Assembly (NCBI GenBank): GCA_045106985.1
Contig: JBGCFQ010000024.1
Coordinates: forward strand, 128,502-192,501
Length of the DNA stretch: 64,000 nucleotides
Reading direction: 5' to 3'
From: Pseudomonadales bacterium
Lineage (GTDB): Bacteria > Pseudomonadota > Gammaproteobacteria > Pseudomonadales > JAUIET01
Positions within the stretch are counted from its first letter, which is position 1. Each line of letters begins with the position of its first letter. Positions 1 to 64,000 of the stretch are shown here, piece by piece. Below the pieces are notes generated by a model, which was not told the origin of the DNA, did no database searches, and saw nothing but the letters and a program-made list of their open reading frames with translations. A program made the position numbers and the translations under genes.

Positions 1-1
1 T

Positions 2-850
2 GTCGATTTGTTTGAGCCCGTTATTGTTGTCAGCTTATTCGCAGAACGTGACGACGAATTCTTGCTGGCGTTAGCAACCCGCATTACTGAAACTGTTTCT
101 CAATCGGCCAATGCTCAACGGTTTCCCAACGTGCTTTTCCATCATCGCTCACGAAAGCCTTGTGTGATAGAAGCCGTCAGAGGAAGTGTACCTTCATCAC
201 TGAATGCCAGCGAGAATGGTAAGAATTTCGAATTAAACATGAGCGGTAACCAGAATCTGGGATTCTTTCTGGATGCGAGGCCTGCGCGCGATTGGCTACT
301 TGGGCATTGCGAGGGCGCCAAGGTGCTGAATTTGTTCGCATACACCTGCGCTTTTTCTGTTGCGGCCGTAGCGGGTGGCGCGGCCCGCGTCGTTAACAAT
401 GACATGAGTCGTAACGCGCTTCGAGTAGGAGAAAGAAATCACCGCGCCAATTTTAGTGAGCAAGAACTAGCGGATAACCGAGTGAAATTCATGCCGTACG
501 AGATGTTTCGCTCGGTGTCCCGGCTTGCGAAAAATGGTCCTTTCGATATTATTATTGTCGACCCGCCCAGTTTTCAGCCGGGCAGCTTTGTAGCGAAGTC
601 CGACTACGCCAAACTGGTGCGTAAATTACCTCGTTTGTTACGTCGTGGTGGAAAGGTACTTACGATGCTTAACGCACCAAATTTGCCACCTGAGTTTCTT
701 CAGGAAACGTACACCGCCAACTTCCCTGAACTGAAATTTATTCAGAGTTTGGATAATTCGACAGATTTCCCGGACGCGGACACAGAGCGAAGCTTGAAGA
801 TGATGGTGTATGAATGTCAGCGTCTGTTAGCAGTCTCGTCGACTGACTGA
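2..850 (+). CDS. class I SAM-dependent RNA methyltransferase (RlmI/YccW-like), 5'-truncated by window edge
   Basis: The frame is open from base 2 with no upstream stop. It has a Rossmann/SAM-binding stretch 'VLNLFAYTCAFSVAAVAGGA', 'NDMS' and the 'IIIVDPPSF' motif typical of RlmI-type methyltransferases. The N-terminal PUA-like part is missing. Confidence 0.6.
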   Translation, partial: VDLFEPVIVVSLFAERDDEFLLALATRITETVSQSANAQRFPNVLFHHRSRKPCVIEAVRGSVPSSLNASENGKNFELNMSGNQNLGFFLDARPARDWLLGHCEGAKVLNLFAYTCAFSVAAVAGGAARVVNNDMSRNALRVGERNHRANFSEQELADNRVKFMPYEMFRSVSRLAKNGPFDIIIVDPPSFQPGSFVAKSDYAKLVRKLPRLLRRGGKVLTMLNAPNLPPEFLQETYTANFPELKFIQSLDNSTDFPDADTERSLKMMVYECQRLLAVSSTD

Positions 851-2292
851 TTGCGTTTTGACCATGCCTGCCATAGGTAAGCCAGTAGAGGTAAACTGCT
901 TAAACCAAATGCAAACATCTTGGCCAAAGCTTCTACAAGTACCGGCATCATCGTAGCTTCAATCGACAGCTTATGATCTATTAAGAGACAACAAGCAACG
1001 CCGTAAGTGATTGGCCAGCTTATGTCCCAGAGCGTTTTAGCGTTGGCGCTGCTTGCCCTATCCAGTAACCGAAATGTGTAGCTCAGTATTGCAATAGCGG
1101 ATACAACTCCCATGCCAGATGCGACCCAGCTTACGGCTTCAACGCTGCCACCATTACTGATCGTCAGATAGACGGCTGCAATGTTAAGCAACAGTAGGGC
1201 AAGGCCAATCTGCATCTGCTGTCTTTGCTTTTCGAAGGCCAACAGCAAAGGATGAGATAAGGACCAAATAGATTGAAAGAAGATGCCTAGCAAGGCTATG
1301 CGAATTACATCGAGTGCGGGGAGGTAGTTGGGCAACACATACACTAGCATTGGTTCTAGCGCGAAATAGGTCAACCCAAGCAAGATAGGAACGCCAACAC
1401 AAATAAGTTTGAGCGGCTCAAAAAATAAATGTTCTATCTCCTGGCGGCTGGCTCCACCACTATGACGCTCCATCATTCTGGGGAACAAGGCTGATGCCAG
1501 CGCAACCGGAATCTGGGTGACCGTCATGGCGACGAAATTAGAAATCGCATAGTAGCCCGACGCAGTGGCGCCAATAAAGGCATACACCAGAAACTGATCT
1601 GCGGCCCGAAGAAAGAAAAATAGAGCTGCGCCCACCATAACGGGCAGCCCACTGCTTACCAGTTTTGCTGCCAAAGGCCTGTTAAAGTGTGTGCTAAAAC
1701 TTATGCGGCCATTTTTTAATACAAAGAGTACGGCCAAAATATGAGTTAGCACTAAGCCCCACAACATTTCTGTGAGCCCCCAAAAATAGACCGCTACGAG
1801 ACTGAACAGACTGTTCAATAGGGCGTAGATGAGCAAGTATCGAGCGAGGAAATAGAAATCCTTATGCGCCAGGAGTTGCCTAGGGATGTGATAGGTCACA
1901 ACAGAGAGCATCATCACTATTAAGCTAATACGTAGTTCCGCGCCAATGTTAGAAAGCGCAGGCGTAAAGCTTAAGATAAGCAGTACGGTAGAGCTTGCGA
2001 AGGTAACCAAGAGCGCAAGGTTTAATGAGGTGCTTTGTAGAGAGTGCTGCTCGCGACTGCCCTTATTCATCGCTATTTCGCGCAATAGGGCGTGAGATGC
2101 TCCCAGGTTGGCGAAAGCGGTGCTATCTTGCAAACTCTTCAGCACGCTCCAGATACCGTAAATTTCTGGTTGCAGAAGTGCGGCAACACCTAACCCGCGC
2201 ACAAGAAAAATCACCCGGCACAAATAATTGCTGCCAGAAAGAGTCAGGGCCTCTTTCGCTATTTCAGTGGATTCGTTTTCTTGGCCGCTCAT
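817..2292 (-). CDS. polytopic membrane protein, MOP/Wzx-like polysaccharide flippase family
   Basis: 491 aa and almost entirely hydrophobic helices (about 12-14), with the overall look of 'polysaccharide biosynthesis protein'/oligosaccharide flippases. Its 3' end overlaps the convergent methyltransferase by 34 nt. Confidence 0.55.
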   Translation of the reverse strand: MSGQENESTEIAKEALTLSGSNYLCRVIFLVRGLGVAALLQPEIYGIWSVLKSLQDSTAFANLGASHALLREIAMNKGSREQHSLQSTSLNLALLVTFASSTVLLILSFTPALSNIGAELRISLIVMMLSVVTYHIPRQLLAHKDFYFLARYLLIYALLNSLFSLVAVYFWGLTEMLWGLVLTHILAVLFVLKNGRISFSTHFNRPLAAKLVSSGLPVMVGAALFFFLRAADQFLVYAFIGATASGYYAISNFVAMTVTQIPVALASALFPRMMERHSGGASRQEIEHLFFEPLKLICVGVPILLGLTYFALEPMLVYVLPNYLPALDVIRIALLGIFFQSIWSLSHPLLLAFEKQRQQMQIGLALLLLNIAAVYLTISNGGSVEAVSWVASGMGVVSAIAILSYTFRLLDRASSANAKTLWDISWPITYGVACCLLIDHKLSIEATMMPVLVEALAKMFAFGLSSLPLLAYLWQAWSKRNQSVDETANRR

Positions 2293-2468
2293 GCCTGTGT
2301 TTCGACTGTGGTTCAGGACTTAGGCCTGAAGATCTATCTAGTCACTAAGCATAGCTCATGCATTCGACATTAAATTCATCAATGTGCTGCAGTGGCGTGG
2401 AGAGTTTAGATCGTGGTTTATTGAAGTTACTTCGACGAAGTACCTTAGTTAAAGCTCCGTTGCCAGTC

Positions 2469-2858
2469 CTACTTTACCAGGCCAAAGGGAGTTTTAGCAG
2501 TGCTCGTGCTCTTATGCTCTGATGCACTTAAGTACTCAAAACTGGTGGTAGTCAACTTTGATTGTAGAAAATGATACAGCTCAGGTGTGTACTTTTTTTC
2601 GTAGTTCAAATTAAGTACTCGATTACCATAGTTTTCATCCAACGTGAGGCTGATGTGGCCTGGGGTCACAACGGCCTGACGAATACTGCTTTTCTGAATG
2701 CTGAACTGTCTCGCCATGGCGCTGCGCTGAAACTTTAGAACATTGCCATTAATCTTTAAGCTCTTAAAGGGGTTGCCAGGCATCATGCCTAGAAAGTACT
2801 CCACGACGAACAATAATATTAACAGGGCAATCGCAATTTGGATTTGGTCGGGCATCAC
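2469..2858 (-). CDS. hypothetical small membrane-anchored protein
   Basis: 129-aa ORF with a single N-terminal hydrophobic helix (IAIALLILLFVVEYFLGMM). I recognise no motif, and it has no competing ORF. Confidence 0.35.
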   Translation of the reverse strand: MMPDQIQIAIALLILLFVVEYFLGMMPGNPFKSLKINGNVLKFQRSAMARQFSIQKSSIRQAVVTPGHISLTLDENYGNRVLNLNYEKKYTPELYHFLQSKLTTTSFEYLSASEHKSTSTAKTPFGLVK

Positions 2859-3261
2859 ACCGGTCTCTGCAGTTGTGTTTATTGCACAGAATTATGTCAT
2901 CGCCTTCACGAAAATGCAGCTATAAACATTGTATAAATAACGCTCTATCTGTTTGATTAGTATGCAGAAAATGTTTTTTTGCTGGCTTTGTGATCGAGTT
3001 GGCGTTTTTGTGCCCAGTCGCATGTGTGGCGGCCAAACCACAAGCGTAGCGCTAGCCCGCCTGGAACAGCTTAAGTCCCTTTGCTTCGCTACGCGACAGC
3101 TCCGCTGTTCCCTCTCTCCCAAAAATGCCCTTCTTTGAACGTCATTTTTTCTCGATCGGTCGCATCGTTTAATCTACGCAAACGGAATTATGCCATTTCA
3201 GGCTCATTCTGCCGCAAGACCGCAGCGAAATGCATGGCGGCTTGTGGGCCGTATTGAACCA

Positions 3262-4041
3262 CTAAGTTGCGTTTTGCGCGCCATAGATGGCCGGTATTTC
3301 GCCACCGCCATGAACTTCTATGCTGGTACCTGTTACAAAGCTGGACAGAGGTGAGGCAAGGTATAGGCAAGCCTTTCCTATGTCGGCCGGAACGGCCATT
3401 CGCTGCAGTGGAATAGTGCGTCCAACCGCATCAATTCCTTCCTGGTCGCCGTAATGCAGATGGCTTTGCTCAGTTTCTATCAAGCCCGCAGTTATCGCGT
3501 TAATACGTACCTTAGGCCCCCATTCAACGGCAAGTGACGTACAAAGGTTGATTAGTCCAGCTTTTGCAGCTCCATAGGCTGCTGTACCAGGCGACGGTCG
3601 AATAGCGCTTACGCTCGCTATGTTGATAATTGAGCCGCCTTCTGGCTGAGCTTGCATAACGGCATTGGCCGCTTGAGCAAAAGTAAATGGGGCAATCAGG
3701 TTTAACTTAACGATGGACTCGTTAAAGCGAGGTGATACGGTAGCTGAGTCGGCATGCGGTGTACCGCCGGCGTTGTTCACCAGTGCATCCAGCCGACCAA
3801 ACTTTTTCATCGTAAAGTCCACGCACGCTTGAATCGAATCAGGGTCTTTAACATCACATTCCTTAAACAGGGCGCTTTTACCATCGTAGGACGGCAGTGA
3901 GTCAGGCGCGCTGCGACTACAAACCACGACGTTTGCCCCAGCTTCGAGAAAAATTTCTGCTATCCCTTTGCCTACGCCCCTAGTACCTCCAGTGACAATT
4001 ACGACCTTATCAGTCATATCAATGCTGTTTAGAATGTTCAT
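3262..4041 (-). CDS. short-chain dehydrogenase/reductase (SDR) family oxidoreductase
   Basis: Contains 'VVIVTGGTRGVGKGIA' (TGxxxGxG), 'NNAG', and the catalytic 'YGAAKAG' (YxxxK). Length is 259 aa. Confidence 0.85.
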   Translation of the reverse strand: MNILNSIDMTDKVVIVTGGTRGVGKGIAEIFLEAGANVVVCSRSAPDSLPSYDGKSALFKECDVKDPDSIQACVDFTMKKFGRLDALVNNAGGTPHADSATVSPRFNESIVKLNLIAPFTFAQAANAVMQAQPEGGSIINIASVSAIRPSPGTAAYGAAKAGLINLCTSLAVEWGPKVRINAITAGLIETEQSHLHYGDQEGIDAVGRTIPLQRMAVPADIGKACLYLASPLSSFVTGTSIEVHGGGEIPAIYGAQNAT

Positions 4042-4259
4042 ATGGTGTGTTTACCGTTATCCATCAAATCGCCTGCAAAGGGTATTGAGGCTTGAAATTT
4101 TGTAGTCTGACCCCATTATAGATGTCTATTCGGTCATTAGACCAACCCCTGTGGGCTTGAAACAATTGATGCTCACCGATTACACTGCCCGCCGCTTTGG
4201 CGCTCTACTTTTTATTGAGTGTTTATCCGCACCTTGCGGCAATCACATGAGGTTCTTAC

Positions 4260-4934
4260 ATGACAGATTCATTACCAACTATCGCAATTCTCGGTGGCAC
4301 TGGCGCTCTCGGCACTGGTTTGGCCAGACGCTGGACCCAAGCCGGCTACAAGGTGATTATAGGTTCGCGTACAGAAGAGAAAGCTCAGGCCGCATTAGCA
4401 GATTTGGAAGAAGTAATGCTAGAGCGCGGCGCTTCAGCGAGTGCTGTGCAGGCGATGGAAAACCTTGCAGCAAGCGAAAAGGCTGACATAGTGGTGCTAA
4501 CCGTACCTTTCAGTCATCAACTTAGCACTTTGGATTACGTGAAGCCTGCGTTGCAAGGCAAAATTTTGATTGATGTAACCGTTCCTCTCGTTCCACCAAA
4601 AGTCGCAAGGGTGCAGTTGCCAGAATCAGGTTCGGCCGGTGCTGGTGCGCAAGCCGCTTTAGGAGAGGGTGTTCGTGTTGTGTCTGCGTTTCAGAATGTA
4701 GCAGCCCACCATTTGCAAGAAGGTCAGGGCATGGATTGTGACGTTCTGGTAACCGGCGACAACGTAGACGCGCGAAGCGAAGTAATCGCGCTCGTGGAAG
4801 CGGCGGGTATGCGAGGCTTTCACGCGGGGCCAATTGATAACGCAGCTGCCGCAGAGGCACTCACTAGCATTCTGATAAGCATAAACAAGCGCTACAAGTG
4901 CCACGCTGGTATACGTATTACGGGGTTGGAATAG
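4260..4934 (+). CDS. npdG: NADPH-dependent F420 reductase
   Basis: N-terminal 'IAILGGTGALGTGLARRWTQAGYKVIIGSR' dinucleotide fold. The 224-aa size, the family look and the position at the head of the cof/fbi genes all fit. Confidence 0.75.
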   Translation: MTDSLPTIAILGGTGALGTGLARRWTQAGYKVIIGSRTEEKAQAALADLEEVMLERGASASAVQAMENLAASEKADIVVLTVPFSHQLSTLDYVKPALQGKILIDVTVPLVPPKVARVQLPESGSAGAGAQAALGEGVRVVSAFQNVAAHHLQEGQGMDCDVLVTGDNVDARSEVIALVEAAGMRGFHAGPIDNAAAAEALTSILISINKRYKCHAGIRITGLE

Positions 4935-4985
4935 GCGCTTAGAAATAGCGCGCTCAGTCGTTCCACTAAATAGTTAGTTATCATT

Positions 4986-5765
4986 ATGGGCAAAAGCAGT
5001 CGGCGTTTGGAGTTAATTGCTCTCGATGGTTATCCCTTGGTAGAGCCGGGCGACAATGTCGCGGCGCAAATTATTCAAGCGTTGACCAGCAATGATCTGT
5101 CACTTGAAGCTGGTGATGTAGTTGCCATTGCGCAGAAAATTATCTCAAAGGCGGAAGACCGTTATTGCACGCTTAGCGACGTAGAACCCAATGAGGATGC
5201 AAAGACTCTAGCTAAGCAGGTTGATAAAGACCCGCGGCTTGTGCAATTAATTCTGGATGAGTCGAATGAAGTTGTACGAACTCGACCAGGTGTTCTGATC
5301 GTTGAGCACAGGCTGGGCTTGGTTCATGCGAATGCGGGAATCGATCAATCCAATATTCAAACGTCAGACGAACAGCCTCGTGCGTTGTTGCTGCCGCTTA
5401 ATCCTGACGCAAGTGCAAGAGAGCTGCAAAATCAACTTTTTACGGCGACAGGAAAAGACGTTTATGTACTCATCAACGACAGTGCAGGCCGTGCCTGGCG
5501 CAATGGCACCAGCGGAATCGCTATTGGCTCGGCGGGTTTCGAGACACTCGAGGACTTGATTGGCGGCTTTGACATGTTTGGCAATGAACTTCGAGTAACC
5601 ACGGTTGGTGTTGCCGACGAGTTAGCGGCAGCTGCGTCTTTTATGATGGGGCAAGCGGCTGAAGCGACGCCAGTAGTGTTGATTCGTGGAGCTCAGTTAA
5701 CAAGTAGCCAAACATCGGGAGCCCGCGACTTAGTGCGCGACAAGCAGCTTGATTTGTTTCGCTGA
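4986..5765 (+). CDS. cofE: coenzyme F420-0:L-glutamate ligase (stand-alone CofE, no FbiB C-terminal domain)
   Basis: 'LIALDGYPLVEPGDNVA...VAIAQKIISKAEDR...HANAGIDQSN...DSAGRAWRNG' matches the CofE/F420 ligase family pattern. It is only 259 aa. Confidence 0.85.
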   Translation: MGKSSRRLELIALDGYPLVEPGDNVAAQIIQALTSNDLSLEAGDVVAIAQKIISKAEDRYCTLSDVEPNEDAKTLAKQVDKDPRLVQLILDESNEVVRTRPGVLIVEHRLGLVHANAGIDQSNIQTSDEQPRALLLPLNPDASARELQNQLFTATGKDVYVLINDSAGRAWRNGTSGIAIGSAGFETLEDLIGGFDMFGNELRVTTVGVADELAAAASFMMGQAAEATPVVLIRGAQLTSSQTSGARDLVRDKQLDLFR

Positions 5766-5827
5766 GCAAATGGCCGTTCAATGGCTGAGGATATAAGTGA
5801 GTAAGTGTCGTGTTAAGTAGTAGCGGT

Positions 5828-6772
5828 ATGCAGGGTGTTTTAGCGCTCAGCGGAGGCGTGGGCGGAGCCAAGCTTGCAGCTGGTTTGGCCGCTGCTTTGC
5901 CCGCCGAATTACTTACAATTGTGGCCAATACCGGCGACGATTTTCAGCATTTTGGTTTTCATATCGCTCCCGATCTCGATAGTGTTATGTATGCGTTGGC
6001 AGGTGAAAATGACCGAAAGCGTGGCTGGGGGCTCGCCGACGAAAGTTGGCAATTTATGGAGGCTCTCGCAGCCGTTGGCGGTGAAACCTGGTTTCGCTTG
6101 GGTGACCGGGATTTGGCAACGCATGTGCAGCGTACGGCATTGCTGAACAGTGGCCTCGGTCTGGAGGCAGCCACACAGGGTTTATGTGAGCAGCTGGGCA
6201 TTCAGCACAGGCTTATTCCAATGACAGACCAGGCTGTAAGAACCATTGTTCAAACCAAAGAAGGCGATCTCGAATTTCAACAGTATTTTGTAGCCCACCA
6301 GTGTGAGCCCAAGGTAAAGGGCTTTTACTTCGACGGCATCGGCAAAGCGCTTCCCAACAAGGCTATTGGTGCTGATTTGCAAGCCGAACGCTACCGGGCT
6401 GTGATCATTTGTCCGTCAAACCCCTTTGTTAGCGTTGATCCTATTCTGCGCTTAGAAGGCGTGCAGCAGGCGCTAAGATCTTTCAGTGGTCCTCGCGTTG
6501 CTGTCTCACCGATTGTGGGTGGCAAAGCACTAAAGGGCCCCGCGGCAAAGATGATGAAAGAGCTATCTATGCCCAGCGACGCCTTGGGTGTGGCTCACTA
6601 TTACAAGGGGCTACTAAGTCATTTTGTAATTGATCATGTGGACGCGCATTTAACGCCGGCTATTGAAGAGCTGGGTTTAAAAGTGATCTGTACGAATAGT
6701 GTGATGCGCTCAATTGAAGATCAGCAGCAGCTGGCCATTGAAATATTGGAAGAGATAAACGGTGCTGGGTAA
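5828..6772 (+). CDS. cofD: 2-phospho-L-lactate (LPPG:FO) transferase
   Basis: 'VLALSGGVGGAKLAAGL...IVANTGDDFQHFGFHIAPDLDSVMYALAG' is the characteristic CofD N-terminus. I prefer the ATG at 5828; an alternative GTG lies at 5810. Confidence 0.9.
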   Translation: MQGVLALSGGVGGAKLAAGLAAALPAELLTIVANTGDDFQHFGFHIAPDLDSVMYALAGENDRKRGWGLADESWQFMEALAAVGGETWFRLGDRDLATHVQRTALLNSGLGLEAATQGLCEQLGIQHRLIPMTDQAVRTIVQTKEGDLEFQQYFVAHQCEPKVKGFYFDGIGKALPNKAIGADLQAERYRAVIICPSNPFVSVDPILRLEGVQQALRSFSGPRVAVSPIVGGKALKGPAAKMMKELSMPSDALGVAHYYKGLLSHFVIDHVDAHLTPAIEELGLKVICTNSVMRSIEDQQQLAIEILEEINGAG

Positions 6773-7412
6773 GGTGTGCGCAGTGGTGCCTTTTCGCTCC
6801 TTTTCCAGCGGTAAACAGCGTTTAAGTGCTGCTATGACCAACGAAAGCCGCAGCTTGTTTGTTGAAGCCATGCTAGAAGATACGCTGCGCGCCTTACTGG
6901 GCAGCACACAGCTCGATCGTGTACTTGTACTGAGCAACGACAAAGCAGCAGCAGCCCTGGCGCGTGAGCTTGGCGCAGTCTGCGTGGCCGAGCCAGCGGG
7001 GACGGCTGGCCTGAATGCTGTAGTGCAGGCGACGGCAAATGAATTGAGCCCCTTTTACGACAGCTTGTTAGTGGTACACGGTGATTTGCCACTTTTGCAG
7101 ACAGCAGAAGTAGATCAGCTGATAACCGCACATAAAGAGCTTAAGCAAGCCCCAGGACTTAGCATAGTGCCTGATCGTCATGGCCAGGGCAGCAATTGCG
7201 TTCTAGTGTCACCCCCGAATGCGCTACGCTTTCATTACGGTGCGGGAAGTTTGCCAAAACATCTGGCTTTCGCCAAACAGCACGGCATACTGTCACAGAC
7301 TGTAGAACTGACCGGTGCTGGATTGGATATCGATGTGCCGGATGATCTTGCTGCTCTGCGCGCGCATGAATATTTATCTCTTGCGGTTCGCGTTTCAGCC
7401 GTATTGGAGTAG
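6762..7412 (+). CDS. cofC: 2-phospho-L-lactate/PEP guanylyltransferase
   Basis: 'AVVPFRSFSSGKQRL' and 'VVHGDLPLL' are typical of CofC/FbiD. The GTG start overlaps the cofD stop (alternative GTG at 6774). Confidence 0.75.
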   Translation: MLGKVCAVVPFRSFSSGKQRLSAAMTNESRSLFVEAMLEDTLRALLGSTQLDRVLVLSNDKAAAALARELGAVCVAEPAGTAGLNAVVQATANELSPFYDSLLVVHGDLPLLQTAEVDQLITAHKELKQAPGLSIVPDRHGQGSNCVLVSPPNALRFHYGAGSLPKHLAFAKQHGILSQTVELTGAGLDIDVPDDLAALRAHEYLSLAVRVSAVLE

Positions 7413-7423
7413 TTGGAGTTTTT

Positions 7424-9964
7424 TTGGACGTTAAAAACGGTAGCAAACAACTGGCTCGGTTTTCGAGCCTTACGGATACAGATTGCATCGATGGTCTGAG
7501 CAATGATGTCGCGTTGCAGTTGGTGCAGGCCACGGATTACGACGCTTTGCTTGCGCGTGCTGCGTCATTACGTGACATGCAGTTTGGCAGCCTTGTTACC
7601 TACTCGCGCAAAGTGTTTATCCCTCTAACGTATCTATGTAGAGACGTTTGTCATTACTGCACCTTTGCCCAAACACCGAAAAAAATAGAACACGCCTACA
7701 TGCCGGTTGATGAGGTCATCGAACAGGTAAAGCGTGCCGAAAAACAGGGTTGCAAAGAAGCGCTGTTTACTCTGGGTGAAAAACCCGAGCTGCGTTACAA
7801 GGCGGCTAGAGACGCATTGCAGGAATTAGGTTATAGCAGCACGATAGAGTATCTCGCGGCAGTAGCTCAGCGAGTTAGAGATGAGACGACTGTTTTGCCG
7901 CACCTTAATCCTGGTTGTATGAGCACTGAGGAGCTGCAACTGCTGCGTCCCGTTGCCGCGTCAATGGGCATAATGCTGGAAAGCTCGGCCGATCGCTTAA
8001 GCGAAAAAGGCATGCCTCATTACGGGTCGCCCGATAAATTACCCGAAACACGTTTAGCAGCTATCGCCAGAGCGGGCGAAGCCCAAATTCCTTTTACAAC
8101 AGGCATATTGATTGGTATTGGTGAGAACCGAATTGAGCGAATTCAATCATTGTTAGATATTCGTCAATTGCACGGCCGATTCGGGCATATTCAAGAAGTT
8201 ATTATTCAGAACTTTCGCGCTAAGCCCGGTACTTTAATGCATGAGGCCCCGGAGCCAGATCTTGATGAGCTGCTGTGGACGATAGCAATGGCCCGATTGA
8301 TTTTTGGCCCAGAGATGAGCATTCAGGCTCCTCCAAATCTCAGCCCAGGTGTTTTGCCTCAGCTAGTGGCCGCCGGTATTAATGACTGGGGTGGCGTGTC
8401 GCCGGTTACGCCCGATTTTGTGAACCCGGAAGCGCCGTGGCCGCATCTCGACAAGCTGCGGAGTGAGACCGCTCAGGCTGGCAAGTTACTGCATGAGCGG
8501 CTTACGATCTACCCCGCATATGCTAAAGATGCCGAGCGCTGGTTGGACGCCGCCATGCGCGCGCCTGTGCTTCAACTCCTCGATGCCCAAGGATTACCGC
8601 GCACGGACGAATGGATGACCGGCGCTGCGAATGCCGAGCTTCCTGCTAACGATGTTGCCCTGTTGCAGAAATCAGACAGAGCGCATAGGTCACGGCAAGA
8701 TTCCACTGCACAGCTAGAAAACCTGGATATCGATACGCCTCAACTTCAGGTCAGTCAACAGCTAAGAGACATAGTAGCGACTGCCCGTGCAGGCAAGGTC
8801 TTGACCGAGCAGCAAATAGTGAGGTTGTTCGAAGCTCGAGGTGCTGAGTTTCAGTTTGTTACAGCTGAGGCCGATAAACTGCGTGCCGAGGTCGTTGGCG
8901 ATACCGTTAGTTATGTGGTTACCCGTAACATTAACTACACCAATATCTGTTATTTCAAATGCCAGTTTTGTGCCTTTTCGAAAGGTAAGCTCAGTGAGAA
9001 CCTAAGGGGGCGGCCTTATGACTTGAGCGAAGAAGAAATAGCGCGAAGGGTTAGCGAAGCCTGGGAGCGTGGCGCAACGGAAGTCTGCATGCAGGGTGGG
9101 ATACATCCGGAGTATACGGGTGCCAAATACCTTGATATCTGCCGAATAGTAAAGCAAGCCGCACCAGACATGCACATCCATGCCTTTTCGCCGCTTGAAG
9201 TTTGGCAAGGTGCTGCAACCCTGGGAATAAGTTCCAAGGAGTTCCTTGCTCAGCTCAAAGACGCTGGTTTGTCTACTTTGCCAGGTACGGCCGCTGAAAT
9301 ACTTGATGATGAAGTGCGCGCCATTATTTGCCCGGACAAAATCAATACTGCGCAGTGGTTGCAGCTAATTGAAGAAGCGCATGAGCTGGGTATGCGAACC
9401 ACTGCGACGATTATGTTCGGTCATGTAGATGGCTATCAACATTGGGCTAGGCATATGCTCCGTGTTCGGGAAGTACAAGAGCGCACTGGCGGGTTCACCG
9501 AGTTTGTTCCTCTCCCGTTCGTTGCGAGCGAAGCCCCGATGTATTTAAAGGGTAAGGCTCGCCGTGGGCCAACATTTAGAGAGTGCATTTTGATGCATGC
9601 CGTTGCACGTCTGGTTTTCAATGGCCAGATCGACAATATTCAGGCCTCTTGGGTCAAGCTGGGACATGACGGCGTGCAGCATTGCTTGAACGCGGGCGTC
9701 AATGATCTTGGCGGCACTTTGATGAACGAAACGATTACGCGTTCAGCTGGAGCCGATCACGGCCAAGAGACTGGCCCAGAGATGATGGAGTCTTTGATAA
9801 GATCGGCTGGTCGCGAACCGAGGTTGCGCAATACCTTGTACGACGATGCTGATTTGGAACGCCGAGCTGCGGCTTTCGTGGCTCCTGAACTTATTGCTGT
9901 CAGCAACACCACACCTGGCAAATCGGCTCGACTTCAAAAGCCTGAGCTGTTCCGCAATATTTAG
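7424..9964 (+). CDS. fbiC: bifunctional FO synthase (CofG+CofH fusion)
   Basis: Two radical-SAM cysteine triads, 'CRDVCHYCTF' and 'CYFKCQFCAF', sit in one 846-aa protein. The start codon is uncertain: a TTG at 7424, with no in-frame ATG nearby. Confidence 0.9.
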   Translation: MDVKNGSKQLARFSSLTDTDCIDGLSNDVALQLVQATDYDALLARAASLRDMQFGSLVTYSRKVFIPLTYLCRDVCHYCTFAQTPKKIEHAYMPVDEVIEQVKRAEKQGCKEALFTLGEKPELRYKAARDALQELGYSSTIEYLAAVAQRVRDETTVLPHLNPGCMSTEELQLLRPVAASMGIMLESSADRLSEKGMPHYGSPDKLPETRLAAIARAGEAQIPFTTGILIGIGENRIERIQSLLDIRQLHGRFGHIQEVIIQNFRAKPGTLMHEAPEPDLDELLWTIAMARLIFGPEMSIQAPPNLSPGVLPQLVAAGINDWGGVSPVTPDFVNPEAPWPHLDKLRSETAQAGKLLHERLTIYPAYAKDAERWLDAAMRAPVLQLLDAQGLPRTDEWMTGAANAELPANDVALLQKSDRAHRSRQDSTAQLENLDIDTPQLQVSQQLRDIVATARAGKVLTEQQIVRLFEARGAEFQFVTAEADKLRAEVVGDTVSYVVTRNINYTNICYFKCQFCAFSKGKLSENLRGRPYDLSEEEIARRVSEAWERGATEVCMQGGIHPEYTGAKYLDICRIVKQAAPDMHIHAFSPLEVWQGAATLGISSKEFLAQLKDAGLSTLPGTAAEILDDEVRAIICPDKINTAQWLQLIEEAHELGMRTTATIMFGHVDGYQHWARHMLRVREVQERTGGFTEFVPLPFVASEAPMYLKGKARRGPTFRECILMHAVARLVFNGQIDNIQASWVKLGHDGVQHCLNAGVNDLGGTLMNETITRSAGADHGQETGPEMMESLIRSAGREPRLRNTLYDDADLERRAAAFVAPELIAVSNTTPGKSARLQKPELFRNI

Positions 9965-10188
9965 AAATGTTCGCGTTCATCCGGTCAATTCTTTAGCTGA
10001 CTCTCAGACTCTGCACCATGCCCTTGTAAAAGCGCCCTCACGGCTTTGTCGGGCTAATAGTGCTCAATGTAGCTGATTACTCTCAATTCAGATTACCGGC
10101 AACACGATCAATAGAAACTCAGCGCCTGATCACGTAAGATTAACGGATAGTTAAGTTACACCGATTTGACCAAAGCGGAGATTTTCAA

Positions 10189-12360
10189 TTGATTGACAAG
10201 AATGGGCTGCAAGTTGCTGAAATACTTGCAAATTTCATTGAGCAAGAAGCGTTGCCAGACACAGCTGTGAGTGCGATCGATTTTTGGCAGGGCTTCGCAT
10301 CTATCGTTGAGAGTTTCGCTCCGGAGAATCGTGCACTACTGGCCAAGCGCGAAGACCTTCAACTTCAAATCGATTCCTGGCACCAGGCTAATGCTGCTTT
10401 GGAGTTTGATGCTGTCGAATACGACGCTTTTTTGCGTGATATTGGCTATTTATTGCCAGAGCCAGGTGACTTTACGATTGAAAAGACCAACGCCGATGCT
10501 GAGATTGCGACAATTGCTGGGCCGCAGCTTGTGGTTCCAATTTCGAATGCAAGGTTCTCACTAAACGCGGCCAATGCGCGCTGGGGAAGTTTGTACGATG
10601 CACTGTATGGGACTGATGTCATCGCTGAGGCAAATGGTGCTGACAAAACTGCGGGCTATAACCCAGTGCGTGGCGCGGAAGTAGTTGCCTACGGCCGTCA
10701 ATTTTTAGATGACAACTTCCCTTTGCAAACAGGTAGCCATACCGATGCTACGTCTTACCGCGTTGAAGCCGGTGCATTGGTAGTAGAGCAGGGCAAGTTT
10801 CAGTCGGGTTTGCAGCATGCCGCGGCTTTCGAGGGAACTCGTCACGATGAGGCGGGTGTGCTCGTTGCCGTACTGTTAAAGAAACACGGTTTGCACGTTG
10901 AAATTCAGATTGATCCGTCTTCTCCTATCGGTAAAACGGATTTGGCGGGCGTAAAAGATCTGCTGATGGAATCCGCTATTTCGAACATTCAGGATTGTGA
11001 AGATTCGGTGGCAGCGGTGGATGCAGCCGACAAAGTCGTTGTGTATCGAAACTGGCTAGGCTTAATGCGCGGAGACTTGCAAGAGAGTTTCAGTAAAGGC
11101 GGTAAAACGATGACTCGTTCGTTAAATGCCGACCGCGAGTACAAAGGCCCTGACGGCTCACCTTTTTCGATTCCTGGTCGTTGTTTATTGCTGATCCGAA
11201 ATGTCGGTCACCTGATGACAAATCCTGCGATCGTCGATGCGCAAGGTCATGAAATACCTGAAGGCATAATGGACGCTGTGGTGACGAGCATGATCGCCAA
11301 GCATGACCTTCTTGGAACTGGGCCGTTGCGCAATTCGCGCACGGGCAGTGTCTATATTGTAAAGCCAAAAATGCACGGGCCAGAAGAAGTAGCGTTTACC
11401 TGCCGACTTTTCTCCGCAGTAGAAGATTTACTTGATTTGCCACGCAATACTTTGAAAGTTGGCATTATGGATGAGGAGCGTCGTACCACGGTTAATCTCA
11501 AAGCCTGCATTTATGCTGCTCGAGAAAGAGTTATTTTTATCAACACAGGGTTTCTTGACCGAACGGGCGATGAGATTCACACATCAATGCACGCGGGGCC
11601 TATGGTTTGCAAGGGGCCAATGAAAGATCAGGCCTGGATAAAGGCCTACGAAGACTGGAATGTTGACGTCGGTCTGCGCTGTGGTTTGAGTGGGCAGGCG
11701 CAAATCGGTAAGGGTATGTGGGCCAAACCGGACGAAATGGCTGAAATGATGGAGGCCAAAATTGGTCATCCATTAGCAGGCGCTAACTGCGCCTGGGTGC
11801 CTTCGCCCACGGCGGCTACTTTGCACGTTATGCATTATCACGCCGTAAATGTTGCCGAGGTTCAATCCCAGCTGAAGACACGGACGCCAGCGAGCCTTAC
11901 TGATATTTTAACGATCCCTGTCTCAAGTCAAGTTGCCGATCTGGCTGAAGACGAGATTCTCCGAGAGCTGGATAACAATTCGCAGGGAATTTTAGGCTAC
12001 GTTGTACGTTGGGTTAATCATGGGGTGGGTTGCTCTAAGGTACCTGATATCAATAATGTTGGTTTGATGGAAGATCGCGCGACGCTTCGAATATCGAGCC
12101 AGCACATGGCTAATTGGTTATTGCATGGAATATGTTCTGCCGAACAAATTACGGCGTCTTTAGAACGCATGGCGGTTATCGTTGATGCGCAAAATGCCTC
12201 GGATCCGGAATATCAGCCAATGGCTCCAGACTTCACGAGCAGCATAGCGTTCCAGGCCGCCTCGGACCTTGTGTTTAAAGGTGGCGTGCAGCCCAGCGGT
12301 TATACAGAGCCTTTGCTGCATAATCGTCGGCTGCAGCTAAAGAGGGCCGAAGCGAGCTAG
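10189..12360 (+). CDS. glcB: malate synthase G
   Basis: 723 aa. The N-terminus '[18 protein letters not shown]' and the motif '[16 protein letters not shown]' are typical of GlcB. TTG start with a GGAG about 8 nt upstream. Confidence 0.95.
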
Positions 12361-12586
12361 TTGAGGCTGTCACGGCGGCTGCGAGGCTCAGAAGTTGCCT
12401 GGAGCATCTTTGAGTAACGTGGGATTCAAGATTCAGGTTTTGTTCATGATTTAGCGAGCACACTGTGGCATGCTAAACACTTCGGCCGGTTTAATGCCTA
12501 GTGCACTAATCCAGTCGATCGCCCGGTGCGTAGGAACAAATAATTAGAGTGGTTGTCTGATAGAAGACTACCGACACACAATCCTG

Positions 12587-14104
12587 ATGAATACGGTAAA
12601 AAATAAACGCTTCACGGTGCCAGCCACCGACATCGAATCGCAACAAAGAAGGCCGCGCCTGCGCGTCCATCCTACGTTGCTCGCCCCACTTTTAAGTCTG
12701 TTTCTGTTCGGTCAATTCAGCCAGGCCGAAACATCTGCTCAGCAGCCCTCTGACTCGGAATCCTCATCTACTTACGTAACCGCCCCGCAACCGGAGGTGA
12801 GTGACAGCGTCAGCGATGCCAATGACCCAAGGTTTGTAAGAGACCAGTACGTGCGAGAAGTAGAGTTGTTGCAGGCACAGTACGGAGCGTACAACAGCGA
12901 GCTGGCTGAGGCCCTACAAGGGCTGGGCGAAGCTCAACAACGGCTTGGCAAACATACTGACGCTATTGAGACACTCAAACAGAGTGCTCACATCACTCGA
13001 ATTAATGAGGGCCTCTTTGCTCCAGCGATCATGCCGATGCTCAACGCCATGGTTGAAAGCTATGCGCATTTGGGCGATTGGGAAGCTGTCGATGACCAGC
13101 ATCACTTCATGATGGAAATTAACGGAGCTAACTACGGCTGGAATGACGAGCGCATGTTGCCAATATTGGACAAGCTTACTCGCTGGCATATGTTCGCGTT
13201 TTTTGAGGCGGTCTCACCAGAGCCTTCGCATCATTTGCATATGGCGAGGTCGTTGTTTTCAGCAGCTTCAAGGGTAATAGAACTCAACTTTGGTCAATAC
13301 GATTTACGCCTGGCGAAGCAGCTACGCGGGCGCCGTATTGCTGATTATTACCTGGCGAGCATTATGGCCGACGAAGCCGAAAGCCAGTTGCGCCTTGAGC
13401 GCATGCAGAGTATCGGCAGAGACGAGAACTTCCGATTCGCTCAAGGAACAAGGACAATTTCACAAGGTTATTTGTCCGGGCTGCGTAGTTCGCGCCATGT
13501 AGTCGATATTTATGAGAACAATGATTCGGCCAGACCTGAAGAAGTGGCGGAAGCGATGGCTGAGCTAGGTGATTGGTATCTCCGCTTTAATAAACGTCAA
13601 TCGGCTATACGCACCTACCTTGACGCCTATAGCTTGTTGAGTGAAAACGCAGAAACAATCGCAATTCGAGATCGGATGTTTGGCCGACCCAAGGTGCTGG
13701 ATTTCGCTACCGATTACTCAGATTACCTAACACCCGCCGGAAAAAAACTATCAACAGGTTATGTTTTACTAGAGCTGGACTTAACCAAAGCCGGGTTGGT
13801 TAGCCGGGCGCAGTTTATTGAAGAGAAGCCGGCGCAGCCTTCAATGCGTCGCCGCGCGTTGCGCGAGCTTCGTAGCCGCCGTTTCAGGCCAAGGTTTGAG
13901 GACGGGGCACCAGTGCCTACGGCGGCGCTTAAGTATCGTTATCGCTACGAATACGCAGGACCGCCGATCTCCGCTTCGAGCAGCGAGCCAAAGCAGGCTA
14001 CTCAAGTAGATAAAGCTGAAGGGACAAAGCTCGAGAATAAAGCCGCTAGCTCAAAACCTTTAAAAGATCATTCGCCCGAAGGGGATTCCGATGCCACATT
14101 GTAA
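12587..14104 (+). CDS. signal-peptide TPR-like helical protein with TonB C-terminal-like domain
   Basis: N-terminal hydrophobic segment ending 'FSQA/ET', then TPR-like helices (for example 'ELAEALQGLGEAQQRLGKHTDAIETLKQS'). The C-terminal 'GYVLLELDLTKAGLVSRAQFIEE...RFRPRFEDGAPVP..LKYRYRYEY' resembles the TonB_C beta-alpha-beta pattern. Confidence 0.45.
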   Translation: MNTVKNKRFTVPATDIESQQRRPRLRVHPTLLAPLLSLFLFGQFSQAETSAQQPSDSESSSTYVTAPQPEVSDSVSDANDPRFVRDQYVREVELLQAQYGAYNSELAEALQGLGEAQQRLGKHTDAIETLKQSAHITRINEGLFAPAIMPMLNAMVESYAHLGDWEAVDDQHHFMMEINGANYGWNDERMLPILDKLTRWHMFAFFEAVSPEPSHHLHMARSLFSAASRVIELNFGQYDLRLAKQLRGRRIADYYLASIMADEAESQLRLERMQSIGRDENFRFAQGTRTISQGYLSGLRSSRHVVDIYENNDSARPEEVAEAMAELGDWYLRFNKRQSAIRTYLDAYSLLSENAETIAIRDRMFGRPKVLDFATDYSDYLTPAGKKLSTGYVLLELDLTKAGLVSRAQFIEEKPAQPSMRRRALRELRSRRFRPRFEDGAPVPTAALKYRYRYEYAGPPISASSSEPKQATQVDKAEGTKLENKAASSKPLKDHSPEGDSDATL

Positions 14105-15101
14105 AATTAAGGTTGTAGCAATATGTGCCTTGCTGGCTGTCTCGGCCTGTAAAGAAAAAGATGAGGAACAGGGCGGTGGTTCGGCAGTGGATCAGGGCAG
14201 TGTTCAAGAGAGTCATTCAAAGCCAGAAGCAAGCGCGTCAACAGCTGAACCTGGGTGGGAAGACGAGAGAGGTGAAGGGCTACCAGGCTTAGGCCAGGGC
14301 GGCAAAAGCGATACGGGCGCGGCGCAACGAGCATCAGATGAAAGAGAGATAGGCCATCGCCTGCCGCCTGCGGCTCCGCAAGCATCAGCCGGCGCTGGAA
14401 CTGGTAACGGACCATTCGGTGGTGCTACTGAAAGTGCCTCTATACCGCTGCCGACAGTGTTCAATGACGGCGACTACGACGTTGATGCTGGCTTGGAAGA
14501 CAGTGACTTTGATGTTGGCATTTCTGTGCCAGGCATTGGCTTACCTAGTATAGGTTTGCCCGGAATGGGTTTACCGGGTGGTGGAAGTTCAGGTGGCATG
14601 GGCGCGCCTAGCGCCGGTCTGCCTGGCGGAAGTGGTGGTGTTGGCGGTTTGGATGATGCTCTTGATGCATCGTTAGAAGACTTTGATGGCGTGGTTTTGG
14701 CAGGTAAAGACGGGGCCCGTGGAATGGAGAATTCAGGTGCTGGAAGTTCATCAAGCGGAGCCGCGAGTAGTGGCAAAGGCGGTGGAAAGGGCGGCGCGTC
14801 TGGTGCCGGTGGTGGCCAGGGAGGAGGGCAATCTCGAATTCCCCCACCACCCTCTGAGTCAGAATCTTCGAGCGGCGGGTCAGGCGGCGGTGGGGAGTCA
14901 GCCAAAGGCGCGAAAGGCGGCCCTAGGGGCTCCAACTCTAAAGGAAAGCAGCCAAACCCGGCTCCAGCCGACTTACAAGATGGCGACGACGATGATCTGA
15001 TTGCGCGCCAAATTAGAGAGGCCGCTGAAAACGAAGAGGATCCTGAATTGCAGGAAAAACTTTGGGACGAATATCGTAAGTACAAGAATGGTCAACGTTA
15101 G
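14091..15101 (+). CDS. lipoprotein with long Gly/Ser/Asp-rich low-complexity region
   Basis: Lipobox 'LLAVSAC'. Repeats 'GIGLPSIGLPGMGLPGGG' and 'GGGKGGASGAGGGQGGGQ' are followed by a conserved-looking acidic C-terminal helix. The start overlaps the upstream gene by 14 nt. Confidence 0.6.
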   Translation: MPHCKIKVVAICALLAVSACKEKDEEQGGGSAVDQGSVQESHSKPEASASTAEPGWEDERGEGLPGLGQGGKSDTGAAQRASDEREIGHRLPPAAPQASAGAGTGNGPFGGATESASIPLPTVFNDGDYDVDAGLEDSDFDVGISVPGIGLPSIGLPGMGLPGGGSSGGMGAPSAGLPGGSGGVGGLDDALDASLEDFDGVVLAGKDGARGMENSGAGSSSSGAASSGKGGGKGGASGAGGGQGGGQSRIPPPPSESESSSGGSGGGGESAKGAKGGPRGSNSKGKQPNPAPADLQDGDDDDLIARQIREAAENEEDPELQEKLWDEYRKYKNGQR

Positions 15102-15191
15102 GCGCCTGCTGGGCTTAACATTATTAACAATGGAAAATCCGTATTTGCCAAGATTTCCAGTTAGTTTCGCTAAAGACTTTGAGAATTACCC

Positions 15192-16403
15192 ATGAGTATT
15201 TCAGTTAAACGCCTGTTAAGCATCGTCGCACTGCTGCTTATGCAAGCTTGCTCTACAACAAACGTAAAAACATCAGATGTACATTTGCTGGATATGGCCC
15301 AGGAGGTGATTCCAGAACATTTACTGTTGGATGTTGGTATCAATATTTTTGATCCGGGTTTGGATTCCGCGGGAGATGATTCGAGCTTGTTTCCAGAAGT
15401 TCGTGAGGGCGAAGCCCGCTATCTGCCATTCAATTTAATGGAGACAATGCAAACGTCTGGTCATTGGGGCGCGGTCCGTGTGGTGCCATCAGAAATTGCA
15501 GCGGTTGATGTGCACGTTAATGGCAAAATACTGGAATCAGACGGTGAACGGTTATTTTTGCAACTGACCGTGTCAGACAGCACTGGTAACTTATGGTTTG
15601 ACCGTGAGTATAAGGAAGTCATTTCTGATTTCGTCTATAAGAAGCGACGGGCTGGCGAAGAGCCCTTTCAATCAATGTATAACCGCATTGCCAATGACAT
15701 CGCTAGCCACCAGGCGTCCTTAAACGTAGCGAGCAAAAACAACATACGAACGGTTGCTGAATTGCGCTTTGCCCAAGATTTTGCCCCTGACGCCTTTGGT
15801 GGTCACCTGAGTATTGATGAAGAGGGTATTCTCTCCATTAAACGCCTTCCTAGTGAAGTAGACCCAATGATGCAGCGGATTCGAAAGATCAGAGATCGCG
15901 ACTACTTGTTTGTTGATACTTTGCAGGATTACTACGGCGTTTTTCATCGGCAAATGGACGTACCTTATCTAGAATGGCGTGAGCGCAGCTACGACCATGC
16001 CGTCGCGATTAGAGAGTTGCGAAAGTCTCGCTCTATGCGCGGTATTGCAGGCGCTGCAGCAATAATAGCGGGGATCATGGCGGTTGGCGGCGGCAATGAC
16101 TATGCTCGAGCTGGTGGCGGAGTCGGCATCTGGGCTGGCAGTAGTCTGATTGGCAGCGCTTTACAAAAAGGCCAGGAATTAGGCCAGCATCAAGCTGACT
16201 TCAATGAAATTAGTGAATCGGTGATTACGGCGATTACTCCGCAGGTTATTGAGCTTGAGGATCAAACTATAACGCTGAGTGGTACTGTTAGTGATCAATA
16301 CGGGCAATGGCGAGAACTGCTGCGTGAGATCTATCGGCGAGAGAATGGGATTACCGCCGGCGATGCCAGCCTAAAATCTCCTGCTGCGAGTGATGAAGGG
16401 TAG
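15192..16403 (+). CDS. lipoprotein with C-terminal glycine-zipper segment
   Basis: Lipobox 'LLLMQAC'. A glycine-zipper-like stretch 'GIAGAAAIIAGIMAVGGGNDYARAGGGVGIWAGSSLIGSAL' lies at about nt 16041-16163. Confidence 0.55.
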   Translation: MSISVKRLLSIVALLLMQACSTTNVKTSDVHLLDMAQEVIPEHLLLDVGINIFDPGLDSAGDDSSLFPEVREGEARYLPFNLMETMQTSGHWGAVRVVPSEIAAVDVHVNGKILESDGERLFLQLTVSDSTGNLWFDREYKEVISDFVYKKRRAGEEPFQSMYNRIANDIASHQASLNVASKNNIRTVAELRFAQDFAPDAFGGHLSIDEEGILSIKRLPSEVDPMMQRIRKIRDRDYLFVDTLQDYYGVFHRQMDVPYLEWRERSYDHAVAIRELRKSRSMRGIAGAAAIIAGIMAVGGGNDYARAGGGVGIWAGSSLIGSALQKGQELGQHQADFNEISESVITAITPQVIELEDQTITLSGTVSDQYGQWRELLREIYRRENGITAGDASLKSPAASDEG

Positions 16404-16411
16404 TATCGTCG

Positions 16412-18007
16412 ATGAGCGAACCCGGAAAGCACACAGATGCAGGAAGAACTGCGGGTACCGCAACTATCGACAGAGGCATTGGTTCGAATATTGAAAACCA
16501 CACTGAGATAGCGCCCCTCAATCTGGATTTTTCTGAACTTGACGCAGTTGACGACATAGTTGCTGGCGCCACTTTAGAGGCGGGTTCACAGAGAGCGCCG
16601 AGGTGGTTACTTGCCACAATCATTGGCTTAGTCATTGCCGCCGTAACAGTCATATTTGTGTTGCCAACCGCTTTATCTCCAGCTGACCAACTCGCTGAAC
16701 AGGATGTGGAAGCTGAAGCCATCACGGCTGACGTAGAAAAGATTGATGAGGGCTCACCTTTTCAAGAAGCCAAACTCGCGCAGCAACGTAAAAACGCGCA
16801 AGACTCGCTGGAGCAATTACTTGAGAAGCAACTCTGGCTGGAAAAACGCAACGTTCAATTGTGGGCGGATAAAGAGTACCAACGCAGTTTCGAGTTGGCT
16901 GCCGAGGGCGATGAATATTATCGTAATCGACAGTTTGAAAAGGCCAATAATCTCTATTCAGAAGGTCTGGCAATTGTTACGAATCTTTTGGAAGGTGTGC
17001 CCGATCGCATCGATCGAAATCTTAAAGCCGGATTAGAAGCATTGCTAGTCAATGATGCTGAGAACGCAGAACAGGCTTTTGTTTTAATTCAGGCGATTCA
17101 ACCAGAGCATGACGGGGCTGCAGAAGGGTTGCAACGTCTTGCGGTATTGCCGTCAGTTAGCAAAGCATTGCAATTAGCTGACCGCTATCAAACCGAGCAG
17201 CAATTGCCTAAGGCCTTGGGCGAATTGCGCACAGTCGTTGAGCTCGACCCAGTGCGCGAAAGCCTGCTGACTGAACGCATAGCTCAGTTGGAACAGGCAA
17301 TTTTGGATCGAAACTTTGAAGAACAAATGTCTCAGGGCTATCAAAGCCTGGATCAGGGGAATCGATCGGCAGCAGCCCAATTTTTTACCCAAGCGAGCAA
17401 ACTAAAGTCTGAATCTACTGAGCCAAAAAAGGCTCTAAGAATGGTGCGCAATCAGCAAGCTCTTAGTCGTATGAGCGTGCATATAGATGAAGCCCGAGTT
17501 CTGGAACGAGAAGAACAATGGGCTGATGCGGTGAAGTCTTACGATGCTGCATTATCAATTGATGCGAACTTGAGTGATGCGGCGAACCGTCGTGCCAGAG
17601 CTGTTACTCGCATGAAGATGGATCAAGCTTTGGTAACACTTAATGATGATCCGTTGCGCCTTGCCGACAACACGATATATGCAAAAGCCGCGAAAATTCA
17701 TGCGGCGGGAACTCGAGTATCTGCTGCGGGACCGAGATTGACGCAACAACTAGAATTGCTGAATAAACAGTTGCAAGCATCTCGAATTTCACTTCCAGTG
17801 CTTATTGAATCTGACGGCTTTACTCAGGTGGCGCTTAGCCGCATTGCGCGTTTGGGTGTTCTTCAGCAGAAGAATTTATCATTGATACCTGGTCGATACG
17901 TAGTAACTGGGAGCCGAGACGGCTATCGCGATGTGCGTCGCGAATTTGAGGTGCCGCAGGGCGCTAGAAATGTACGAGTGGACATTCGTTGTGTCGAGCA
18001 AATCTGA
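16412..18007 (+). CDS. bitopic inner-membrane TPR-repeat protein with C-terminal PEGA-like beta domain
   Basis: A cytoplasmic N-tail is followed by a TM helix 'WLLATIIGLVIAAVTVIFVL' and a long TPR-like helical region. The C-terminus is 'LIPGRYVVTGSRDGYRDVRREFEVPQG' (PEGA-like). Confidence 0.5.
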   Translation: MSEPGKHTDAGRTAGTATIDRGIGSNIENHTEIAPLNLDFSELDAVDDIVAGATLEAGSQRAPRWLLATIIGLVIAAVTVIFVLPTALSPADQLAEQDVEAEAITADVEKIDEGSPFQEAKLAQQRKNAQDSLEQLLEKQLWLEKRNVQLWADKEYQRSFELAAEGDEYYRNRQFEKANNLYSEGLAIVTNLLEGVPDRIDRNLKAGLEALLVNDAENAEQAFVLIQAIQPEHDGAAEGLQRLAVLPSVSKALQLADRYQTEQQLPKALGELRTVVELDPVRESLLTERIAQLEQAILDRNFEEQMSQGYQSLDQGNRSAAAQFFTQASKLKSESTEPKKALRMVRNQQALSRMSVHIDEARVLEREEQWADAVKSYDAALSIDANLSDAANRRARAVTRMKMDQALVTLNDDPLRLADNTIYAKAAKIHAAGTRVSAAGPRLTQQLELLNKQLQASRISLPVLIESDGFTQVALSRIARLGVLQQKNLSLIPGRYVVTGSRDGYRDVRREFEVPQGARNVRVDIRCVEQI

Positions 18008-20093
18008 ACAAACCGAAACAGGCCTTAGCGCTGCGCCGAATGCAACGATTATTGAACCCGTTGCATTCGAGCCAATGGGTGAGCAGGAATTCGCCGCAGG
18101 GCCCGCAGCGTTATGGCCCAAGGCACTAATAGGACTATTTTTTCTGCTTACGGCCTTGGTGTTGTTTTTTCTGTTTACGGCCCGATCCGTATTGATTGAG
18201 CCACAATACAACGGTACTGCTGTCAACAATGCGAAATTTGAGTTAAGTGGCGGAATACATCTTTGGTTTGGCGGCCGTTTCTTGGTTCGCCCTGGCGCGT
18301 TTAGCGCATCAGTAAGTCACCCAGAATACAAAACCGCCAGTCTCGGTTTTCACGTTACTCAGGAGCAACAACAAAGCGTTGTTATCGAGCTGCAGCGAAA
18401 ACCCGATGTGTTTGATGTGAGTACTACACCGCCTGAGGCCGAGGTACTTGTTGATGGAGAGCTAGTAGGCACCACACCATTGATGGGCCTGTCGATAGAA
18501 GCCGGTTCCCGCTCTCTGAGCTTGCGCCACCCTCGCTATCTGCTGGTCGAAGAAGAGCTTCAGGTTGAAGGAGGAGGTAATACTGTCGCTCGAAGTTTTA
18601 ACCTTGAGCCCGCTTGGGCCGAGGTAACTGTTGATACCTTGCCGCAAGGGGCGACAGTGTTTTCTGATGAACGCGAGATTGGTAAAACGCCGCTCACGGC
18701 AGAAGTTTTTCAAGGGCTTCGGCAACTAAGCTTCCACCTTAGTAAATTCAAAACCTCAAGCCAGGAACTGAATGTGATGGCCGGCGACGCTCTTCAGCTG
18801 GAAACAGTCGTGTTAGATCCTGCTGATGCAATGCTGGCATTGGAAAGTACGCCGCTCGACGCCGGCGTATTGGTTAATGGCGTTTACAGTGGCCAAACAC
18901 CCGTAACCGTCGCGCTGAAAGCCGATGAGAATTCTGTAGTGGAGCTGTTTAAACAAGGATATAAAAAGCAAAGTAGAGCGCTAAGCTACTCCGCCGGAGA
19001 GCAGCAGGCTTTGAACATTGCTTTATCCCCGGCTCTGGGTCTAGTGACACTGAACGTCACGCCGGTAGATTCGAGTGTTAGCATAAATGGCCGTTCGCTA
19101 AGCACAAAGCAAACCCTGTCTAAGCGACTCAGTTTACCTTCTGTACCGCAAACTTTCAGGGTAACGCGCAAAGGTTACCTACCTTTTGAAAAAACTATCA
19201 CGCCGAGGCCTGGATTTAAACAAACCTTAAACGTCACTTTGTTAACACCTGCAGCGGCTAAGGCAGCGAAGATCAAATCAGTTTTCCGAAGTGCGGGCGG
19301 CCAGCAAATGCGCTTAATTAAACCCGGCCGAATAACTATGGGTGCTTCTCGTCGCGAAGCCGGCCGTAGAGCGAATGAAAATCTCAGACCGGTTGTATTG
19401 CAAAGACCATTTTATATTTCCGCCACTGAAGTGACCAATGGCGAATACCGAAAGTTTGATTTCAAACATTCCTCCAAGCGTGTGGAAGACAAAAGCCTAA
19501 ATGCTGACGCTCAGCCAGTGGTAAGAGTAGCTTGGGTAGATGCCGCGCAGTATTGCAATTGGTTGAGTGAGCAAGAAGGCTTGGCTCTGGTGTATGAGTT
19601 TAAGGAAGGAAAACTGACAAATGTAGACCAACAGGCATCGGGTTATCGTTTACCAACTGAGGCCGAGTGGTCGTACAGTGCTAGAAAACTGGGCAAAGAA
19701 ATGCTGAAATTTCCCTGGGGCCAGGAGTGGCCAGTGCCGCCTGGTAGCGGAAACTTCGCTGACATCAAAGCGAGCTACATTTTGGGGCGAACACTTCCTC
19801 ATTATGAAGATGGATATACAGCAAGTGCTCCCGTTGGAAAATTTACGCCTAATCAGTATGAGCTTTATGACATGGGAGGAAATGTCGCTGAGTGGGTACA
19901 CGACTTTTATGCTCCAGGTCAGCCTCCAGGTTCGAAAGTGGATCCTTTCGGCCCCAAGGAGAGTAATTACCACGTCGTTCGCGGATCCTCATGGCGGCAC
20001 GGTTCACTGGTAGAGCTAAGGCTTTCTTATAGGGATTATGCAGATCGAGGACGAGATGATCTTGGTTTCAGAGTCGCTCGTTATCTGGATTAA
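17970..20093 (+). CDS. membrane-anchored protein with about 5 PEGA repeats and a C-terminal FGE-sulfatase (SUMF1-fold) domain
   Basis: TM helix 'ALIGLFFLLTALVLFFLF'. Repeats include 'VSTTPPEAEVLVDGELVGTTPL', 'VDTLPQGATVFSDEREIGKTPL', 'LESTPLDAGVLVNGVYSGQTPV' and 'LNVTPVDSSVSINGRSL'. FGE-fold motifs are 'YRLPTEAEW', 'GNVAEWV', 'VVRGSSW' and 'LGFRVAR'. The start is uncertain (ATG 17970 overlaps the upstream gene). Confidence 0.75.
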   Translation: MYEWTFVVSSKSEQTETGLSAAPNATIIEPVAFEPMGEQEFAAGPAALWPKALIGLFFLLTALVLFFLFTARSVLIEPQYNGTAVNNAKFELSGGIHLWFGGRFLVRPGAFSASVSHPEYKTASLGFHVTQEQQQSVVIELQRKPDVFDVSTTPPEAEVLVDGELVGTTPLMGLSIEAGSRSLSLRHPRYLLVEEELQVEGGGNTVARSFNLEPAWAEVTVDTLPQGATVFSDEREIGKTPLTAEVFQGLRQLSFHLSKFKTSSQELNVMAGDALQLETVVLDPADAMLALESTPLDAGVLVNGVYSGQTPVTVALKADENSVVELFKQGYKKQSRALSYSAGEQQALNIALSPALGLVTLNVTPVDSSVSINGRSLSTKQTLSKRLSLPSVPQTFRVTRKGYLPFEKTITPRPGFKQTLNVTLLTPAAAKAAKIKSVFRSAGGQQMRLIKPGRITMGASRREAGRRANENLRPVVLQRPFYISATEVTNGEYRKFDFKHSSKRVEDKSLNADAQPVVRVAWVDAAQYCNWLSEQEGLALVYEFKEGKLTNVDQQASGYRLPTEAEWSYSARKLGKEMLKFPWGQEWPVPPGSGNFADIKASYILGRTLPHYEDGYTASAPVGKFTPNQYELYDMGGNVAEWVHDFYAPGQPPGSKVDPFGPKESNYHVVRGSSWRHGSLVELRLSYRDYADRGRDDLGFRVARYLD

Positions 20094-20108
20094 AAGGCTG
20101 AAAAAATT

Positions 20109-20459
20109 ATGAAAAAAAATGAGCCATTGCATTCGAAAAAATCACCAACAGGAATAATTTTGTTGCTCTGCGTCGCCGTTTGCTTGCCTTTTTCCCCAAG
20201 CTACGCACAGGACGATGAGGATTTTATTATTCTTGATGACCGTGGCGAGGGTTTTGAAGCTGAAGAAGGTGATGTGCCTTTGAGTGGGCGTAAACCACGA
20301 CCGAGTAATACCTTGCCGAACCGCTCCACTGAGAGTACGGCCGGAGCGGAGAAGAGGGACCGTGAGAACGACGTGCCAGCGCCACCACCACCGGTCCGCT
20401 TCGAGCCAACAGAGCGGGTCTCAGAAGATTTATCAGTGTCGTTTCCGGCTGATATTTAA
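20109..20459 (+). CDS. small secreted acidic/Pro-rich protein
   Basis: Signal peptide 'GIILLLCVAVCLPFSPSYA/QDDED'. 116 aa, lying between operon neighbours on the same strand. Confidence 0.45.
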   Translation: MKKNEPLHSKKSPTGIILLLCVAVCLPFSPSYAQDDEDFIILDDRGEGFEAEEGDVPLSGRKPRPSNTLPNRSTESTAGAEKRDRENDVPAPPPPVRFEPTERVSEDLSVSFPADI

Positions 20460-20510
20460 AATCGGAACACAGCTTAAAAGTATCAATCACGTGAGCATTT
20501 GGAAGAGAAC

Positions 20511-21308
20511 ATGAAAAGTAACTTGAGTCGCGAATTCATGTACCAGCTAATTGCGTTATTACTAGCAATTATCGTTGTACATACCGTGTACGTAGGGCTG
20601 ATAAGGCCTAATGCCGCAGAGCTTCTCGCTCACCAAGCGCAGCTACAAGCAGACGGAGGAGCGTATGTTCCTTCAAGATCGATCTATGTGGTACTGAAAG
20701 ACTTTGAACAGGAAACCTGCTTTATATTGGCTATCTGGGCGATTGCTATCATGGGCTTTAAAGCACGCAGTATCACCGGGCAGCGCCTTATGCTGGACCG
20801 AAGTTTGCTAAATATTAGCCCTGGCACAAGCATGCTTCCGGAAGACGCCCGTGATCATTCGCGTGCCTTGCAGGCACTTCCGCAGGAAGAAAAACAGAGC
20901 CTTTTACCCAGAGCACTGCTGATAGGTCTGCAGCGCTTCGGCTCTACGCGAAGCATTCAGGACGTAGCGACGGCTATCAAAGAGGTGTGTGAGAGTGAAG
21001 CCGACAGATTGGACTCCGAACTTGCGATGGTGCGCTACATAGCGTGGGCGATCCCTTCCATAGGTTTTATTGGTACTGTGCGTGGTATTGGCGCCGCGCT
21101 GGGTCAAGCGCACCAAGCGGTGGAAGGGGATATCTCGGGAGTAACCGCTAGTTTGGGCGTGGCATTCAACTCTACGTTTATCGCTCTAGTCGTTAGTATC
21201 CTAATAATGTTCTTAATGCATCAGCTGCAATTGCTGCAAGAACGCTTGGTGTTAGACAGTCAGCAGTATTGCGATACAAACCTAATGCCGCATTTACAAG
21301 TGCACTAG
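20511..21308 (+). CDS. MotA/TolQ/ExbB proton-channel family protein
   Basis: 'WAIPSIGFIGTVRGIGAALG' and 'LGVAFNSTFIALVVSILIMFLMH' match the conserved TM2/TM3 signature of MotA_ExbB channels. The ATG at 20511 is preceded by GGAAGAG. Confidence 0.8.
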   Translation: MKSNLSREFMYQLIALLLAIIVVHTVYVGLIRPNAAELLAHQAQLQADGGAYVPSRSIYVVLKDFEQETCFILAIWAIAIMGFKARSITGQRLMLDRSLLNISPGTSMLPEDARDHSRALQALPQEEKQSLLPRALLIGLQRFGSTRSIQDVATAIKEVCESEADRLDSELAMVRYIAWAIPSIGFIGTVRGIGAALGQAHQAVEGDISGVTASLGVAFNSTFIALVVSILIMFLMHQLQLLQERLVLDSQQYCDTNLMPHLQVH

Positions 21309-21328
21309 CACTGAGTTGGAAAAAAGCT

Positions 21329-22690
21329 ATGTATGACGCTGTAGTTGAACTGAACGATATAGATCTACCCATATGGCAAAGCGGTGACTCTTCTACATGC
21401 CCGGCGTTTGCCCTGCGTGGCGAAACAGGTCTTGTTTTTGGCCATGAGGCTCGTGACCAGGCACGGTTGCATCCTCTCAGGATTAATAGCCGGTTTATGC
21501 AGCAGCTTAGTTTGGTTGAAACGCCGGAGCTTAAACCTCATGCGCGTCATCATGCCGACTTAGCGTACCGATTTTTGCAGTTCGCTCATAGGGGCGCATC
21601 GGCGCCAGAACGTTGCGTTTTTGTTGTGCCGCCTAGCTACACTCAAGATCATATGTCTGTACTGCTTGGCGTTGTTAAACAATGCTCTTTTGACGCGGTT
21701 GGCTTGTTAGATCAAACAGTAGCAGTCGCCAGCCAAGAAGCTGCGCAGAGCAACGGTGTTTTCTGTGATCTACAGCTTCATCAGTTGGTGCTGGGCGCTT
21801 ACCACGTGGAAAATAATGACGTTGTTCGCGGTGCAACACAGAGCGTAGATCAGTTCGGTCTGCAGCCGCTCTATGAGCGATGGGTTCGATTGATAGCTCA
21901 AGCCTTTGTTAAGCAGTGTCGCTTTGATCCACTGCACGACGCAGCGATTGAGCAACAGCTGTGGTTACAACTGCCTGCTATTTTGCAAGAGCAAGCAAAT
22001 GATGAGATGTTCAAGTTTTCCTTGTTGAATAAATATTTGATCGAAATACCGCGTTCCGTAATGCTTGGGCCAGTGACGGAGTTGTTTGCACAATTGCAAC
22101 AAAGGTTGGTTTCATTCGATGGCGATAACGCAGAGTTACTATGCAGTGCTCGCTTAGCCAGCTTGCCTGGATTTCTGACGCTCGACAGTCGACTAAAAAG
22201 CGTTGCTCCAGATAGTGTTGCTAAAGCAGTAAGTAACTTTCAAAGCAAAATTTGCTCGAATACGGCTAATCTTCCGTTCGTTTGTAGATTGCCGATGGGT
22301 ACGCCGAATAACGCTGCTAATATTGCCCCAACTGCAGCCGTCAATCCGGACCCAAGTTCTAGTTCTAACGTAGTGAGGTCGGAAACTTTCGCGATTGACT
22401 ATTCAATAACGCACTTTGTATTGGACGGTGTCGCGCACCCGCTAAAGGAAAATCCATTGTTGCTGAATGGTTTGGGTGCAGCAATTGTTTGGTCGCATCG
22501 CGAAGGTAGCGTAGCGACAGCAATGGTTTCTCTTGAGGAGGGTCGTTGGAGTGTTAAGCGTCTAGATAACGCAGAGCTTTGGCTCAATGGCGAAATACTA
22601 TTGACAGAGTGCGAGGCTGTTCAAAAAGGAGACCGACTAAGTCTTGCAGAAGATGGAGCGGAGTTGAGCTTTATTAGACTCTTAGCGTGA
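21329..22690 (+). CDS. cytoplasmic Hsp70/actin-fold-like protein with degenerate nucleotide-binding loops and FHA-like C-terminus
   Basis: By-eye alignment to DnaK: 'DIDLPIWQS' vs GIDLGTTNS, 'GETGLVFGHEARDQARLHP' vs [17 protein letters not shown], 'VFVVPPSYTQDH' vs [12 protein letters not shown], and 'FCDLQLHQ' vs VYDLGGGT. The C-terminus 'WSVKRLDNAELWLNGEIL...GDRLSL...LSFIRL' is FHA-like. No TM helix or signal peptide. Confidence 0.45.
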   Translation: MYDAVVELNDIDLPIWQSGDSSTCPAFALRGETGLVFGHEARDQARLHPLRINSRFMQQLSLVETPELKPHARHHADLAYRFLQFAHRGASAPERCVFVVPPSYTQDHMSVLLGVVKQCSFDAVGLLDQTVAVASQEAAQSNGVFCDLQLHQLVLGAYHVENNDVVRGATQSVDQFGLQPLYERWVRLIAQAFVKQCRFDPLHDAAIEQQLWLQLPAILQEQANDEMFKFSLLNKYLIEIPRSVMLGPVTELFAQLQQRLVSFDGDNAELLCSARLASLPGFLTLDSRLKSVAPDSVAKAVSNFQSKICSNTANLPFVCRLPMGTPNNAANIAPTAAVNPDPSSSSNVVRSETFAIDYSITHFVLDGVAHPLKENPLLLNGLGAAIVWSHREGSVATAMVSLEEGRWSVKRLDNAELWLNGEILLTECEAVQKGDRLSLAEDGAELSFIRLLA

Positions 22691-22715
22691 TTTTTTCGCA
22701 TAGAGGTTCTCTGTG

Positions 22716-22740
22716 CATCCTAAATTTGCTTTTTAGGATG
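22716..22740 (+). repeat. perfect 9-bp inverted repeat (stem-loop) in the largest internal gap of the operon
   Basis: CATCCTAAA-tttgctt-TTTAGGATG. No T-tract follows it. Confidence 0.6.
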
Positions 22741-22801
22741 AGCAGTAAGTTGAGTTGCAAGAGCAAAGAAATAGAATCGAGACAGTGTTTATGAGTATCG
22801 A

Positions 22802-23887
22802 ATGAGACGAAAAAGAAACGCGACTACCTTTAACCTTTCCTTTCTCGATGTAATGTCGTGCGGGTTTGGTGCGGTCGTGTTGATTTTTTTGATTGTGGAG
22901 CACTCTAGCAGCACTCAGTCCAACGCTGCCAACACTATGGAGCTTGCTGAAGTAAATATGTTGGAGCGCGATATAGAACTGGAAGAACGGCTATCGGCTG
23001 AAGCCCGCAATGCGCTCCGCTTGGTTGATCTCGATATTGTTGAGGTCAGTGGCGCTTCGAAGCGTTTGGTTGACGAGCTGGAAAATCTTAAGGAAGAGCT
23101 AGCGGAGGAAGATTCTGACAGCCTTGCTCGTTTGGAGCATGTCAATCAGCTCAAGACTGAAATAAAAAACCTTGAGAAAGAAATAGAACGCTTACGCTCT
23201 TCGGATGAGGTAGGACAGGGGCGCCGCTCTCGGTTTGTTCGTGGAGAAGGTGAACGCCAGTATTTAACGGGATTGAGGGTTGGAGGACGCCGGATAATGG
23301 TCTTGCTTGATACTTCGTCCAGCATGTTAGACCGTACCGTTGTAAATATATTGAGACTCAGAAATCTGTCAGACGCTAGAAAACGGCAGGCTAAAAAGTG
23401 GCAGTCTGTTGTAGGCACGATGGATTGGTTGACCGCGCAATTCCCGCAGAGCAGTCAGTTTCAAATCTATTCTTTTAATACTGAAGCCAAACCAGTGATC
23501 GCAGACACGGATGGAGAATGGCTATCAGTGAGCGACACCGACATGCTTGAAGAAGCGATGGCGGAAGTCCGTCGCTTAGTGCCCGACGGCGGCACAAGCC
23601 TCGCCAACGCCTTTGAAGCGGTAGAGGGATTCGTGAGTCTGCCCGATAATATTATTTTAATCACTGATGGTCTTCCAACACAAGACAGCAGCCCCGGCAG
23701 CGGGAAGGTAAACAGTGAGAAAAGAATGCGTTTTTTCAGTAAAGCATTGAAACACCTGCCTGGCGGAATTCCCATTAACGTTATTCTCTCACCGATGGAA
23801 GGTGATCCAGCGGCTGCGGCTGCATTTTGGAATCTTGCCGTTGTTACCGGTGGCTCGTTCCTGAGTCCCTCTAAGGATTGGCCATGA
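22802..23887 (+). CDS. ExbD/TolR-like TM anchor - coiled coil - periplasmic vWA domain protein (paralog 1)
   Basis: N-terminus 'MRRKRNATTFNLSFLDVMSCGFGAVVLIFLIV' resembles the ExbD/TolR helix with its essential Asp (nt 22847-22849). A heptad-rich E/L/K segment follows. vWA MIDAS elements are 'VLLDTSSSM', 'GGTSL' and 'ILITDG'. Confidence 0.7.
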   Translation: MRRKRNATTFNLSFLDVMSCGFGAVVLIFLIVEHSSSTQSNAANTMELAEVNMLERDIELEERLSAEARNALRLVDLDIVEVSGASKRLVDELENLKEELAEEDSDSLARLEHVNQLKTEIKNLEKEIERLRSSDEVGQGRRSRFVRGEGERQYLTGLRVGGRRIMVLLDTSSSMLDRTVVNILRLRNLSDARKRQAKKWQSVVGTMDWLTAQFPQSSQFQIYSFNTEAKPVIADTDGEWLSVSDTDMLEEAMAEVRRLVPDGGTSLANAFEAVEGFVSLPDNIILITDGLPTQDSSPGSGKVNSEKRMRFFSKALKHLPGGIPINVILSPMEGDPAAAAAFWNLAVVTGGSFLSPSKDWP

Positions 23888-24876
23888 GATTCAGAAAGCG
23901 CGGCACCGAAGACATGAACGTCGCCTTTCTTGATGTGATTTGTTGTGGCTTCGGCGCCATCATACTATTGCTGTTGATCACCAAGATCATGGATCCAGCT
24001 GCGTTGGAAGAATCCCCACAGGACCAAGAAGCCGCCATCGCGAATTTACAAGAACAACTCTTTGAAATTCGGGGTGATGCCCGCGTATTGAATCGAGATT
24101 TAAACGCCAAGCGCGAGCAGCTCTCAGAGATTAAAGATTATGTCGCACGACTTCAGGGCGAACTCAGAGTATTGAAGGGCGAATTTGATGCAACCGATGA
24201 TGACTCGGCCACCAATACTTTGTTAGCGGGCGAATTAGCAGGGGCGCGCCAGACCTTAACCGAGGAAATGCAACGTTTGCTGGGTGAATCGTCACAGCGC
24301 TCTAATGATTTGATTGGTGGTATACCTGTTGATAGCGAATATCTTATTTTTATTATTGATACTTCAGGATCTATGGTGCAATCAGCGTGGTCGCGTTTGC
24401 AGCGCGAAATTATTGCAACCTTAGATGTTTATCCAGAAGTGAAAGGCATTCAGATAATGAATGATATGGGGAATTATATGTTTACCCGGCATCGCGAAAA
24501 GTGGATGACTGATGAGCCTCACCGACGTCGCGCCATCGTTCGTTCGCTGCAGAACTGGACGCCCTTTAGTAATAGTAGCCCGGTAGAAGGGGTGGAAGCC
24601 GCCATACGGACTTTTTACGAACCCGGTAAAAAGATCAGCTTGTTTGTATACGGCGATGATTTTTCCAGTGGCTCTATTCAAAGAGTATTGCTAACCATTG
24701 ACCGAATAAACCTGGAGGTCAAAGACGGGCAGCGATTAGTTCGAATTCACGCAGTTGGTTTTCCTCATTTGATCTCCGGGCGGGGGATGAAAAGCTCTGC
24801 TTCGCGTTTTGCTGCGTTGATGCGTGAAATGAGCTACCGTAATGGCGGTAGTTTTGTTGGACTGACACCGGAATAA
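23884..24876 (+). CDS. ExbD/TolR-like TM anchor - coiled coil - periplasmic vWA domain protein (paralog 2)
   Basis: N-terminus 'MRFRKRGTEDMNVAFLDVICCGFGAIILLLLI' (Asp at nt 23932-23934), then a coiled coil and the vWA motif 'FIIDTSGSM'. ATGA start/stop overlap with paralog 1. Confidence 0.7.
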   Translation: MRFRKRGTEDMNVAFLDVICCGFGAIILLLLITKIMDPAALEESPQDQEAAIANLQEQLFEIRGDARVLNRDLNAKREQLSEIKDYVARLQGELRVLKGEFDATDDDSATNTLLAGELAGARQTLTEEMQRLLGESSQRSNDLIGGIPVDSEYLIFIIDTSGSMVQSAWSRLQREIIATLDVYPEVKGIQIMNDMGNYMFTRHREKWMTDEPHRRRAIVRSLQNWTPFSNSSPVEGVEAAIRTFYEPGKKISLFVYGDDFSSGSIQRVLLTIDRINLEVKDGQRLVRIHAVGFPHLISGRGMKSSASRFAALMREMSYRNGGSFVGLTPE

Positions 24877-24880
24877 AAAC

Positions 24881-25936
24881 ATGAATGGAGTGTCTAAGTT
24901 GTTAATGAATAGAGTACGGGGGTTTCAAGTGCGGCTTGGCTTGCTGGTTGTGGCGACATTGGCTCTGGCGGCTTGCGCCACGAGCACTGAAGTCGACGTG
25001 AAAGGCACACAGGAGTTTCCAGTGCCATTGGTTGTTAGAGCCGATTTGCACATGGGCATCTATGTTCCAGAAGAGTTCGAATCTTATGTGTACGAAGACT
25101 ACGAAAAGGTAAAGAAAAAGAAGTCCAGAAGTGAAATAAGAGCGGCTAAGAAAATAGCCAAGAAAAAGGCGGAAGATCAAAAAAAGGCTGAGCAAAAGAA
25201 AGCCGAAGAAAAGAACGCCGAGCAAAAAGAGACAGAGCAGGACAAGGTAAATAAGAAGGCAGAACCCTCTAACGACGATGACTCTGATGCAGAGCAGGAA
25301 AAAGCAGCACCGGTATTATCCCTGGCTTCCGCTGATTCCGACGCCCAATTGCAAACTGACGCCGAGGAACAAGCAGCAACAGGAAAAAACACAGCTAATG
25401 CCAACGAAAGCACTGGCTCCGGCGCTGGCAGCTCGGTTGCGTCATCCGCCTCTGCAGCGGCGAAGGATGAATTGCGCTTAAAGTTTCGTATCAGCCTGGG
25501 TGAAGCTCAGGCGAAAATGGTACGCACAGTCTTTCCTGGCGTGTTTCGCCAAACGACGATGCTAGAGTCGCTGGCGCCGGAAAATTTGCCCGACGACATC
25601 GACTTTTACCTAGTGCCGAGTATTACCAAGGTTCAGTACACTACGCCGAAAACCACAAGGTTAAACGTCTATGAGATTTGGTTGCAGTACACGTTTACGA
25701 TTTATGATCGTCGTGGTGATGTGATTACGCGCTGGCGTGTGCCGAGTTATGGGAAAACACCAACGGCCTTCATGAAGTCTAAAGAAAATGCGTTGCAGAC
25801 GGCAACACAGATGGCACTTCGCGATTGCGGGGCGGCGTTTTCTACAGGGTTTAGAACGCAACCGGCGATAGCTCGCTGGCTGCAAGCGCGAGAAAAAAAG
25901 CTCGAGATTCAAACAACTCCTAAGGTAGCAATATGA
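24881..25936 (+). CDS. lipoprotein with Lys/Glu/Ala-rich disordered linker
   Basis: Lipobox 'LALAAC'. The region 'KKKKSRSEIRAAKKIAKKKAEDQKKAEQKKAEEKNAEQKETEQDK' is followed by a folded-looking C-terminal domain. Confidence 0.55.
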   Translation: MNGVSKLLMNRVRGFQVRLGLLVVATLALAACATSTEVDVKGTQEFPVPLVVRADLHMGIYVPEEFESYVYEDYEKVKKKKSRSEIRAAKKIAKKKAEDQKKAEQKKAEEKNAEQKETEQDKVNKKAEPSNDDDSDAEQEKAAPVLSLASADSDAQLQTDAEEQAATGKNTANANESTGSGAGSSVASSASAAAKDELRLKFRISLGEAQAKMVRTVFPGVFRQTTMLESLAPENLPDDIDFYLVPSITKVQYTTPKTTRLNVYEIWLQYTFTIYDRRGDVITRWRVPSYGKTPTAFMKSKENALQTATQMALRDCGAAFSTGFRTQPAIARWLQAREKKLEIQTTPKVAI

Positions 25937-26595
25937 AGCCTACTTACTTAGTAAAGAAACTCATGCTGGTAGTGCTATTGGTGCTCTCAACGGCCTGTAC
26001 CACCACAACGATTGACGAGTACCGACAAGAAGGCGTTGACCTGGTGGCTGGACGCTCTGTTGTCGTGTTGGGTCGCCGGCATACCAGTGGCGCTGTTACC
26101 GAGCCTTTTGTTACTTCCTGCATCTCATCGCAATTAGGCCGTGGAAAGAATCCCATCAGTGTGATTGGCGAGCAAGATTTTCAAGACAGATTGTACCCCT
26201 GGTTTGAGCCTAGAACCGCGCCTTTGCAACTCTCGCGATTGAAAACAGTATTAGCTAAGCCAATCATTGCCAATGAGATTAAGAATATGGGCCTGCAGTA
26301 CATTGTTTGGGTTGACGGCAGCACGCAACGAGGAGCAAGCGCCGGTGGAATGTCTTGTTCTATAGGCGTTGGTGGTGCAGGGTGTCTTGGCTTTGGCACT
26401 TGGGAAGATGATGGTGAGTATGAGCTTTCCGTTTGGGATATTTCGCAAGACAAACCGGTTGCTGAAATGAGCGCCAGCGCGGCGGGCGTTTCTTATATGC
26501 CGGCGGTTGTAGTACCGTTGCCACTAATCGCTCGAGTGAAAACCTCGGTCTGTAACGGCTTGGCACAACAGATCAAGCAGTTGTTTCCTGAATAG
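25933..26595 (+). CDS. lipoprotein, unknown function
   Basis: Lipobox 'LVLSTAC'. ATGA overlap with the upstream gene. 220 aa. Confidence 0.55.
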   Translation: MKPTYLVKKLMLVVLLVLSTACTTTTIDEYRQEGVDLVAGRSVVVLGRRHTSGAVTEPFVTSCISSQLGRGKNPISVIGEQDFQDRLYPWFEPRTAPLQLSRLKTVLAKPIIANEIKNMGLQYIVWVDGSTQRGASAGGMSCSIGVGGAGCLGFGTWEDDGEYELSVWDISQDKPVAEMSASAAGVSYMPAVVVPLPLIARVKTSVCNGLAQQIKQLFPE

Positions 26596-26604
26596 GAGCG
26601 TAGT

Positions 26605-28077
26605 ATGACTTCCCCAACGTCTTTGATTCATTTCTTACTTATAGCCCTCTTGGCTTGCGGAACCCTTTGGTCCGATGACGCTCTGGCGATGTCGGAGAAA
26701 AAAGCGATAAAAATTGGTAAGAAAGCGTATGAGCAAATCATCAACAAAAACCCGCCATACCCCGACGAAGAATTGCAAGCTTATGTTCGAGACATCGGAA
26801 ACAGACTGGCCTCTCACAGTGATTTAGCCGACAAACCCTGGCGCTTCACGGTGCTTGATGACCCCGCCATAAACGCGTTCGTTACACCTGGTTATTTCGT
26901 TTACGTGAATACCGGACTATTGACCTACATCCAATCCGAAGCGCAGCTAGCGGGCGTTATAGGTCATGAAATTGGTCACCTTGTGCGTAAGCACCCTGAC
27001 AGGCAGTCGACAGCCAATGGTTGGACCAAAGCGCTATCAACGATTGCTACGGTTTTGGTCGGTGTAACAACCGGCAGTGGTCAAGCTGCGAGCGGCGCGA
27101 ATCAGTTGGGCTCCTTAGCTGGCACCGCACTCGTTCGAGGTTACGGTCGAGATATGGAGTTGGAGGCTGACGAAGAAGGAGCGAAATACTTATTGGCCGC
27201 GGGTTATCCTCCGGAGGCCATGGTGGATGTGATCGCGGTGCTTAAGGATCAGGAGCGCTTTGCGCGGTTAAAGGCAAAAGAGAAGGGCGCTAGACCCATC
27301 GCCTACCATGGCGTGTTTTCCACTCATCCTCGCAACGACAAGCGATTACAAAATGCCGTTCGAGCTGTGGGCAGTCTGGACGAAGGCGTAGTTGAGCGCG
27401 GCCTGGACGGTGATTTTGAAGAGCATATGGAGGGTTTTAAATTCCTCAACACGCCACTGATATTCCGAACGACTGGCAGTCGCTATCTCAATCGGCCAAT
27501 GGATTTCACCCTGGCGTTTCCAAGCGGTTGGTCGATTAAGTCTAAGGGCTCTGTAATCCAGGCGAAAGGTGAAGGTGGCAAGGCGGTTATCCAAATGCGG
27601 ATCAAAAAGCTGGAGGAAGAAATAACGCCAGAAAAGTATCTTCGCGAAGTTCGGAATTTTAAAACGCTTGAAAATGGCGAGTCTCTGGATAATGAACATA
27701 TTAAGGGTTATTCGGCTATTGTTCCTGCAAACTCAAAATATCCGGCCCGAAGAATCGCTGTCATATTCCACAAGAAAAGGGCCTTCTTGTTCGTTGCTCA
27801 GCTCACCGACCCCAGTATCCCCGAAGCCTTGGCCAGCTTTTATGACACACTTTTTATGGCGAGTTTCTGGAGTTTCAGACCTCTAAACGAATACGATCGG
27901 TCAATTGCCTTATCGCGGCACATTAGTTGGTATCAAGCAGAGCAGGGCGTAAGCTTTGAAGCGCTCGCTGCAGCAAGCCCGATTAAGGAGTTTGCTGAAG
28001 AAGAGCTTCGCTTGATGAATGGCTATTACCCTTATGGCGAGCCTAAAGCAGGAGAATGGCTAAAAATTGTTCGCTAA
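26605..28077 (+). CDS. M48 family zinc metallopeptidase (probable lipoprotein)
   Basis: 'GHEIGHLVRKH' HExxH at nt 26965-26979, a downstream 'ELEADEEGAKYLLAAGYPPEAM', and a possible lipobox 'ALLAC'. AGGAG lies upstream of the ATG. Confidence 0.8.
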   Translation: MTSPTSLIHFLLIALLACGTLWSDDALAMSEKKAIKIGKKAYEQIINKNPPYPDEELQAYVRDIGNRLASHSDLADKPWRFTVLDDPAINAFVTPGYFVYVNTGLLTYIQSEAQLAGVIGHEIGHLVRKHPDRQSTANGWTKALSTIATVLVGVTTGSGQAASGANQLGSLAGTALVRGYGRDMELEADEEGAKYLLAAGYPPEAMVDVIAVLKDQERFARLKAKEKGARPIAYHGVFSTHPRNDKRLQNAVRAVGSLDEGVVERGLDGDFEEHMEGFKFLNTPLIFRTTGSRYLNRPMDFTLAFPSGWSIKSKGSVIQAKGEGGKAVIQMRIKKLEEEITPEKYLREVRNFKTLENGESLDNEHIKGYSAIVPANSKYPARRIAVIFHKKRAFLFVAQLTDPSIPEALASFYDTLFMASFWSFRPLNEYDRSIALSRHISWYQAEQGVSFEALAAASPIKEFAEEELRLMNGYYPYGEPKAGEWLKIVR

Positions 28078-28086
28078 GCATGTTGT

Positions 28087-29058
28087 TCACTCTTCTGTTG
28101 CGCTCTCGAAGCTGTAGGGAAGGGATAGTATTTCCAAAGCACTATCCGCTATCGTAGGTATTTGATCGCCCTGTTCTTTTAGCCCCAAAACAAGCAGTAG
28201 CTCCAAACCACCGTCTTCGTTTATTGCCGAACTAACGACCTTGCCGAGTGATTTCCCAGTGAGTTGATCGGCAACTTCTGTTCCCGCTATCGGGGATTCG
28301 CTCAGAGCCGGTGTCTCATTGACTGTTTCAAGTTTAGCCCTATACATACGCCGCTTGATTTTGCCTCGATATTGCGAGCGGGCGACAATCTCCTGTCCTG
28401 TGTAGCAGCCTTTGGTGAAGCTTATGCCATTGTTTAATTGCATATTCAGCATTTGAGGAACAAATTCATCACTAGTAGCGCTGTTAACCAAGCCAATTCC
28501 GGCACGAATAAAGGCGAGTGTGCTGTCATTTGCTGACAGCGCTATGTGTTCGGCGGTTGGCGAATTCTGGCAAGTGAAAACTAGGGCTAATTCGCTTTCT
28601 TTGCTCACTCGCAGTAATGCCGCGCTGCTTTCGTTTTGGCTGGCGGCCATCGCCTCCGCTGAGGGTGTTTCAAGCTCAAGGGTGTCGTAGGGAAAACTAT
28701 CCGTCAGCTTAACCAGTCCAATCTGCCAATTTTCGGAGCGACTTAACTCCGCTTTGGAGAAGACGATGTACTTTGCCAGAGTGTCGAGCACAATCTGGGA
28801 ACTTGACTGCGGGCATGCTATCAATAGTTCATGTTCCGCACCGCCAGGCTGTTGAATAATAAAAAAGTTTGCCAGAGTTCGTCCCTTGGGCGTACAAAGC
28901 GCGAAAAACCCACCTTTTTCTGGACCTATCAAATCTGTGTCGTTGCTTAGTTGCCCTTGCAGAAATTTCCGACTATCGCTACCCACAATGCTTAGGCATG
29001 CCCAATCATCTGCGGTGTCATGTTCTGTACTCAACTTTATCTCCAATACTTGCCGCAT
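28087..29058 (-). CDS. ygfZ: folate-binding tRNA-modification/Fe-S cluster repair protein YgfZ
   Basis: Signature 'KGCYTGQEIVARSQYRGKIKRRMY'. It is divergent from sdhE, as in E. coli. Confidence 0.85.
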   Translation of the reverse strand: MRQVLEIKLSTEHDTADDWACLSIVGSDSRKFLQGQLSNDTDLIGPEKGGFFALCTPKGRTLANFFIIQQPGGAEHELLIACPQSSSQIVLDTLAKYIVFSKAELSRSENWQIGLVKLTDSFPYDTLELETPSAEAMAASQNESSAALLRVSKESELALVFTCQNSPTAEHIALSANDSTLAFIRAGIGLVNSATSDEFVPQMLNMQLNNGISFTKGCYTGQEIVARSQYRGKIKRRMYRAKLETVNETPALSESPIAGTEVADQLTGKSLGKVVSSAINEDGGLELLLVLGLKEQGDQIPTIADSALEILSLPYSFESATEE

Positions 29059-29227
29059 ACGCCAACCAGACAGCAGGCTTGCTACTGTTTACAGGGCATA
29101 CCTTCTGTTTTTTGCGGTATCCTCGCTGCTAGAACAGCAGCGGTTAGAGTATACTAGCAGCTTCGGTCATTCAATTGCCTGAGCAGACTGTGAAAAGAGC
29201 CATAGAGCAAAAAGAGTATCTTGCCCC

Positions 29228-29521
29228 TTGATAGAAGAACCGAAATTAAGTGCCGAAGTTGACGCGAAAAGAGTGTATTGGCACAGTCGACGGGGAATGC
29301 TGGAACTCGATTTAATTCTGGTTCCCTTTGTTGAACAGCTTTATACAACGTTGACTGAAGAGCTGCAGAATGACTATAAGGCTTTGCTGGAATGTGAAGA
29401 CACAGACATATATGCGTGGCTGATGCTCAGAGGCGAACCGACAGAACCAAAACTACAAGCAATGGTGCAAAGGATTGTACAACATGCTAGACAACATAGA
29501 AGCAAACCTCAAACCCTCTAA
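29228..29521 (+). CDS. sdhE: FAD assembly factor SdhE
   Basis: 'RVYWHSRRGMLELDLILVPF' carries the RGxxE motif. About 97 aa, with a TTG start. Confidence 0.8.
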   Translation: MIEEPKLSAEVDAKRVYWHSRRGMLELDLILVPFVEQLYTTLTEELQNDYKALLECEDTDIYAWLMLRGEPTEPKLQAMVQRIVQHARQHRSKPQTL

Positions 29522-30071
29522 GTTATGCCGTAAATATTTTGCTGGCCTCATGACAGCAGCAACGTTGTTAGCTGTTGCTGGTCCAGACAACAATATTTTG
29601 CGCCTGGCTGCTGTGGCGTATCTCGTTATTTTCGGATATCACAGCTATGTAAAAGTTGTCATGCTCAGGGCCGATCATTCTATCGTTGCTATCCACCATA
29701 GCGCCGATGACTGGTTCTTGCAGCTGGCCAATGGCGATCGATTCGCTGCTCAGCTCGTTGAACATAGCAGTGTGGTAACGGCTCGATTTATGGCGTTGCG
29801 CTTTAAAGCTGAAACTGAAGCTGCGATAACAGACAGTAAAGCTGATGAGCAGCTCCTACCTTGTGGATCTAAAGCCTCTTCTTATTCTACTTCTTATAAT
29901 GCGATGACCTCATTCGTGATCAAGAGCTGTTCTCGCGGAAAATCCTATTCTATTCTATTGTTCGCTGACTCTGCAGCTGGCAATGACCTTCGCTTACTGC
30001 GTCTGGTTCTCTTGCACGGTGATCGTTTCACTAATAAAAGCAAAGATGATGACCTGATCGTTAATCAGTAA
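29484..30071 (+). CDS. ygfX: YgfX (CptA)-like inner-membrane protein
   Basis: It sits directly after and overlapping sdhE, as in E. coli. It has two hydrophobic helices near the N-terminus and a 'LLFADSAAGNDLRLLRLVLL' tail similar to the YgfX C-terminus. It is longer than typical because of an internal Ser-rich insert. Confidence 0.45.
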   Translation: MLDNIEANLKPSKLCRKYFAGLMTAATLLAVAGPDNNILRLAAVAYLVIFGYHSYVKVVMLRADHSIVAIHHSADDWFLQLANGDRFAAQLVEHSSVVTARFMALRFKAETEAAITDSKADEQLLPCGSKASSYSTSYNAMTSFVIKSCSRGKSYSILLFADSAAGNDLRLLRLVLLHGDRFTNKSKDDDLIVNQ

Positions 30072-30102
30072 AAACGCGTCGACTATCTGTAGGCGGCGCG
30101 GG

Positions 30103-31674
30103 CTAAATACTGTTGGGAGTCAGAACCGTATTCAGCGCCTCGGGTAATGTGTCAGGATAATCCAATGTGTAGTGCAGCCCTCTACTTTCCTTTCTCAACT
30201 GTGCCGAACGAATAATAAGTTCAGCTACTTGAGCGAGATTTCGTAGTTCTATCAGATCATTGCTTACCTTATAGTTACTGTAGTATTCAGAAATTTCAGT
30301 TTGTAGCAGCTCAGCTCTGCTTAATGCTCGCTGTAAACGCTTGTCGGTTCGCACTATGCCAACGTAGTCCCACATGAACCGTCTTAATTCATCCCAATTG
30401 TGGGAAATAACAACATCTTCGTCCGAGTCGGTTACCTGAGATTCGTCCCAGTAGGCTGGGGTGCTGCTTTCGTCGACTTCATTCCACAATGCTTCAATGT
30501 GCTTGCAAGCAGACTTTGCGTAGACGATGCATTCCAGTAGTGAATTACTGGCCATACGATTGGCGCCGTGCAAACCGGTAAAGGTGGTTTCTCCTATGGC
30601 ATAAAGATTGCCGAGGTCGGTACAACCATTGCGATCAATCATTATTCCACCGCAGCTGTAATGCGCTGCCGGTACCACAGGTATGGGTTCGCTGGTAATG
30701 TCCAATCCATATTTGGCACAACCTTCAAGTACGGTTGGGAAGTTGCTAGCAACGAAATCCTTCGGCTTGTGACTTATGTCCAGATACACGCAGTCGTTAC
30801 CTAAACGTTTCATTTCATGGTCTATGGCTCGTGCAACAATATCTCTTGGGGCGAGCTCTTCACGTTCGTCAAAGCGACTCATGAAGCGCTCGCCGCTCGC
30901 CAGGCGCAGCACAGCTCCTTCGCCACGCAGTGCTTCGGTGAGAAGAAACGATTTCGCCTGCGGGTGGTAAAGACAGGTTGGGTGAAACTGATTGAATTCC
31001 ATATTCGCTACTCGGCAGCCTGCACGCCAAGCCATAGCAATGCCATCACCACTAGCGCCATCGGGGTTGCTGGTGTAAAGATAAACCTTACTAGCACCTC
31101 CCGTCGCAAGTACCACAAACCTCGCCTTGAAGGTATCAACATGGCCGCTTACGTTGTTCAGCACGTACGCGCCAATACACCTTTTTTCATCTACTATCAG
31201 ATCCACAGCAACGTGGTTCTCGAAAATATCGATTTGTTCGTTGCTCAACACATTGCTAATCAGCGTTTCTACAACGACCTTTCCGGTAGCGTCAGCAGCG
31301 TGCAATATGCGCCGTTTGCTGTGCCCGCCTTCTTTGGTCAGGTGGTAGTCGTCGTCGTCATCACGTGAGAACTCAACCCCCTGATCAATTAGCCAATCAA
31401 CGCTGGCTTTGCTGTTCTCAACCGTGAAGCGCACGGCTTCTTCATCACATAAGCCGCCACCAGCGTTTAAAGTGTCTGTGACATGTGAGTCAACGCTGTC
31501 TTCGGGATCTACCACGGCGGCAATGCCACCTTGTGCGTAGAACGAAGAGCCTTGGGTCATGCTGGCCTTGGAAAGAACCGCAATCCGCCCACGAGCAGAT
31601 AGGCTCAAAGCCAAAGACAAACCGGCTATGCCGCTGCCAATGATGAGAACGTCGTGTGAGTAGTTATCGCTCAT
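30103..31674 (-). CDS. nadB: L-aspartate oxidase
   Basis: '[13 protein letters not shown]' FAD fold plus 'HPTCLYHP' and 'RGEGA'. 523 aa and divergent from rpoE. Confidence 0.95.
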
Positions 31675-31868
31675 ATTTAATGCTTATAGTGAATTTACTG
31701 TCGCCGGAAGGCCGTGAGGCGCCTAGGCTTGCCCCGCCAGCTGCATACCGATACCATGCCCAACGCCACCGCTATCGGGTGCGCATGAGATATTGTAATC
31801 GCAAGTCGCTCGCAATGCTCGAACACCTGATGCGCTACTTTACAGACATAGAAATTTTCTGAAAAGGG

Positions 31869-31895
31869 AACTTGACGACCGCAATCGACTCTTAT
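31869..31895 (+). promoter_or_regulatory. candidate sigma-E (AlgU/RpoE)-dependent autoregulated promoter
   Basis: GAACTT-N16-TCTTA, about 80 nt upstream of the rpoE start. It resembles the GAACTT-N16/17-TCtgA consensus. Confidence 0.5.
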
Positions 31896-31976
31896 TCTTC
31901 AGTATCATCGATCTGGGCGGTAAAAACTTGGGGTATTTGATGGGGAACGAAGTACAGATCCTACAGAGGGGGTTCT

Positions 31977-32555
31977 GTGGAATCTGCTAGCCAAACTGAC
32001 CAGCAGCTGGTGCAGCGCGTCAAGAAAGGCGATAAGCGGGCGTTTGATTTGCTGGTACTCAAGTATCAACACAAGATATTAAGCGTTGTATCTCGCTATG
32101 TGCGTGATGTTGGAGAGGTGCAGGACGTCACTCAGGAAGCTTTCATAAAAGCGTACCGCGCCTTGCCAAAGTTCAGAGGCGAAAGCCAGTTCTACACATG
32201 GCTGTACCGAATTGCGATTAATACCGCGAAAAACCACCTCATGGCCAGAGCCAGGCGTCCGCCAGGCAGTGATATCGATGTTCAGGATGCAGAGTATTTT
32301 GATACCGCGACGCAGCTAAGAGACAACGAGAGCCCTGAGAGCCATCTATTTGGCGAAGAATTGCGTGAAATTGTGAACAAGGCCCTCAGTCAGTTGCCAG
32401 AAGACCTGCGGACCGCTGTAACTTTGCGTGAATTCGATGGTCTCAGCTACGAAGATATTGCCGATGTGATGGATTGTCCTGTTGGCACAGTTCGATCACG
32501 AATATTCAGGGCTAGAGAAGCAATTGATAAGCAACTTGAACCTTTGCTGAATTAA
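31977..32555 (+). CDS. rpoE: ECF sigma factor RpoE/AlgU
   Basis: 'DQQLVQRVKKGDKRAFDLLVLKYQHKI' and 'LREFDGLSYEDIADVMDCPVGTVRSRIFRAREAI'. GTG start with AGAGGGGG upstream. Confidence 0.95.
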   Translation: MESASQTDQQLVQRVKKGDKRAFDLLVLKYQHKILSVVSRYVRDVGEVQDVTQEAFIKAYRALPKFRGESQFYTWLYRIAINTAKNHLMARARRPPGSDIDVQDAEYFDTATQLRDNESPESHLFGEELREIVNKALSQLPEDLRTAVTLREFDGLSYEDIADVMDCPVGTVRSRIFRAREAIDKQLEPLLN

Positions 32556-32670
32556 GGCGACTAATGTATCAGTATTAGAATCTATGGAAAGATTCTCACC
32601 ACTACCCTGAAGGGCCTACTGATGGCGCACTAAAGGGTCAACAGATGGAAAGTTTGGAGAGTAACTAGCA

Positions 32671-33258
32671 ATGTCAGAGCAAGTAAATGAGTCCATTTCG
32701 GCCTTAATGGACGATGAAGCGAATGAGCTGGACCTGAGACGCGTACTTAAGAGTGCGGATGACAGTGTCCATGCACAGCAGCAGATGCGACGCTTTCAGC
32801 TGGCACGTTCAGCAATGCGGGATTCGAGCAGTGTCATGCTCGACATTGATTTGTCAGCTAGCATCGCTGCAGCCATAGAGGCAGAGCCAGGATCAGACAG
32901 ACTGACGCCAGCGTGGATGAAGCAGCTAGGCGGTTTTGCTGTGGCGGCAAGCGTGGCAGCAATCGTTGTTGTAGGATCTCAAAGTTTGCAGCTAGGTCAG
33001 CCAGACAGCACGGCGCCACAATTTGCGCAACAAACTCCTTCAATAAGTCAGCCAGCGATCCAAACTCCACGGCAAGAAGCTCAAACAGTGACCTTGGGAG
33101 CAAGCGTGCCGGTCAATACTCGTGAACAACAGTTGCTGCTCGCTCAGCAGCAACGTCGTGTTAACGCCTATATGCAAATTCACGCTCGCCACGCATCGAT
33201 GAATGGCAATCTTGGCGCAGTGCCTTTGGCGCGTTCAGCGGATTATCGAGTTCGTTAA
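32671..33258 (+). CDS. rseA: anti-sigma-E factor RseA/MucA
   Basis: 'ISALMDDEANELDLRRVL' N-terminus, a central TM helix, and position after rpoE. Confidence 0.8.
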   Translation: MSEQVNESISALMDDEANELDLRRVLKSADDSVHAQQQMRRFQLARSAMRDSSSVMLDIDLSASIAAAIEAEPGSDRLTPAWMKQLGGFAVAASVAAIVVVGSQSLQLGQPDSTAPQFAQQTPSISQPAIQTPRQEAQTVTLGASVPVNTREQQLLLAQQQRRVNAYMQIHARHASMNGNLGAVPLARSADYRVR

Positions 33259-33259
33259 T

Positions 33260-34294
33260 ATGGGCGTAATTAGACAACGGTTCCACACAGCTATTTTCGG
33301 CATTTGCGCCTTTATAGCGTCGACTTTGGCGGGAGCAGAGCCTGTGGATCCGGCCACTATTTTCAGTAAGATGGCTGAGAGCCTCCGCAGCCAAACTTAT
33401 GACGGTGTGATGGTATCGAACCGCAACGGTGAAATGCGTTCTATGCGTATCGTTCATATGGTTCGCAATGGCGAGGAGCTAGAGCGAATACAGTATTTGG
33501 ATGGCAAGGCCCGTGAGATTATCCGCGCTGAACATCCTCTTGATTGCGTGCACACTGGCGGCAAGTTGGTGCTAGGTAACGACAGAAACGGCTTGTTCAG
33601 TGTTATCACCCCGGCCGGTGTAGAAAAGTTGAAAGGTCATTACCGTCTTGAGCGTCGTCCGGAAACCAGAGTTGCCGGCCGCGCAGTTACGGCCATTGCA
33701 GTATTGCCGAACGACGCATATCGCTATGGCCGGTTGTTGTATATCGATCAGGCTAGCTATTTGTTGCTCAAGGCTGAAGTGCTAGACAAGCAGGGGAAAG
33801 TTCTCGAAGGGTTTCAGTTTACCCAGCTGACGATAGGCGACAAAGTTGACCCCGCAGCAATCGATACAGTGGGCAGCAATATTGTTGAAGAAGGCTTCCA
33901 TATGTTGCCTCCGAATGGCAGCGACCCAATGGACAGTGCCTGGCAGTTAGGCTGGATGCCTGATGGATTTGTCCGGGCTAGTCATCAGAAACATGCGATT
34001 AAGGGTTCTGATAAGTCGGTACAATCAATGCACTACACCGACGGCATGTCTGTATTCTCGGTGTTTATTGAGTCGGCGAACTCATCGATAGAGGCTTTTC
34101 AAACAACCTCTGGTAGCACAACAGCCTATGTCGCGCCTATGAAGACCGTTGATGGCTGGCTATCTGTAACAGTAGTTGGCGAAGTACCTTTGATTGCCGC
34201 TATCAAAATTGCGCAGAGTATCAATGAGGCTCAACCGGTGACAGCTATGTTGGGCGTTAATGGCTTGGCTGCCAGTGAGCTTAGCGAGCCATGA
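33260..34294 (+). CDS. rseB: sigma-E regulatory protein RseB/MucB
   Basis: The ATG lies 1 nt after the rseA stop. It has a signal peptide, the size fits and the synteny is conserved. Confidence 0.8.
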   Translation: MGVIRQRFHTAIFGICAFIASTLAGAEPVDPATIFSKMAESLRSQTYDGVMVSNRNGEMRSMRIVHMVRNGEELERIQYLDGKAREIIRAEHPLDCVHTGGKLVLGNDRNGLFSVITPAGVEKLKGHYRLERRPETRVAGRAVTAIAVLPNDAYRYGRLLYIDQASYLLLKAEVLDKQGKVLEGFQFTQLTIGDKVDPAAIDTVGSNIVEEGFHMLPPNGSDPMDSAWQLGWMPDGFVRASHQKHAIKGSDKSVQSMHYTDGMSVFSVFIESANSSIEAFQTTSGSTTAYVAPMKTVDGWLSVTVVGEVPLIAAIKIAQSINEAQPVTAMLGVNGLAASELSEP

Positions 34295-34728
34295 TCGAAA
34301 CGGGTAGGGTAGTCGCTATTGCAGGCGACGCTGTCTATGTTGAAACCAATCAGAAATCGGCCTGTGGCGGCTGCTCAGCTCAAAAAGGCTGCGGTCAAAC
34401 GTTGTTGGCTAGCATTTTTCCAGAGCGTCGAGACCAATTGTTGGTAAGCACGGCACATTGCCTAACTCATAAGCCAGCGCTGCACGATACTATATCGTTC
34501 ACGGTGCCGGATAATGCTTTGCTATCAGGTGCCGCGCGGGTATATCTGTTGCCTCTGCTGGGAATGCTTTTGTTTGCCGTGCTAGCGCACCTTATCGCAT
34601 TGCCTGAGTGGGGCGTAATAAGCCTGTCGTTCTCAGGCTTGGCCGCAGGCGCTTATATCGCGTCAGTCTCGATGAGTAGCACGTCTCAGAACCGACTCTT
34701 GCCTACTTTCTATAAAATAGTTAAATAA
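34291..34728 (+). CDS. rseC: RseC/MucC family protein
   Basis: 'GRVVAIAGDAVYVETNQKSACGGCSAQKGCGQ' followed by two C-terminal TM helices. 4-nt overlap with rseB. Confidence 0.7.
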   Translation: MIETGRVVAIAGDAVYVETNQKSACGGCSAQKGCGQTLLASIFPERRDQLLVSTAHCLTHKPALHDTISFTVPDNALLSGAARVYLLPLLGMLLFAVLAHLIALPEWGVISLSFSGLAAGAYIASVSMSSTSQNRLLPTFYKIVK

Positions 34729-34906
34729 GCAATAAAATTGTGCAATAAATCAGTAGTTTGCAGTTTTTTTCATTGAAATTGCAACCCACAGACCTCATCT
34801 CTGTCTTAGTATTGTCTGGTGAAAGCTTATGAAGCTAAGGCGCCATGTACAATGGTCCTGTGCTTGGTTACGCAGGGCATTTTTTGTTGATTTGAAAGGA
34901 AAAAAC

Positions 34907-36325
34907 ATGTTTTCGACCATGAATCTAAAACGTCTTCATTTATTACGCAGCTCCATTTTTGCAGGATTGCTACTCCTCCTTGCTGGTGTTGTGCAGGCTA
35001 GCGAGCTTCCCGATTTTACTGAAATTGTCAGAAACAGCGCTGCCGCTGTGGTGAAGATAAGCACCTCCAGTAAGCCCGTTGCAAAAGTGCCGGACATACA
35101 GGGTAATCAAGAAATACCTGAAATGTTTAGGCGCTTTTTCGATCAAAGACCACAACAGCCGCGTGGTGGCCAGGGCTTGGGCTCTGGGTTTTTCATCTCT
35201 GCGGACGGTTACTTACTGACTAATAATCATGTTGTTGCAGGTGCAGACGAGATTATGGTCATACTTCAGGATCGGCGGGAATTTGTAGCAGAGGTGGTTG
35301 GTACTGACGAACGCTCTGACTTGGCTCTTCTTAAAGTAGAAGGTTCAAACTTACCCATCGTGCAGCTTGGCGATTCAAGCACTTTAGAAGTCGGTGAGTG
35401 GGTGCTGGCGATAGGATCGCCATTTGGCCTTGAGTATTCCGTTGCGGCTGGAATCGTTAGCGCTAAAGGACGCTCCTTGCCGACTGAAAAAGGTGAAAAC
35501 TATGTGCCATTCATTCAGACTGACGTAGCTATTAACCCAGGTAACTCGGGTGGCCCGCTGTTTAATATGGACGGCAAAGTAGTTGGCATCAACTCTCAAA
35601 TATACACCCGCTCTGGCGGCTCAATCGGTTTGTCTTTTGCCATACCGGTTAGCGTTGCCAAGAATGTGGTTGCTCAACTCAAAGATTCGGGTCAAGTTGT
35701 TCGTGGCTGGTTAGGGGTCGGTATCCAGGATATCAATCGCGACCTTGCCGAGTCGTTTGGTTTAAAGAAACCAGCAGGAGCATTGGTTTCCCAGGTAGTT
35801 GAAGACGGTCCTGCTGATGACGGCGGTATTGAGGTGGGTGATGTGATTTTAGAGTTTGACGGTCATGAAATTGGTGACTCTGAAGACCTTCCACACATAG
35901 TAGGTCGAACAGCTCCAGACAAGAAAGTGAATGTATTAGTCTTTCGTGACGGCAAGCGTAAAACATTGCGGATGAAGACCGGCAGCCTTGATGATGGTGC
36001 TACCAATGTTGCTAGCACGCGAAAAGACGATCCGCGTGCAAGCGGTGGGCGCCTTGGTATGGTCGTTCTTGATTTAACAGATGCCCAGAAATCTCGCCTA
36101 AAATTGGAAGCAGGAGTGGTTGTGCGCTCAGTAATACCCTCCAAGCCTGCCAGCGAGGGTGGTTTGCGCGGCGGTGATGTCATCACCTCTATAGATAACA
36201 AGCCGGTAGACACTCTTAAAAAGTACGAGCAGATTGTCGAGTCGCTGCCATCCAATAAGCACGTTGCCATTCGCATTGTTCGTGGCGGGCAGCCTGGTTT
36301 TGTTGCTGTAAAAGTTGCGGACTAG
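34907..36325 (+). CDS. mucD: periplasmic HtrA-family serine endoprotease (DegP/MucD) with two PDZ domains
   Basis: 'GSGFFISADGYLLTNNHVV', 'DLALLKV' and 'GNSGGPLFN' form the catalytic triad context. The ATG at 34907 is preceded by AAGGA; the longer ORF from 34829 is unlikely. Confidence 0.9.
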   Translation: MFSTMNLKRLHLLRSSIFAGLLLLLAGVVQASELPDFTEIVRNSAAAVVKISTSSKPVAKVPDIQGNQEIPEMFRRFFDQRPQQPRGGQGLGSGFFISADGYLLTNNHVVAGADEIMVILQDRREFVAEVVGTDERSDLALLKVEGSNLPIVQLGDSSTLEVGEWVLAIGSPFGLEYSVAAGIVSAKGRSLPTEKGENYVPFIQTDVAINPGNSGGPLFNMDGKVVGINSQIYTRSGGSIGLSFAIPVSVAKNVVAQLKDSGQVVRGWLGVGIQDINRDLAESFGLKKPAGALVSQVVEDGPADDGGIEVGDVILEFDGHEIGDSEDLPHIVGRTAPDKKVNVLVFRDGKRKTLRMKTGSLDDGATNVASTRKDDPRASGGRLGMVVLDLTDAQKSRLKLEAGVVVRSVIPSKPASEGGLRGGDVITSIDNKPVDTLKKYEQIVESLPSNKHVAIRIVRGGQPGFVAVKVAD

Positions 36326-36390
36326 TCGCATGAAAACCATGCTGTTGTGGGGTGCTGACAGAAAATAGGGTAGAATCCCGCCTCTAATCG

Positions 36391-36420
36391 CGGCCCGCAC
36401 ACAGCGGGCCGTGTGCTTTC
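36391..36420 (+). terminator. stem-loop, likely terminator after mucD
   Basis: CGGCCCGC-acaca-GCGGGCCG is a perfect 8-bp GC stem, followed by tgtgcTTTc (a weak U-tract). Confidence 0.45.
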
Positions 36421-36434
36421 GTGAGAGTCCCTAA

Positions 36435-38234
36435 GTGACAGAACTGAGTAACATTCGTAATTTCTCCATTATTGCCCATATCGACCACGGTAAGTCGACA
36501 CTTGCGGATCGTTTTATTCAGCACTGTGGCGGCTTAGCCGCTAGAGAAATGGCTGAGCAAGTGCTTGATTCGATGGACATCGAGCGTGAGCGGGGCATTA
36601 CGATTAAGGCTCAGTCAGTTACGCTGGCGTATGAAGCGCTAGACGGACAAATTTATCAGTTCAACCTCATTGATACTCCAGGCCATGTCGATTTTAGCTA
36701 CGAGGTGTCTCGTTCTTTAGCGGCCTGCGAAGGCGCATTGCTGGTGGTTGATGCGGCCCAGGGCGTTGAGGCTCAGTCAGTTGCTAATTGCTACACGGCT
36801 ATAGAGCAAGGCTTGGAAGTGCTGCCTGTTCTTAACAAAATGGATCTTCCCCAGGCCGACCCAGACCAGGTTGCGCAAGAGATAGAAGATATTATTGGGC
36901 TTGATGCCAGCGATGCTGTGCACGTTAGTGCGAAAACTGGTCTGGGAATTGTCGACGTGCTAGAGCAGCTGGTAGCAACCGTTCCCGCCCCGCGAGGCGA
37001 CCGCGATGCTCCTCTGCAAGCTCTGATTATTGATTCCTGGTTCGACAATTATCTCGGTGTTGTCTCGCTTGTGCGGGTAAAGAATGGTGTTCTCAACACC
37101 AAAGACAAGGTACTGATCAAGTCGACTGGCCGCACGCACCAGATAGATCAAGTAGGTGTATTTACTCCAAAGAGACACCCGACGGGGCGCTTGGAGGCTG
37201 GCGAAGTGGGATACGTAGTTGCCGGCATTAAGGAAATTCACGGCGCTCCGGTAGGGGATACAATTGCTGGACTTCATTCCGGTGAAGTTGACGCATTACC
37301 AGGTTTCCAGAAAGTAAAACCGCAGGTTTACGCAGGATTGTTTACGGTAAGCACTGACGATTATGAAGCCTTCCGTGACGCCTTAGCGAAGTTAACCCTT
37401 AACGATGCCTCCTTGTTCTACGAGCCGGAAACCTCCGATGCCTTGGGCTTTGGATTTCGCTGTGGCTTTTTGGGTATGCTCCACATGGAGATTATTCAAG
37501 AGCGATTAGAGCGTGAGTACAATCTCGATTTGATTACTACGGCACCCACTGTTGTGTTTCAGGTTCTGACCAATGGCGGCGATGTGCTGGCGGTCGACAA
37601 TCCCTCTAAGTTGCCTGACTCTGGCACGGTTGCGGAAATGCGAGAGCCCATTGTAAGAGCAAACATCTTGGTGCCCCAAGAACATTTGGGCAGCGTAATC
37701 ACTCTATGCGTAGAGAAGCGCGGTGTGCAAAAAGAAATGAATTTTCTTGCCAAGCAAGTAGCGGTTACTTACGAATTGCCCATGAATGAAGTGGTTTTGG
37801 ATTTTTTCGATCGCTTAAAGTCAGTAAGTCGCGGCTATGCTTCATTGGACTACAGTTTTGAGCGTTTTCAAGCGGCGCCGTTAGTGCGTGTCGATGTTCT
37901 AATAAATGGAGAAAAAGTCGATGCACTTGCTACAATTGTGCATCGGGACCAAGCCCAGGGGCGTGGCCGGGCATTAACCGATAAAATGAAAGAGCTGATA
38001 CCGCGGCAAATGTTCGATGTGGCTATACAGGCGGCTATTGGTGGCCAGGTTATTTCGAGAACCACCGTAAAGGCTTTGCGAAAAAATGTTACCGCCAAGT
38101 GTTATGGCGGTGATGTGTCGCGCAAACGAAAGCTGTTAGAAAAACAAAAAGCGGGGAAGAAACGCATGAAGCAAGTAGGACGAGTTGAAATTCCACAAGA
38201 GGCCTTCCTGGCTGTTCTGAGGGTGGACGATTAG
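36435..38234 (+). CDS. lepA: elongation factor 4
   Basis: '[20 protein letters not shown]' and 'DTPGHVDF'. 599 aa, with a GTG start. Confidence 0.97.
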
Positions 38235-38237
38235 TTT

Positions 38238-39080
38238 ATGGAATACTTAAATTTCCCGCTTATTCTTGTTTTACTGGTCTTCGGCAGCGGCATTGTATGG
38301 CTGGTTGATTCCTTGTTTTTTCGCCGAACGCGACTGAACACCATAGAGAAACTACAATCTGATTGGCCCAATTGGAGCGAAGAAGGAAGCGTCGATCAAC
38401 AACGTTTTCTGGCGTCAGCACAGCAGTCAGCAACTGAGCCAGTAGTGGTCGAGTATGCGCGTTCGCTGTTTCCGGTTTTAGCGGTTGTGTTAGTGCTGCG
38501 CTCTTTCGTGGTCGAACCATTTCAGATCCCTTCGGGTTCTATGATTCCAACGCTTGAAATTGGCGACTTTATTCTGGTCAATAAATACACTTACGGCATT
38601 CGACTTCCTGTTATCCGCAATAAGGTGATTAACGTTAATGATCCCAAACGCGGTGATGTGATGGTGTTTTTTCCGCCGCATACCAAGCAGTATTTTATTA
38701 AGCGAGTGATCGGTATCCCAGGGGATCTAGTGGAGTACAAAGATAAAGTGCTAACCATTAATGGCGAAGTACAGCCACAGAAACTGCTTGCCGAATTGCC
38801 CCCAGCTAGCCCTAGGGAGCGTCTTCTTGAAGAGACTATCAATGGCGTGGAACACCAAATCCGGCAAGAGACGCGCAACTACCGTATGGATGATATGTCG
38901 ATTAAAGTTCGACCAGGACATTATTTCTTGATGGGGGACAATCGAGACAACAGCAGCGATTCACGGGTTTGGGGGCAAGTGCCAGAAGAGAACATTGTTG
39001 GGCGCGCATTCGCAATTTGGATGCATTGGGAAGAGTTCCTAAGCGTGCCAAGCTTTTCACGAGTGGGGCGTGTGCATTAA
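38238..39080 (+). CDS. lepB: signal peptidase I
   Basis: 'PSGSMIPTL', 'KRVIGIPGD' and 'GDNRDNSSDSR' boxes. Confidence 0.95.
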   Translation: MEYLNFPLILVLLVFGSGIVWLVDSLFFRRTRLNTIEKLQSDWPNWSEEGSVDQQRFLASAQQSATEPVVVEYARSLFPVLAVVLVLRSFVVEPFQIPSGSMIPTLEIGDFILVNKYTYGIRLPVIRNKVINVNDPKRGDVMVFFPPHTKQYFIKRVIGIPGDLVEYKDKVLTINGEVQPQKLLAELPPASPRERLLEETINGVEHQIRQETRNYRMDDMSIKVRPGHYFLMGDNRDNSSDSRVWGQVPEENIVGRAFAIWMHWEEFLSVPSFSRVGRVH

Positions 39081-39262
39081 TTTTTCTCCTAATTTAACCA
39101 TTGAGCTGTGTTGTTACGTCGTCATTGGCGTAGCGCTATCGAGACTTGGCGGTGTGCCGCTAAGGGGGTGAACTTGTTCAGAGCCTACCTTGCTTCTATA
39201 CTGATCAAAGTGTTTCCAAAAAATTATCTGACCAAAAAGATATCTAGCCCCTAGGTAAAACA

Positions 39263-39670
39263 ATGAATTCTACTAAACCGACATCTGTGATCATGCGCCG
39301 CCAAACAGGGGCGATTGATATGATCGTTATTTTTGCGATCATGTTTGGCGTTGTTGCAATTGTTGCCGGCATCAAAATTATGCCGGTGTACATAGATCAT
39401 TGGAGCATTGAAGAGGCTTTGACCGATGTTGTTAATGAGGCCGCCAGCGAAGGTAAACCCACTAAGAAAAGTCTTCAACGCAAGATGGGCAGACGCATGC
39501 AGGTTAATCGTCTTGAGTTCATAACAACTGATGACCTGAAGTTTGAGCGTACCAAGACGACGCTTACAGGATCTATTGATTACGAACGTCGCGTGCCTCT
39601 AATTTTTAACATGGACATTGTGGTGAAGTTTCCAGAGACAGTGGCTGAGGCAGCACTTTCAAGTGAATGA
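39263..39670 (+). CDS. small membrane-anchored protein (DUF4845-like) between lepB and rnc
   Basis: It has a single N-terminal TM helix. It occupies the same lepB-rnc position as the small DUF4845-type proteins I recall in Pseudomonas-like genomes. Confidence 0.5.
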   Translation: MNSTKPTSVIMRRQTGAIDMIVIFAIMFGVVAIVAGIKIMPVYIDHWSIEEALTDVVNEAASEGKPTKKSLQRKMGRRMQVNRLEFITTDDLKFERTKTTLTGSIDYERRVPLIFNMDIVVKFPETVAEAALSSE

Positions 39671-40355
39671 CGCTGCGGCGAAACCTGACTATGCAGAACT
39701 GGAGCAGCGACTAGCTTACAGCTTTACCGACTCGCAGCGCTTAATACAGGCACTTACGCATCGCAGCTTTTCTTCAACTCATAATGAACGCCTTGAATTC
39801 CTGGGCGACTCCATTCTTAGCCTTGTGATTGCCGATGCGCTCTATCACCAATTTCCAACTGCGAGTGAAGGTGACTTAAGTCGTTTAAGGTCAGGCCTGG
39901 TGAAAGGTACAACACTTACAGAGCTGGCTACCGATCTCGGTTTGGGCGACTTTCTGCGCCTCGGTGCAGGAGAGGCGAAAAGCGGAGGGCGCCGAAGAGC
40001 GTCAATTCTGGCTGACACAGTTGAAGCGCTGATAGGCGCCGTATACCTTGATGCAGATATGTCTGCTGCCTCATCGCTTATTACCTTATTGTTTCGGGAC
40101 AGACTGGCCGCACTTGATCTCGAGGTTAGTAGTAAAGACCCTAAAACACGTTTACAGGAATTGGTTCAAGGTAAGAAGCAGCCGTTGCCTGTATACTCGC
40201 TGAAACAAAGTTTTGGCAAAGCGCATGAGCGGCGTTTCATCGTCGAATGTAGAGTTGTTGATTTAGAACAGCCAACTGAGGGTGAAGGCAGCAGTCGCCG
40301 CGACGCAGAACAAATTGCTGCCCAAATTGCACTCAATCAGTTGTTACCATCATGA
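39663..40355 (+). CDS. rnc: ribonuclease III
   Basis: 'ALTHRSF...NERLEFLGDSIL' signature plus a C-terminal dsRBD. GTG start. Confidence 0.95.
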   Translation: MNDAAAKPDYAELEQRLAYSFTDSQRLIQALTHRSFSSTHNERLEFLGDSILSLVIADALYHQFPTASEGDLSRLRSGLVKGTTLTELATDLGLGDFLRLGAGEAKSGGRRRASILADTVEALIGAVYLDADMSAASSLITLLFRDRLAALDLEVSSKDPKTRLQELVQGKKQPLPVYSLKQSFGKAHERRFIVECRVVDLEQPTEGEGSSRRDAEQIAAQIALNQLLPS

Positions 40356-41278
40356 ATGACATACCCCAGAAAGAACCGGCGCAGAAAGAGCCTTCGCGTT
40401 GTGGATACGTTGCCATCGTAGGCCGCCCTAACGTAGGCAAGTCTACGTTGTTAAACCATATGCTCGGCCAAAAGCTAAGTATCACTTCACGAAAACCGCA
40501 AACTACGCAGCATAGCTTGCTCGGCATCAAAACGTTCGATAACACTCAGTGCATTTTTGTGGATACTCCCGGGTTGCATAGGGATCACAAAAGCAGTGCG
40601 GTGAACCGCCATATGAACCGTTCAGCTCGCTCTGTTATTGATGATGTTGATTTGGTTCTTTTTATGGTTGACCGTACGCAATGGGGAGAAGAAGAGGAGT
40701 GGATTGCGAGTTTGGTAGATAAAAGCAAAGCTCCGGTTTTTCTGGTTATAAACAAAACCGACCTGTTAGCTGATCGTGCTGCATTGCTGCCATTCTTGGA
40801 AAAAATAGGCGAAAAATTCAAGTTTCAAGAGTACGTGCCAATAGCGGCGCTAAACGGGGAGTATCTGGATCAGCTGCAAACTGCTATCAGCGAACACTTG
40901 CCTGAGGGTGAATTCCACTTTCCTGACGACCAGATTACCGATAAAAGCGAACGTTTTATGGTTGCTGAAATTATTCGGGAGAAACTGATTCGCCAGCTAG
41001 GTCGCGAATTGCCCTATGCAACAGCGGTAGAAATCGAGCATTTCAAGGTAGAAAAGGGCCTGCACGATATTGCTGCCACGATTTTGGTTGAAAGGTCGGG
41101 GCAGAAAGCAATTATCATTGGCAAAGGTGGTTCGCGTCTGCAGAAAATTGGTAGTCAGGCTAGAGTCGACCTGGAAAATATGTTCGAGCAGAAGGTTATG
41201 TTGCGTTTATGGGTCAAGGTGAAGCAGGGCTGGTCCAATGACGAACGTGCTTTGAAAAGCCTCGGCTTTGACGACTAA
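40352..41278 (+). CDS. era: GTPase Era
   Basis: 'GRPNVGKSTLLN', 'DTPG', 'NKTD' and a C-terminal KH domain. ATGA overlap with rnc. Confidence 0.95.
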   Translation: MNDIPQKEPAQKEPSRCGYVAIVGRPNVGKSTLLNHMLGQKLSITSRKPQTTQHSLLGIKTFDNTQCIFVDTPGLHRDHKSSAVNRHMNRSARSVIDDVDLVLFMVDRTQWGEEEEWIASLVDKSKAPVFLVINKTDLLADRAALLPFLEKIGEKFKFQEYVPIAALNGEYLDQLQTAISEHLPEGEFHFPDDQITDKSERFMVAEIIREKLIRQLGRELPYATAVEIEHFKVEKGLHDIAATILVERSGQKAIIIGKGGSRLQKIGSQARVDLENMFEQKVMLRLWVKVKQGWSNDERALKSLGFDD

Positions 41279-41290
41279 GCGAATTATTCA

Positions 41291-42028
41291 ATGGCCCGCT
41301 CAGCCACGACCACTCATGCGGCTTATATACTCCATACTCGGCCTTATAGGGAAACCAGCATAACGCTTGAGCTTCTGACCAGTGATCTTGGCAGAGTGGG
41401 AGCAATATATAAAGGTGGGCGAAAAGGTGGAAAGAACAAGGCTCGCCCTGAGTCGTTTATCCACTATCATGCCTGCCTGTTCGGGTCTGGTGAGCTTAAA
41501 TCTGTGGCCTCATTAGAGGTGGATCAGCCTTTTGATATGCAACGATTACAAGGCGTGCAGCTATTCAGTGCGATGTATGTCAATGAGCTGCTGTACAAAG
41601 CTCTACCGCGCAGTGTTGTACACGAAGATATTTTTGTTGCCTATCAGGATGTTCTGCTGGCGTTAAGAAGCACGGCGAACTTTGAAGCGCACTTACGGCA
41701 TTTCGAGTTACGTTGTCTGACAAGCCTGGGCTACGGTTTATCCTTCGATTATGAAGCCGACGGGCAGACTGCCATTCAAGCCGATAGGCATTATACCTTT
41801 GAGGCAACACGCGGTTTTTGCGTTGCTTCTGTAGATGAGATTAACAAGGCACAAGTGACTAAACGCTTGCTTGTAAAAGGAGAGGTGCTAATGGCAATAG
41901 CCAATGGCCAATGGCAAGACAGCGTCGTTTTGCAATCCCTAAAGCGCATCAATCAATATGCGATAAATGACTTGTTGAAAGGTAGACCTATTAAAAGCCG
42001 AGAGTTTCTGCGCAAGAGTAGCCGCTAG
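41291..42028 (+). CDS. recO: DNA repair protein RecO
   Basis: 'AYILHTRPYRETS' N-terminus, a size of 245 aa, and position after era. Confidence 0.85.
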   Translation: MARSATTTHAAYILHTRPYRETSITLELLTSDLGRVGAIYKGGRKGGKNKARPESFIHYHACLFGSGELKSVASLEVDQPFDMQRLQGVQLFSAMYVNELLYKALPRSVVHEDIFVAYQDVLLALRSTANFEAHLRHFELRCLTSLGYGLSFDYEADGQTAIQADRHYTFEATRGFCVASVDEINKAQVTKRLLVKGEVLMAIANGQWQDSVVLQSLKRINQYAINDLLKGRPIKSREFLRKSSR

Positions 42029-42082
42029 TACTTTTCAATTAAAGCGAGCGTTTTTACAAGTAGAGATCTACGACTTGGCCCG

Positions 42083-44857
42083 TCAAATCTCGAATAAAAC
42101 CTCTAAGTCGTGTTCTTCATGCCAGTTCAATAAACGCGCTACCTCGCTATCCAATTCGGCCAGCAAACTGAATGCAGCGGACGTCTCATTACTTTTCAAT
42201 TTCGTTTCTATGTTGTGACAAATTTGCCGCAACGCGGGTACTCCCGTATAGCAGGCATGGCCGTGAAGATAGTGCACGGCATCTCTCAGCTCGCTTAACG
42301 TGTTTTGTTGTGCCAATCGTTGAATTTCAATATGCTGCTCGGCCAACGATTCCAGCAATCCGGACAACATTTCGTGTGCAATAGCAGGCTTATTTGATGC
42401 AAGTTTCAGGCAGTCAGAAACATCAACTGGGCCGACTCGTTCGCTCTCTTCGCCCGGATAAGTGTCTTCTACTAGTACGGTCTGTTCATCTATTAGTGCA
42501 GCGCCAGCGCCACCGTCGTCCTGACTCCACCTGTTCAGAACGCTGCGTAGTTGATCTTCCATGATAGGCTTGCCAAGGTAATCGTTCATACCTGCGCGAA
42601 GAAAGGAATTGCGATCTTCGATGTGAGCGTGCGCGGTTACGGCAATAACAGGAGTTGCTTTGTTTAAGATACTCTCGGTTCGTATCAATTGTGCAGCCTC
42701 GATGCCTGAAATTTCCGGCATCTGAATATCCATGAAAATCATCTCGAAGGATTCCTGATCAGCCAAGGCAATGGCTTCGGCGCCGCTGCTTACAGGTAAG
42801 CAATCAAAGTTCTCCTGTTCTAGCATCAATCTTAGTAGCTTCAAATTCGCAGAATTATCGTCAACAATCAGGATTCGTTGGGAGGCTGACGATGCACGTG
42901 TTTTCTGAGTGACATTAAGCAACTTTTTTTGCTGCTCTTGTTCCTGAGGTAGTCGAGCGTTCAGTGCGTCATAAAGTTCGAAGCGACGCAGTGGAATAAC
43001 AAGGATGTTCTCTGCAGAAAAATTCAGTTTTGATTGAACTCGATTTTGCATTTCGCGAGCGCACAGCACTAAGACATTGTTTTTCTCTGCCATTGTCTGC
43101 AGAAGCTGAACCTCGCTTGGAGACGACAAGTTCGCTTCATTCACGCCAATGACCGCAACGACCGGATCATCAATTGAGTAGTTAGAAAGCTGTTCGGTGC
43201 ACGCCTCAAAAGATAAAACGCGTTCAGCGTCAACATTCCAGCGCCGGAATATATGCTGCATTGCTGTCGCTAGTCCAGTGTCATTGTGGTTGTAGAGAAC
43301 ATGTAAGGGCTGCAGTTCAATAGGTTTGTTTTGTTGGGAAACGATTTTAGTATGCAGAGTGAAACGAAAGGTCGATCCTTCGCCCTCCTGGCTGTGCAAG
43401 ACAATGCTGCTACCCATTTGTTCAACAAGTCTTTGCGCAATAACAAGGCCCAGCCCAGTGCCCCCATAGTTCCTGCTAACTGATCGATCGCCTTGACTAA
43501 ATGCACTGAACAGGTTCCGTTGCTGCTCATCACTCATTCCTATACCAGTGTCGCTAACGCTTAATTCTATTTCTTCATTATTGCTACTAGCGACTTCGAT
43601 CTTAACGTAACCTGCGTCGGTAAACTTAATTGCATTATGTACCAGGTTTGTCATTACTTGCTGAAGGCGTTGAGGGTCTCCAGTGATGAACTCAGGTACA
43701 TTAGGCTGATAGATGATACTAAGCACAATGTCTTTGTCATTGCTCATGGGCGCCATCAGTGTCATGGTTTCTTCGAGTAGGTCAAATAAATTGATGGTGA
43801 TGTAATCTAAAACCAGTTTGCCGGCCTCAATCTTTGAAAAATCAAGAATGTCATTGATGATCCGAAGTAGGCCATTGGCTGATTGTCGAATTGTGCTGAC
43901 ATAGTCGATTTGCTTGTCGGCAAGCGGAGTCTTCATAATCAGATTGGTGAAGCCGATTATGCCGTTCAAAGGCGTTCTTATTTCGTGGCTAGTGTTGGCG
44001 AGAAATTCTGACTTCACGTGCGAGGCGTTAACGGCTTCCTTTCGCGCTAAATCGAGCTCTATATTTTGTACTTCCAGCGTTTCCAGCGTCTCGCGTAGGT
44101 CGCGGGTGGTTTGTGCGGCACTGCGTTCACTTTCTTTTTGGGCGTCATAGAATTGTGCCCACATTTCGTTGAGTTTAGACGCTATAAGATCTAATTCGTC
44201 TTGTGTGCTATCTACTTCTATGGTGGCGGCCATTGATGTGCTGGAAGTTTGGCTGATACCTGCAAGAATTTTCTCCACCTTGCGGTTGTAGCTATTACTA
44301 AAGTAGAGGGCTAACGCGATCAGGCTGATGAGTAGACCAAGAGTGACACCGCCAGACGTCAATAGCACCTGGAACATGCTAATGATCAAAGGATGATTTG
44401 CATATTCAAGCTCAACCCAGCCTAGGGCCGCGTCGGGTTGTTCGGTGAACAATTGCTTTGGGTCTATTGGGCGTACAAAACGATAGGAACCCTCAGATTC
44501 TCCGATGACGACATCATTGTTGATGGCAGGCCGTTCTCGCAAAATAGGCAGCATGCTCGGCCCTGAGTGAACAGGTCTTTTCAATAGTTCCGAATAAATA
44601 GTGACCGATCGCACAGCATGCTCTTCGAGCACGGCATCGGCCAGGCGCTGCAAAGTGTCTTCACTGATCGATTCTTCAGCCACGGCGCCTGTCAGAAGCG
44701 CTAATTGGGTGCTTGCTGAAACGCCGCGTTCGAGTAAAAAACGTTCTAAAACAACTTGTTGCGCACTAACAAAGAAGAAGCCGAGCAAAATAACGGCAAT
44801 ACTCAGGAAGCCAACGTTGAGCAACAGCATACGACGTTTCAATGACCATACAGGCAT
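42083..44857 (-). CDS. gacS: unorthodox hybrid sensor kinase (TM-periplasmic-TM-HAMP-HisKA-HATPase-pseudoreceiver-REC-HPt), BarA/GacS type
   Basis: H-box 'SHEIRTPLNGI', 'GTGLGLVIAQ', REC 'ILIVDDN...IFMDIQMP' and HPt 'YLHGHACYTG'. It is divergent from cysM, as gacS is in Pseudomonas. Confidence 0.65.
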   Translation of the reverse strand: MPVWSLKRRMLLLNVGFLSIAVILLGFFFVSAQQVVLERFLLERGVSASTQLALLTGAVAEESISEDTLQRLADAVLEEHAVRSVTIYSELLKRPVHSGPSMLPILRERPAINNDVVIGESEGSYRFVRPIDPKQLFTEQPDAALGWVELEYANHPLIISMFQVLLTSGGVTLGLLISLIALALYFSNSYNRKVEKILAGISQTSSTSMAATIEVDSTQDELDLIASKLNEMWAQFYDAQKESERSAAQTTRDLRETLETLEVQNIELDLARKEAVNASHVKSEFLANTSHEIRTPLNGIIGFTNLIMKTPLADKQIDYVSTIRQSANGLLRIINDILDFSKIEAGKLVLDYITINLFDLLEETMTLMAPMSNDKDIVLSIIYQPNVPEFITGDPQRLQQVMTNLVHNAIKFTDAGYVKIEVASSNNEEIELSVSDTGIGMSDEQQRNLFSAFSQGDRSVSRNYGGTGLGLVIAQRLVEQMGSSIVLHSQEGEGSTFRFTLHTKIVSQQNKPIELQPLHVLYNHNDTGLATAMQHIFRRWNVDAERVLSFEACTEQLSNYSIDDPVVAVIGVNEANLSSPSEVQLLQTMAEKNNVLVLCAREMQNRVQSKLNFSAENILVIPLRRFELYDALNARLPQEQEQQKKLLNVTQKTRASSASQRILIVDDNSANLKLLRLMLEQENFDCLPVSSGAEAIALADQESFEMIFMDIQMPEISGIEAAQLIRTESILNKATPVIAVTAHAHIEDRNSFLRAGMNDYLGKPIMEDQLRSVLNRWSQDDGGAGAALIDEQTVLVEDTYPGEESERVGPVDVSDCLKLASNKPAIAHEMLSGLLESLAEQHIEIQRLAQQNTLSELRDAVHYLHGHACYTGVPALRQICHNIETKLKSNETSAAFSLLAELDSEVARLLNWHEEHDLEVLFEI

Positions 44858-44949
44858 ACGTTTATTGTTCTCTTGGTGTTAAAATAGTGCCCTCTGATCG
44901 CCTGCTAATCTAAACAACTGGCGTCGCTGTAGAGTAGATAGTATACGCT

Positions 44950-45861
44950 ATGCAAGACCTTGATTTTCCAACCATTGAATCGTGCATTGGCAATACGCCA
45001 CTGGTGCGTTTACAGCGTTTGCCAGGCAATACAAGCAATACCATACTGGCGAAGCTTGAGGGTAACAACCCTGCGGGCTCAGTAAAAGACCGAGCGGCTT
45101 TGAGTATGATCCAGCGTGCCGAACAGCGTGGCCAAATTAAACCAGGCGATACTCTGATTGAAGCGACTAGTGGCAATACAGGCATTGCCCTGGCTATGGC
45201 GGCAGCGATCAAGGGCTATAAGATAATACTCATAATGCCCGACCATATGAGTGAAGAGCGCAAGCTCGCAATGTCAGCCTATGGCGCAAAGTTGTTGGGA
45301 GTATCCCAAACAGGGGGTATGGAGGAGGCTCGTGACCTTGCGCTGGCTATGCAGGCGAGAGGTGAGGGTAAGGTTTTGGATCAATTCTCCAACCCCGATA
45401 ACCCGCTCGCACACTACGACACGACAGGGCCAGAAATTTGGTCACAAACCGCTGGGCGAATTACTCATTTTGTCAGCTCTATGGGCACAACGGGCACAAT
45501 AATGGGCGTTTCTCGTTACCTTAAAGAACAGAACCCTGATATCCAGATAGTTGGTTTGCAGCCTGAAGATGGTTCAGCCATTCCGGGAATTCGCCGTTGG
45601 CCAACTGAGTATCTGCCCAAAATATTTGAATCAACAAGGGTCGATAGAACCATCGATATAAGCCAGCATCAATCGGAAACAACCATGCGCGAATTGGCTC
45701 GTACCGAGGGCATCTTTTGCGGGGTGTCGTCGGGAGGCGCTATCTCTGCAGCATTACAGTTGTCAGCTGAAGTGGAAAACGCGGTGATCGTTGCAATTGT
45801 GTGCGACAGAGGCGATCGATACATGTCTACAGGTGTGTTTGCTGATGGTTCAAGCGCGTAA
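44950..45861 (+). CDS. cysM: cysteine synthase B
   Basis: 'NPAGSVKDRAA' PLP-lysine motif and 'SGNTGIALA'. 303 aa. Confidence 0.9.
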   Translation: MQDLDFPTIESCIGNTPLVRLQRLPGNTSNTILAKLEGNNPAGSVKDRAALSMIQRAEQRGQIKPGDTLIEATSGNTGIALAMAAAIKGYKIILIMPDHMSEERKLAMSAYGAKLLGVSQTGGMEEARDLALAMQARGEGKVLDQFSNPDNPLAHYDTTGPEIWSQTAGRITHFVSSMGTTGTIMGVSRYLKEQNPDIQIVGLQPEDGSAIPGIRRWPTEYLPKIFESTRVDRTIDISQHQSETTMRELARTEGIFCGVSSGGAISAALQLSAEVENAVIVAIVCDRGDRYMSTGVFADGSSA

Positions 45862-48076
45862 ATCGTCGCTTGCTCTGCTAGCGACAAAGTTCGAGTTCGA
45901 CGACTGGTATTCGCAGCTACAGCTGCCAGATGACACCTATCAGGCTGAGGTGCTGGCGCAGGCTTTGGACATGAGTGCTGCCGCGGAGCTAGAGGCCGGC
46001 GTTAGCAGCCATATAGGAACAGACAAGAGTGCATTCCACTTTGGATTGCAGATGGCTGAAATATTGCTGGCCTACAAGGTTGATCAAAATGCCTTTGTTG
46101 CCGCCTTGCTGTATAGACAAGTGCGCAAAATGCGAGTTTCGCTAGATGAAATAGAGCAGCAGTTTGGACCGCAGGTCAGCACCTTAATTGCCGGTGTTCA
46201 ACGCATGGCAATGATTAGCCAAACAAGCGATGACCCTACTCGATCAGTGCTGGGTCAAGGTGCAAATCAAGCACAAGCTATTCGTAAAATGCTGATTTCC
46301 ATCGTTGACGACGTGCGCATAGCCCTGCTCAAGTTGGCCGAACGAACGGTAGCAATACGTGTGGCAAAGGATGAGCCACAAAGGCGTATCAAAATAGCCC
46401 GGGAAGTATTTAATGTGTATGTGCCACTGGCGCATAGGCTTGGTATTGGGCAGCTTAAGTGGGAGCTGGAAGATCTGTCATTTCGCTATCTTGAGCCCGA
46501 CGTTTATCAACAGATAGCGGGTTTGCTGGCTGAAAAAAGAGTTGATAGGGAATCATTTATTGATCAGGTTGCTCAGCAACTAACAGAATCGTTGAATGAT
46601 GCGGGGGTTAACTCTGACATAAGCGGCAGAGTGAAGCATATTTTCAGCATTTGGCGAAAGATGCGTTCTAAAGCCATAAGTTTTTCAGAAGTTTATGACA
46701 TTCGTGCTGTGCGTATTTTGGTGGACAGACCTCACGATTGCTACGCGGCATTAGGGATTGTGCATTTGCTCTGGCGCAGTGTTCCAAACGAATTTGACGA
46801 TTACATAGCCAATCCAAAGGAGAATGGTTATCGGTCCTTGCATACGGCGGTGATTGGGCCTGGAGGAAGAACGCTTGAGGTTCAGATCCGTACGCATTCC
46901 ATGCATCAGGAAGCCGAATACGGTGTGTGCGCGCACTGGGTGTACAAGGGGTCTGACAGCGAAAGATCTACGGATACCTCCTACGAGGAAAAAATCGCAT
47001 GGCTTCGCGAGGTGCTGCAATGGAATGAAGATATGCAGCAAAGTGACGGCTTGGGTCGTCAGATACGTAGCCAAATCGTTAGTGATCGAGTGTATGTGTT
47101 TACGCCAGAAGGCCATGTTGTTGATTTGCCTCGGGGTGCGACGCCAATCGACTTCGCCTATCATGTTCATACCGACGTTGGTCACCGCTGCAAAGGGGCA
47201 AAGATTGGCGGGCGTATAGTGCCGCTGTCCTATCAGTTGAAAACAGGCGAGCAGATCGAAATCATTACTGGCAGCCAATTTTCGCCCAGTCGAGATTGGA
47301 TGCGCGATGGTTTAGCGTACACGCGTACTGCGCGGGCTAAATCGAAGATACGGCAGTGGTTCAAGCGACAAGACAGCGAAGATAATGAAGCTGCAGGCCA
47401 ACAGTTGGTTGAACGTGAATTTAAACGCCTTGCCCTGACCAGCCTTGATTACAGTTATGTTGCGCGTAAAGTTAATTGTCAGAGCGTAGAGTCAATGTAT
47501 GCGGCGATCGGTGCCGGAGATATTGGTTTGAACCAAGTGTTGAATGCGGCGCAGAGCATACTGGGAGCGGATAGCCCTGACTTTAAACCACGTATCCACG
47601 ACATTGAGCGGGCTGAAAAAGCGATTGGCGTGCAAATTGGAGGCGTTGGTAACTTGCTCAGCCACTTGGCAAGGTGTTGCAAAGCTGTGCCGGGCGACCC
47701 CATTCTGGGTTACGTAACGCAGGGAAGGGGGGTGTCGATACACCGTCAAGACTGCGGGCGAATGTTGTCTCTGGTGGACAAAGACCCAGATCGCGTAATA
47801 GAGGTTAGCTGGGACGGATACGACGAATATACCTACCCGGTAGAAATCAGAGTGGAAGCCTATGATCGCAGAGGGCTATTGAGCGATGTGACAGGCCTAT
47901 TAGCAGCCGAAAAGTGCAATCTGACACAGGTGCAAACTCACACTAACAAACAAACCAACACTGTTCGAATAGTGATCACTATCGAGGTAGATGGCCTTCA
48001 CTCTTTGGCTAGTTTGCTGGCCAAAATCAGCATGCTCAAAAATGTCTCATCAGCTGAGCGAATTGTCAGCGGTTGA
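45845..48076 (+). CDS. relA: GTP pyrophosphokinase (RelA/SpoT homolog, long form)
   Basis: Synthetase core 'YRSLHTAV...LEVQIRTHSMH', followed by TGS and ACT regions. The ATG at 45845 gives 'MVQARK...' and overlaps the cysM end by 17 nt. Confidence 0.9.
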   Translation: MVQARKSSLALLATKFEFDDWYSQLQLPDDTYQAEVLAQALDMSAAAELEAGVSSHIGTDKSAFHFGLQMAEILLAYKVDQNAFVAALLYRQVRKMRVSLDEIEQQFGPQVSTLIAGVQRMAMISQTSDDPTRSVLGQGANQAQAIRKMLISIVDDVRIALLKLAERTVAIRVAKDEPQRRIKIAREVFNVYVPLAHRLGIGQLKWELEDLSFRYLEPDVYQQIAGLLAEKRVDRESFIDQVAQQLTESLNDAGVNSDISGRVKHIFSIWRKMRSKAISFSEVYDIRAVRILVDRPHDCYAALGIVHLLWRSVPNEFDDYIANPKENGYRSLHTAVIGPGGRTLEVQIRTHSMHQEAEYGVCAHWVYKGSDSERSTDTSYEEKIAWLREVLQWNEDMQQSDGLGRQIRSQIVSDRVYVFTPEGHVVDLPRGATPIDFAYHVHTDVGHRCKGAKIGGRIVPLSYQLKTGEQIEIITGSQFSPSRDWMRDGLAYTRTARAKSKIRQWFKRQDSEDNEAAGQQLVEREFKRLALTSLDYSYVARKVNCQSVESMYAAIGAGDIGLNQVLNAAQSILGADSPDFKPRIHDIERAEKAIGVQIGGVGNLLSHLARCCKAVPGDPILGYVTQGRGVSIHRQDCGRMLSLVDKDPDRVIEVSWDGYDEYTYPVEIRVEAYDRRGLLSDVTGLLAAEKCNLTQVQTHTNKQTNTVRIVITIEVDGLHSLASLLAKISMLKNVSSAERIVSG

Positions 48077-48186
48077 AGCACCTCTTCACTGATCACTTGG
48101 TCTACACTTAGTAAAGCGCGCGAGCACGTCCTGCAATCAACTTGGGCTCGGCGCACCAGGGTTCGTCAGCTATAAAAAAGAGACCA

Positions 48187-49431
48187 ATGAGCAAACAAGA
48201 AGTTGTCCTACCTAATACCGGTTTTGCTCGCAATATGGGGCGAGGCCATGCTCAGCAAGGCAATCTGCGCTATTTGGAAAAGTCGATTCATGAGCGCTGG
48301 GCATTAGGGCAGAATATAGTTTTGTGCTGGACCCCGTCGCGATCTGGAATCGATTTATTGATCGTGCCTCACTATTTTCTCGGTGCTTTCTCTGCAAGCC
48401 TTAATGAGGTGCAGAAGCCTGGCTCGCGCGTTGAAGAAAATGGCGAGTTTATTCGTGAACTTATCTCCACCGACAGGCGCATGAAAAACACCGATTTTGC
48501 GCGCGCAGAAAAACGCTTGGACCTGCAACGGCTGTCACTTAAGTTGCCTATACCACTCTCTGAAGAACCGCACATCCTCGAGCAGATAGAAGATATCGTA
48601 AAGCGCCATAGCATTAGCTTTGTGCCCAAGCGAGCGGTTTTGCTGTTCGACATCGTAGACTTCACTTTGTTTACACCCTTCGAGCAAACTAGCCAGCTAA
48701 CCAGCTTGTCTTATTCGCTAAATTCCGCGTATAACAAAATGCAGCAGATGGGTATCGACATAGACTTCCGCCGTACTACCACCGGCGACGGGTTTTACGT
48801 TTGGGTTCGCGCGAACGAACCAATAATGACGATTCACCTTTTTCAATTCATGCTATTGGCCATTGCTGATAATGCGATTGCCAAACGCAAGTCGGTTGGC
48901 AATACCGTTCCGGTTATACGCACCGGTTTTCATGTTGGCAGCCACTACGAGTTTTATCAGGCCGAAGCACTCAACCCAACCATGAACAGCTACATTGTCG
49001 GCGAAGTAACCATAGAGCTGGCCAGAATGCTTGATCTTGCGCAGGCGGGGCAGATTTTCATAGGTGACTTCATTGCAGAAATTCCAACCTCGAATCGTGA
49101 TGGCGCGTATTTAATAGAGGTGGATGCGCAAAAGTTCTTGGAAAGAGTTGCGCGTAACCTCGAGGGTTTTAAAGGTCTGGTTTTGTCTGATGAGGAAGTG
49201 GTGGCGATCCATGCTTACCTAACAGGTGAAACAGGTCTCTCTGCGGGTCAAATTGTTAGAAAGTTTAAGATAACCGACAAGCATGGCCGCTCGCGCTATG
49301 CGCACAACCTTCGTTGCAACATTCATATCAAGAATGGTAAAACTATTATCCTTGGTTTGCAGGACTACTACTTGCCAAAGTCGGGCAATGTTCTCGGCGA
49401 GAGCCGTTCAAAGCCTATGATTACTGGCTAG
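48187..49431 (+). CDS. divergent class III nucleotidyl cyclase homology domain protein
   Basis: 'AVLLFDIVDFT' (cf. FxDIxGFT), 'TTGDGFYVW' (cf. GDxxM), 'IRTGFHVGSHYEF' (cf. RiGiHtG) and 'YIVGEVTIELARM' (cf. GdtVNlAaR). It also has unknown about 150-aa N-terminal and about 100-aa C-terminal regions. Confidence 0.55.
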   Translation: MSKQEVVLPNTGFARNMGRGHAQQGNLRYLEKSIHERWALGQNIVLCWTPSRSGIDLLIVPHYFLGAFSASLNEVQKPGSRVEENGEFIRELISTDRRMKNTDFARAEKRLDLQRLSLKLPIPLSEEPHILEQIEDIVKRHSISFVPKRAVLLFDIVDFTLFTPFEQTSQLTSLSYSLNSAYNKMQQMGIDIDFRRTTTGDGFYVWVRANEPIMTIHLFQFMLLAIADNAIAKRKSVGNTVPVIRTGFHVGSHYEFYQAEALNPTMNSYIVGEVTIELARMLDLAQAGQIFIGDFIAEIPTSNRDGAYLIEVDAQKFLERVARNLEGFKGLVLSDEEVVAIHAYLTGETGLSAGQIVRKFKITDKHGRSRYAHNLRCNIHIKNGKTIILGLQDYYLPKSGNVLGESRSKPMITG

Positions 49432-49692
49432 CATTACTCCTTAAGTCTCTATTTTTCTTCTGCTGAAGAACGGTCGGATGATCGCCAGCTAATCTAGTTC
49501 ACGGCCTCTCTAAGCCAGTGTTCGCAATGGTATCTCTTCGTAATACGCCTTTTCTGAGTGTTAATGTCTGTCAATTTGAATATTTTTGTCCTATCGACTT
49601 AGTCTCTGTTCTATCAATATGCCGCCGACATTCAGTGTCGTCGTCATTGGTACCATAATTCAAATCCAGCAATTCATGTCAGGAGAACCTTC

Positions 49693-52068
49693 ATGAGAAC
49701 ACCACGTTTAACAGTTATCGCCATTGCTATAGCATCCGCCAATGTTTCAGGTGTAGCAATTGCTCAGGAGAACAGTCTTGTTTTAGAGGAGATTGTAGTT
49801 ACGGCCCGAAAACGCTCTGAAAGCATGCAAGACGTGCCGATGGCGATATCCGCGTTCACGGGCGATCAATTACAAAACTTCGGAATTGACAGCATCACCG
49901 AGGTTGCTCGGATGACACCGAACCTCATCATGAACGAGACCAGCGGGTTAGTTGGCGGAGCGATTTCTGTCTTCATGCGGGGAATCGGCAACGACCCAGG
50001 GTTGGCTCAGGGTGTTGGTATTTATGTGGATGATGTCTATCTCAACCGCACAAGCGGCGCACTCCTGGAAGTATTCGATGTAGATCGTATTGAAGTCCTG
50101 AAAGGACCCCAGGGCCACCTTTATGGACGCAACACCATCGGTGGCGCCGTTAAGTACATTACCAGAGAACCGGGTGAAGAGTTCGAGGGCAACGCAGAGG
50201 TTAAAGTCGGTTCAGATGGTTACCTCAGGGTGAAAGGTGGTGCATCTGGGCCGCTGGTCGACAACACGCTATTCGGTGGTGTGTCTGTTTCCTGGAAGGA
50301 GCGCGATGGCTTCCAGAACAATAGCTTTGCTGGCAGTGACGACCCCTGGGGCGTTGACACTATGGCTATCCGTGGCACGTTAGTGTGGGCACCTAGCGAC
50401 ACTGTAAAAGTGAAATTAGCTGGCGATTACTCCAAGGACGAATCTCTGCCGCCAGTACCGAACCGTATTGCACTAGACGAAGCCAATATTGGTACCATTA
50501 ATTTGATTACCACCACAGCCAATGCACTATTCGGACCGGGAACGGCGCTGTTTGATACACCCCATGATCTCAGCTTTCCTGCTGACGTTGACGACGTGTC
50601 TACAGGTTTCATTGATGGTTTCAACCAATTCGAAATTGAACAGACCAATGTGGCCCTCACCGTCGAGTGGGATTTAAGCGATCAGTGGGTGTTGAAGTCG
50701 GTTACCGCTGGACGCTTTTTGGAGTCTGTACAGCCATTTGACTTTGATGGCAGTGAGCAATTGTGGATCAATACTATCCGCGAGGGCATTGAAAGCGAGG
50801 ACCTCAGCCAGGAGTTCCAGCTCAACTTCACCGGAGATACCGTCAATGCCGTTATGGGTTTGTATTACCTCGAGTCTGAGCAAACCCAGGGTGCTAACCG
50901 AACTTTTCAGTCCGCCCGTTTACGCGCGGTTCAGTTCCACGATAAAAATACCACGGTAGATGATCGCGATCTGGACTCAGTATCCGCCTATGCGAATGTA
51001 GACTGGAATATCAGCGATGACTTGCAGTTGTCAGTTGGCGGTCGCTATACCAAAGACTCCAAAAAGGAGATTCAGCGCTCCACGGTAACTCAGGGTTTTT
51101 ATGCACTGGCGATTTCATCTGCCACTGGTCCTCTACCGCTGGCGATAATGCCTGGCCAGGAGGCGTTAGTGGAGGCGAGTCCGCTGTTTGTTACCTGGGC
51201 TGCTAACACCCGGTTTTTCGAATTCAGCGCGCCAGAAAACACGGACGCCGAAGACGATTGGACGGAGTTTACTCCCAGCGCCAGACTGTCCTATCACTTG
51301 AGCGATGACACTATGGTGTACGGAGGTGTTTCTACCGGCTTCAAATCTGGCGGTTTTAACCGTACCGGTGGCAACTCTTCTTCCTTCGCACCGGAGACAG
51401 TAACCACGTATTCGCTGGGATTGAAGTCAACCCTGATGGATGGCAGTCTGCGCTTGAACTCAGAGTTGTTCTACAACGATTATCAGGACAAGCAGCTTCA
51501 ATCTATCCAGATTTTGGCAGATGGTTCTCTGGATGCACAGACTTTGAACGTTGGTGAAGTCACCAACAGCGGTATCGAGTTCGAAGTAACTTGGTTGCCA
51601 CCGGTTGACGGTCTGATGGTTAACTTCAATATTGGTTATCTTGACACCACGATAGACTCCTATGAGTCTCGTGATGACGCAGGCAATGTGATCGATCTGG
51701 CCGACACGACTGAATTGGGTTACGCACCGGAAATTACGGGCCAACTCCGTGCCACCTACGATATTCCAATGGGCGATACCGGCTACCTGACCTTGGGTGG
51801 CGATGTATCCTACCAGGACGACATGTTTACCACGTCGCCGATCGATTTGAATGATCCGCTGCAAGTTGCACAGATGGCGGAAAACCACTTTATCACTAAT
51901 GCCTCAATTGCCTACCGTAGCAATGACGAGCGCTGGAGAGTTGCACTAGAAGGCAAGAACCTGGGTGATGAGCGCCAGGTAGTAAATACTTTTGATATTG
52001 GTATAGTCGCCACCGCTGGTTACAACGCACCGCGCACTTGGGCCTTGTCAGTGGGCTACGAGTTTTAA
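49693..52068 (+). CDS. TonB-dependent outer-membrane receptor
   Basis: Signal peptide, a plug region 'LEEIVVTARKRSESMQDVPMAISAF' and 'IEVLKGPQG', and a terminal aromatic 'VGYEF'. Confidence 0.9.
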   Translation: MRTPRLTVIAIAIASANVSGVAIAQENSLVLEEIVVTARKRSESMQDVPMAISAFTGDQLQNFGIDSITEVARMTPNLIMNETSGLVGGAISVFMRGIGNDPGLAQGVGIYVDDVYLNRTSGALLEVFDVDRIEVLKGPQGHLYGRNTIGGAVKYITREPGEEFEGNAEVKVGSDGYLRVKGGASGPLVDNTLFGGVSVSWKERDGFQNNSFAGSDDPWGVDTMAIRGTLVWAPSDTVKVKLAGDYSKDESLPPVPNRIALDEANIGTINLITTTANALFGPGTALFDTPHDLSFPADVDDVSTGFIDGFNQFEIEQTNVALTVEWDLSDQWVLKSVTAGRFLESVQPFDFDGSEQLWINTIREGIESEDLSQEFQLNFTGDTVNAVMGLYYLESEQTQGANRTFQSARLRAVQFHDKNTTVDDRDLDSVSAYANVDWNISDDLQLSVGGRYTKDSKKEIQRSTVTQGFYALAISSATGPLPLAIMPGQEALVEASPLFVTWAANTRFFEFSAPENTDAEDDWTEFTPSARLSYHLSDDTMVYGGVSTGFKSGGFNRTGGNSSSFAPETVTTYSLGLKSTLMDGSLRLNSELFYNDYQDKQLQSIQILADGSLDAQTLNVGEVTNSGIEFEVTWLPPVDGLMVNFNIGYLDTTIDSYESRDDAGNVIDLADTTELGYAPEITGQLRATYDIPMGDTGYLTLGGDVSYQDDMFTTSPIDLNDPLQVAQMAENHFITNASIAYRSNDERWRVALEGKNLGDERQVVNTFDIGIVATAGYNAPRTWALSVGYEF

Positions 52069-52237
52069 GCCATAGCTGAGCTTTCTTTGTTGATTGCGCA
52101 CGCGGCTATGCTGGTGTCCTAGTAACTGAGGCAAGATATTTCACCGCAAAACTGTTGGGATTACTGCTAGCTTCTACTTCTACCTTTACAGCTAGATTGC
52201 CCAGGCCGGTGTTGGCGTAGCTAACATCCGGTCTCAT

Positions 52238-52272
52238 TAAAAGGCCCAGGCATTCGTGCATGGGCTTTTTTA
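52238..52272. terminator. bidirectional intrinsic terminator between convergent TBDR and uxuA
   Basis: AAAA-GGCCCAGGCA-ttcg-TGCATGGGC-TTTTTT. The stem is 5 bp, one mismatch, then 3 bp, with a TTCG tetraloop. A-run and T-run flanks allow function on both strands. Confidence 0.7.
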
Positions 52273-52309
52273 TTTATCGGCGGCGGTATTAATCAATCGG
52301 TCACTACGT

Positions 52310-53506
52310 TCATTCGGCTGACAGTGCTCGAATCACTCCGCGCACTTCTGCAAGTCCTTTGAGGCGCCCGATGCCGGAATACCCTGGGTTTACATTTTTG
52401 CCGATGTCGTCCATCATCTGATGCCCGTGATCTGGTCGAGCAAAAATTTCTTCTTGCTCAGGCTCTTCGCGTTTGCGTCGGGACTCTTCATTCAACAACT
52501 CTTTGATGACCTTCACCATGTCTATGTCACTGTCCAGGTGGCTGGCTTCGTAGAACGAGCGTTGTTCTTCGGGATCTCGAGTAACACCACGCAGATGGGA
52601 AAAGTTGATGCGTGGTCCAAATTGCCGAGCCATTGCCGGAAGATCATTATCCGGTCGACTGCTGTATGTTCCAACACACAGGGTAATTCCATTTGATGGG
52701 CTTGGCAGTGCTTCGAAGAGAAGTTCAAGGTCGTCTGCGGTGCAGATGATTCGTGGTAGCCCCAACATATCTCGAGGCGGATCGTCCGGATGAATGGCCA
52801 GCTTTACCCCCATTGCTTCGGCGGCCGGCAACACTTGTTCAAGAAAAGCGAACAGATTGCTGCGCAGAACATCGCTGCTCACATCTTTGTAATTTGTGAG
52901 CATGATACGGAAATCATCCAACCCATAGCTGTCTGTCATTCTGCCGGGCAGGCCGGCAATTATATTGTTAGTGAGTAGGGTACGCTCCGCATCGGACATG
53001 GCGTCAAAGGTGCGTCGCGCTTCGTCTACTTCCGTTTCACTGTACTCGGCTTCTGCGCTTTCGCGCTTGAGAATGAAGAGATCAAAAGCGGCGAACTTTT
53101 TTTGGTCAAAACGTAATGCAAAAGCCCCGTTTGGAAGCTCGTACTGTAAATCTGTGCGGGTCCAATCGATCACCGGCATGAAGTTATAACAAATAGTTTT
53201 AACGCCGCATTTAGCCAGGTTTTGCATGGATTCAATCCAGTTGGCTACGTACTTCTCGTGCCCAGGCCGACCTAACTTAATATCTTCATGAACTGGAATG
53301 CTCTCTACTACTAACCATTGCAACGGTGTTAGCCCGGGTGTGCAGTCCTCAATCAAAGTCTTATATTGACGAACAGCCTCGATGGACCATACCTCACCGG
53401 TAGGTATGGTATGCAAAGCGCTCACGATGGTGGTTGCGCCAGTTTGTCGAATGTCGTCCAGTGTTACTGGATCTTTTGGTCCAAACCATCTCCACGACTC
53501 ATGCAT
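52310..53506 (-). CDS. uxuA: mannonate dehydratase
   Basis: 'MHESWRWFGPKDPVTLDDIRQTGATTIVSALH' is closely similar to the UxuA N-terminus. 398 aa. Confidence 0.9.
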   Translation of the reverse strand: MHESWRWFGPKDPVTLDDIRQTGATTIVSALHTIPTGEVWSIEAVRQYKTLIEDCTPGLTPLQWLVVESIPVHEDIKLGRPGHEKYVANWIESMQNLAKCGVKTICYNFMPVIDWTRTDLQYELPNGAFALRFDQKKFAAFDLFILKRESAEAEYSETEVDEARRTFDAMSDAERTLLTNNIIAGLPGRMTDSYGLDDFRIMLTNYKDVSSDVLRSNLFAFLEQVLPAAEAMGVKLAIHPDDPPRDMLGLPRIICTADDLELLFEALPSPSNGITLCVGTYSSRPDNDLPAMARQFGPRINFSHLRGVTRDPEEQRSFYEASHLDSDIDMVKVIKELLNEESRRKREEPEQEEIFARPDHGHQMMDDIGKNVNPGYSGIGRLKGLAEVRGVIRALSAE

Positions 53507-54224
53507 GCTTGCTTACCCCAGTTAGTGCTGCATCTAAATTAAAGTGCGCTATTCAAGGCGCTTCATCGAATAAACTGTTTAGCGCTGCTCTAACCCCTAT
53601 GCTCTCGAGGGCTCTGTGAAGCTTTTTAACTCTTGCCATGCAGGCTTGCTTAATAAAAAGTCGAATTGTTCAGCGCCCTTTAAACAGCTGGAAGCCAGAA
53701 GCATCGCAACCAGATCCGCAGTTGGAAAACTCACAGTGTAATAGATCAATCAGATTTATGCTAAGCAGTGCCCTGTGGAGCCATTTGCTCTAGCTCGTTA
53801 GAATGTATAACCCGCTCCTCGTTTCACGGCCTTAATAGAGAATTTCTTCAATCGGGGCAATGCCGCGGCGCACAGCGCCCTTGGAATGTTTGCGACAGGT
53901 GACGTCAGTGACCGCCGCAGATATCGTTAAACGGCCACGCCTGCCGCGTTTTTGGCTCTGATGTGGCACTGGATGAGGAGAAAGTCCTGAATGATCTGGT
54001 CAGCTATTATTGATGACATATTGTTAAGGCCTTTTAGTAGCTTACCTTGAGCCCTCAGCGCTACCCTGTCTATCGTTGTTCGTCTTCTGAAAGGCGATTT
54101 TTCGGGTGAACTGAGCTGAGAGCTACCACCGCTTTAATGGTAAAGTTCTCAGATTGAATTGCCGGTAGAAATTACTTGGGCGTAGGAGTTTGACATTAAA
54201 TTACTAATAGATGAGGGCTTAGCT

Positions 54225-55967
54225 TTGACTGAAAATAATTCTACCAGGGCAGGAGTTGCACTTCTTGTTCTTTGCGCTGCACTTTTTGGTTGTGACCGTG
54301 AAGGCAACGCCCCTTCAGCAACAACAAATGAAGCGGTTGAAACGAAGGACGTGGCCGATCAAATTTTTAGCGGTGGCCCCATTGTTACGATGGATGCTTC
54401 GCAACCAAATGCTGAGGCCGTCGCCACTCGCAAGGGAAAGATTATTGGTGTCGGTTCACGGGCGCAAATAAACAGTTTAAAGGGCTCCCAAACCGAGATG
54501 ATCGATCTGGCGGGCCACACTCTGGTACCTGGTTTTGTCGACGGCCACAGCCATTTCTCTATGGCCACTACATCAGCCAACTGGGCCAACCTGTCCGGCG
54601 CGCCTGTAGGGGATGCAATTGATATCGCCGGTGTGGTCGCTGAGCTACAGACACAGGCTGCTCTTAACAGCACTAAACCGGGTGACTGGCTTGTGGGTTT
54701 TGGTTACGACGCTGACACGCTCTCCGATGGTCGCCATATGACACGTGACGATCTGGATGTAGCCTTTCCCGACAATCCCGTTATTGCCATACACGTATCG
54801 TTCCATGGTGCGGTGCTCAATAGTCGGGCTTTTGCCGCGATTGGCTACGATGAGACAACCCCGACTCCCGAGGGCGGTGTAATTGTTCGTCGCGAGGGCA
54901 ATAATGAACCGCTTGGTTTGGTGATGGAAACTGCCTGGTTTCCGGCCGCGAGCAAGCTTCCCCAACCTGAGGGAGAGGCGCGCTTCGAGAACATCAAATT
55001 AGCGCAGGCGTTCTACGCTAAAAATGGCGTAACAACCGCTCAGGATGGCCTAACCAGCCTGGCGAGTTTCGCGCTACTTAAAGAAGCGTCGCAACGTGGC
55101 GACCTGTTCATTGACCTTGTTGCCTTGGGTAGTTCCGCTGATCTGGATGCTTTCGCCGAGGAGAAAGCGCAATATGCGAATTACAATGGCCGTCTAAAGC
55201 TGGGTGGTATTAAGATCGTCACCGACGGCTCACCTCAGGGCAAGACTGCCTTCTTCACCAAACCGTATCTCACAGGTGGTCCTGGCGGGGAGCAAGACTG
55301 GCGAGGCGAACCGATTGCACCGCCAGAGAAAATCGATCAGCTATTAGGATCGGTTTACGGTGCGGGCTTGCGCGCCTTCGTGCACGCCAATGCAGATGCT
55401 GCTGTAGATATTTTATTGAATGCCCACAAGAAGCATGCAGACATTGCAGGAGAAGATTCGCGCACAGTGATTATTCACTCCCAGTTTATTCGGCGCGATC
55501 AGTTGGAAGATTATGCTCACTTTGGGATGGTGCCGGCCTTCTTCAGCAACCACGCCTTTTTCTGGGGCGACGTTCATGTTAAAAATTTAGGCGTTGAGAG
55601 AGCCCACTTTCTGAGCCCTATGAAGTCGGCTTCGGAACTTGGCATTCATTTCACAAATCACAATGATTACATCGTAACGCCAATGGACCAATTGCTTACC
55701 ATCTGGTCAGCGGTTAATAGGGTTTCCCGCTCTGGCCAGGTCATTGGCGCGCAAGAGCGTATCACTCCGGAACAAGCCTTGCGGGCAGTTACGCTTGATG
55801 GCGCGTGGCAGAATAAAGAGGAAGGCAGCAAAGGGTCGATCACAGTGGGCAAGCTGGCCGACCTAGTGGTGCTTGACGGCAACCCTCTCACTGTCGATCC
55901 TATGGCCATTCGGGATATAGAGGTTCTAGAGACGTATAAGGAAGGTCAGAAAATTTATCCGAAATAG
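54225..55967 (+). CDS. exported (lipobox) metal-dependent amidohydrolase, YtcJ-like
   Basis: 'LVLCAALFGC' lipobox and a 'LVPGFVDGHSHF' metal-binding HxH region. 580 aa, with a TTG start. Confidence 0.75.
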   Translation: MTENNSTRAGVALLVLCAALFGCDREGNAPSATTNEAVETKDVADQIFSGGPIVTMDASQPNAEAVATRKGKIIGVGSRAQINSLKGSQTEMIDLAGHTLVPGFVDGHSHFSMATTSANWANLSGAPVGDAIDIAGVVAELQTQAALNSTKPGDWLVGFGYDADTLSDGRHMTRDDLDVAFPDNPVIAIHVSFHGAVLNSRAFAAIGYDETTPTPEGGVIVRREGNNEPLGLVMETAWFPAASKLPQPEGEARFENIKLAQAFYAKNGVTTAQDGLTSLASFALLKEASQRGDLFIDLVALGSSADLDAFAEEKAQYANYNGRLKLGGIKIVTDGSPQGKTAFFTKPYLTGGPGGEQDWRGEPIAPPEKIDQLLGSVYGAGLRAFVHANADAAVDILLNAHKKHADIAGEDSRTVIIHSQFIRRDQLEDYAHFGMVPAFFSNHAFFWGDVHVKNLGVERAHFLSPMKSASELGIHFTNHNDYIVTPMDQLLTIWSAVNRVSRSGQVIGAQERITPEQALRAVTLDGAWQNKEEGSKGSITVGKLADLVVLDGNPLTVDPMAIRDIEVLETYKEGQKIYPK

Positions 55968-56052
55968 GCACACGCGCGGCGCCGGTTTTGCGGGCATGCG
56001 AAGATGTGATGCCTTTTGGATTTCTCAAAATGTGTAAGGTGGTGGAAAAGAA

Positions 56053-56823
56053 ATGAATAAATACGATGGACTGAATCAAGCAATGGTCGAACAGTACGCC
56101 CCTCGCGTCGGCCGCCGACCTCTACTGCCACCAATGAGCGATAAAGCCCAGGTTGCCTTGATGTGCCGAATGTTATTCAAAGAAGGCTGGAATGAACATA
56201 TTGCCGGTCATATTACCTACCGTCTGCCGAATGGCACAATCTTAACTAACCCTTGGGAATTGGCCTGGGATGAGCTGACCGCCAGCGACATAATGACGCT
56301 TGATGAAGAAGGAAACATTATCGATGGCGAGTGGAATATAACGCCGGCTATTGGGCTGCATATTCAAATTCACGCGCTGCGCCCCGAGCTCAACGTTGTA
56401 ATTCACAATCATACGCAGTGGAGTGGAATTTGGGCGAACCTGCAACGTGTGCCACCGGTTTACGATCAAACGGGCGCGCACTGCGGTTTGGAGCTGCCTA
56501 TATACAATGAGTATACCGGTACGTTTGAAGATGAGATCAGTAGTCTTTCTGCGGCAGAAGCTTTGGGAAGTTCTAAGTGGGCGCTGCTGGCTAACCATGG
56601 CGCTTTGGTGGTTGGTAAGGACCTGCGTCAGGCCCACCTTCGAGCAATTACTCTTGAATGGCGTTGCAAGCGCGCTTATGAAGTTGAGTTAGCAGGAGGA
56701 GGAACACCACTTAGCAACGAAGAAGTTAAAAAAGTGAGTATTACAGACGCTAATGGTTTTCCCTTCTGCTGGGAAGCGATGGCTCGCAGGGAGTTACGCC
56801 GCGACCCAGGCCTATTAGAATAA
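56053..56823 (+). CDS. class II aldolase/adducin family protein
   Basis: 'HIAGHITYR', 'VVIHNHTQW' and 'ANHGALVVG' motifs. Confidence 0.8.
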   Translation: MNKYDGLNQAMVEQYAPRVGRRPLLPPMSDKAQVALMCRMLFKEGWNEHIAGHITYRLPNGTILTNPWELAWDELTASDIMTLDEEGNIIDGEWNITPAIGLHIQIHALRPELNVVIHNHTQWSGIWANLQRVPPVYDQTGAHCGLELPIYNEYTGTFEDEISSLSAAEALGSSKWALLANHGALVVGKDLRQAHLRAITLEWRCKRAYEVELAGGGTPLSNEEVKKVSITDANGFPFCWEAMARRELRRDPGLLE

Positions 56824-56895
56824 ACACGGATTAAGCGCATAGTAAAGTGGAACAAACCCGCCAACTTACATCTGCATAAAGATTAGGAATTAACA

Positions 56896-57822
56896 ATGTC
56901 ACTTACTGTAACCCCGCTCGATAACGTCGGCGTAGAAGTCTCTGGCTTCGATATCAATGCGCTTCTCACCGAAGAAATTAAGGCCGAGTTAACCGCACTA
57001 TGGTACGAGCATGCGATCTTGGTATTTCGCGATCAAGCCATCAGTCCTGAAAAACAAATCGAGTTTAGCCGAATTTTTGGCCCTCTGGAAATTCACCCAC
57101 TTAAAGTCAACACCAGTGAAGAATACCCAGAATTATTTGTATTGGAAAACGGCGGCGATAAAGATAAATTTTCCACTGCCTACTACAACGGTGAAGAAGT
57201 TGTTGGCCGCCTGGACTGGCATATGGACCTTCACTACACAGCGCGTCCAAATCATGGCGCACTATTACTTGCAAAAGTGGTTGCAGAAAAAGATGGCCTC
57301 ACCGGTTTTGGTGACCTTGCTAAAGCGTACGACGCGCTGGACAGTGACACTAAAGCGTTGATTGAAAAACTCGAAGTTGCCTATACCTTCAGTATGCAGC
57401 GTCGCAATATGCGCTATGTGAATCTGGAAGGGTATGAACCAGGCCCGTTTAGCCCGAAGAAGCCAAGCGATGTGGATTTCCCAGATTTTTCTGACGCCGT
57501 TTATCCTGCCGTTGTCACTCACCCGGTTAGTGGTCGTAAAGTTCTAGAGATCGTAGAACAGTTTCTGGACCGAGTTATTACTCCTCAGCAGTTTGGCCTG
57601 TCGAATGACGAGTCCATTGAGCTGCTTCAACGATTAGTGGCTCATACTCAGAAGCCGGAGTTCACTTATTTTCATAAATGGCGTGAAGGCGATATGGTGC
57701 TTTGGGATAATTGGCGCGCTATGCATTGCACTACAGGCACAAAGCCAGGTATTAGAAGGGTTATCAACCGCACCACCATCGAGGGTGATGTAACCTTAGG
57801 TCGTGTTCTAAGGTCGGAATAA
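56896..57822 (+). CDS. TauD/TfdA family Fe(II)/2-oxoglutarate dioxygenase
   Basis: 'WHMDLHY' HxD facial-triad element, 'WDNWRAMH' and a C-terminal 'R' region. 308 aa. Confidence 0.8.
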   Translation: MSLTVTPLDNVGVEVSGFDINALLTEEIKAELTALWYEHAILVFRDQAISPEKQIEFSRIFGPLEIHPLKVNTSEEYPELFVLENGGDKDKFSTAYYNGEEVVGRLDWHMDLHYTARPNHGALLLAKVVAEKDGLTGFGDLAKAYDALDSDTKALIEKLEVAYTFSMQRRNMRYVNLEGYEPGPFSPKKPSDVDFPDFSDAVYPAVVTHPVSGRKVLEIVEQFLDRVITPQQFGLSNDESIELLQRLVAHTQKPEFTYFHKWREGDMVLWDNWRAMHCTTGTKPGIRRVINRTTIEGDVTLGRVLRSE

Positions 57823-57887
57823 AGTGGCGATTAGTCGCGGGCTTTTAGTAAATCAACGTCAACTAATAAAGTAACCCGGGGCAATTA

Positions 57888-59504
57888 GTGAATAAACTCG
57901 ATCTCTCGAACACAGCCGACAGAACATTTCCTCATATCCTAAGACAGCAAGCCGAGCAAAACGGGGATGCAGAGTTTCTGGTAACTGATGCAAGCAGTTA
58001 TACCTTTGCGCAAGCCGATTCGGTAAGTGATTGTTTGGCTGCCGGCCTTCAAAGCCTAGGCATAGGGGAGGGTGATATTGTTTCTCTGTTCCTGGGAAAC
58101 CGAGCAGAGATGGTATTACTAACTCTGGCCATTAATAAGCTCGGGGCAATTTGGACACCAATCAATGGAGACTACAAAGGCCAGTGGTTGCTCGACAACC
58201 TGCAGATGGCGCGTTCCAAAGTACTGATTACTGATGATCAGTACCAAAATCGAATTGCGGAAATCGAAGGGCAGCTCGAAATAGAAGCTATCGTATTGAT
58301 CGGCGATGTGACGGCAAGCGGATTAAAAACCCCGGTTGACTATCAACGGCTGCTAGATCACCAGCCCGCTAAGCTGGATTATTCTGGCCTGCATTATGGC
58401 GACAACTGCTCCATCCTCTGGACTTCAGGCACGACGGGTAAATCCAAAGGTGTATTACAAAGCTATAACTGCTGGGTTCGCCCTATTGTCGGCGGTTGCA
58501 GTCCTCAGTATAACTCGCAACCTGGTGACATTATTTATTGTGTGTTACCGCTGTTCCATACAGCGGCCTGGACCACATCGATTTATCGAGCGCTTATAGA
58601 AGGCATTCCCTGCGTTATTGAGCCGCGTTTTTCAGTTACTACTTTCTGGGACCGGATCAAACACTTTGGCGCCACACAAACATTCCTGTTAGGCGCAATG
58701 GGAGCATTTGTTCTCAATGCTCCGGAGCGCGACGATGACAGCGACACGCCCCTAAGGCTTGCCCAAATAGTGCCATTGGCACCTGATCAGTGGCCGGTGT
58801 TCGAAAAACGCTTCGGCCTAAAGTTGATTCGCACTGGCCTAGGGCAAAGTGAATGCCAGCTAGTTCTAACGCAATTGGAGAATCGCGAAGACGTGCCCGT
58901 TTATGCGCTTGGCTTTCCCGCTGATGATACTACCGTTCATTTGCTAGATGATGATGGCAAAGAGGTCGCTCTCGGCGATGTTGGTGAAATCTGCATTAAA
59001 CCACTGCAGCCCTACATACTATTCAATGGTTATTTCGACAACCCCGAAGCCACTGCAGATGCCTACTTCGGCGACTACTACCGCACTGGTGATCTCGCTA
59101 AGCAAGACCCGAAGAGCGGTGCCTATTTTTATGCCGACCGTAAAAAAGATGCACTGCGTTTTGCCGGCCGCAATATATCCACCTTAGAAGTGGAAAGCGT
59201 GGTGCGTCGCTATCCGTCCGTTCAGGATGTCGCGGCCTTCGGTATTCCCTCTAAAGAGGTTGAAAGCGAGCAGGAGCTAAAGCTGAACATTGTATTAAAG
59301 GAGGGCAGCAGCGACTCCGCCGAAGAGATCTGCGCCTTCATTAACGAGAACGCGCCGCATTACTTTGTGCCTCGGTATCTTGAGTTTGTCCATTCGCTGC
59401 CTTACACGCCAACCAACAAAGTTCAAAAATTCAAATTGCGTGACCAGGGTGTTAACGAACACACTTGGGATTTGAAAAATTCGGATTTTGTCGTCAATAA
59501 GTAA
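57888..59504 (+). CDS. AMP-dependent synthetase/ligase (acyl-CoA ligase family)
   Basis: 'LWTSGTTGKSKG' P-loop-like AMP motif, 'YRTGDL' and 'PYTPTNKVQK'. Confidence 0.85.
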   Translation: MNKLDLSNTADRTFPHILRQQAEQNGDAEFLVTDASSYTFAQADSVSDCLAAGLQSLGIGEGDIVSLFLGNRAEMVLLTLAINKLGAIWTPINGDYKGQWLLDNLQMARSKVLITDDQYQNRIAEIEGQLEIEAIVLIGDVTASGLKTPVDYQRLLDHQPAKLDYSGLHYGDNCSILWTSGTTGKSKGVLQSYNCWVRPIVGGCSPQYNSQPGDIIYCVLPLFHTAAWTTSIYRALIEGIPCVIEPRFSVTTFWDRIKHFGATQTFLLGAMGAFVLNAPERDDDSDTPLRLAQIVPLAPDQWPVFEKRFGLKLIRTGLGQSECQLVLTQLENREDVPVYALGFPADDTTVHLLDDDGKEVALGDVGEICIKPLQPYILFNGYFDNPEATADAYFGDYYRTGDLAKQDPKSGAYFYADRKKDALRFAGRNISTLEVESVVRRYPSVQDVAAFGIPSKEVESEQELKLNIVLKEGSSDSAEEICAFINENAPHYFVPRYLEFVHSLPYTPTNKVQKFKLRDQGVNEHTWDLKNSDFVVNK

Positions 59505-59540
59505 GCGCTTCGCTGAGCGCGCCTTTGAAGGCTACTATTC

Positions 59541-60725
59541 TTACAACTGATCAAACTTCATCAATGTAAGGTTGGGCTTTACGCTATTATCGGACAACTG
59601 ATACCGAATAGATAACAATCCTTCGCGCTTGCCTGCCGTGTCAATCCAATTGCCCGAAGACGGCTGACGGTGAGACACCACAATGCGATATCGACCATTT
59701 TCAGTCACAATACTATGGTCATTCAGTTCGGTTTGGTAGCGGGTGGAATCAAATGATTGCATCCAGCGATTTTGCAATGACACACCCCAATAGGGCGCTT
59801 TAGGCACTGGACCTTCAATCACCAATGCCTCGTCGTCTTCTAAGTAAAACCAACCACCGAAATATTCGTTGTCGAAGGTAGGGTAAAAAATTCCGCCAAA
59901 GTCAGCACTGTAACTGCTGGGTGGTTCAATGCTGTTAGGGGCTGTAGCGAGCATGTTGCTCAAGGCTATAGCACCGTTCAGTGTCTCGTTTAAAAAAACA
60001 GTAGCGTCGCGTAAGCCTGTACTTACTTGTGTTTCGTTGCTGTCTACCTCGCTGGGCTGGTCCAGGTTCCGGATGGAAAAGCTGGCTTCGGTTTTACCCG
60101 CACGACCGTGGTAGTACTGGCGCACCATGAGCATGTGAATATCGTCTTCCAATTTCAGCCAGCTTGTCTTGGTGTCGTTGGGGTCGGTTTTGCTGAGCAC
60201 AATCCTGAAGTTGCCAGACGAATCGAATTGTAAAGATTCGCCAGAGAGATTAGCGGCCGCGCGGTTCCAGCCATTGAGTTGGCGACCGTAGAGCATGAAT
60301 CCAAGATATTCAGCCGCACCCCTGTTGCCTTTGATTTCGTAACGGTAAGCGGGGGATAGCTCTGCAGTGTGATAAATAGCATCAGGGCTATCGCCAAGAA
60401 ATTTGCGATGGTCAGCCATCCAATCTGTAAGTTGTGGCTGAGCAGTGCTGCCTTTCGCCAGCTTCATCTCCAACGAAGCTGATGCAATTTGAGTTAAAAA
60501 CTGAAGCCCTTCCAAACGCTCGTCGGCATCATCGGTAGCAGCGAAAATTCGTGCTCCTGCGGCCTCAAGACTGGTAGTAAATTCTCGCCAAGATTGCGCT
60601 GCCTGATTACCCTCAGCCCATTCAACGGGAGGAGTAGAAATGACCGTGCTTGCATTTATAGTACCGTACGCATAGGCGCCTAGCACCAGAACCAGAACAA
60701 CTAAACCAGCGCCTATTTTTTTCAT
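59541..60725 (-). CDS. secreted protein, DUF1214-like
   Basis: Signal peptide 'GLVVLVLVLGAYA'. The overall look matches the DUF1214/DUF1254 proteins that often accompany transporters. This assignment is from memory only. Confidence 0.4.
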   Translation of the reverse strand: MKKIGAGLVVLVLVLGAYAYGTINASTVISTPPVEWAEGNQAAQSWREFTTSLEAAGARIFAATDDADERLEGLQFLTQIASASLEMKLAKGSTAQPQLTDWMADHRKFLGDSPDAIYHTAELSPAYRYEIKGNRGAAEYLGFMLYGRQLNGWNRAAANLSGESLQFDSSGNFRIVLSKTDPNDTKTSWLKLEDDIHMLMVRQYYHGRAGKTEASFSIRNLDQPSEVDSNETQVSTGLRDATVFLNETLNGAIALSNMLATAPNSIEPPSSYSADFGGIFYPTFDNEYFGGWFYLEDDEALVIEGPVPKAPYWGVSLQNRWMQSFDSTRYQTELNDHSIVTENGRYRIVVSHRQPSSGNWIDTAGKREGLLSIRYQLSDNSVKPNLTLMKFDQL

Positions 60726-60793
60726 AGTAACTCTCTGTAAATTCGTTTGGCCCGTAACATCTAAGGTGCAAAACTCCGCCGTACGTCTACGCT

Positions 60794-62005
60794 CTACTGG
60801 TCTTTATCCAACTTCAGCGGCGCAAGTACAATTGCCGCCACCACTAACACCACACAAAATACATTCAGCAAAAGCACGTAATTGCCGGTCATATCAACCA
60901 ACTTTCCAGCTACGATAAATCCAGGCATGACAATCAAACTGATCATTGGTGACATTAAACCCATTGCGCGGCCATAACTGACCAAACCAAAGGCGCGCGC
61001 CATCATTGCACCCCAAACGGGTAGTTGGCCTCCGGTCGCCAAGCCAAGTAGGGTTGCTGCGACTAACATTAATGAATAGCTTGGTTCGGTTGCTAAAATT
61101 AAGAAGCCAATAATTACCAGCCCAATGGCAAGCCAAAGCCCAATTTTTAGGTTTATTTTATCAGCTGCAAACCCAAAGCTAACCTTCCCGACGATGCCGC
61201 CGATAGCAATAACGGTTATCAGCTGCCCAGCTTGCTCAGTACTGTGTCCTAAGCCTGTTACGTAAGGCGTGATGTTTGAAAGAACTGACAGGTAAACACA
61301 GAATAATAAGCTAAGAGGAAGACCAATTAACCAATAGGATGAATTGCTGATAATGTCTCTTGTTGTTAACGCGCCTATCGCTGTGCTTGCAGTCGCGCTA
61401 GCTTGTAACTGAGCATCTTCAACCTCTAGCCCGGCCTCTGCGGGTGTGCCGCGAATGCTAAGCGCCACAGTTGGCAGCACTACTAGCGCGACTGCGTAGG
61501 AGAAATACTCCAGTGCTAAGCGCCAGCCATATTGTTCTATCCAATAGGCCAATAGCAAAGGTACTACAATGCCGCCTACTGAGGTGCCCAGTGCAGAGAT
61601 GCCGAGAGCCCTGCCACGGCTGGTAGTGAACCAGCGCGAAATGGTGGTGCTCGAAGGCTGCGAACCTGCCAATGCGTTACCCACCGCCATCGTAAGTCCA
61701 AACAACACAACGTATTGCGTAATACTGCTGGCGATCGATAAAAGATAAAGACCTGCGGCAAACAGTATTGCCCCCACAGACATAACCCACCGCGTAGAGT
61801 AGCGATCTATAAGAATGCCACCAGCCGGCATGGCGACTAGGCCAAATAAAGTGCCAAAGCTAAGGCTGTACATTACCTCTTCTAAGCCAACGCCAAATTC
61901 CGCTTGCACAGGGGCAACGAAGAGGCTGACTGAATAACTGAAAAACCCGATAAGGAATAATTGGGCTATGAAGGTGCCCCCAACAATGTACCAGCCAAAA
62001 AACAT
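60794..62005 (-). CDS. MFS transporter
   Basis: 12 predicted TM helices and a loop motif 'DRYSTRW' between TM2 and TM3. Confidence 0.8.
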   Translation of the reverse strand: MFFGWYIVGGTFIAQLFLIGFFSYSVSLFVAPVQAEFGVGLEEVMYSLSFGTLFGLVAMPAGGILIDRYSTRWVMSVGAILFAAGLYLLSIASSITQYVVLFGLTMAVGNALAGSQPSSTTISRWFTTSRGRALGISALGTSVGGIVVPLLLAYWIEQYGWRLALEYFSYAVALVVLPTVALSIRGTPAEAGLEVEDAQLQASATASTAIGALTTRDIISNSSYWLIGLPLSLLFCVYLSVLSNITPYVTGLGHSTEQAGQLITVIAIGGIVGKVSFGFAADKINLKIGLWLAIGLVIIGFLILATEPSYSLMLVAATLLGLATGGQLPVWGAMMARAFGLVSYGRAMGLMSPMISLIVMPGFIVAGKLVDMTGNYVLLLNVFCVVLVVAAIVLAPLKLDKDQ

Positions 62006-62298
62006 ACTTAATCTCCAAGGAGGGTGCCAGGCATCTTAATGGGCGGCGGAGCATGCCCACTTATTCAGCGCCAAGTTCGAATTAGTATCTCTATAATGCA
62101 GCGATGCTGGCTAGTTTGCTAGGACCTAAGATGTCGTATTGGTAGTCATATGAACTCAGGAAGCCATAGGGAGCGCATCCTGAGTGCTGGCTTAGACGAA
62201 TCAGAAGTAGCACTCTTTTGAAGTTGATATATGCCTGGGCGCAGAGAGTTTCTCTAGGCCTCCTCTGTCTGCCCCTTAGCTGGCTGTGGCTTCGGCGT

Positions 62299-63159
62299 TC
62301 ATGAATGAAGCATAAACACCGGGATACTCGCTTTATGCAGCATATGATCGGTCACTCCACCGAAGATTTGCTGCCTAAGGCGACTGCGGCTGTATGCGCC
62401 CATAACAAGAAGGTCTGATTTAGTGTCTTTGCAAGACGCGATAAGCGCTTTCGCTGGGTCGCTAGCCTCTGCGCGAATGCTTCTACTCTTGACGCCCCAG
62501 AAACGCAGGTAAGTGGCCAGCTGCGAGGCCTTTGGGCCTAAGCCATTTTCGGGCCCGCAGCTAACGATGTTAACTTGATCCGCGAGCTGCAGGAGAGGCA
62601 TAGCGGCGGCAACCGCATTCGCAGCCTCGGTACTTTGGTTCCAGGCAATGCTGATGCGTCGGCCAACAGACTTCCTGCTAGATTGCGGCAGGACGAGAAC
62701 GGGGCGGCCAGAGTTCATTAGCGCAGCAAGCATGAACATATGAGCAAGCTTGCCACTCTTGGCGGACGGGCGAGACACAATAATCAGATCAGCAATCGGA
62801 CCCATGATAGAGAGAACTCTGTCGGGAGAGCCGACTTTCTCAAGCCAGACAGCGCCACGAGTTGCTCCTGGGCGCTTTATTAACGCGTAATCGTTGTTCT
62901 CGGCAACGTTTGCAAACAAGGCTTTGGCGGCTTCGCCGCCGTCTTTATTTGACTTCTTACCCTGCGATATAGCGCTCCAAACGGCATCTAGGTCGCTAAG
63001 TGGCCCAAGGTCTTCGGGCAAAGAAATATCAGAATGACTGTGCGGACGAATGTGACAACCGCTGACATTGGCGTCGAGTTTATTGCCGATGTCAAAAGCG
63101 GTGTGCAGCGCCACGGCACATTCGGGTTGGTCTGCAACGGGTACAAATATAACGCGCAT
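62299..63159 (-). CDS. tandem universal stress protein (UspA) domain protein
   Basis: Two Usp halves, with a C-terminal 'GAYSRSRLRQQIFGGVTDHMLHKASIPVFMLHS'. I prefer the start at 'MRVIFVP' because GGAGGAAG lies 5-12 nt upstream. Confidence 0.8.
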   Translation of the reverse strand: MRVIFVPVADQPECAVALHTAFDIGNKLDANVSGCHIRPHSHSDISLPEDLGPLSDLDAVWSAISQGKKSNKDGGEAAKALFANVAENNDYALIKRPGATRGAVWLEKVGSPDRVLSIMGPIADLIIVSRPSAKSGKLAHMFMLAALMNSGRPVLVLPQSSRKSVGRRISIAWNQSTEAANAVAAAMPLLQLADQVNIVSCGPENGLGPKASQLATYLRFWGVKSRSIRAEASDPAKALIASCKDTKSDLLVMGAYSRSRLRQQIFGGVTDHMLHKASIPVFMLHS

Positions 63160-63457
63160 AGTTACTTCCTCCATGGATTATCTAGCTGATCTGCATAATA
63201 CAATACAGCATTTCGATTTGTATTGAATTGTTAGGAACGAAATTCATTCTAAGCAAACTATGTCGCTTGGTGTAAGACAATTGATCTGCATCAAGGGGTC
63301 AGGGCCACAGCAGTGTATAGTGCGAGTAAGACAGGATTTTCAGGGCGTACTATGGCAGAGCTATTTTCGAACCACCTGTGCGTGGGTGGGCAAGATTTGT
63401 CGGTTTCCTTTGAGCCTGCTGCTTGCATCTATCGGCTGACTGCAGATGTTGTTCGAT

Positions 63458-64000
63458 ATGGATTTTGAGTGGCTCGCTATTAGCTTTGACGATGTCACCT
63501 GGATTTTCCTTGCCTTTGTGTTTGGTTTTCTATCTCGCATAGCAGGGCTTCCTCCCCTGGTAGGATTTCTCGCCGCTGGATTTCTACTTAATGCCTATGG
63601 CGTAACCGACGGCGCTTTGTTCCAAAAATTGGCAGACATTGGCATCACTTTATTGCTGTTCACTGTTGGACTGAAAATTAACATGCGAACGTTGGCGCGA
63701 CCTCAGGTGTGGGCTGTGACTGGCCTCCATATGTCCATATTGGTAGCGTTTTTTGGTCTGGCAATTTACGCTTTGGCTCTGGCTAACATTTCATTTTTCG
63801 CAGGCTTAAACCTGCAGGCATCCTTGCTCATCGCCTTTGCATTGAGTTTTTCCAGTACAGTATTTGTTGTAAAGGTGCTTGAAGAGCGAGGCGAAATGAC
63901 GTCTCTGCACGGTCGAATAGCCGTCGGCATACTGATTATGCAGGACGTTGCTGCCGTTGTATTTTTAGTGCTTTCCACGGGTAAGGTACCTTCGATATGG
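63458..64000 (+). CDS. CPA2-family cation/proton antiporter (KefB/YbaL-like), 3'-truncated by window edge
   Basis: The frame is open from the ATG at 63458 to the window end and is not in the ORF track. The translation 'MDFEWLAISFDDVTWIFLAFVFGFLSRIAGLPPLVGFLAAGFLL...FALSFSSTVFVVKVLEERGE...GILIMQDVAAVVFL' is typical of Na_H_Exchanger-family N-termini. Confidence 0.75.
   Translation, partial: MDFEWLAISFDDVTWIFLAFVFGFLSRIAGLPPLVGFLAAGFLLNAYGVTDGALFQKLADIGITLLLFTVGLKINMRTLARPQVWAVTGLHMSILVAFFGLAIYALALANISFFAGLNLQASLLIAFALSFSSTVFVVKVLEERGEMTSLHGRIAVGILIMQDVAAVVFLVLSTGKVPSIW

Follow-up and report, generated by a model that had tools for sequence, protein, structure and literature searches.

Genes for coenzyme F420 in a marine gammaproteobacterium raise three questions, namely whether the set is complete and at work, from which acid the side chain of the cofactor is built, and which enzymes use the product. 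A first-pass annotation of the window (the whole stretch of 64,000 nucleotides analysed here) had drawn attention to such a cluster as notable, and had left both the side-chain precursor and the physiological user as open questions.

The operon and its relatives

The region 4260-9964 holds a complete npdG(fno)-cofE-cofD-cofC-fbiC set, with all five genes intact, on the forward strand and exactly where they had been annotated (Table 1). Identity was judged by the curated NCBIfam equivalog cut-offs, which every gene of the operon exceeds over the full model length; npdG was matched by PF03807 as well in the Pfam domain search. The fbiC product is a fusion whose halves correspond to CofG (TIGR03550, residues 59-380) and CofH (TIGR03551, residues 461-807), each with the CxxxCxxC site previously reported.

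Table 1. Features of the F420 operon and of the region upstream, in window coordinates
Feature	Coordinates	Strand	Details
Classical SDR, divergent neighbour of npdG	3262..4041	-	259 aa; NF005893 386.2 vs cut-off 255 bits
SDR-npdG divergent intergenic region, presumed promoter region	4042..4259	.	218 bp
npdG/fno, NADPH-dependent F420 reductase	4260..4934	+	224 aa; TIGR01915 198.9 vs cut-off 149.8 bits, model 3-220/220
cofE, stand-alone F420-0:gamma-glutamyl ligase	4986..5765	+	259 aa; TIGR01916 267.7 vs 180.65 bits, model 2-244/244
cofD, (2-phospholactate/enolpyruvyl) transferase to FO	5810..6772	+	320 aa; TIGR01819 269.8 vs 257.45 bits
cofC, guanylyltransferase activating side-chain precursor	6762..7412	+	216 aa; TIGR03552 144.6 vs 105 bits
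fbiC, fused CofG+CofH FO synthase	7424..9964	+	846 aa, TTG start; NF006687 (CofGH) 1142.3 vs 1018 bits
Radical-SAM motif CRDVCHYC, CofG half	7637..7660	+	aa 72-79, regex on FbiC translation
Radical-SAM motif CYFKCQFC, CofH half	8948..8971	+	aa 509-516, regex on FbiC translation

From npdG to fbiC the successive intergenic gaps are 51, 44, -11 and 11 nt. The overlap of 11 nt between cofD and cofC, also described before, presupposes that cofC begins with the GTG at 6762; an alternative in-frame GTG is found at 6774, 1 nt past the cofD stop codon (TAA, 6770-6772), and the two genes are tightly coupled with either start. A GAGG motif lies 8 nt 5' of the npdG ATG, and in the divergent intergenic region sigma-70-like sites are no commoner than chance. 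A promoter and terminator scan of 3900-10300 gave chance-level matches only, with no terminator 3' of fbiC, and no Rfam family was matched in a scan of the entire window.

The operon is ordinary for its lineage, since cofC scores above its cut-off in about a third of the genomes of the same GTDB order (139 of 401) and the order of the five genes is conserved in approximately 58 of the best 80 FbiC-related loci. Nearly all of these loci come from marine Gammaproteobacteria. The gammaproteobacterial setting had been recognised correctly. The genes themselves bear out the earlier interest in the cluster, but its supposed distinction does not survive the comparison: the operon is real but consists of standard genes, to which curated models assign names without manual help. 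Zhongshania and Spongiibacter are among the relatives that carry it too, and cofC was present in all sampled genomes of the same genus and the same family; such broad occurrence in order, family and genus speaks for selection on a working pathway. Our literature search found no F420 reports specific to Halieaceae, Spongiibacteraceae, SAR86 or OM60.

The five genes very probably form a functional operon for making F420 and keeping it reduced. As predicted from the families to which its products belong, the radical-SAM enzyme FbiC would combine tyrosine and 5-amino-6-ribitylaminouracil into the deazaflavin FO, CofC would activate a C3 acid with GTP, CofD would join the activated acid to FO giving F420-0, and CofE would add the gamma-glutamyl tail, after which Fno (NpdG) would reduce F420 with NADPH.

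Two possible routes to a lactyl side chain

The C3 acid may be either 2-phospholactate (2-PL) or phosphoenolpyruvate (PEP), as the first-pass annotation had allowed, and the choice between them is a question common to all Gram-negative F420 producers (PMC8764529, PMC8498797); 3-phosphoglycerate (3-PG), the third candidate named there, is disfavoured by the glycine in CofC discussed in the last section. Assays of CofC cannot tell 2-PL from PEP in the absence of the cognate CofD (PMC8764529).

Sets combining a stand-alone CofE with a fused FbiC are known from the Gram-negative Paracoccus denitrificans and Oligotropha carboxidovorans (Ney et al. 2017, via PMC8498797 and PMC8764529). As relayed in those two papers, the sets resemble the present one in comprising Fno, stand-alone CofE, CofD, CofC and fused FbiC with no FbiB C-terminal domain, in the 2-PL/PEP-type signature of CofC, and in the same puzzle over the origin of the saturated lactyl side chain. 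They differ from it in host and in layout: the present host is a marine member of the Gammaproteobacteria, placed by GTDB in the order Pseudomonadales (Cellvibrionales-type), and its five genes are gathered into a single compact operon beside a divergent SDR that is itself conserved.

CofE is indeed stand-alone, as had been claimed. TIGR01916 aligns with it end to end, PF01996 is its sole Pfam domain, nothing further extends beyond the 244-position stand-alone model, and the C-terminal nitroreductase domain of FbiB is absent from it, the FbiB-type model NF009810 giving 206.4 bits, below its cut-off of 304. Among solved proteins the stand-alone CofE structures match it best, 2phn (164.7 bits) being one of them. 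CofD is nearer to the solved LPPG:FO 2-phospho-L-lactate transferase 3c3d, matched at full length with 195.5 bits, than to the solved phosphoenolpyruvate transferase 6uvx (158.6 bits, residues 11-276); likeness to the archaeal enzyme is a weak indicator of substrate choice.

A dehydro-F420 reductase was sought among the five nitroreductase (PF00881) genes of the genome. Against the FbiB C-terminal model TIGR03553 the genome nitroreductases score 30-46 bits, the best reaching 46.4 against a cut-off of 249.55 that is perhaps too strict for a stand-alone FbiE. The nitroreductase L132 had no FbiB match in the PDB, and its type occurs in 6 of 30 cofC-positive genomes and in none of 30 cofC-negative genomes. 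We rejected these proteins as a general component of the pathway, none being FbiB-like at the family level and the L132 type, though confined to cofC-positive genomes, occurring in so few of them.

Because no reductase of FbiB C-terminal or FbiE grade was found, and because CofD and CofE resemble archaeal enzymes, we lean weakly, at roughly even chances, to a reductase-free route from 2-PL in the archaeal style. The archaeal 2-phospho-L-lactate pathway supplies the best-matching solved relatives of CofD and CofE (3C3D, 2PHN) and has no need of a reductase step; unlike the present system, it has an FO synthase split into CofG and CofH. CofB, the enzyme that forms 2-PL, is unidentified in any organism and 2-PL has no known bacterial source (PMC8498797), so that there is no gene by which the favoured precursor could be followed here.

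That gap is among the arguments for PEP, which the mycobacterial FbiD/FbiA/FbiB/FbiC route converts through dehydro-F420-0 to F420 (PMC6450877, PMC7253369). Here CofC and CofD would make dehydro-F420-0 in the same manner, and its enol ether would then be reduced by an enzyme outside the FbiB-C/FbiE group, be it the divergent SDR, a nitroreductase paralog of the L131/L132 type or a housekeeping reductase. The mycobacterial and present systems have in common the fused FbiC, a Gly-type CofC pocket motif, (F/Y)GxxS, as in the PEP-using Mtb FbiD, and a large repertoire of luciferase-like proteins (LLMs) and Ddn-like proteins, and the cognate CofC and CofD of the Gram-negative Ca. Entotheonella prefer PEP (PMC8764529). 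The occurrence of the candidate reductases also speaks for this route: besides the L132-type distribution given above, 14 of 30 cofC-positive genomes carry an SDR ortholog, against 2-3 of 30 cofC-negative ones, and in 12 of the 14 it adjoins npdG, these 12 spanning approximately 10 GTDB families. Neither candidate is universal, however, the SDR being missing from 16 and the nitroreductase from 24 of the 30 cofC-positive genomes; the SDR is a generic classical one that some cofC-negative genomes share, the nitroreductases fall far below the FbiB C-terminal cut-off, and CofD is nearer to the archaeal transferase than to FbiA. We regard the PEP route as possible, if on the doubtful side.

The SDR is a minor lead in its own right. 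In 22 of the best 80 FbiC-related loci, the gene immediately upstream of npdG is an oppositely oriented ortholog with 59-73% identity to it, and in the 12 sampled cofC-positive genomes mentioned above it is found approximately 3.3 kb from cofC. It is a syntenically conserved neighbour for which an accessory role in the F420 system is possible. We rejected it as an obligatory member of the pathway in view of its patchy occurrence in both groups of genomes and of its solved relatives, which are generic SDRs. There is a slim chance that an undescribed enzyme completes the F420 side chain in these marine gammaproteobacteria. The best candidate for it would be this SDR, acting as a non-nitroreductase dehydro-F420-0 enoyl reductase or as a supplier of the lactyl precursor; its position next to npdG is kept across those families, always beside clusters with a Gly-type CofC.

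Predicted users of F420

The observation that NpdG is the sole F420 client in the window is accurate, LLM, FDOR-A and PNPOx-type proteins having no match within it (C17:128502-192501). The wider suggestion that the user is an open question loses much of its force in view of the rest of the genome, and arose from a view limited to 64 kb. The genome-wide search for LLM, FDOR and Fno proteins that the first-pass annotation had proposed yields 33 Bac_luciferase (LLM) matches; 17 of the 30 LLMs scanned lie above F420-LLM NCBIfam cut-offs, and there are six Ddn-like FDORs (PF04075/TIGR00026) and approximately four Rv1155-type matches. The genome is thus predicted to encode at least 23 F420 enzymes, a set of actinobacterial scale, family membership of the LLMs being an annotation-level inference of cofactor use. 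F420H2 would pass to this large set of oxidoreductases, at least 17 of them luciferase-like and six Ddn-like, from Fno, which is the only match to TIGR01915 above cut-off genome-wide and the sole recognisable F420 reductase. Neither an FGD-grade LLM (best TIGR03554 E-value 1.3e-18) nor FrhB was found genome-wide.

The neighbourhoods of several client genes contain acyl-CoA dehydrogenases, an enoyl-CoA hydratase, SDRs and an AMP-ligase, which suggests that lipid-like or other complex organic compounds are degraded. The predicted client repertoire supports the published view of F420 as widespread among marine bacteria, in a role not yet known (PMC8498797). The modest value of the locus lies in its context, a cultivable-type marine heterotroph in which a single Fno would feed the whole predicted set; both the origin of the lactyl side chain without FbiB and the role of F420 in marine carbon turnover could conveniently be studied in the organism or in its relatives Zhongshania and Spongiibacter.

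FMN enzymes are indeed numerous in the LLM and PNPOx superfamilies, and this genome has one LLM of the MsnO8 type, a non-F420 enzyme. It might be supposed, then, that the proteins classed as F420-type really use FMN or other cofactors, and that the operon is silent or has as its main task the provision of FO, for instance for a photolyase antenna. We consider this very improbable, given that so many LLMs pass cut-offs specific to F420 families, that PF04075 has six matches here and none in any of 14 control genomes, and that cofC, cofD, cofE and fno, all intact, are retained alongside fbiC in hundreds of genomes.

The CofC pocket

CofC was compared by alignment with the solved enzymes 6bwg, 7p97 and 2i5e. 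Ser or Thr at the position of S162 in Mrhiz-CofC is diagnostic of 3-PG use (PMC8764529). The equivalent residue in the window CofC is Gly (YGAGS, compared to FSGPS in 7p97), the carboxylate-binding Ser is retained, and M91, C95 and H145 of Mrhiz-CofC are replaced by Leu, Val and Gln, a 2-PL/PEP signature. Ser or Thr occupies the diagnostic position in none of 58 related CofCs, and the window CofC scores no better with 7p97 (60.5 bits) than with Mtb FbiD (65.1 bits). No clade assignment was drawn from a maximum-likelihood tree of 58 gammaproteobacterial CofCs and the three solved enzymes, since branches of 2.6-3.8 substitutions per site lead to the references and make their placement unreliable.

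Activation of 3-PG to yield 3PG-F420, as in Mycetohabitans (Paraburkholderia) rhizoxinica, is scarcely credible with such a pocket, even though the Gram-negative host, the stand-alone CofE and the apparent lack of a dehydro-F420 reductase recall Mycetohabitans and provide the background in which 3-PG use has been argued to have evolved (PMC8764529). The proteobacterial systems of M. rhizoxinica and Mycetohabitans sp. B3 (7P97; PMC8764529) share those features with ours but have Ser162 in its Met91, Cys95 and His145 context; as the present CofC lacks all four, 3PG-F420 is not to be expected, and the product would most likely be the classical lactyl-F420.

Gene content and distribution of the F420 operon

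Each of the five operon genes scores above its curated NCBIfam equivalog cut-off across approximately the whole model length, with consistent Pfam assignments, and the ORF listing agrees with the contiguous, same-strand arrangement that the first-pass annotation had proposed for 4260-9964. Its more detailed statements on FbiC, CofE and the cofD/cofC overlap were likewise borne out. FbiC contains two CxxxCxxC sites, CRDVCHYC (amino acids 72-79) and CYFKCQFC (amino acids 509-516). CofE consists of one domain, lacking the C-terminal portion of FbiB, and gives 206.4 bits with the FbiB-type model NF009810, below the cut-off of 304. Spacers from npdG through to fbiC measure 51, 44, -11 and 11 nt, the negative value hinging on a GTG start for cofC at 6762; an alternative GTG lies at 6774, just past the cofD stop.

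Coordinates and principal matches of the features discussed (positions are those of the window unless a contig of the same genome, C, or a locus in another genome, L, is named)
Feature	Position	Strand	Match or remark
npdG	4260-4934	+	TIGR01915, 198.9 bits (cut-off 149.8)
cofE	4986-5765	+	TIGR01916, 267.7 bits (cut-off 180.65); 259 aa
cofD	5810-6772	+	TIGR01819, 269.8 bits (cut-off 257.45)
cofC	6762-7412	+	TIGR03552, 144.6 bits (cut-off 105)
fbiC (bifunctional CofGH)	7424-9964	+	NF006687, 1142.3 bits (cut-off 1018)
Classical SDR	3262-4041	-	NF005893, 386 bits; divergent from npdG
Polysaccharide flippase-like gene	817-2292		
129-aa ORF	2469-2858	-	
Malate synthase G	10189-12360	+	
Envelope-motor-like operon	12587-28077		13 genes
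Nitroreductase-family protein L131	C19:22613-23272 (G000)		
Nitroreductase-family protein L132	C55:10773-11447 (G000)		
Client cluster	C12:75477-81686		
Client cluster	C17:97525-99112		
Client cluster	C9:66159-70298		
cofC-fbiC fused frame	L069:9182-12436		

The genome (4.75 Mb in 71 contigs, 96.75% complete), in which the window occupies C17:128502-192501, is far from alone in carrying these genes. At least 593 FbiC relatives are present in GTDB species genomes, the best 80 of which are 62-68% identical and come nearly all from marine Gammaproteobacteria of Pseudomonadales/Cellvibrionales-type families, with Zhongshania, Spongiibacter, Oceanicoccus, Litorivivens, Halieaceae, Porticoccaceae, SAR86 and OM182 among the groups represented. 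The order npdG-cofE-cofD-cofC-fbiC recurs in about 58 of these 80 loci (tblastn with the window proteins), and cofC exceeds its cut-off in 139 of 401 sampled genomes of the same GTDB order, across many families and including all six genomes of the same genus and all three of the same family. With this distribution the cluster is no oddity but a trait common in the group and vertically maintained: the first-pass reading stands as regards the genes and their setting, and only in part where it presents the cluster as notable. Named relatives such as Zhongshania and Spongiibacter share the operon. F420 genes are described as variable in Proteobacteria and abundant in marine metagenomes (PMC8498797). 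The window locus gave a positive result in every sequence-level test for the Gram-negative kind of F420 operon, and matches the gene sets of Paracoccus denitrificans and Oligotropha carboxidovorans in what it does.

Two MAGs labelled Verrucomicrobiaceae (loci L042 and L067) hold a gammaproteobacterial-type operon with FbiC 63-64% identical, and their CofCs fall within the gammaproteobacterial clade; binning error or lateral transfer is suggested. In several relatives a single open frame of about 1000-1100 aa seemingly joins cofC to fbiC (CofC-CofG-CofH), as at L069, and open frames of about 1010-1113 aa occur at the cofC matches of genomes G304, G214, G277, G104, G330, G245, G086 and others of the order. 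No mention of such a fusion was found in the F420 literature cited here.

Side-chain precursor

Of the five genes of the nitroreductase family in the genome, none scores above 46.4 bits against TIGR03553 (cut-off 249.55), and the locus lacks the reductase that defines the actinobacterial variant. CofD is nearer to the LPPG transferase structure 3C3D (195.5 bits) than to the PEP transferase structure 6UVX (158.6 bits), and the closest type of structure for CofE is stand-alone CofE. Taken with the lack of an FbiB C-terminal domain, these comparisons would lean weakly towards a reductase-free route over one from PEP. The PEP route could draw on L131 and L132 as reductases, paralogous proteins with an N-terminal LSTTRAVRKRLD motif whose homologs occur in six of 30 genomes with cofC versus none of 30 without. 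They may be F420-linked enzymes, and are too rare to represent a general pathway step. The enzyme that makes 2-phospholactate (2-PL) is not known in any organism (PMC8498797), and in published assays only cognate CofC/CofD pairs revealed the true substrate (PMC8764529). How the lactyl linker is saturated or sourced is a general question for Gram-negatives, one to which the window organism could contribute experimentally.

For 3-phosphoglycerate (3-PG), Hasan et al. identified Ser or Thr at position 162 of Mrhiz-CofC as diagnostic of acceptance, with contributions from Met91, Cys95 and His145, the 2-PL/PEP enzymes having Gly at the same position (PMC8764529). In HMMER alignments to solved enzymes the window motif YGAGS pairs with FSGPS in 7P97 and with FGPDS in Mtb FbiD: the carboxylate-binding Ser is kept, Gly occupies the diagnostic position in place of the Ser/Thr of the 3PG variant, and Leu, Val and Gln stand at the three contributing positions. 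Among 58 related CofCs this position is Gly in 32, Asp in 25 and Asn in one, and never Ser or Thr. On these residues 3PG-F420 would be an unlikely product, and the choice of precursor that the first-pass annotation had left open narrows accordingly, with 2-PL and PEP as the likelier candidates. A maximum likelihood tree with three solved CofCs as references was uninformative on the precursor because the reference branches were very long.

A second CofC subtype is found in marine Gammaproteobacteria, with the motif FDGxSF(K/R)PH and Asp, once Asn, at the diagnostic position (loci L011, L016, L019, L021, L024, L029, L031, L032, L036, L040, L046, L048, L050, L051, L057, L058, L060, L062-L064, L068, L071, L072, L074, L075 and L077). 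These proteins form their own clade in the CofC tree, and their clusters tend to be flanked by genes for luciferase-like oxidoreductases (LLM), not SDR.

Flanking genes

Of the 80 FbiC loci, 22 have an ortholog of the SDR, 59-73% identical, at this place upstream of npdG. In a balanced sample of the order (30 genomes with cofC and 30 without; orthology set at 57% identity or more) orthologs were present in 14 of the former versus two or three of the latter, lying about 3.3 kb from cofC in 12 of those 14, across some ten GTDB families. The adjacent SDR accompanies only Gly-type CofC clusters, is missing from more than half of the cofC-bearing genomes sampled, and resembles a generic SDR in structure searches. 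A conserved neighbour is the best description of it, and the chance that it has a dedicated role is small.

Neither Pfam nor NCBIfam gives a match for the short ORF that lies between the flippase-like gene and the SDR. Malate synthase G follows fbiC directly after a 224-nt gap and is not conserved in related loci, where uracil-DNA glycosylase often takes that place. The envelope-motor-like operon lies just downstream, with no link to the F420 genes seen.

Predicted enzymes using F420

The first-pass annotation was correct in finding no F420 client other than NpdG within the 64-kb window; its view of the physiological user as an open question holds at that scale, but genome-wide many F420-type genes are present. 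There are 33 matches to PF00296, and 17 of the 30 proteins scanned individually exceed the cut-off of a curated F420-dependent LLM family (TIGR03559 and TIGR03619, five each; TIGR03617, three; TIGR03841, two; TIGR03564; TIGR03857). One PF00296 protein is of the MsnO8 type, a non-F420 enzyme. PF04075, the family of Ddn-like F420H2-dependent reductases, has six matches above cut-off versus none across 14 control genomes, all six also matching TIGR00026, and the Rv1155-type F420 family has matches in about four proteins of the PNPOx fold. No LLM of the genome comes close to the model for F420-glucose-6-phosphate dehydrogenase (lowest E-value 1.3e-18), and the genome holds no FrhB-type protein. 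The operon NpdG is the sole Fno above cut-off in the genome, and electrons would pass from NADPH through Fno to F420H2 and on to many reductases.

The three client clusters examined, which include acyl-CoA dehydrogenases, enoyl-CoA hydratase, SDRs, AMP-ligase, amidohydrolase_2 and molybdopterin oxidoreductase, are candidate F420-dependent catabolic modules. Such neighbourhoods suggest a possible part, like that in Actinobacteria, in breaking down lipid-like or other complex organic compounds. The same clusters combine F420-type LLM and Ddn-like genes, and further hold an APH-type phosphotransferase and DUF2889.

What the first reader, a model, noticed from the sequence alone, without database searches (positions are those of the whole stretch)
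12587..28077. 13-gene coupled operon: candidate uncharacterised ion-driven trans-envelope system (MotA/ExbB channel + ExbD-like vWA pair + PEGA/FGE + TPR/TonB-C + pseudo-Hsp70-FHA + lipoproteins + M48)
Seen in sequence: 13 consecutive + strand ORFs fill 12587-28077. Their junctions are typical of translational coupling: a 14-nt overlap at 14091/14104, an 8-nt gap at 16403/16412, ATGA overlaps at 23884-23887 and 25933-25936, a 4-nt gap at 24876/24881 and a 9-nt gap at 26595/26605. The only larger internal gaps are 90, 51 and 111 nt. Predicted localisation covers every envelope compartment. There is one polytopic MotA/TolQ/ExbB channel (20511), four bitopic inner-membrane proteins (16412, 17970, 22802, 23884) and one cytoplasmic protein (21329). 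There are also two signal-peptide proteins (12587, 20109) and five lipobox proteins (14091, 15192, 24881, 25933, 26605). Established: MotA/ExbB/TolQ channels form 5:2 ion-driven motors with a single-pass Asp-bearing partner, and they power Tol-Pal, TonB uptake, flagella, Agl-Glt gliding and Zorya defence. Inference: this gene set fits none of these. It has no ExbD/TolR periplasmic domain, no OmpA-like peptidoglycan-binding module, no TolB/Pal, no Pro-rich membrane-anchored TonB and no nuclease or helicase. It therefore looks like a distinct energised envelope machine whose output modules are periplasmic vWA heads and PEGA/FGE-fold binding domains. The flanks (glcB; ygfZ-sdhE-nadB-rpoE) are core genes, which argues for a chromosomal physiological system rather than a mobile island.
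Basis: partly seen in the sequence, partly recalled or inferred. Interest (0 to 1): 0.9.

Follow-up and report, generated by a model that had tools for sequence, protein, structure and literature searches.

The report
Proton-driven envelope motor with vWA axle
This is a real, strictly conserved 13-gene operon of marine Gammaproteobacteria in which a TolQ/MotA-like proton channel pairs with two membrane-anchored vWA proteins instead of TolR/ExbD; a 2025 paper predicted the motor core by computer, but nobody knows what the machine does.

Summary

- **Conservation.** The same 13 genes occur in the same order in nearly every one of about 60 related loci with enough flank. The flanking genes differ between genomes. 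Relatives occur in several hundred species-representative genomes: Halieaceae, Cellvibrionaceae, Microbulbifer, Thalassomonas and others.
- **Motor.** g7 is a divergent MotA/TolQ-like channel. g9 and g10 are paralogs. Each has an ExbD/TolR-like helix with an invariant Asp, a fixed-length coiled coil of about 100 residues, and a vWA head with a DxSxS MIDAS motif.
- **Prior description.** This matches, feature by feature, the "trans-pore-helix vWA + tolQ-like, no tolR" class predicted in silico in Mol Biol Evol 2025 (PMC12204202). That paper reports no function and no phenotype.
- **New here.**
  - Remote variants keep a six-gene core: lipoprotein g3, TM-TPR g4, TM-PEGA-FGE-like g5, g7, g9 and g10.
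  - g8 is an Hsp70-NBD-fold plus FHA protein with degenerate ATP loops.
  - A cytoplasmic tail motif, [ILV]xPxxFxP, sits on g4 and g5 and occurs only where g8 is encoded.

The biological role is unknown. My best guess is Tol-Pal-like force transmission to outer-membrane lipoproteins.

The parts
12587..14104 (+). g1: secreted (signal peptide) TPR protein with a TonB_C/TolA-C-like C-terminal domain. It belongs to the 13-gene form and is absent from remote variants and from L001.
   Evidence: TPR_12 E 4e-8. TonB_C E 1.2e-3, which is below the cut-off. Among orthologs, TPR_12 is found in 14/14 and TonB_C in 5/14, best E 9e-10. Orthologs have signal-peptide-like N-termini.
14091..15101 (+). g2: lipoprotein with a long Gly/Ser/Pro low-complexity linker and a highly conserved acidic C-terminal helix, DDDxxARQ(I/L)REAAxxExDPxLxEKLWxEYRKYK.
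   Evidence: No Pfam hit. The lipobox is seen in orthologs whose start is called correctly. The C-terminal 35 residues are nearly identical in about 20 loci.
15192..16403 (+). g3: core lipoprotein. It has an N-terminal alpha/beta domain that weakly resembles the TolB N-domain and LptE. This is followed by a long helical hairpin carrying a Gly/Ala-rich hydrophobic loop.
   Evidence: Lipobox Cys20 is invariant in 46 sequences. The family has 1122 clusters and no Pfam domain. AF2 gives pLDDT 76. Foldseek matches TolB and LptE at E 7e-3 to 0.1 with TM about 0.2, so this is a lead only. g3 is retained in the remote variants L089-L091.
16412..18007 (+). g4: core bitopic inner-membrane protein. It has a cytoplasmic tail of about 65 aa carrying a PxxF(E/D) motif, one TM helix, a periplasmic TPR array and a C-terminal beta-sandwich.
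   Evidence: TPR_2 E 2e-7. Among orthologs, TPR is found in 17/20, Phage_tube_C in 4/20 and CarboxypepD_reg in 1/20 at the C-terminus. TM at 66-84. The tail motif is found in 27/53 tails against 3.6 in shuffles.
17970..20093 (+). g5: core bitopic inner-membrane protein. It has a cytoplasmic tail with the [ILV]xPxxFxP motif (IIEPVAFEP), one TM helix, four PEGA beta-sandwich repeats, and an FGE-sulfatase-fold (C-type-lectin-like) domain without catalytic cysteines.
   Evidence: PEGA E 7.5e-37 in four stretches; FGE-sulfatase E 4.7e-42. The best NCBIfam hit is GldK/PorK at 130.6 bits, below the 350 cut-off. No Cys follows RGxSW in 69/69 orthologs. The tail motif is in 53/59 distinct tails against 1.3 in shuffles. 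An alternative start exists at 17931.
20109..20459 (+). g6: small secreted protein with a variable acidic/Pro-rich body. Its C-terminus is nearly invariant: [FY]xP[ST]ExISEDLSVSFP[VA]DI-COOH.
   Evidence: Signal peptide. The C-terminal motif is conserved in about 20 loci. No Pfam hit.
20511..21308 (+). g7: divergent MotA/TolQ/ExbB-family proton channel, the presumed pentameric part of a 5:2 motor.
   Evidence: PF01618 at 56.9 bits against a 22.9 cut-off. NCBIfam TolQ E 7e-7. A profile search of PDB gives TolQ as the only hit, at E 0.035. PSIGF(I/L)GTVRGI is in 76/82 and AFNST in 82/82 orthologs; in the alignment these two Thr-bearing motifs fall on the TolQ segments GLFGTVWGI and ALIATAIGL. 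Orthologs are 56-81% identical, which makes g7 the most conserved gene.
21329..22690 (+). g8: the only cytoplasmic protein. It has an Hsp70 nucleotide-binding-domain fold with degenerate phosphate loops, a disordered linker of about 30 aa, and a C-terminal FHA-like domain. It belongs to the 13-gene form only.
   Evidence: AF2 pLDDT 90.6. Foldseek matches Hsp70/DnaK NBDs at E 1e-15 to 1e-13. An FHA profile search hits EmbR, KIF13B, EssC and Rad53 at E 0.015-0.4, and one homolog carries PF00498. There is no Pfam HSP70 hit. ELND and D-L-Q-L-H replace the Gly-rich loops. g8 is absent from L089-L091.
22802..23887 (+). g9: trans-pore-helix vWA protein. It has an N-terminal TM helix FNLSFLD(I/V)MSCGFGA with an invariant Asp16, a coiled coil of about 100 aa, and a vWA head with a DxSxS...GGTS...TDG MIDAS.
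   Evidence: VWA_2/VWA_3 E 1e-7. Alignment A2 shows D16, D170, S172 and S174 invariant. The family has more than 3918 clusters. The Asp-to-MIDAS spacing is 154 aa in 67/83 orthologs.
23884..24876 (+). g10: paralog of g9 with the same TM-Asp, coiled-coil and vWA architecture. It is the presumed second half of a heterodimeric axle.
   Evidence: BLASTP against g9 gives E 9e-10. hhalign of the g9 and g10 profiles gives probability 99.4%, E 6e-22. D17 and DTSGSM are invariant. PDB searches hit coiled coils and the integrin I-domain. The spacing is 142 aa in 59/79 orthologs. There are 287 clusters at 50% identity with E <= 1e-30.
24881..25936 (+). g11: lipoprotein. The window copy carries a K/E/A-rich low-complexity insert of about 110 aa that most orthologs (209-257 aa) lack.
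   Evidence: The lipobox is conserved. No Pfam hit. It is collinear in the 13-gene loci.
25933..26595 (+). g12: lipoprotein with four invariant Cys besides the lipobox Cys. The fold is unknown.
   Evidence: Alignment A4 shows C22, C63, C142, C151 and C207 invariant. There is no PDB or Pfam relative.
26605..28077 (+). g13: M48 zinc metalloprotease with an HEIGH motif, exported (lipobox or signal peptide), with a C-terminal domain of about 240 aa that has no Pfam match. It is missing from some loci (L006, L013, L027, L068).
   Evidence: Peptidase_M48 E 2.2e-36. HE[IV]GH is found in 42/60 ortholog ORFs. Its absence from those loci is seen.

Best explanation
The locus encodes a trans-envelope machine powered by the proton-motive force and built around an unusual 5:2-type motor.

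**Motor (inferred from sequence features).** g7, a TolQ/MotA-like protein, forms the pentameric channel. The axle is not TolR/ExbD/MotB. It is a heterodimer of the paralogs g9 and g10. Their N-terminal helices each carry the proton-binding Asp and sit inside the pentamer. Proton flow turns or pulls this dimer.

**Stalk and heads (inferred).** The periplasmic coiled coils of g9 and g10 have a fixed length of about 100 residues, roughly 15 nm. They form a stalk that presents two vWA heads. The metal-ion (MIDAS) sites of the heads grip an acidic ligand near the outer membrane. The best candidates are encoded in the operon:
- the core lipoprotein g3;
- the invariant acidic C-termini of g2 and g6.

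**Scaffold (inferred).** The two bitopic proteins g4 (TPR plus beta-sandwich) and g5 (PEGA array plus a non-catalytic FGE/lectin-fold domain) form a periplasmic, wall-associated scaffold around the motor.

**Additions in the 13-gene form (inferred).**
- g8 is a cytoplasmic pseudo-Hsp70 with an FHA-like domain. I propose that it docks on the [ILV]xPxxFxP tails of g4 and g5, as PilM docks on PilN, and acts as a regulator or clutch.
- g1, g11 and g12 extend the periplasmic and outer-membrane end.
- The M48 protease g13 processes or quality-controls a component.

**Biological output (a guess).** Tol-Pal-like mechanical coupling or maintenance of the outer membrane, rather than nutrient import, motility or defence.

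**What is shown.** Gene content, domain folds, conserved residues, co-occurrence and synteny. The assembly, the rotation, the ligand and the physiological role are all inferred.
For: **Motor**
- g7 matches PF01618 above the cut-off. Its two Thr-bearing motifs fall on the TolQ segments GLFGTVWGI and ALIATAIGL in the profile alignment and are conserved in at least 76 of 82 orthologs.
- No ExbD, TolR or MotB domain is present anywhere in the cluster.
- g9 and g10 carry SFLD(I/V)(M/I), an ExbD/TolR-like helix with a conserved Asp.
- They are paralogs: hhalign probability 99.4%.
- They are always adjacent to each other and lie in the same cluster as g7, even in the rearranged remote variant L090.

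**Stalk and heads**
- Coiled-coil hits cover residues 37-140 of g10.
- The Asp-to-MIDAS spacing is fixed at 154 and 142 residues.
- DxSxS is conserved in all but a handful of orthologs.

**Independent literature**
- PMC12204202, section 8 and Fig. 4c-d, reaches the same motor model from AF3 predictions for tolQ-like genes paired with heterologous TM-vWA genes that lack tolR.

**Core partners**
- g3, g4 and g5 remain linked in variants at 25-31% identity.

**g8 docking**
- The Hsp70-NBD fold is confident.
- The tail motif is in 53/59 g5 tails against 1.3 expected, and in 27/53 g4 tails against 3.6 expected.
- The motif and the long tails are missing in exactly the three variants that lack g8.

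**Housekeeping character**
- Orthologous clusters sit between different chromosomal genes in different genomes.
- No plasmid hit and no defence-model hit.
- G+C is the same as in the flanks.
Against: - No experiment exists for any homolog. PMC12204202 states that no phenotypes are reported.
- The 5:2 stoichiometry, the heterodimer and the rotation were not modelled here, because no multimer prediction was available.
- g7 is very distant from every solved motor. The best match is TolQ at E 0.035.
- No ligand of the vWA heads is identified. The g2, g6 and g3 candidates rest only on conservation.
- The resemblance of g3 to TolB-N/LptE is weak, with TM about 0.2.
- The link between g8 and the tail motif rests on only three g8-less variants. 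The 13-gene loci are related by descent, so the counts are not independent.
- The FHA-like domain lacks an obviously conserved Gly-Arg pair, so phosphothreonine binding is doubtful.
- Nothing in the operon points specifically to outer-membrane maintenance rather than another output.
Confidence: 0.55

Rival explanations
1. It is a surface adhesion or gliding machine, analogous to Agl-Glt or to the Bacteroidetes gliding/T9SS apparatus. In this reading the motor moves the vWA heads or a GldK-like FGE-fold ring. These engage a surface adhesin or substratum ligand and give attachment, aggregation or gliding.
For: - The domain repertoire overlaps with both systems. It includes a MotA-like channel, TPR proteins, a TonB_C-like domain and a vWA domain with MIDAS. 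For comparison, PMC12204202 cites the vWA adhesin CglB of Myxococcus.
- The FGE-fold domain has GldK/PorK as its best NCBIfam match, at 130.6 bits.
- PMC12204202 itself suggests a gliding-type role for the vWA transducers.
- The host clades are particle-associated marine heterotrophs.
Against: - The cluster has no outer-membrane beta-barrel, no adhesin with repeats and no SprA/Sov-type translocon. It also lacks GldM/GldN and TolR-like AglQ/AglS.
- The GldK score is far below the 350-bit cut-off.
- The vWA heads are tethered to the inner membrane by a stalk of about 15 nm, so they cannot reach the cell surface.
Confidence: 0.15
2. It is a TonB-like energiser for import across the outer membrane. 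The motor would energise an outer-membrane transporter encoded elsewhere, through the TonB_C-like domain of g1 or through the vWA heads. The lectin-fold and PEGA domains would capture a polysaccharide or another large substrate in the periplasm.
For: - A TonB_C domain is present in g1 orthologs, best E 9e-10.
- The host families are polysaccharide degraders.
- The C-terminus of g6 (LSVSFPVDI) looks like a beta-strand that could pair with a TonB_C domain.
Against: - g1 is not membrane-anchored and has no Pro-rich spacer.
- g1 is missing from the remote variants and from L001, so it cannot be the core transducer.
- No TonB-dependent receptor is linked in any of the loci examined.
Confidence: 0.1
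3. It is an anti-phage or conflict system of the Zorya type. A MotA-like channel would sense envelope perturbation and activate an effector.
For: - There is a weak ZorA hit for g7, at E 0.004 and 14 bits.
- vWA, FGE-fold, PEGA, Hsp70 and FHA domains recur in the conflict systems described in PMC7159879.
Against: - No nuclease, helicase, protease cascade, NTPase or toxin effector is present.
- No ZorB, ZorC or ZorD hit is found.
- The cluster is present in many genera of whole families, with a fixed gene order.
- There is no plasmid copy.
- Composition is like the flanks.
- PMC7159879 does not mention MotA at all.
Confidence: 0.03
4. The genes do not form one machine. They are a run of unrelated envelope genes that happen to lie together.
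For: No transcript or interaction data exist. Promoter and terminator scans are uninformative.
Against: - All 13 genes are collinear in about 60 loci at 23-81% identity.
- Orthologous clusters have different flanking genes.
- The junctions are overlapping or nearly abutting.
- A six-gene core stays linked even after rearrangement.
Confidence: 0.02

Closest known systems
TolQ-like + paired trans-pore-helix vWA proteins (second vWA 'force transducer' family of PMC12204202, Mol Biol Evol 2025; prototype Idiomarina loihiensis; in-silico prediction only)
   Same: - A tolQ/motA-like gene lies in the same cluster as two heterologous TM-anchored vWA genes.
- The cluster has no tolR, exbD or motB.
- The vWA TM helix is TolR/ExbD-like and carries the conserved Asp.
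- The channel has conserved Thr residues.
- The family occurs in Proteobacteria.
- The function is unknown.
   Different: - The main text of the paper never mentions PEGA, FGE/sulfatase or Hsp70, and none of the lipoprotein passages I read concerns this family. The conserved partners are therefore not described there. These partners are g3, g4, g5, g8, g1, g2, g6 and g11-g13.
- Also not described there are the six-gene core versus the 13-gene form and the cytoplasmic tail motif.
- Direct sequence homology to the Idiomarina prototype could not be tested, because its sequences are not in the held supplements.
Tol-Pal (TolQ-TolR-TolA-TolB-Pal-CpoB)
   Same: - TolQ is the nearest solved relative of g7.
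- Both are operons that combine an inner-membrane motor, a periplasm-spanning helical element, a TPR protein, a TonB_C/TolA-C-like domain and outer-membrane lipoproteins.
- g3 has a weak TolB-N/LptE-like domain.
   Different: - There is no TolR. The Asp helix is fused to a coiled coil and a vWA head.
- There is no membrane-anchored TolA, no beta-propeller TolB and no OmpA-like Pal.
- PEGA-FGE, Hsp70-FHA and M48 proteins are present in addition.
T9SS / gliding motor GldL-GldM with the GldK-GldN ring
   Same: - Both have a 5:2-type channel whose partner is a single-pass protein with a long periplasm-spanning dimeric stalk.
- Both have an FGE-sulfatase-fold, non-catalytic protein as a structural partner. 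GldK is the best NCBIfam match of g5.
   Different: - g5 scores 130.6 bits against the 350 cut-off, and it is a bitopic inner-membrane protein rather than an outer-membrane lipoprotein.
- There is no GldM, GldN or SprA.
- The host is a gammaproteobacterium.
PilM-PilN (type IV pilus alignment complex) and GspL
   Same: By analogy only. In both, a cytoplasmic actin/Hsp70-fold protein with a degenerate or non-essential ATP site clamps a short conserved N-terminal tail of a bitopic inner-membrane protein.
   Different: - There is no sequence relationship.
- Foldseek places g8 with Hsp70 NBDs, not with PilM or FtsA.
- g8 carries an FHA-like domain.
- Binding has not been tested.
Zorya (ZorA-ZorB plus effectors)
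   Same: It is another MotA/MotB-derived motor with a non-flagellar output.
   Different: There is no ZorB peptidoglycan-binding domain, no long ZorA tail and no ZorC or ZorD. The distribution is housekeeping-like.

Membership tests
TolQ-like + trans-pore-helix vWA pair (PMC12204202, Fig. 4c-d) | A tolQ/motA-like channel gene tightly linked to TM-anchored vWA genes | tested here: met
   g7 matches PF01618. g9 and g10 lie 1.5 kb downstream in the same operon and are linked in all loci, including the remote variants.
TolQ-like + trans-pore-helix vWA pair (PMC12204202, Fig. 4c-d) | No tolR/exbD/motB gene in the cluster | tested here: met
   No ExbD, MotB or OmpA family hit for any of the 13 proteins in Pfam. 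Ten were also scanned against NCBIfam and ten against PADLOC.
TolQ-like + trans-pore-helix vWA pair (PMC12204202, Fig. 4c-d) | vWA genes occur as a heterologous pair | tested here: met
   g9 and g10 are paralogs at 28% identity. BLASTP gives E 9e-10 and hhalign gives probability 99.4%.
TolQ-like + trans-pore-helix vWA pair (PMC12204202, Fig. 4c-d) | TolR/ExbD-like trans-pore helix with a conserved proton-binding Asp; no SHLS motif | tested here: met
   Asp16 (g9) and Asp17 (g10) are invariant in the motif SFLD(I/V)(M/I). There is no His in the helix. The likeness to ExbD/TolR is judged by motif only, from my own knowledge of those sequences.
TolQ-like + trans-pore-helix vWA pair (PMC12204202, Fig. 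4c-d) | Ring of conserved Thr in the pentamer lumen around the Asp pair | tested here: inconclusive
   The Thr residues in GTVRGI and AFNST are conserved, and these motifs fall on the TolQ segments GLFGTVWGI and ALIATAIGL in the profile alignment. The geometry of the ring needs a multimer model, which was not available.
TolQ-like + trans-pore-helix vWA pair (PMC12204202, Fig. 4c-d) | Sequence homology to the Idiomarina loihiensis prototype proteins | not testable with these tools
A related Alteromonadales genome (Thalassomonas, L080) carries the full cluster.
Tol-Pal | TolR, membrane-anchored TolA, beta-propeller TolB and OmpA-like Pal | tested here: not met
   None of these domains is found. 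There is only a weak TolB-N/LptE-like fold in g3 and a TonB_C-like domain on the secreted protein g1.
Ton system (ExbB-ExbD-TonB) | ExbD, plus a TM-anchored, Pro-rich TonB with a C-terminal TonB_C domain | tested here: not met
   There is no ExbD. TonB_C sits on a signal-peptide TPR protein and scores below the cut-off in the window copy.
Zorya | ZorA with a long tail, ZorB with a peptidoglycan-binding domain, and ZorC/D or other effectors | tested here: not met
   PADLOC gives only a 14-bit ZorA hit at E 0.004 and no other Zorya component.
T9SS / gliding GldKLMN | GldK equivalog score; GldL, GldM and GldN present | tested here: not met
   TIGR03525 GldK scores 130.6 bits against a 350 cut-off. 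There are no GldL, GldM or GldN hits.
Bat / MoxR-vWA systems | MoxR AAA+ ATPase and a DUF58 protein next to the vWA proteins | tested here: not met
   There is no AAA+ or DUF58 hit in the cluster.
Hsp70 chaperones | Pfam HSP70 match, Gly-rich phosphate-1 and phosphate-2 loops, and a substrate-binding domain | tested here: not met
   The NBD fold is present. However, there is no PF00012 hit, the loops read ELND and D-L-Q-L-H, and the C-terminal domain is FHA-like rather than a substrate-binding domain.
Formylglycine-generating enzymes | Catalytic Cys pair in the FGE domain | tested here: not met
   There is no Cys in the 30 residues after RGxSW in 69/69 orthologs. The position of the catalytic pair is taken from my own knowledge of FGE.

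The most novel reading that the evidence does not exclude
This would be a separate, widespread class of proton-driven trans-envelope machine, alongside Ton, Tol-Pal, the flagellar stator, Agl-Glt and T9SS. In it the rotating axle is itself the force transducer: a heterodimeric Asp-helix, coiled-coil and vWA stalk that grips outer-membrane lipoproteins through MIDAS sites. A cytoplasmic pseudo-Hsp70/FHA protein gates the motor by clamping the tails of its two bitopic scaffold proteins. The physiological function would be new and not covered by any of the known systems.
Probability: 0.4. Interest if true: 0.85.

Novelty: new member of a known kind. Interest (0 to 1): 0.66.

Why it matters
Only a handful of machines are known to carry inner-membrane proton energy across the periplasm: Ton, Tol-Pal, the flagellar stators, Agl-Glt, T9SS and Zorya. 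Each of them opened a field.

This locus is a complete, well-bounded example of a further class. So far that class exists only as a short computer prediction, with no phenotype and no partner list.

The work here supplies three things:
- **A partner list.** A six-gene core and a 13-gene elaborated form.
- **Point mutations to make.** The two Asp residues, the MIDAS residues and the tail motif.
- **Cultured carriers to test them in.** Congregibacter variabilis IMCC43200, Halioglobus japonicus, Pseudohaliea rubra, Kineobactrum sediminis, Microbulbifer, Simiduia and Thalassomonas.

The system sits in abundant coastal marine heterotrophs. Its role, whether in envelope integrity, particle attachment or something new, could matter for marine microbial ecology as well as for motor biology.

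Tried and rejected
- **Defence system.** PADLOC gave only noise-level hits and the plasmid search was empty. Rejected.
- **NTP-dependent conflict systems of PMC7159879.** These share vWA, FGS/FGE, PEGA, Hsp70 and FHA domains. They are built around MoxR or GTPases, and the paper never mentions MotA. Rejected.
- **Sequence searches of PDB.**
  - g8 as a single sequence gave nothing; only its profile picked up FHA domains.
  - The g3 and g12 profiles gave nothing.
- **Structure search for g3.** It gave only weak TolB-N/LptE matches. I kept this as a lead and not as evidence.
- **Pfam on ortholog sets.** It added nothing for g12. For g10 it gave only a few weak VWA hits.
- **Rfam on the whole window.** No match.
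- **Promoter and terminator scans.** No signal above the shuffles.
- **hhalign of g4 against g5.** This tested whether the C-terminal domain of g4 is a PEGA paralog. It aligned only the tail and TM region, and only weakly, at probability 5%. The beta-sandwich assignment for g4 therefore rests on a few weak Pfam hits.
- **Literature.** Five keyword searches on the gene set found nothing. One search then found PMC12204202. Its supplements did not hold the prototype vWA sequences.
- **Not attempted.** Multimer modelling and SignalP/TMHMM-grade topology prediction, because no such tool was available.

Full report
**1. The observation**

- 14-nt overlap between g1 and g2.
- 8-nt gap between g3 and g4.
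- ATGA overlaps between g9 and g10 and between g11 and g12.
- 4-nt and 9-nt gaps around g11 and g13.
- Three larger gaps of 90, 51 and 111 nt.

G+C is flat across the cluster and its flanks. Consensus promoter and terminator scans give no more sites than shuffled sequence. Rfam finds nothing in the window.

The window comes from a Pseudomonadales (GTDB sense) metagenome-assembled genome. g8 is identical to a protein with locus tag AB8B86_13075.

**2. What the 13 proteins are**

Pfam, NCBIfam and PADLOC scans and analyses of ortholog sets gave the following.
- **g1.** Signal peptide, TPR, and a TonB_C-like C-terminus. TonB_C is below the cut-off in the window copy but is present in 5 of 14 orthologs, best E 9e-10.
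- **g2.** Lipoprotein with a Gly/Ser/Pro low-complexity body and a highly conserved acidic C-terminal helix.
- **g3.** Lipoprotein of 403 aa with no known domain. AF2 gives pLDDT 76. It shows an alpha/beta domain that matches the TolB N-domain and LptE only weakly (Foldseek E 7e-3 to 0.1, TM about 0.2). It also shows a long helical hairpin with a Gly/Ala-rich loop.
- **g4.** Cytoplasmic tail, one TM helix, periplasmic TPR repeats and a C-terminal beta-sandwich.
- **g5.** Cytoplasmic tail, one TM helix, four PEGA repeats and an FGE-sulfatase-fold domain (E 5e-42). No Cys follows the RGxSW motif, where I expect the catalytic Cys pair of FGE, in 69 of 69 orthologs. Its best NCBIfam match is GldK/PorK, at 130.6 bits against a cut-off of 350.
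- **g6.** Small secreted protein with the nearly invariant C-terminus ...SEDLSVSFPVDI.
- **g7.** MotA/TolQ/ExbB family, at 56.9 bits against a cut-off of 22.9.
- **g8.** The only cytoplasmic protein. The AF2 model is confident (pLDDT 90.6).
  - Residues 1-325 have the Hsp70 nucleotide-binding-domain fold (Foldseek E 1e-15 to 1e-13, TM up to 0.72).
  - The C-terminus is FHA-like. A profile search hits the FHA domains of EmbR, KIF13B, EssC and Rad53, and one homolog is annotated with PF00498.
  - The Gly-rich phosphate loops of Hsp70 are replaced by ELND and D-L-Q-L-H. Canonical ATP binding is therefore unlikely. This is an inference.
- **g9 and g10.** Described in section 3.
- **g11 and g12.** Lipoproteins without known relatives. 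g12 has four invariant Cys besides the lipobox Cys.
- **g13.** Exported M48 metalloprotease with an HEIGH motif.

No ExbD/TolR, MotB/OmpA, TolB, Pal, MoxR, nuclease or helicase domain is present.

**3. The motor core**

g9 matches VWA_2 and VWA_3. g10 has no Pfam hit, but it is a paralog of g9. BLASTP gives E 9e-10. Profile-profile hhalign gives probability 99.4% and E 6e-22 over the TM helix, the coiled coil and the first half of the vWA domain.

Both proteins begin with a basic stretch followed by the helix (F/M)N(L/V)(S/A)FLD(I/V)(M/I)(S/C)CGFGA.
- The Asp is invariant in alignments A2 and A5 and present in nearly all of about 85 orthologs of each.
- From my own knowledge of the sequences, the helix resembles the ExbD/TolR helix (...FIDVM...).

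A coiled coil of about 100 residues follows (coiled-coil PDB hits). Then comes a vWA domain with a conserved DxSxS MIDAS motif. The distance from the TM Asp to the MIDAS Asp is fixed at 154 residues in 67 of 83 g9 orthologs and 142 residues in 59 of 79 g10 orthologs. This suggests a stalk of defined length.

g7 is far from all solved motors. TolQ is the only hit, at E 0.035. It nevertheless keeps the motif PSIGF(I/L)GTVRGI in 76 of 82 orthologs and AFNST in 82 of 82. In the alignment these Thr-bearing motifs fall on the TolQ segments GLFGTVWGI and ALIATAIGL.

**4. Conservation**

*Family sizes*
- The g9 family has more than 3918 clusters at 90% identity.
- The g3 family has 1122.
- The g10 family has 287 clusters at 50% identity with E <= 1e-30.
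- The fast-evolving g8 was found in only 63 clusters by the word-indexed search.

*Taxa*

Of 600 pattern-matching stretches, 595 were confirmed, so at least several hundred genomes carry a relative.
- The best 80 loci are from Halieaceae (Congregibacter, Luminiphilus, Halioglobus, Haliea, Pseudohaliea, HTCC2080), Cellvibrionaceae, Pseudohongiellaceae, Kineobactrum, Exilibacterium and Thalassomonas.
- g3 homologs add Microbulbifer, Simiduia, Gilvimarinus, Aestuariicella and Pseudomaricurvus.

*Synteny*

tblastn of the 13 window proteins on 86 loci shows all 13 in the same order in nearly every locus with enough flank.

| Gene | Identity to the window protein |
|---|---|
| g7 | 56-81% |
| g10 | 48-65% (one truncated locus, L048, gives only a 25% match on the g9 paralog) |
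| g9 | 44-57% |
| g3 | 37-55% |
| g8 | 23-40% |

The genes that flank the cluster differ from genome to genome, so the cluster behaves as one self-contained unit. It is not on plasmids.

g13 is missing from a few loci (L006, L013, L027, L068). g1 is missing from L001.

**5. Core and elaboration**

Remote full-length relatives of g10, at 31-33% identity, sit in reduced clusters.
- L089 is from a Candidatus Eutrophobiaceae MAG.
- L090 and L091 are metagenome contigs.

tblastn finds only g3, g4, g5, g7, g9 and g10 there, plus g2 in L091. In L090 the cluster is even split and rearranged. None of the three has g8, g1, g11, g12 or g13 nearby.

So the core is six genes: lipoprotein g3, TM-TPR g4, TM-PEGA-FGE g5, and the motor genes g7, g9 and g10. 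The Hsp70-FHA protein, the TPR/TonB_C protein, two further lipoproteins and the protease are additions of the 13-gene form.

**6. A tail motif that tracks g8**

The cytoplasmic tails of g5 are otherwise unconserved, but they carry [ILV]xPxxF[EDTSQ]P, which is sometimes duplicated.
- In g5 it is present in 53 of 59 distinct tails, against 1.3 (maximum 6) in shuffles.
- In g4 a related PxxF(E/D) motif is present in 27 of 53 tails, against 3.6 in shuffles.
- In the three variants without g8, the g5 tails are short and lack the motif, and the g4 tails lack it too.

g8 is the only cytoplasmic protein of the operon. I therefore infer that g8 docks on these tails, as PilM clamps the N-terminus of PilN. 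Two limits apply. The evidence is co-occurrence only, from three g8-less loci. The loci with the motif are related by descent, so they are not independent.

**7. Comparison with what is known**

Several keyword searches found no paper on this gene set.

[quoted passage not shown] 4c-d. [quoted passage not shown] - They have a TolR/ExbD-like trans-pore helix with the conserved Asp.
- AF3 models place the Asp pair inside a Thr ring of the pentamer.
- They come mostly in heterologous pairs.
- They occur in Proteobacteria and Verrucomicrobia, with Idiomarina loihiensis as the prototype.
- Their function is unknown.

The window's g7, g9 and g10 meet every one of these defining features. Direct sequence comparison with the prototype was not possible. 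The paper's main text has no mention of PEGA, FGE/sulfatase or Hsp70. The partner list, the core-versus-elaborated distinction and the tail motif therefore appear to be new.

Membership in Tol-Pal, Ton, Zorya, T9SS/gliding, Bat/MoxR-vWA, bona fide Hsp70 and catalytic FGE was tested. It failed on defining features in each case.

**8. Most likely mechanism**

*Shown*
- Gene content, domain folds, conserved residues and linkage.

*Inferred*
- A g7 pentamer surrounds a g9-g10 heterodimer.
- Proton flow through the Asp/Thr path turns or pulls the dimer.
- Its coiled-coil stalk of about 15 nm carries two MIDAS-competent vWA heads to the outer part of the periplasm.
- There the heads hold an acidic ligand: the lipoprotein g3, or the invariant acidic C-termini of g2 or g6.
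- g4 and g5 form a wall-associated scaffold.
- g8 regulates from the cytoplasm.
- g13 processes a component.

For the physiological role I rank the options as follows:

| Role | Confidence |
|---|---|
| Tol-Pal-like outer-membrane coupling or maintenance | first; part of the main model, 0.55 overall (mostly for the motor architecture, much less for the role) |
| Adhesion or gliding | 0.15 |
| TonB-like import | 0.10 |
| Defence | 0.03 |
| Unrelated genes | 0.02 |

**9. Verdict**

The motor principle is not unprecedented, because it was predicted in silico in 2025. I therefore class the locus as a new member of a barely characterised kind, not as categorically new.

It remains interesting for four reasons:
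- The machine is widespread in abundant marine bacteria.
- It has 13 conserved parts, most without any known relative.
- It has no known function.
- With the partner list, the target residues and the cultured carriers identified here, it can now be tested directly.

Noticed in passing
window 4260-9964 (+): A complete-looking coenzyme F420 biosynthesis cluster lies just upstream of glcB. It comprises an F420-dependent NADP oxidoreductase, CofE (F420 ligase), CofD, CofC and an 846-aa radical-SAM protein with a CofH C-terminal region, possibly a CofG/CofH (FbiC-type) fusion. To my knowledge this is unusual for a marine gammaproteobacterium.
   Followed up: partly
window 28087-38234: The downstream genes are ygfZ on the - strand (KGCYTGQE motif, but no Pfam hit at E 0.1), sdhE, nadB on the - strand, rseB/mucB, a DegP/MucD-like protease and lepA. 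rseB and a DegP-like protease, which belong to the sigma-E envelope-stress regulon in other Gammaproteobacteria, therefore lie only about 5-7 kb from the operon in this genome. The neighbourhood is not conserved in other genomes.
   Followed up: partly
window 14474-15085 (-): A 203-aa antisense ORF lies inside g2. Its translation is Pro/Ser/Gly-rich, the mirror of the low-complexity region of g2. It is most likely an artefact and not a gene.
   Followed up: no
window 20109-20459 and 14091-15101; orthologs in L003-L064: The very C-termini of g6 ([FY]xP[ST]ExISEDLSVSFP[VA]DI-COOH) and g2 (DDDVVARQLREAAxxExDPxxREKLWxEYRKYK) are almost invariant. The rest of each protein is hypervariable low-complexity sequence, and some orthologs have poly-Ser runs of 30 or more residues. 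These look like short docking motifs for an unknown partner.
   Followed up: partly
window 24881-25936: The window's g11 (351 aa) carries a K/E/A/Q-rich insert of about 110 aa that most orthologs (209-257 aa) lack. L016 and L038 have inserts of similar size.
   Followed up: no
L013, L083, L068, L056, L078, L062: Several public MAG records that carry this cluster are labelled Klebsiella pneumoniae, Klebsiella sp., Enterobacteriaceae or Acidobacteria. The cluster and its identity levels match marine Pseudomonadales and Alteromonadales relatives, so these labels are probably mis-assignments or mis-binning.
   Followed up: no
L025 (Luminiphilus MAG JAYQIT010000001.1) 11499-13956: In this locus g10 (198 aa), g12 (178 aa) and g13 (157 aa) are truncated. 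The cause is either frameshifts from a polished long-read assembly or pseudogenisation of the operon.
   Followed up: no
L090 4030-7551 and L001 15516-16655: Variant clusters carry extra genes that the window lacks. The rearranged remote variant L090 has a 1173-aa protein without Pfam hits upstream of its vWA pair. L001 has a DUF6607 protein after a short M48 protease.
   Followed up: no

Follow-up and report, generated by a model that had tools for sequence, protein, structure and literature searches.

Gene E (17970–20093), in a 64-kb stretch of DNA from a Pseudomonadales bacterium (the window), encodes a membrane-anchored PEGA-FGE protein and belongs to the core of a conserved operon, a proton-motor gene cluster found in marine bacteria and as yet uncharacterised. 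We favour, with moderate confidence, a reading in which the head of E, carried on a periplasmic stalk and stabilised by Ca, serves for binding or docking and not for catalysis, and in which E is a structural subunit of a trans-envelope system. All features described below lie on the plus strand.

The open reading frame runs from an ATG at 17970 to the stop at 20093 and encodes 707 residues; an alternative start at 17931 is possible (720 residues), with 17970 favoured by database gene calls and by the N termini of orthologues. The product comprises a tail, a transmembrane (TM) helix, five β-sandwich domains and an FGE-fold head, an architecture common to more than 1000 homologues, and its AlphaFold (AF2) model has an overall pLDDT of 80. 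The cytoplasmic tail carries a conserved motif, I28-x-P-x-x-F33-x-P35 (IEPVAFEP; 18051–18074), in which I28, F33 and P35 are nearly invariant among 46 orthologues. It is followed by a single hydrophobic helix, residues 49–70 (18114–18179), defined as a signal anchor by hydropathy, the AF2 model and the orthologue alignment; basic residues precede the helix and a conserved TARSV boundary follows it. This is the one TM helix that had been predicted ahead of the repeats. Its orientation is evident from orthologues of ~800 residues, which have an FHA domain N-terminal to the helix: profile A2 matches the FHA domains of Rv1747, Ki-67, afadin, FhaA, EmbR and GarA at 9e-5 to 2e-2. Because this cytoplasmic domain precedes the TM helix, E has an N-in/C-out topology and its head is extracytoplasmic, which supports the periplasmic location originally proposed.

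The original prediction had described five tandem repeats, each with a PEGA signature. Five repeats are indeed modelled as β-sandwiches but the signature is not common to all. Repeat 1 (residues 72–143; 18183–18398) lacks the 'TxPxxAxVxxDGxxxGxTPL' signature and, scanned alone, gives no PEGA match, only CarboxypepD_reg at E=0.02; its AlphaFold model is nevertheless a seven-strand sandwich resembling those of the other four repeats (pLDDT about 90), and we regard it as a degenerate PEGA-like domain. Repeats 2–5 (residues 145–214, 215–284, 285–354 and 355–426; 18402–19247) match PF08308 singly at 1.4e-10, 1.2e-9, 5.3e-10 and 7.3e-5 (23–41 bits against a gathering cut-off of 20.8), with model pLDDTs of 84–95, and the whole product matches this family at E=7.5e-37. 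The five-domain stalk is modelled confidently with the head at its end, as had been envisaged.

The head (residues 446–704; 19305–20081) matches PF03781 at E=4.7e-42 over 252 of 255 profile positions (144.8 bits against a cut-off of 23.3), an assignment supported by PDB alignments, residue mapping and Foldseek, although the C-terminal half of its model is of low confidence (pLDDT 45–70). It is the most conserved part of the protein, with 60 of 262 positions invariant in the orthologue alignment against 20 of 354 in the stalk. The FGE motifs first noticed in the sequence (YRLPTEAEW, GNVAEWV, VVRGSSW and LGFRVAR) are all present, and the stretch that begins with the arginine of RGSSW at nucleotide 19980 contains no cysteine. 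The fold is that of human SUMF1 and of the Streptomyces coelicolor and T. curvata FGEs, with which E has the RLPTEAEW, GN-x-EW and LGFR motifs in common; Foldseek aligns the head with 1y1e, 2q17 and 6muj at probability 1.0 and TM scores of 0.55–0.57.

Alignment with human FGE bears out the predicted loss of the catalytic cysteine pair and not that of the calcium ligands. Both structural Ca2+ sites are kept: the side-chain ligands N259, D273, N293 and E300 correspond to D598, D614, D634 and E641 in E, all four invariant in the family. In human FGE, D273, N293 and E300 are reported as Ca ligands by Dierks et al. 2005. The active-site loop is two residues shorter than that of FGE, W299 is replaced by alanine or serine, and other residues stand in place of the disulfide cysteines C235 and C346; the equivalent of S333 is kept. 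N259 and A298 have been assigned roles at the Ca sites of human FGE, and C336 and C341 bind Cu(I) (PMC4375846; for the latter also the Tsi3 preprint, bioRxiv 10.1101/2021.05.21.445229). In the HMMER alignment C336 and C341 both fall opposite gaps in E, and none of the 46 aligned orthologues has a cysteine at the Cu-binding positions. The sole cysteine of the domain, C529 (AAQYCNW), lies far from the active-site loop, at a position conserved in the fold. With neither Cu ligand present anywhere in the family, the head cannot be a copper-dependent formylglycine-generating enzyme. The rarity of this loss had been overrated: none of the 55 nearest non-orthologous PF03781 relatives has the pair, and its loss is the norm in the superfamily.

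As first noted, the window holds no sulfatase gene: Pfam finds no PF00884 domain among its 49 open reading frames of at least 150 residues, and no PS00523-type signature occurs in any of its six frames. The same search of 26 orthologous loci (457 kb in total) yielded no sulfatase or PS00523 signature.

FGE folds without the cysteine pair have published precedents in PorK/GldK, PvdO and Tsi3. PorK/GldK (and GldJ) of Bacteroidota type IX secretion and gliding have a periplasmic FGE-like fold in which both catalytic cysteines are missing, as in E, and PorK is a structural docking hub (PMC12421860). PorK is also the best PDB sequence match of E (2.7e-21), and GldK its best NCBIfam match, although TIGR03525 scores 130.6 bits against a cut-off of 350 and aligns over the C-terminal part of the profile only. 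Both proteins are encoded beside proton-driven motor genes, PorL/GldL in the case of PorK and a TolQ-like motor in that of E. They differ in build. As a lipoprotein of the outer membrane, PorK uses two large insertion domains to assemble a 32–33-mer ring with PorN, whereas E is anchored in the inner membrane by its TM helix and has a PEGA stalk and a compact head. PorK residues ~70–250 (about 180) have no counterpart in E, E has an internal signal anchor in place of a lipobox, and Pfam and NCBIfam find no PorN/GldN-like gene in the cluster. The likeness is probably a convergent use of the fold and not orthology. PvdO and Tsi3 resemble the head in being compact, periplasmic Cys-less FGE folds; they are soluble single-domain proteins of pyoverdine and T6SS effector clusters, unrelated in context to E. 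Tsi3, a T6SS immunity protein, works by protein–protein binding (bioRxiv 10.1101/2021.05.21.445229).

The operon has 7–13 genes, and in the window spans 12587–28077 with 13 cluster proteins (A–M). The order B-C-D-E-(F)-G-(H)-I-J is kept in about 24 loci with unrelated flanks, drawn from Pseudomonadales, Cellvibrionales, Woeseiaceae, Lysobacterales, Arenicella, Steroidobacteraceae, Sneathiella and delta MAGs, and so covers several gammaproteobacterial orders together with alpha- and deltaproteobacterial loci; Sneathiella has E with the core neighbours B-C-D-G-I-J. Cultured genera with the cluster are Microbulbifer, Simiduia, Gilvimarinus and Parahaliea, and Sneathiella, too, is a cultured genus. 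Upstream of E lie genes A–D (12587–18007; Pfam, and synteny in at least 20 loci): A is a TPR protein with a TonB_C-like region, B a Gly/Ser-rich lipoprotein, C a lipoprotein whose model is weakly TolB-N-like and D a TM-TPR protein with a PEGA-like C terminus. Gene F (20109–20459) encodes a small secreted acidic/Pro-rich protein that ends in a conserved peptide (...PTERVSEDLSVSFPADI), and nearly all loci have, at this position, a homologue that shares the peptide. Gene G (20499–21308) encodes a TolQ/ExbB/MotA-like channel (PF01618 at 2.3e-15); it was found in 22 loci, with identities of 36–78%. Gene H (21329–22690) encodes a cytoplasmic protein with an Hsp70-NBD-like domain and a (degenerate) FHA domain; its profile (A3) matches the DnaK NBD at 4.8e-4 and FHA domains at 1.2e-4 in the PDB, and its orthologues match PF00498 at 1e-9 to 2e-11. 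Genes I and J (22802–24876) encode a pair of proteins with an ExbD/TolR-like transpore helix, a coiled coil and a vWA domain (MIDAS DxSxS), the latter matched in I by VWA_2/VWA_3. Their core xSFLDVxxCGFGA, with the TM aspartate identified by comparison with Escherichia coli TolR, is kept in every orthologue with a correctly called N terminus and the MIDAS motif is conserved in all loci, while none of the 13 cluster proteins gives a Pfam match to ExbD/TolR. Downstream genes K, L and M (24881–28077; synteny in gammaproteobacterial loci) encode a lipoprotein, a Cys-rich lipoprotein and an M48 peptidase (PF01435), respectively. The operon with its TolQ-like channel and two ExbD-like vWA proteins, missed when the sequence was first read, is the most informative feature of the region.

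TolQ-like channels with paired transpore-helix (TPH) vWA proteins have been predicted to form a 5:2 motor family (PMC12204202; Mol Biol Evol 2025). That study treats the motor genes alone and gives their function as unknown; FGE, PEGA and sulfatase are unmentioned in its text and two text-searchable supplementary files. G, I and J, known here from their genes, fit its description: a proteobacterial tolQ-like gene, no tolR/exbD, and two different TM-vWA genes with an ExbD/TolR-type aspartate in the helix. The accessory genes E, F, C, D, B and H and the kinase/FHA variants go beyond it. E itself resembles TolA, TonB and GltG in having a cytoplasmic N terminus, a single TM helix and a C-terminal globular binding domain set off from the membrane by a long periplasmic spacer. 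These proteins are encoded with a TolQ-family motor, and GltG has an FHA domain at its cytoplasmic end (PMC11761067), as do E orthologues. The spacer of E, however, is made of five folded β-sandwiches and not of helical or Pro-rich sequence, its head is an FGE fold and not a TonB_C/TolA_C domain, and the proposed transducers of its system are the vWA proteins. The TM helix of E in the window (ALIGLFFLLTALVLFFLFTARSV) contains neither histidine nor SHLS, and the consensus of the 46 orthologues has no conserved histidine in this region. Since E lacks both the insertions and lipid anchor of PorK and the SHLS/His of TolA/TonB, its likeness to either is one of analogy and not homology.

On the reading we favour, E would be a bitopic inner-membrane protein with a short cytoplasmic N-terminal tail, its five PEGA-type β-sandwiches forming a rigid stalk whose estimated length would span much of the periplasm, and its FGE-fold head a calcium-stabilised docking module without catalysis. 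That the head binds a ligand or target, as the original prediction proposed, is suggested by its conservation and by the precedents of PorK and Tsi3. Candidate partners are the C-terminal peptide of F, an outer-membrane lipoprotein and the vWA domains, while the tail motif may dock the Hsp70-like/FHA protein H. The core of the system would be a pentameric TolQ-like channel (G) and an I/J heterodimer of ExbD/TolR-like transpore-helix vWA proteins, joined by TPR proteins and lipoproteins, and E could connect this ion-driven motor to the outer envelope as PorK does in the T9SS, or as TolA, TonB and GltG do. A more specific and only tentative version casts E as the coupling arm, or PorK-like hub, of a proton-driven machine, its former active-site groove capturing the F peptide or an outer-membrane lipoprotein. 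In such a machine a heterodimeric ExbD-like/vWA rotor would be paired with a TolQ-like pentamer, and Ser/Thr-kinase/FHA signalling would activate the machine in some lineages.

The cytoplasmic modules also bear on a rather unlikely alternative, in which E is mainly a transmembrane sensor lying outside the motor's mechanical path. Its head would sense an environmental or envelope-derived ligand and relay the signal through the TM helix to the tail or FHA domain, H and the kinase on D, and so regulate the motor. Several lineages have FHA on E, an N-terminal Ser/Thr kinase (Pkinase) domain on D and FHA on H, and kinase-fused FGE domains are common, the PDB matches including 5nxl (deposited as a Ser/Thr kinase) and ToxD (7spq). 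The tail motif, moreover, co-occurs with H: similar sequence is present in 12 of 12 assessable loci that encode H and have no FHA on E, although the three H-less loci without it are also the most divergent, so that the association is phylogenetically confounded. Yet E itself lacks an output enzyme domain, the version in the window has no kinase and just a degenerate FHA in H, and the rigid five-domain stalk and E–F translational coupling suggest a structural role. The sensory and structural readings are not mutually exclusive and can both hold.

The strong conservation of the head would be compatible with an enzyme as well, and it extends to family-specific invariant polar residues (R461, E463, R466, H500, S502, D645, S686, D689 and D697). 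The head might then be a cryptic enzyme that uses non-Cys residues, for example a PvdO-like oxidoreductase or a modifier of F, B or another cluster protein. Comparison of the AlphaFold model with PvdO-like proteins is pertinent here: PvdO (5hha) is its best Foldseek match (28% identity, TM 0.61), and one orthologue bears the generic NCBI name 'SUMF1/EgtB/PvdO family nonheme iron enzyme'. We nevertheless consider this improbable. E scores 76.4 bits against a cut-off of 500 for PvdO (NF051459), and has no EgtB-type His triad or DinB domain, and the cluster encodes no pvd gene, no redox partner and no small-molecule pathway. Catalysis by PvdO itself is unproven in vitro (bioRxiv 10.1101/2021.05.21.445229), and the two known Cys-less relatives whose function has been tested, PorK and Tsi3, both work through binding.

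That E functions on its own in the envelope or in adhesion, and lies beside the motor genes only incidentally, is very improbable, although a more distant PEGA-FGE paralogue (L027; 27% identity) has no cluster genes in its flanks. Gene order and orientation are conserved across classes despite differing flanks, the cytoplasmic parts of E vary in step with the neighbouring genes, and the junctions overlap, by 38 nt between D and E in the window and by the ATGA that joins the E stop to the F start in 7 loci. Finally, a genuine FGE with shifted cysteines, whose sulfatase substrates would be encoded at other sites in the genome, is effectively refuted by the single remote cysteine, the short, W299-less loop and the lack of a sulfatase signature in the window and the 26 orthologous loci, for all its strong PF03781 match and retained Ca sites and S333 equivalent. 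The JGI label 'formylglycine-generating enzyme required for sulfatase activity', carried by many orthologues, is accordingly best avoided for such proteins.

FGE folds without the cysteine pair have been recognised as binding scaffolds before, so that the domain alone adds little; the value of E lies in its genomic context, and the operon setting of a PEGA-FGE protein is the new point. TolQ/TPH-vWA motors, predicted in 2025 with their partners undescribed, gain a set of conserved components: a PEGA-FGE stalk protein, a small secreted peptide coupled to it, TPR proteins, three lipoproteins, an Hsp70-like/FHA protein, an M48 protease and optional kinase and FHA modules. The cluster is present in cultured genera, and the function of the motor is therefore testable by genetics and structural biology. 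Should E prove to be a coupling arm or PorK-like hub, a Cys-less FGE fold would have been taken up twice, independently, as a motor-to-envelope adaptor by two unrelated motor systems, the T9SS and that of E.

The open reading frame at 17970–20093 (+ strand) is a real gene. Its product, E, has a 707-residue database protein as its counterpart, and more than 1000 homologues share the same length and architecture. Residues are numbered from the methionine at nucleotide 17970 (707 residues); an alternative start at 17931 would add 13 residues (720 residues). E comprises an N-terminal tail of 48 residues, a single hydrophobic transmembrane (TM) helix (residues 49–70), a stalk of five tandem β-sandwich units of ~70 residues each and a C-terminal head (residues 446–704) belonging to the FGE-sulfatase family (PF03781, E=4.7e-42). 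The motifs listed in the original prediction are all present at the positions it gave. Its five repeats also stand as five sandwiches, but the PEGA signature it ascribed to each does not: units 2–5, scanned one by one, match PEGA (E=1.4e-10 to 7.3e-5), whereas unit 1 scanned alone has neither a PEGA match nor the signature. In an AlphaFold2 model built from a 46-sequence alignment, unit 1 adopts the same seven-strand sandwich (pLDDT ~90); confidence is low in the C-terminal half of the head.

E is bitopic, with its N terminus inside and its C terminus outside. At eight loci (L008, L009, L011, L014–L016, L020 and L021) E is ~800 residues long and carries an extra N-terminal domain of ~110 residues. 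A profile of this domain searched against the PDB matched FHA domains (Rv1747, 8.9e-5, together with Ki-67, afadin, KIF13B, FhaA, EmbR and GarA), although a Pfam scan of the extended orthologues left it undetected. In seven of these eight loci (L008, L011, L014, L015, L016, L020 and L021, the exception being L009) the orthologue alignment revealed a Ser/Thr-kinase-like N-terminal extension on D, the TPR protein encoded at 16412–18007 (+), which Pfam confirmed in both loci scanned (PF00069; 3e-26 in L011 and 3.8e-24 in L020). FHA and kinase domains are cytoplasmic, which places the N terminus of E in the cytoplasm and its stalk and head in the periplasm. In the window, D has no kinase domain and E no FHA domain. 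The C-terminal β-sandwich of D shows weak similarity to PEGA, CarboxypepD_reg and Phage_tube_C (E=1e-4 to 5e-2), so this periplasmic sandwich may be related to those of E, the other bitopic protein of the cluster.

E proteins without an FHA domain have a conserved I-x-P-x-x-F-x-P motif in the tail, which in the window reads IEPVAFEP and in many orthologues precedes basic residues. All 12 assessable loci encoding H (21269/21329–22690, +), which is cytoplasmic and has its FHA domain at the C terminus, have the motif, and it is missing from the three without H (L023, L024 and L026); L019, where a contig end cuts the N terminus of E, was left out of this count. The association is only suggestive, since the H-less loci are also the most divergent. 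The tail of E may recruit H. The listed TTG start of H at 21269 overlaps the preceding gene, G, and the ATG at 21329 fits the orthologue alignment better. Orthologues of H match FHA in Pfam (PF00498, 1e-9 to 2e-11); H of the window, in which the FHA domain is degenerate, has no Pfam match itself. An orthologue profile recovers the C-terminal FHA domain and gives the N-terminal part a weak resemblance to the nucleotide-binding domain of the Hsp70 protein DnaK (4.8e-4). H is absent at several loci.

E and the genes surrounding it form a co-directional, tightly packed cluster (12587–28077), which two contigs of complete-genome scale preserve amid unrelated flanking DNA. Its core order, B-C-D-E-(F)-G-(H)-I-J, is found again at ~24 loci, in the gammaproteobacterial Pseudomonadales, Cellvibrionales (Luminiphilus, Porticoccaceae and SAR92), Pseudohongiellaceae, Woeseiaceae, Lysobacterales, Arenicella and Steroidobacteraceae and, beyond these, in the alphaproteobacterium Sneathiella and deltaproteobacterial MAGs. 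E is a core, co-evolving member of this cluster, which combines a TolQ-like gene with two encoding TPH-vWA proteins (an ExbD/TolR-like 'transpore helix' plus a vWA domain). One distant paralogue (L027, 9021–10628; 27% identity), from an uncultured Pseudomonadales, has 20-kb flanks devoid of cluster genes, so the PEGA-FGE architecture is not confined to the cluster system.

Among the other cluster members, the TPR protein A has a TonB_C-like domain, and K is a lipoprotein. Low-complexity Gly/Ser-rich sequence, including a long linker, makes up most of the lipoprotein B (14091–15101, +), whose C-terminal helix is acidic and conserved; a 203-residue antisense ORF across it (14474–15085, −) is probably a compositional artefact. 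The core lipoprotein C (15192–16403, +; 403 residues) has no family assignment; orthologues occur in the cultured Cellvibrionales Microbulbifer, Simiduia, Gilvimarinus, Pseudomaricurvus, Aestuariicella and Exilibacterium. In its AF2 model (pLDDT 79) an α/β domain at the N terminus is accompanied by a long helical hairpin that contains a Gly-zipper, and the weak Foldseek similarity of the α/β domain to the TolB N-domain (5.5e-3) is a hint only of a possible likeness. In the lipoprotein L (25933–26595, +), four cysteines and a GPGGAGCFGFGTWE-like motif are invariant. Profile searches with C and L against PDB sequences returned nothing significant. M (26605–28077, +), the last cluster gene in gammaproteobacterial loci, encodes an M48 metallopeptidase, possibly a BepA-like protease for quality control of the envelope. 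Just upstream of the cluster lies a full coenzyme F420 biosynthesis gene set (4260–9964, +), comprising an F420-dependent NADP oxidoreductase, CofE, CofD, CofC and a fused 846-residue CofG/CofH radical-SAM protein, which seems uncommon in a marine gammaproteobacterium.

G is a MotA/TolQ/ExbB-type channel (PF01618, 2.3e-15), an assignment that rests on Pfam, pairwise BLAST against E. coli TolQ being not significant. Two different vWA proteins, I (22802–23887, +) and J (23878–24876, +), adjoin it, each consisting of a basic N terminus, a TM helix, a coiled coil and a vWA domain in which the DxSxS MIDAS motif is intact at every locus. Their TM helices share a conserved xSFLDVxxCGFGA motif (FLDVMSCGFGAV in I and FLDVICCGFGAI in J), the Asp of which aligns with D23 of E. 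coli TolR (EINIVPLLDVLLVLLLIF). No tolR or exbD gene was found and no cluster protein matches the ExbD/TolR family; a homologue search with I returned close orthologues only. A TolQ-like protein with a heterologous TPH-vWA pair has been predicted to assemble into an uncharacterised 5:2 motor driven by protons (PMC12204202; Mol Biol Evol 2025), and judged by sequence G, I and J match that predicted arrangement. FGE, PEGA and sulfatase appear nowhere in the text of that study or in its two searchable supplementary files, and a search of the accessible literature for the PEGA/FGE/ExbB/vWA combination found no account of E, or of the cluster beyond its motor genes. A Zorya-like anti-phage defence system was considered and rejected: PADLOC gave a marginal ZorA match for G (E=0.004) and none for E.

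Directly 3′ of E lies a small ORF, F (20109–20459, +), with positional homologues in L001–L026. Its product is a small secreted protein in which a signal peptide is followed by an acidic, Pro-rich low-complexity stretch and, at the C terminus, by a highly conserved peptide (...PTERVSEDLSVSFPADI-COOH) that in nearly all loci reads F-x-P-[ST]-E-x-I-S-[EQ]-D-x-x-V-x-F-P-x-D-I-COOH. In seven loci the ATG of F overlaps the stop codon of E, which points to stoichiometric co-production and makes F the most obvious candidate for a partner of the E head or of the vWA MIDAS sites.

By structure the closest relative of the head is PvdO (5hha; 28% identity, TM 0.61), followed by true FGEs, TvpA and CarF. 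By sequence, the top PDB match is PorK (2.7e-21), which ranks lower in the structural comparison because of its insertions, and the top NCBIfam match is GldK, although E misses all NCBIfam equivalog cut-offs widely. Next to the PorLM motor, the FGE fold of PorK, which like that of E lacks the catalytic cysteines, acts as a 'structural hub' (PMC12421860). By analogy with PorK and with Tsi3, the head of E would be a docking or binding module. Of the stalk-held periplasmic binding module originally proposed, the periplasmic location and the stalk hold, and binding is plausible. A sensor role for E is compatible with docking and does not exclude it.

Constraint on E is strongest in the head, where 60 of 262 positions are invariant, compared with 20 of 354 for the stalk. 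Among these positions are a family-specific Arg-rich loop, GASRREAGRRANE, and, at the former active site, the rebuilt stretch RGSSWxHGxxxELRLSxRD. D273, N293 and E300 of human FGE, reportedly Ca2+ ligands (Dierks et al. 2005), correspond to D614, D634 and E641 of E, and N259 corresponds to D598; all four are invariant in 46 of 46 orthologues. On this alignment both structural Ca2+ sites retain their side-chain ligands, and of the Cu and Ca ligands whose loss had been anticipated only the Cu cysteines are gone. The head is a maintained, Ca-stabilised fold, not a decaying enzyme; its remodelled groove includes S674, W675, H677, E682 and R684. That it is instead a cryptic enzyme is possible given its strong conservation, but neither a cofactor site nor a pathway supports this.

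That E is a true FGE is effectively refuted. Human FGE C336 and C341, which bind Cu(I), both fall opposite gaps in the HMMER alignment, making the loop of E two residues shorter and bearing out the predicted absence of the catalytic pair; PMC4375846 and the Tsi3 preprint are the sources for the roles of these residues, as for those of N259 (in Ca site 1) and the carbonyl of A298 (in Ca site 2). W299 is replaced by Ala or Ser and the disulfide cysteines C235 and C346 by Ala and Leu. The sole cysteine in the head of E, C529, lies within the fold-conserved AAxYCNWLS. Sulfatases are likewise missing, as originally noted for the window: PF00884 matches none of its 49 ORFs of at least 150 residues, and the sulfatase signature occurs in no frame of the 64 kb. 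Nor does it occur in 457 kb from 26 orthologous loci, where a linked sulfatase had been named as evidence against the prediction. Loss of the cysteine pair is, however, less striking than first thought. The superfamily has ~130,000 50%-identity representatives at E≤1e-3, and among the nearest FGE-domain ORFs that are not orthologues, 55 of which were recovered from other phyla, C-x4-C does not occur; such loss is ordinary in this superfamily.

The five folded domains of E would provide a spacer of roughly periplasmic length, with ~18–20 nm expected. This overall topology parallels that of TolA, TonB and GltG, but E does not have their TM motif; GltG, which works with AglRQS, has an FHA domain, a TM helix, a spacer and TonB_C (PMC11761067). 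What is new is that, across loci of this clade, E-family proteins always form part of a predicted, uncharacterised proton-motor system, a system that includes kinase/FHA variants and the translationally coupled peptide F.
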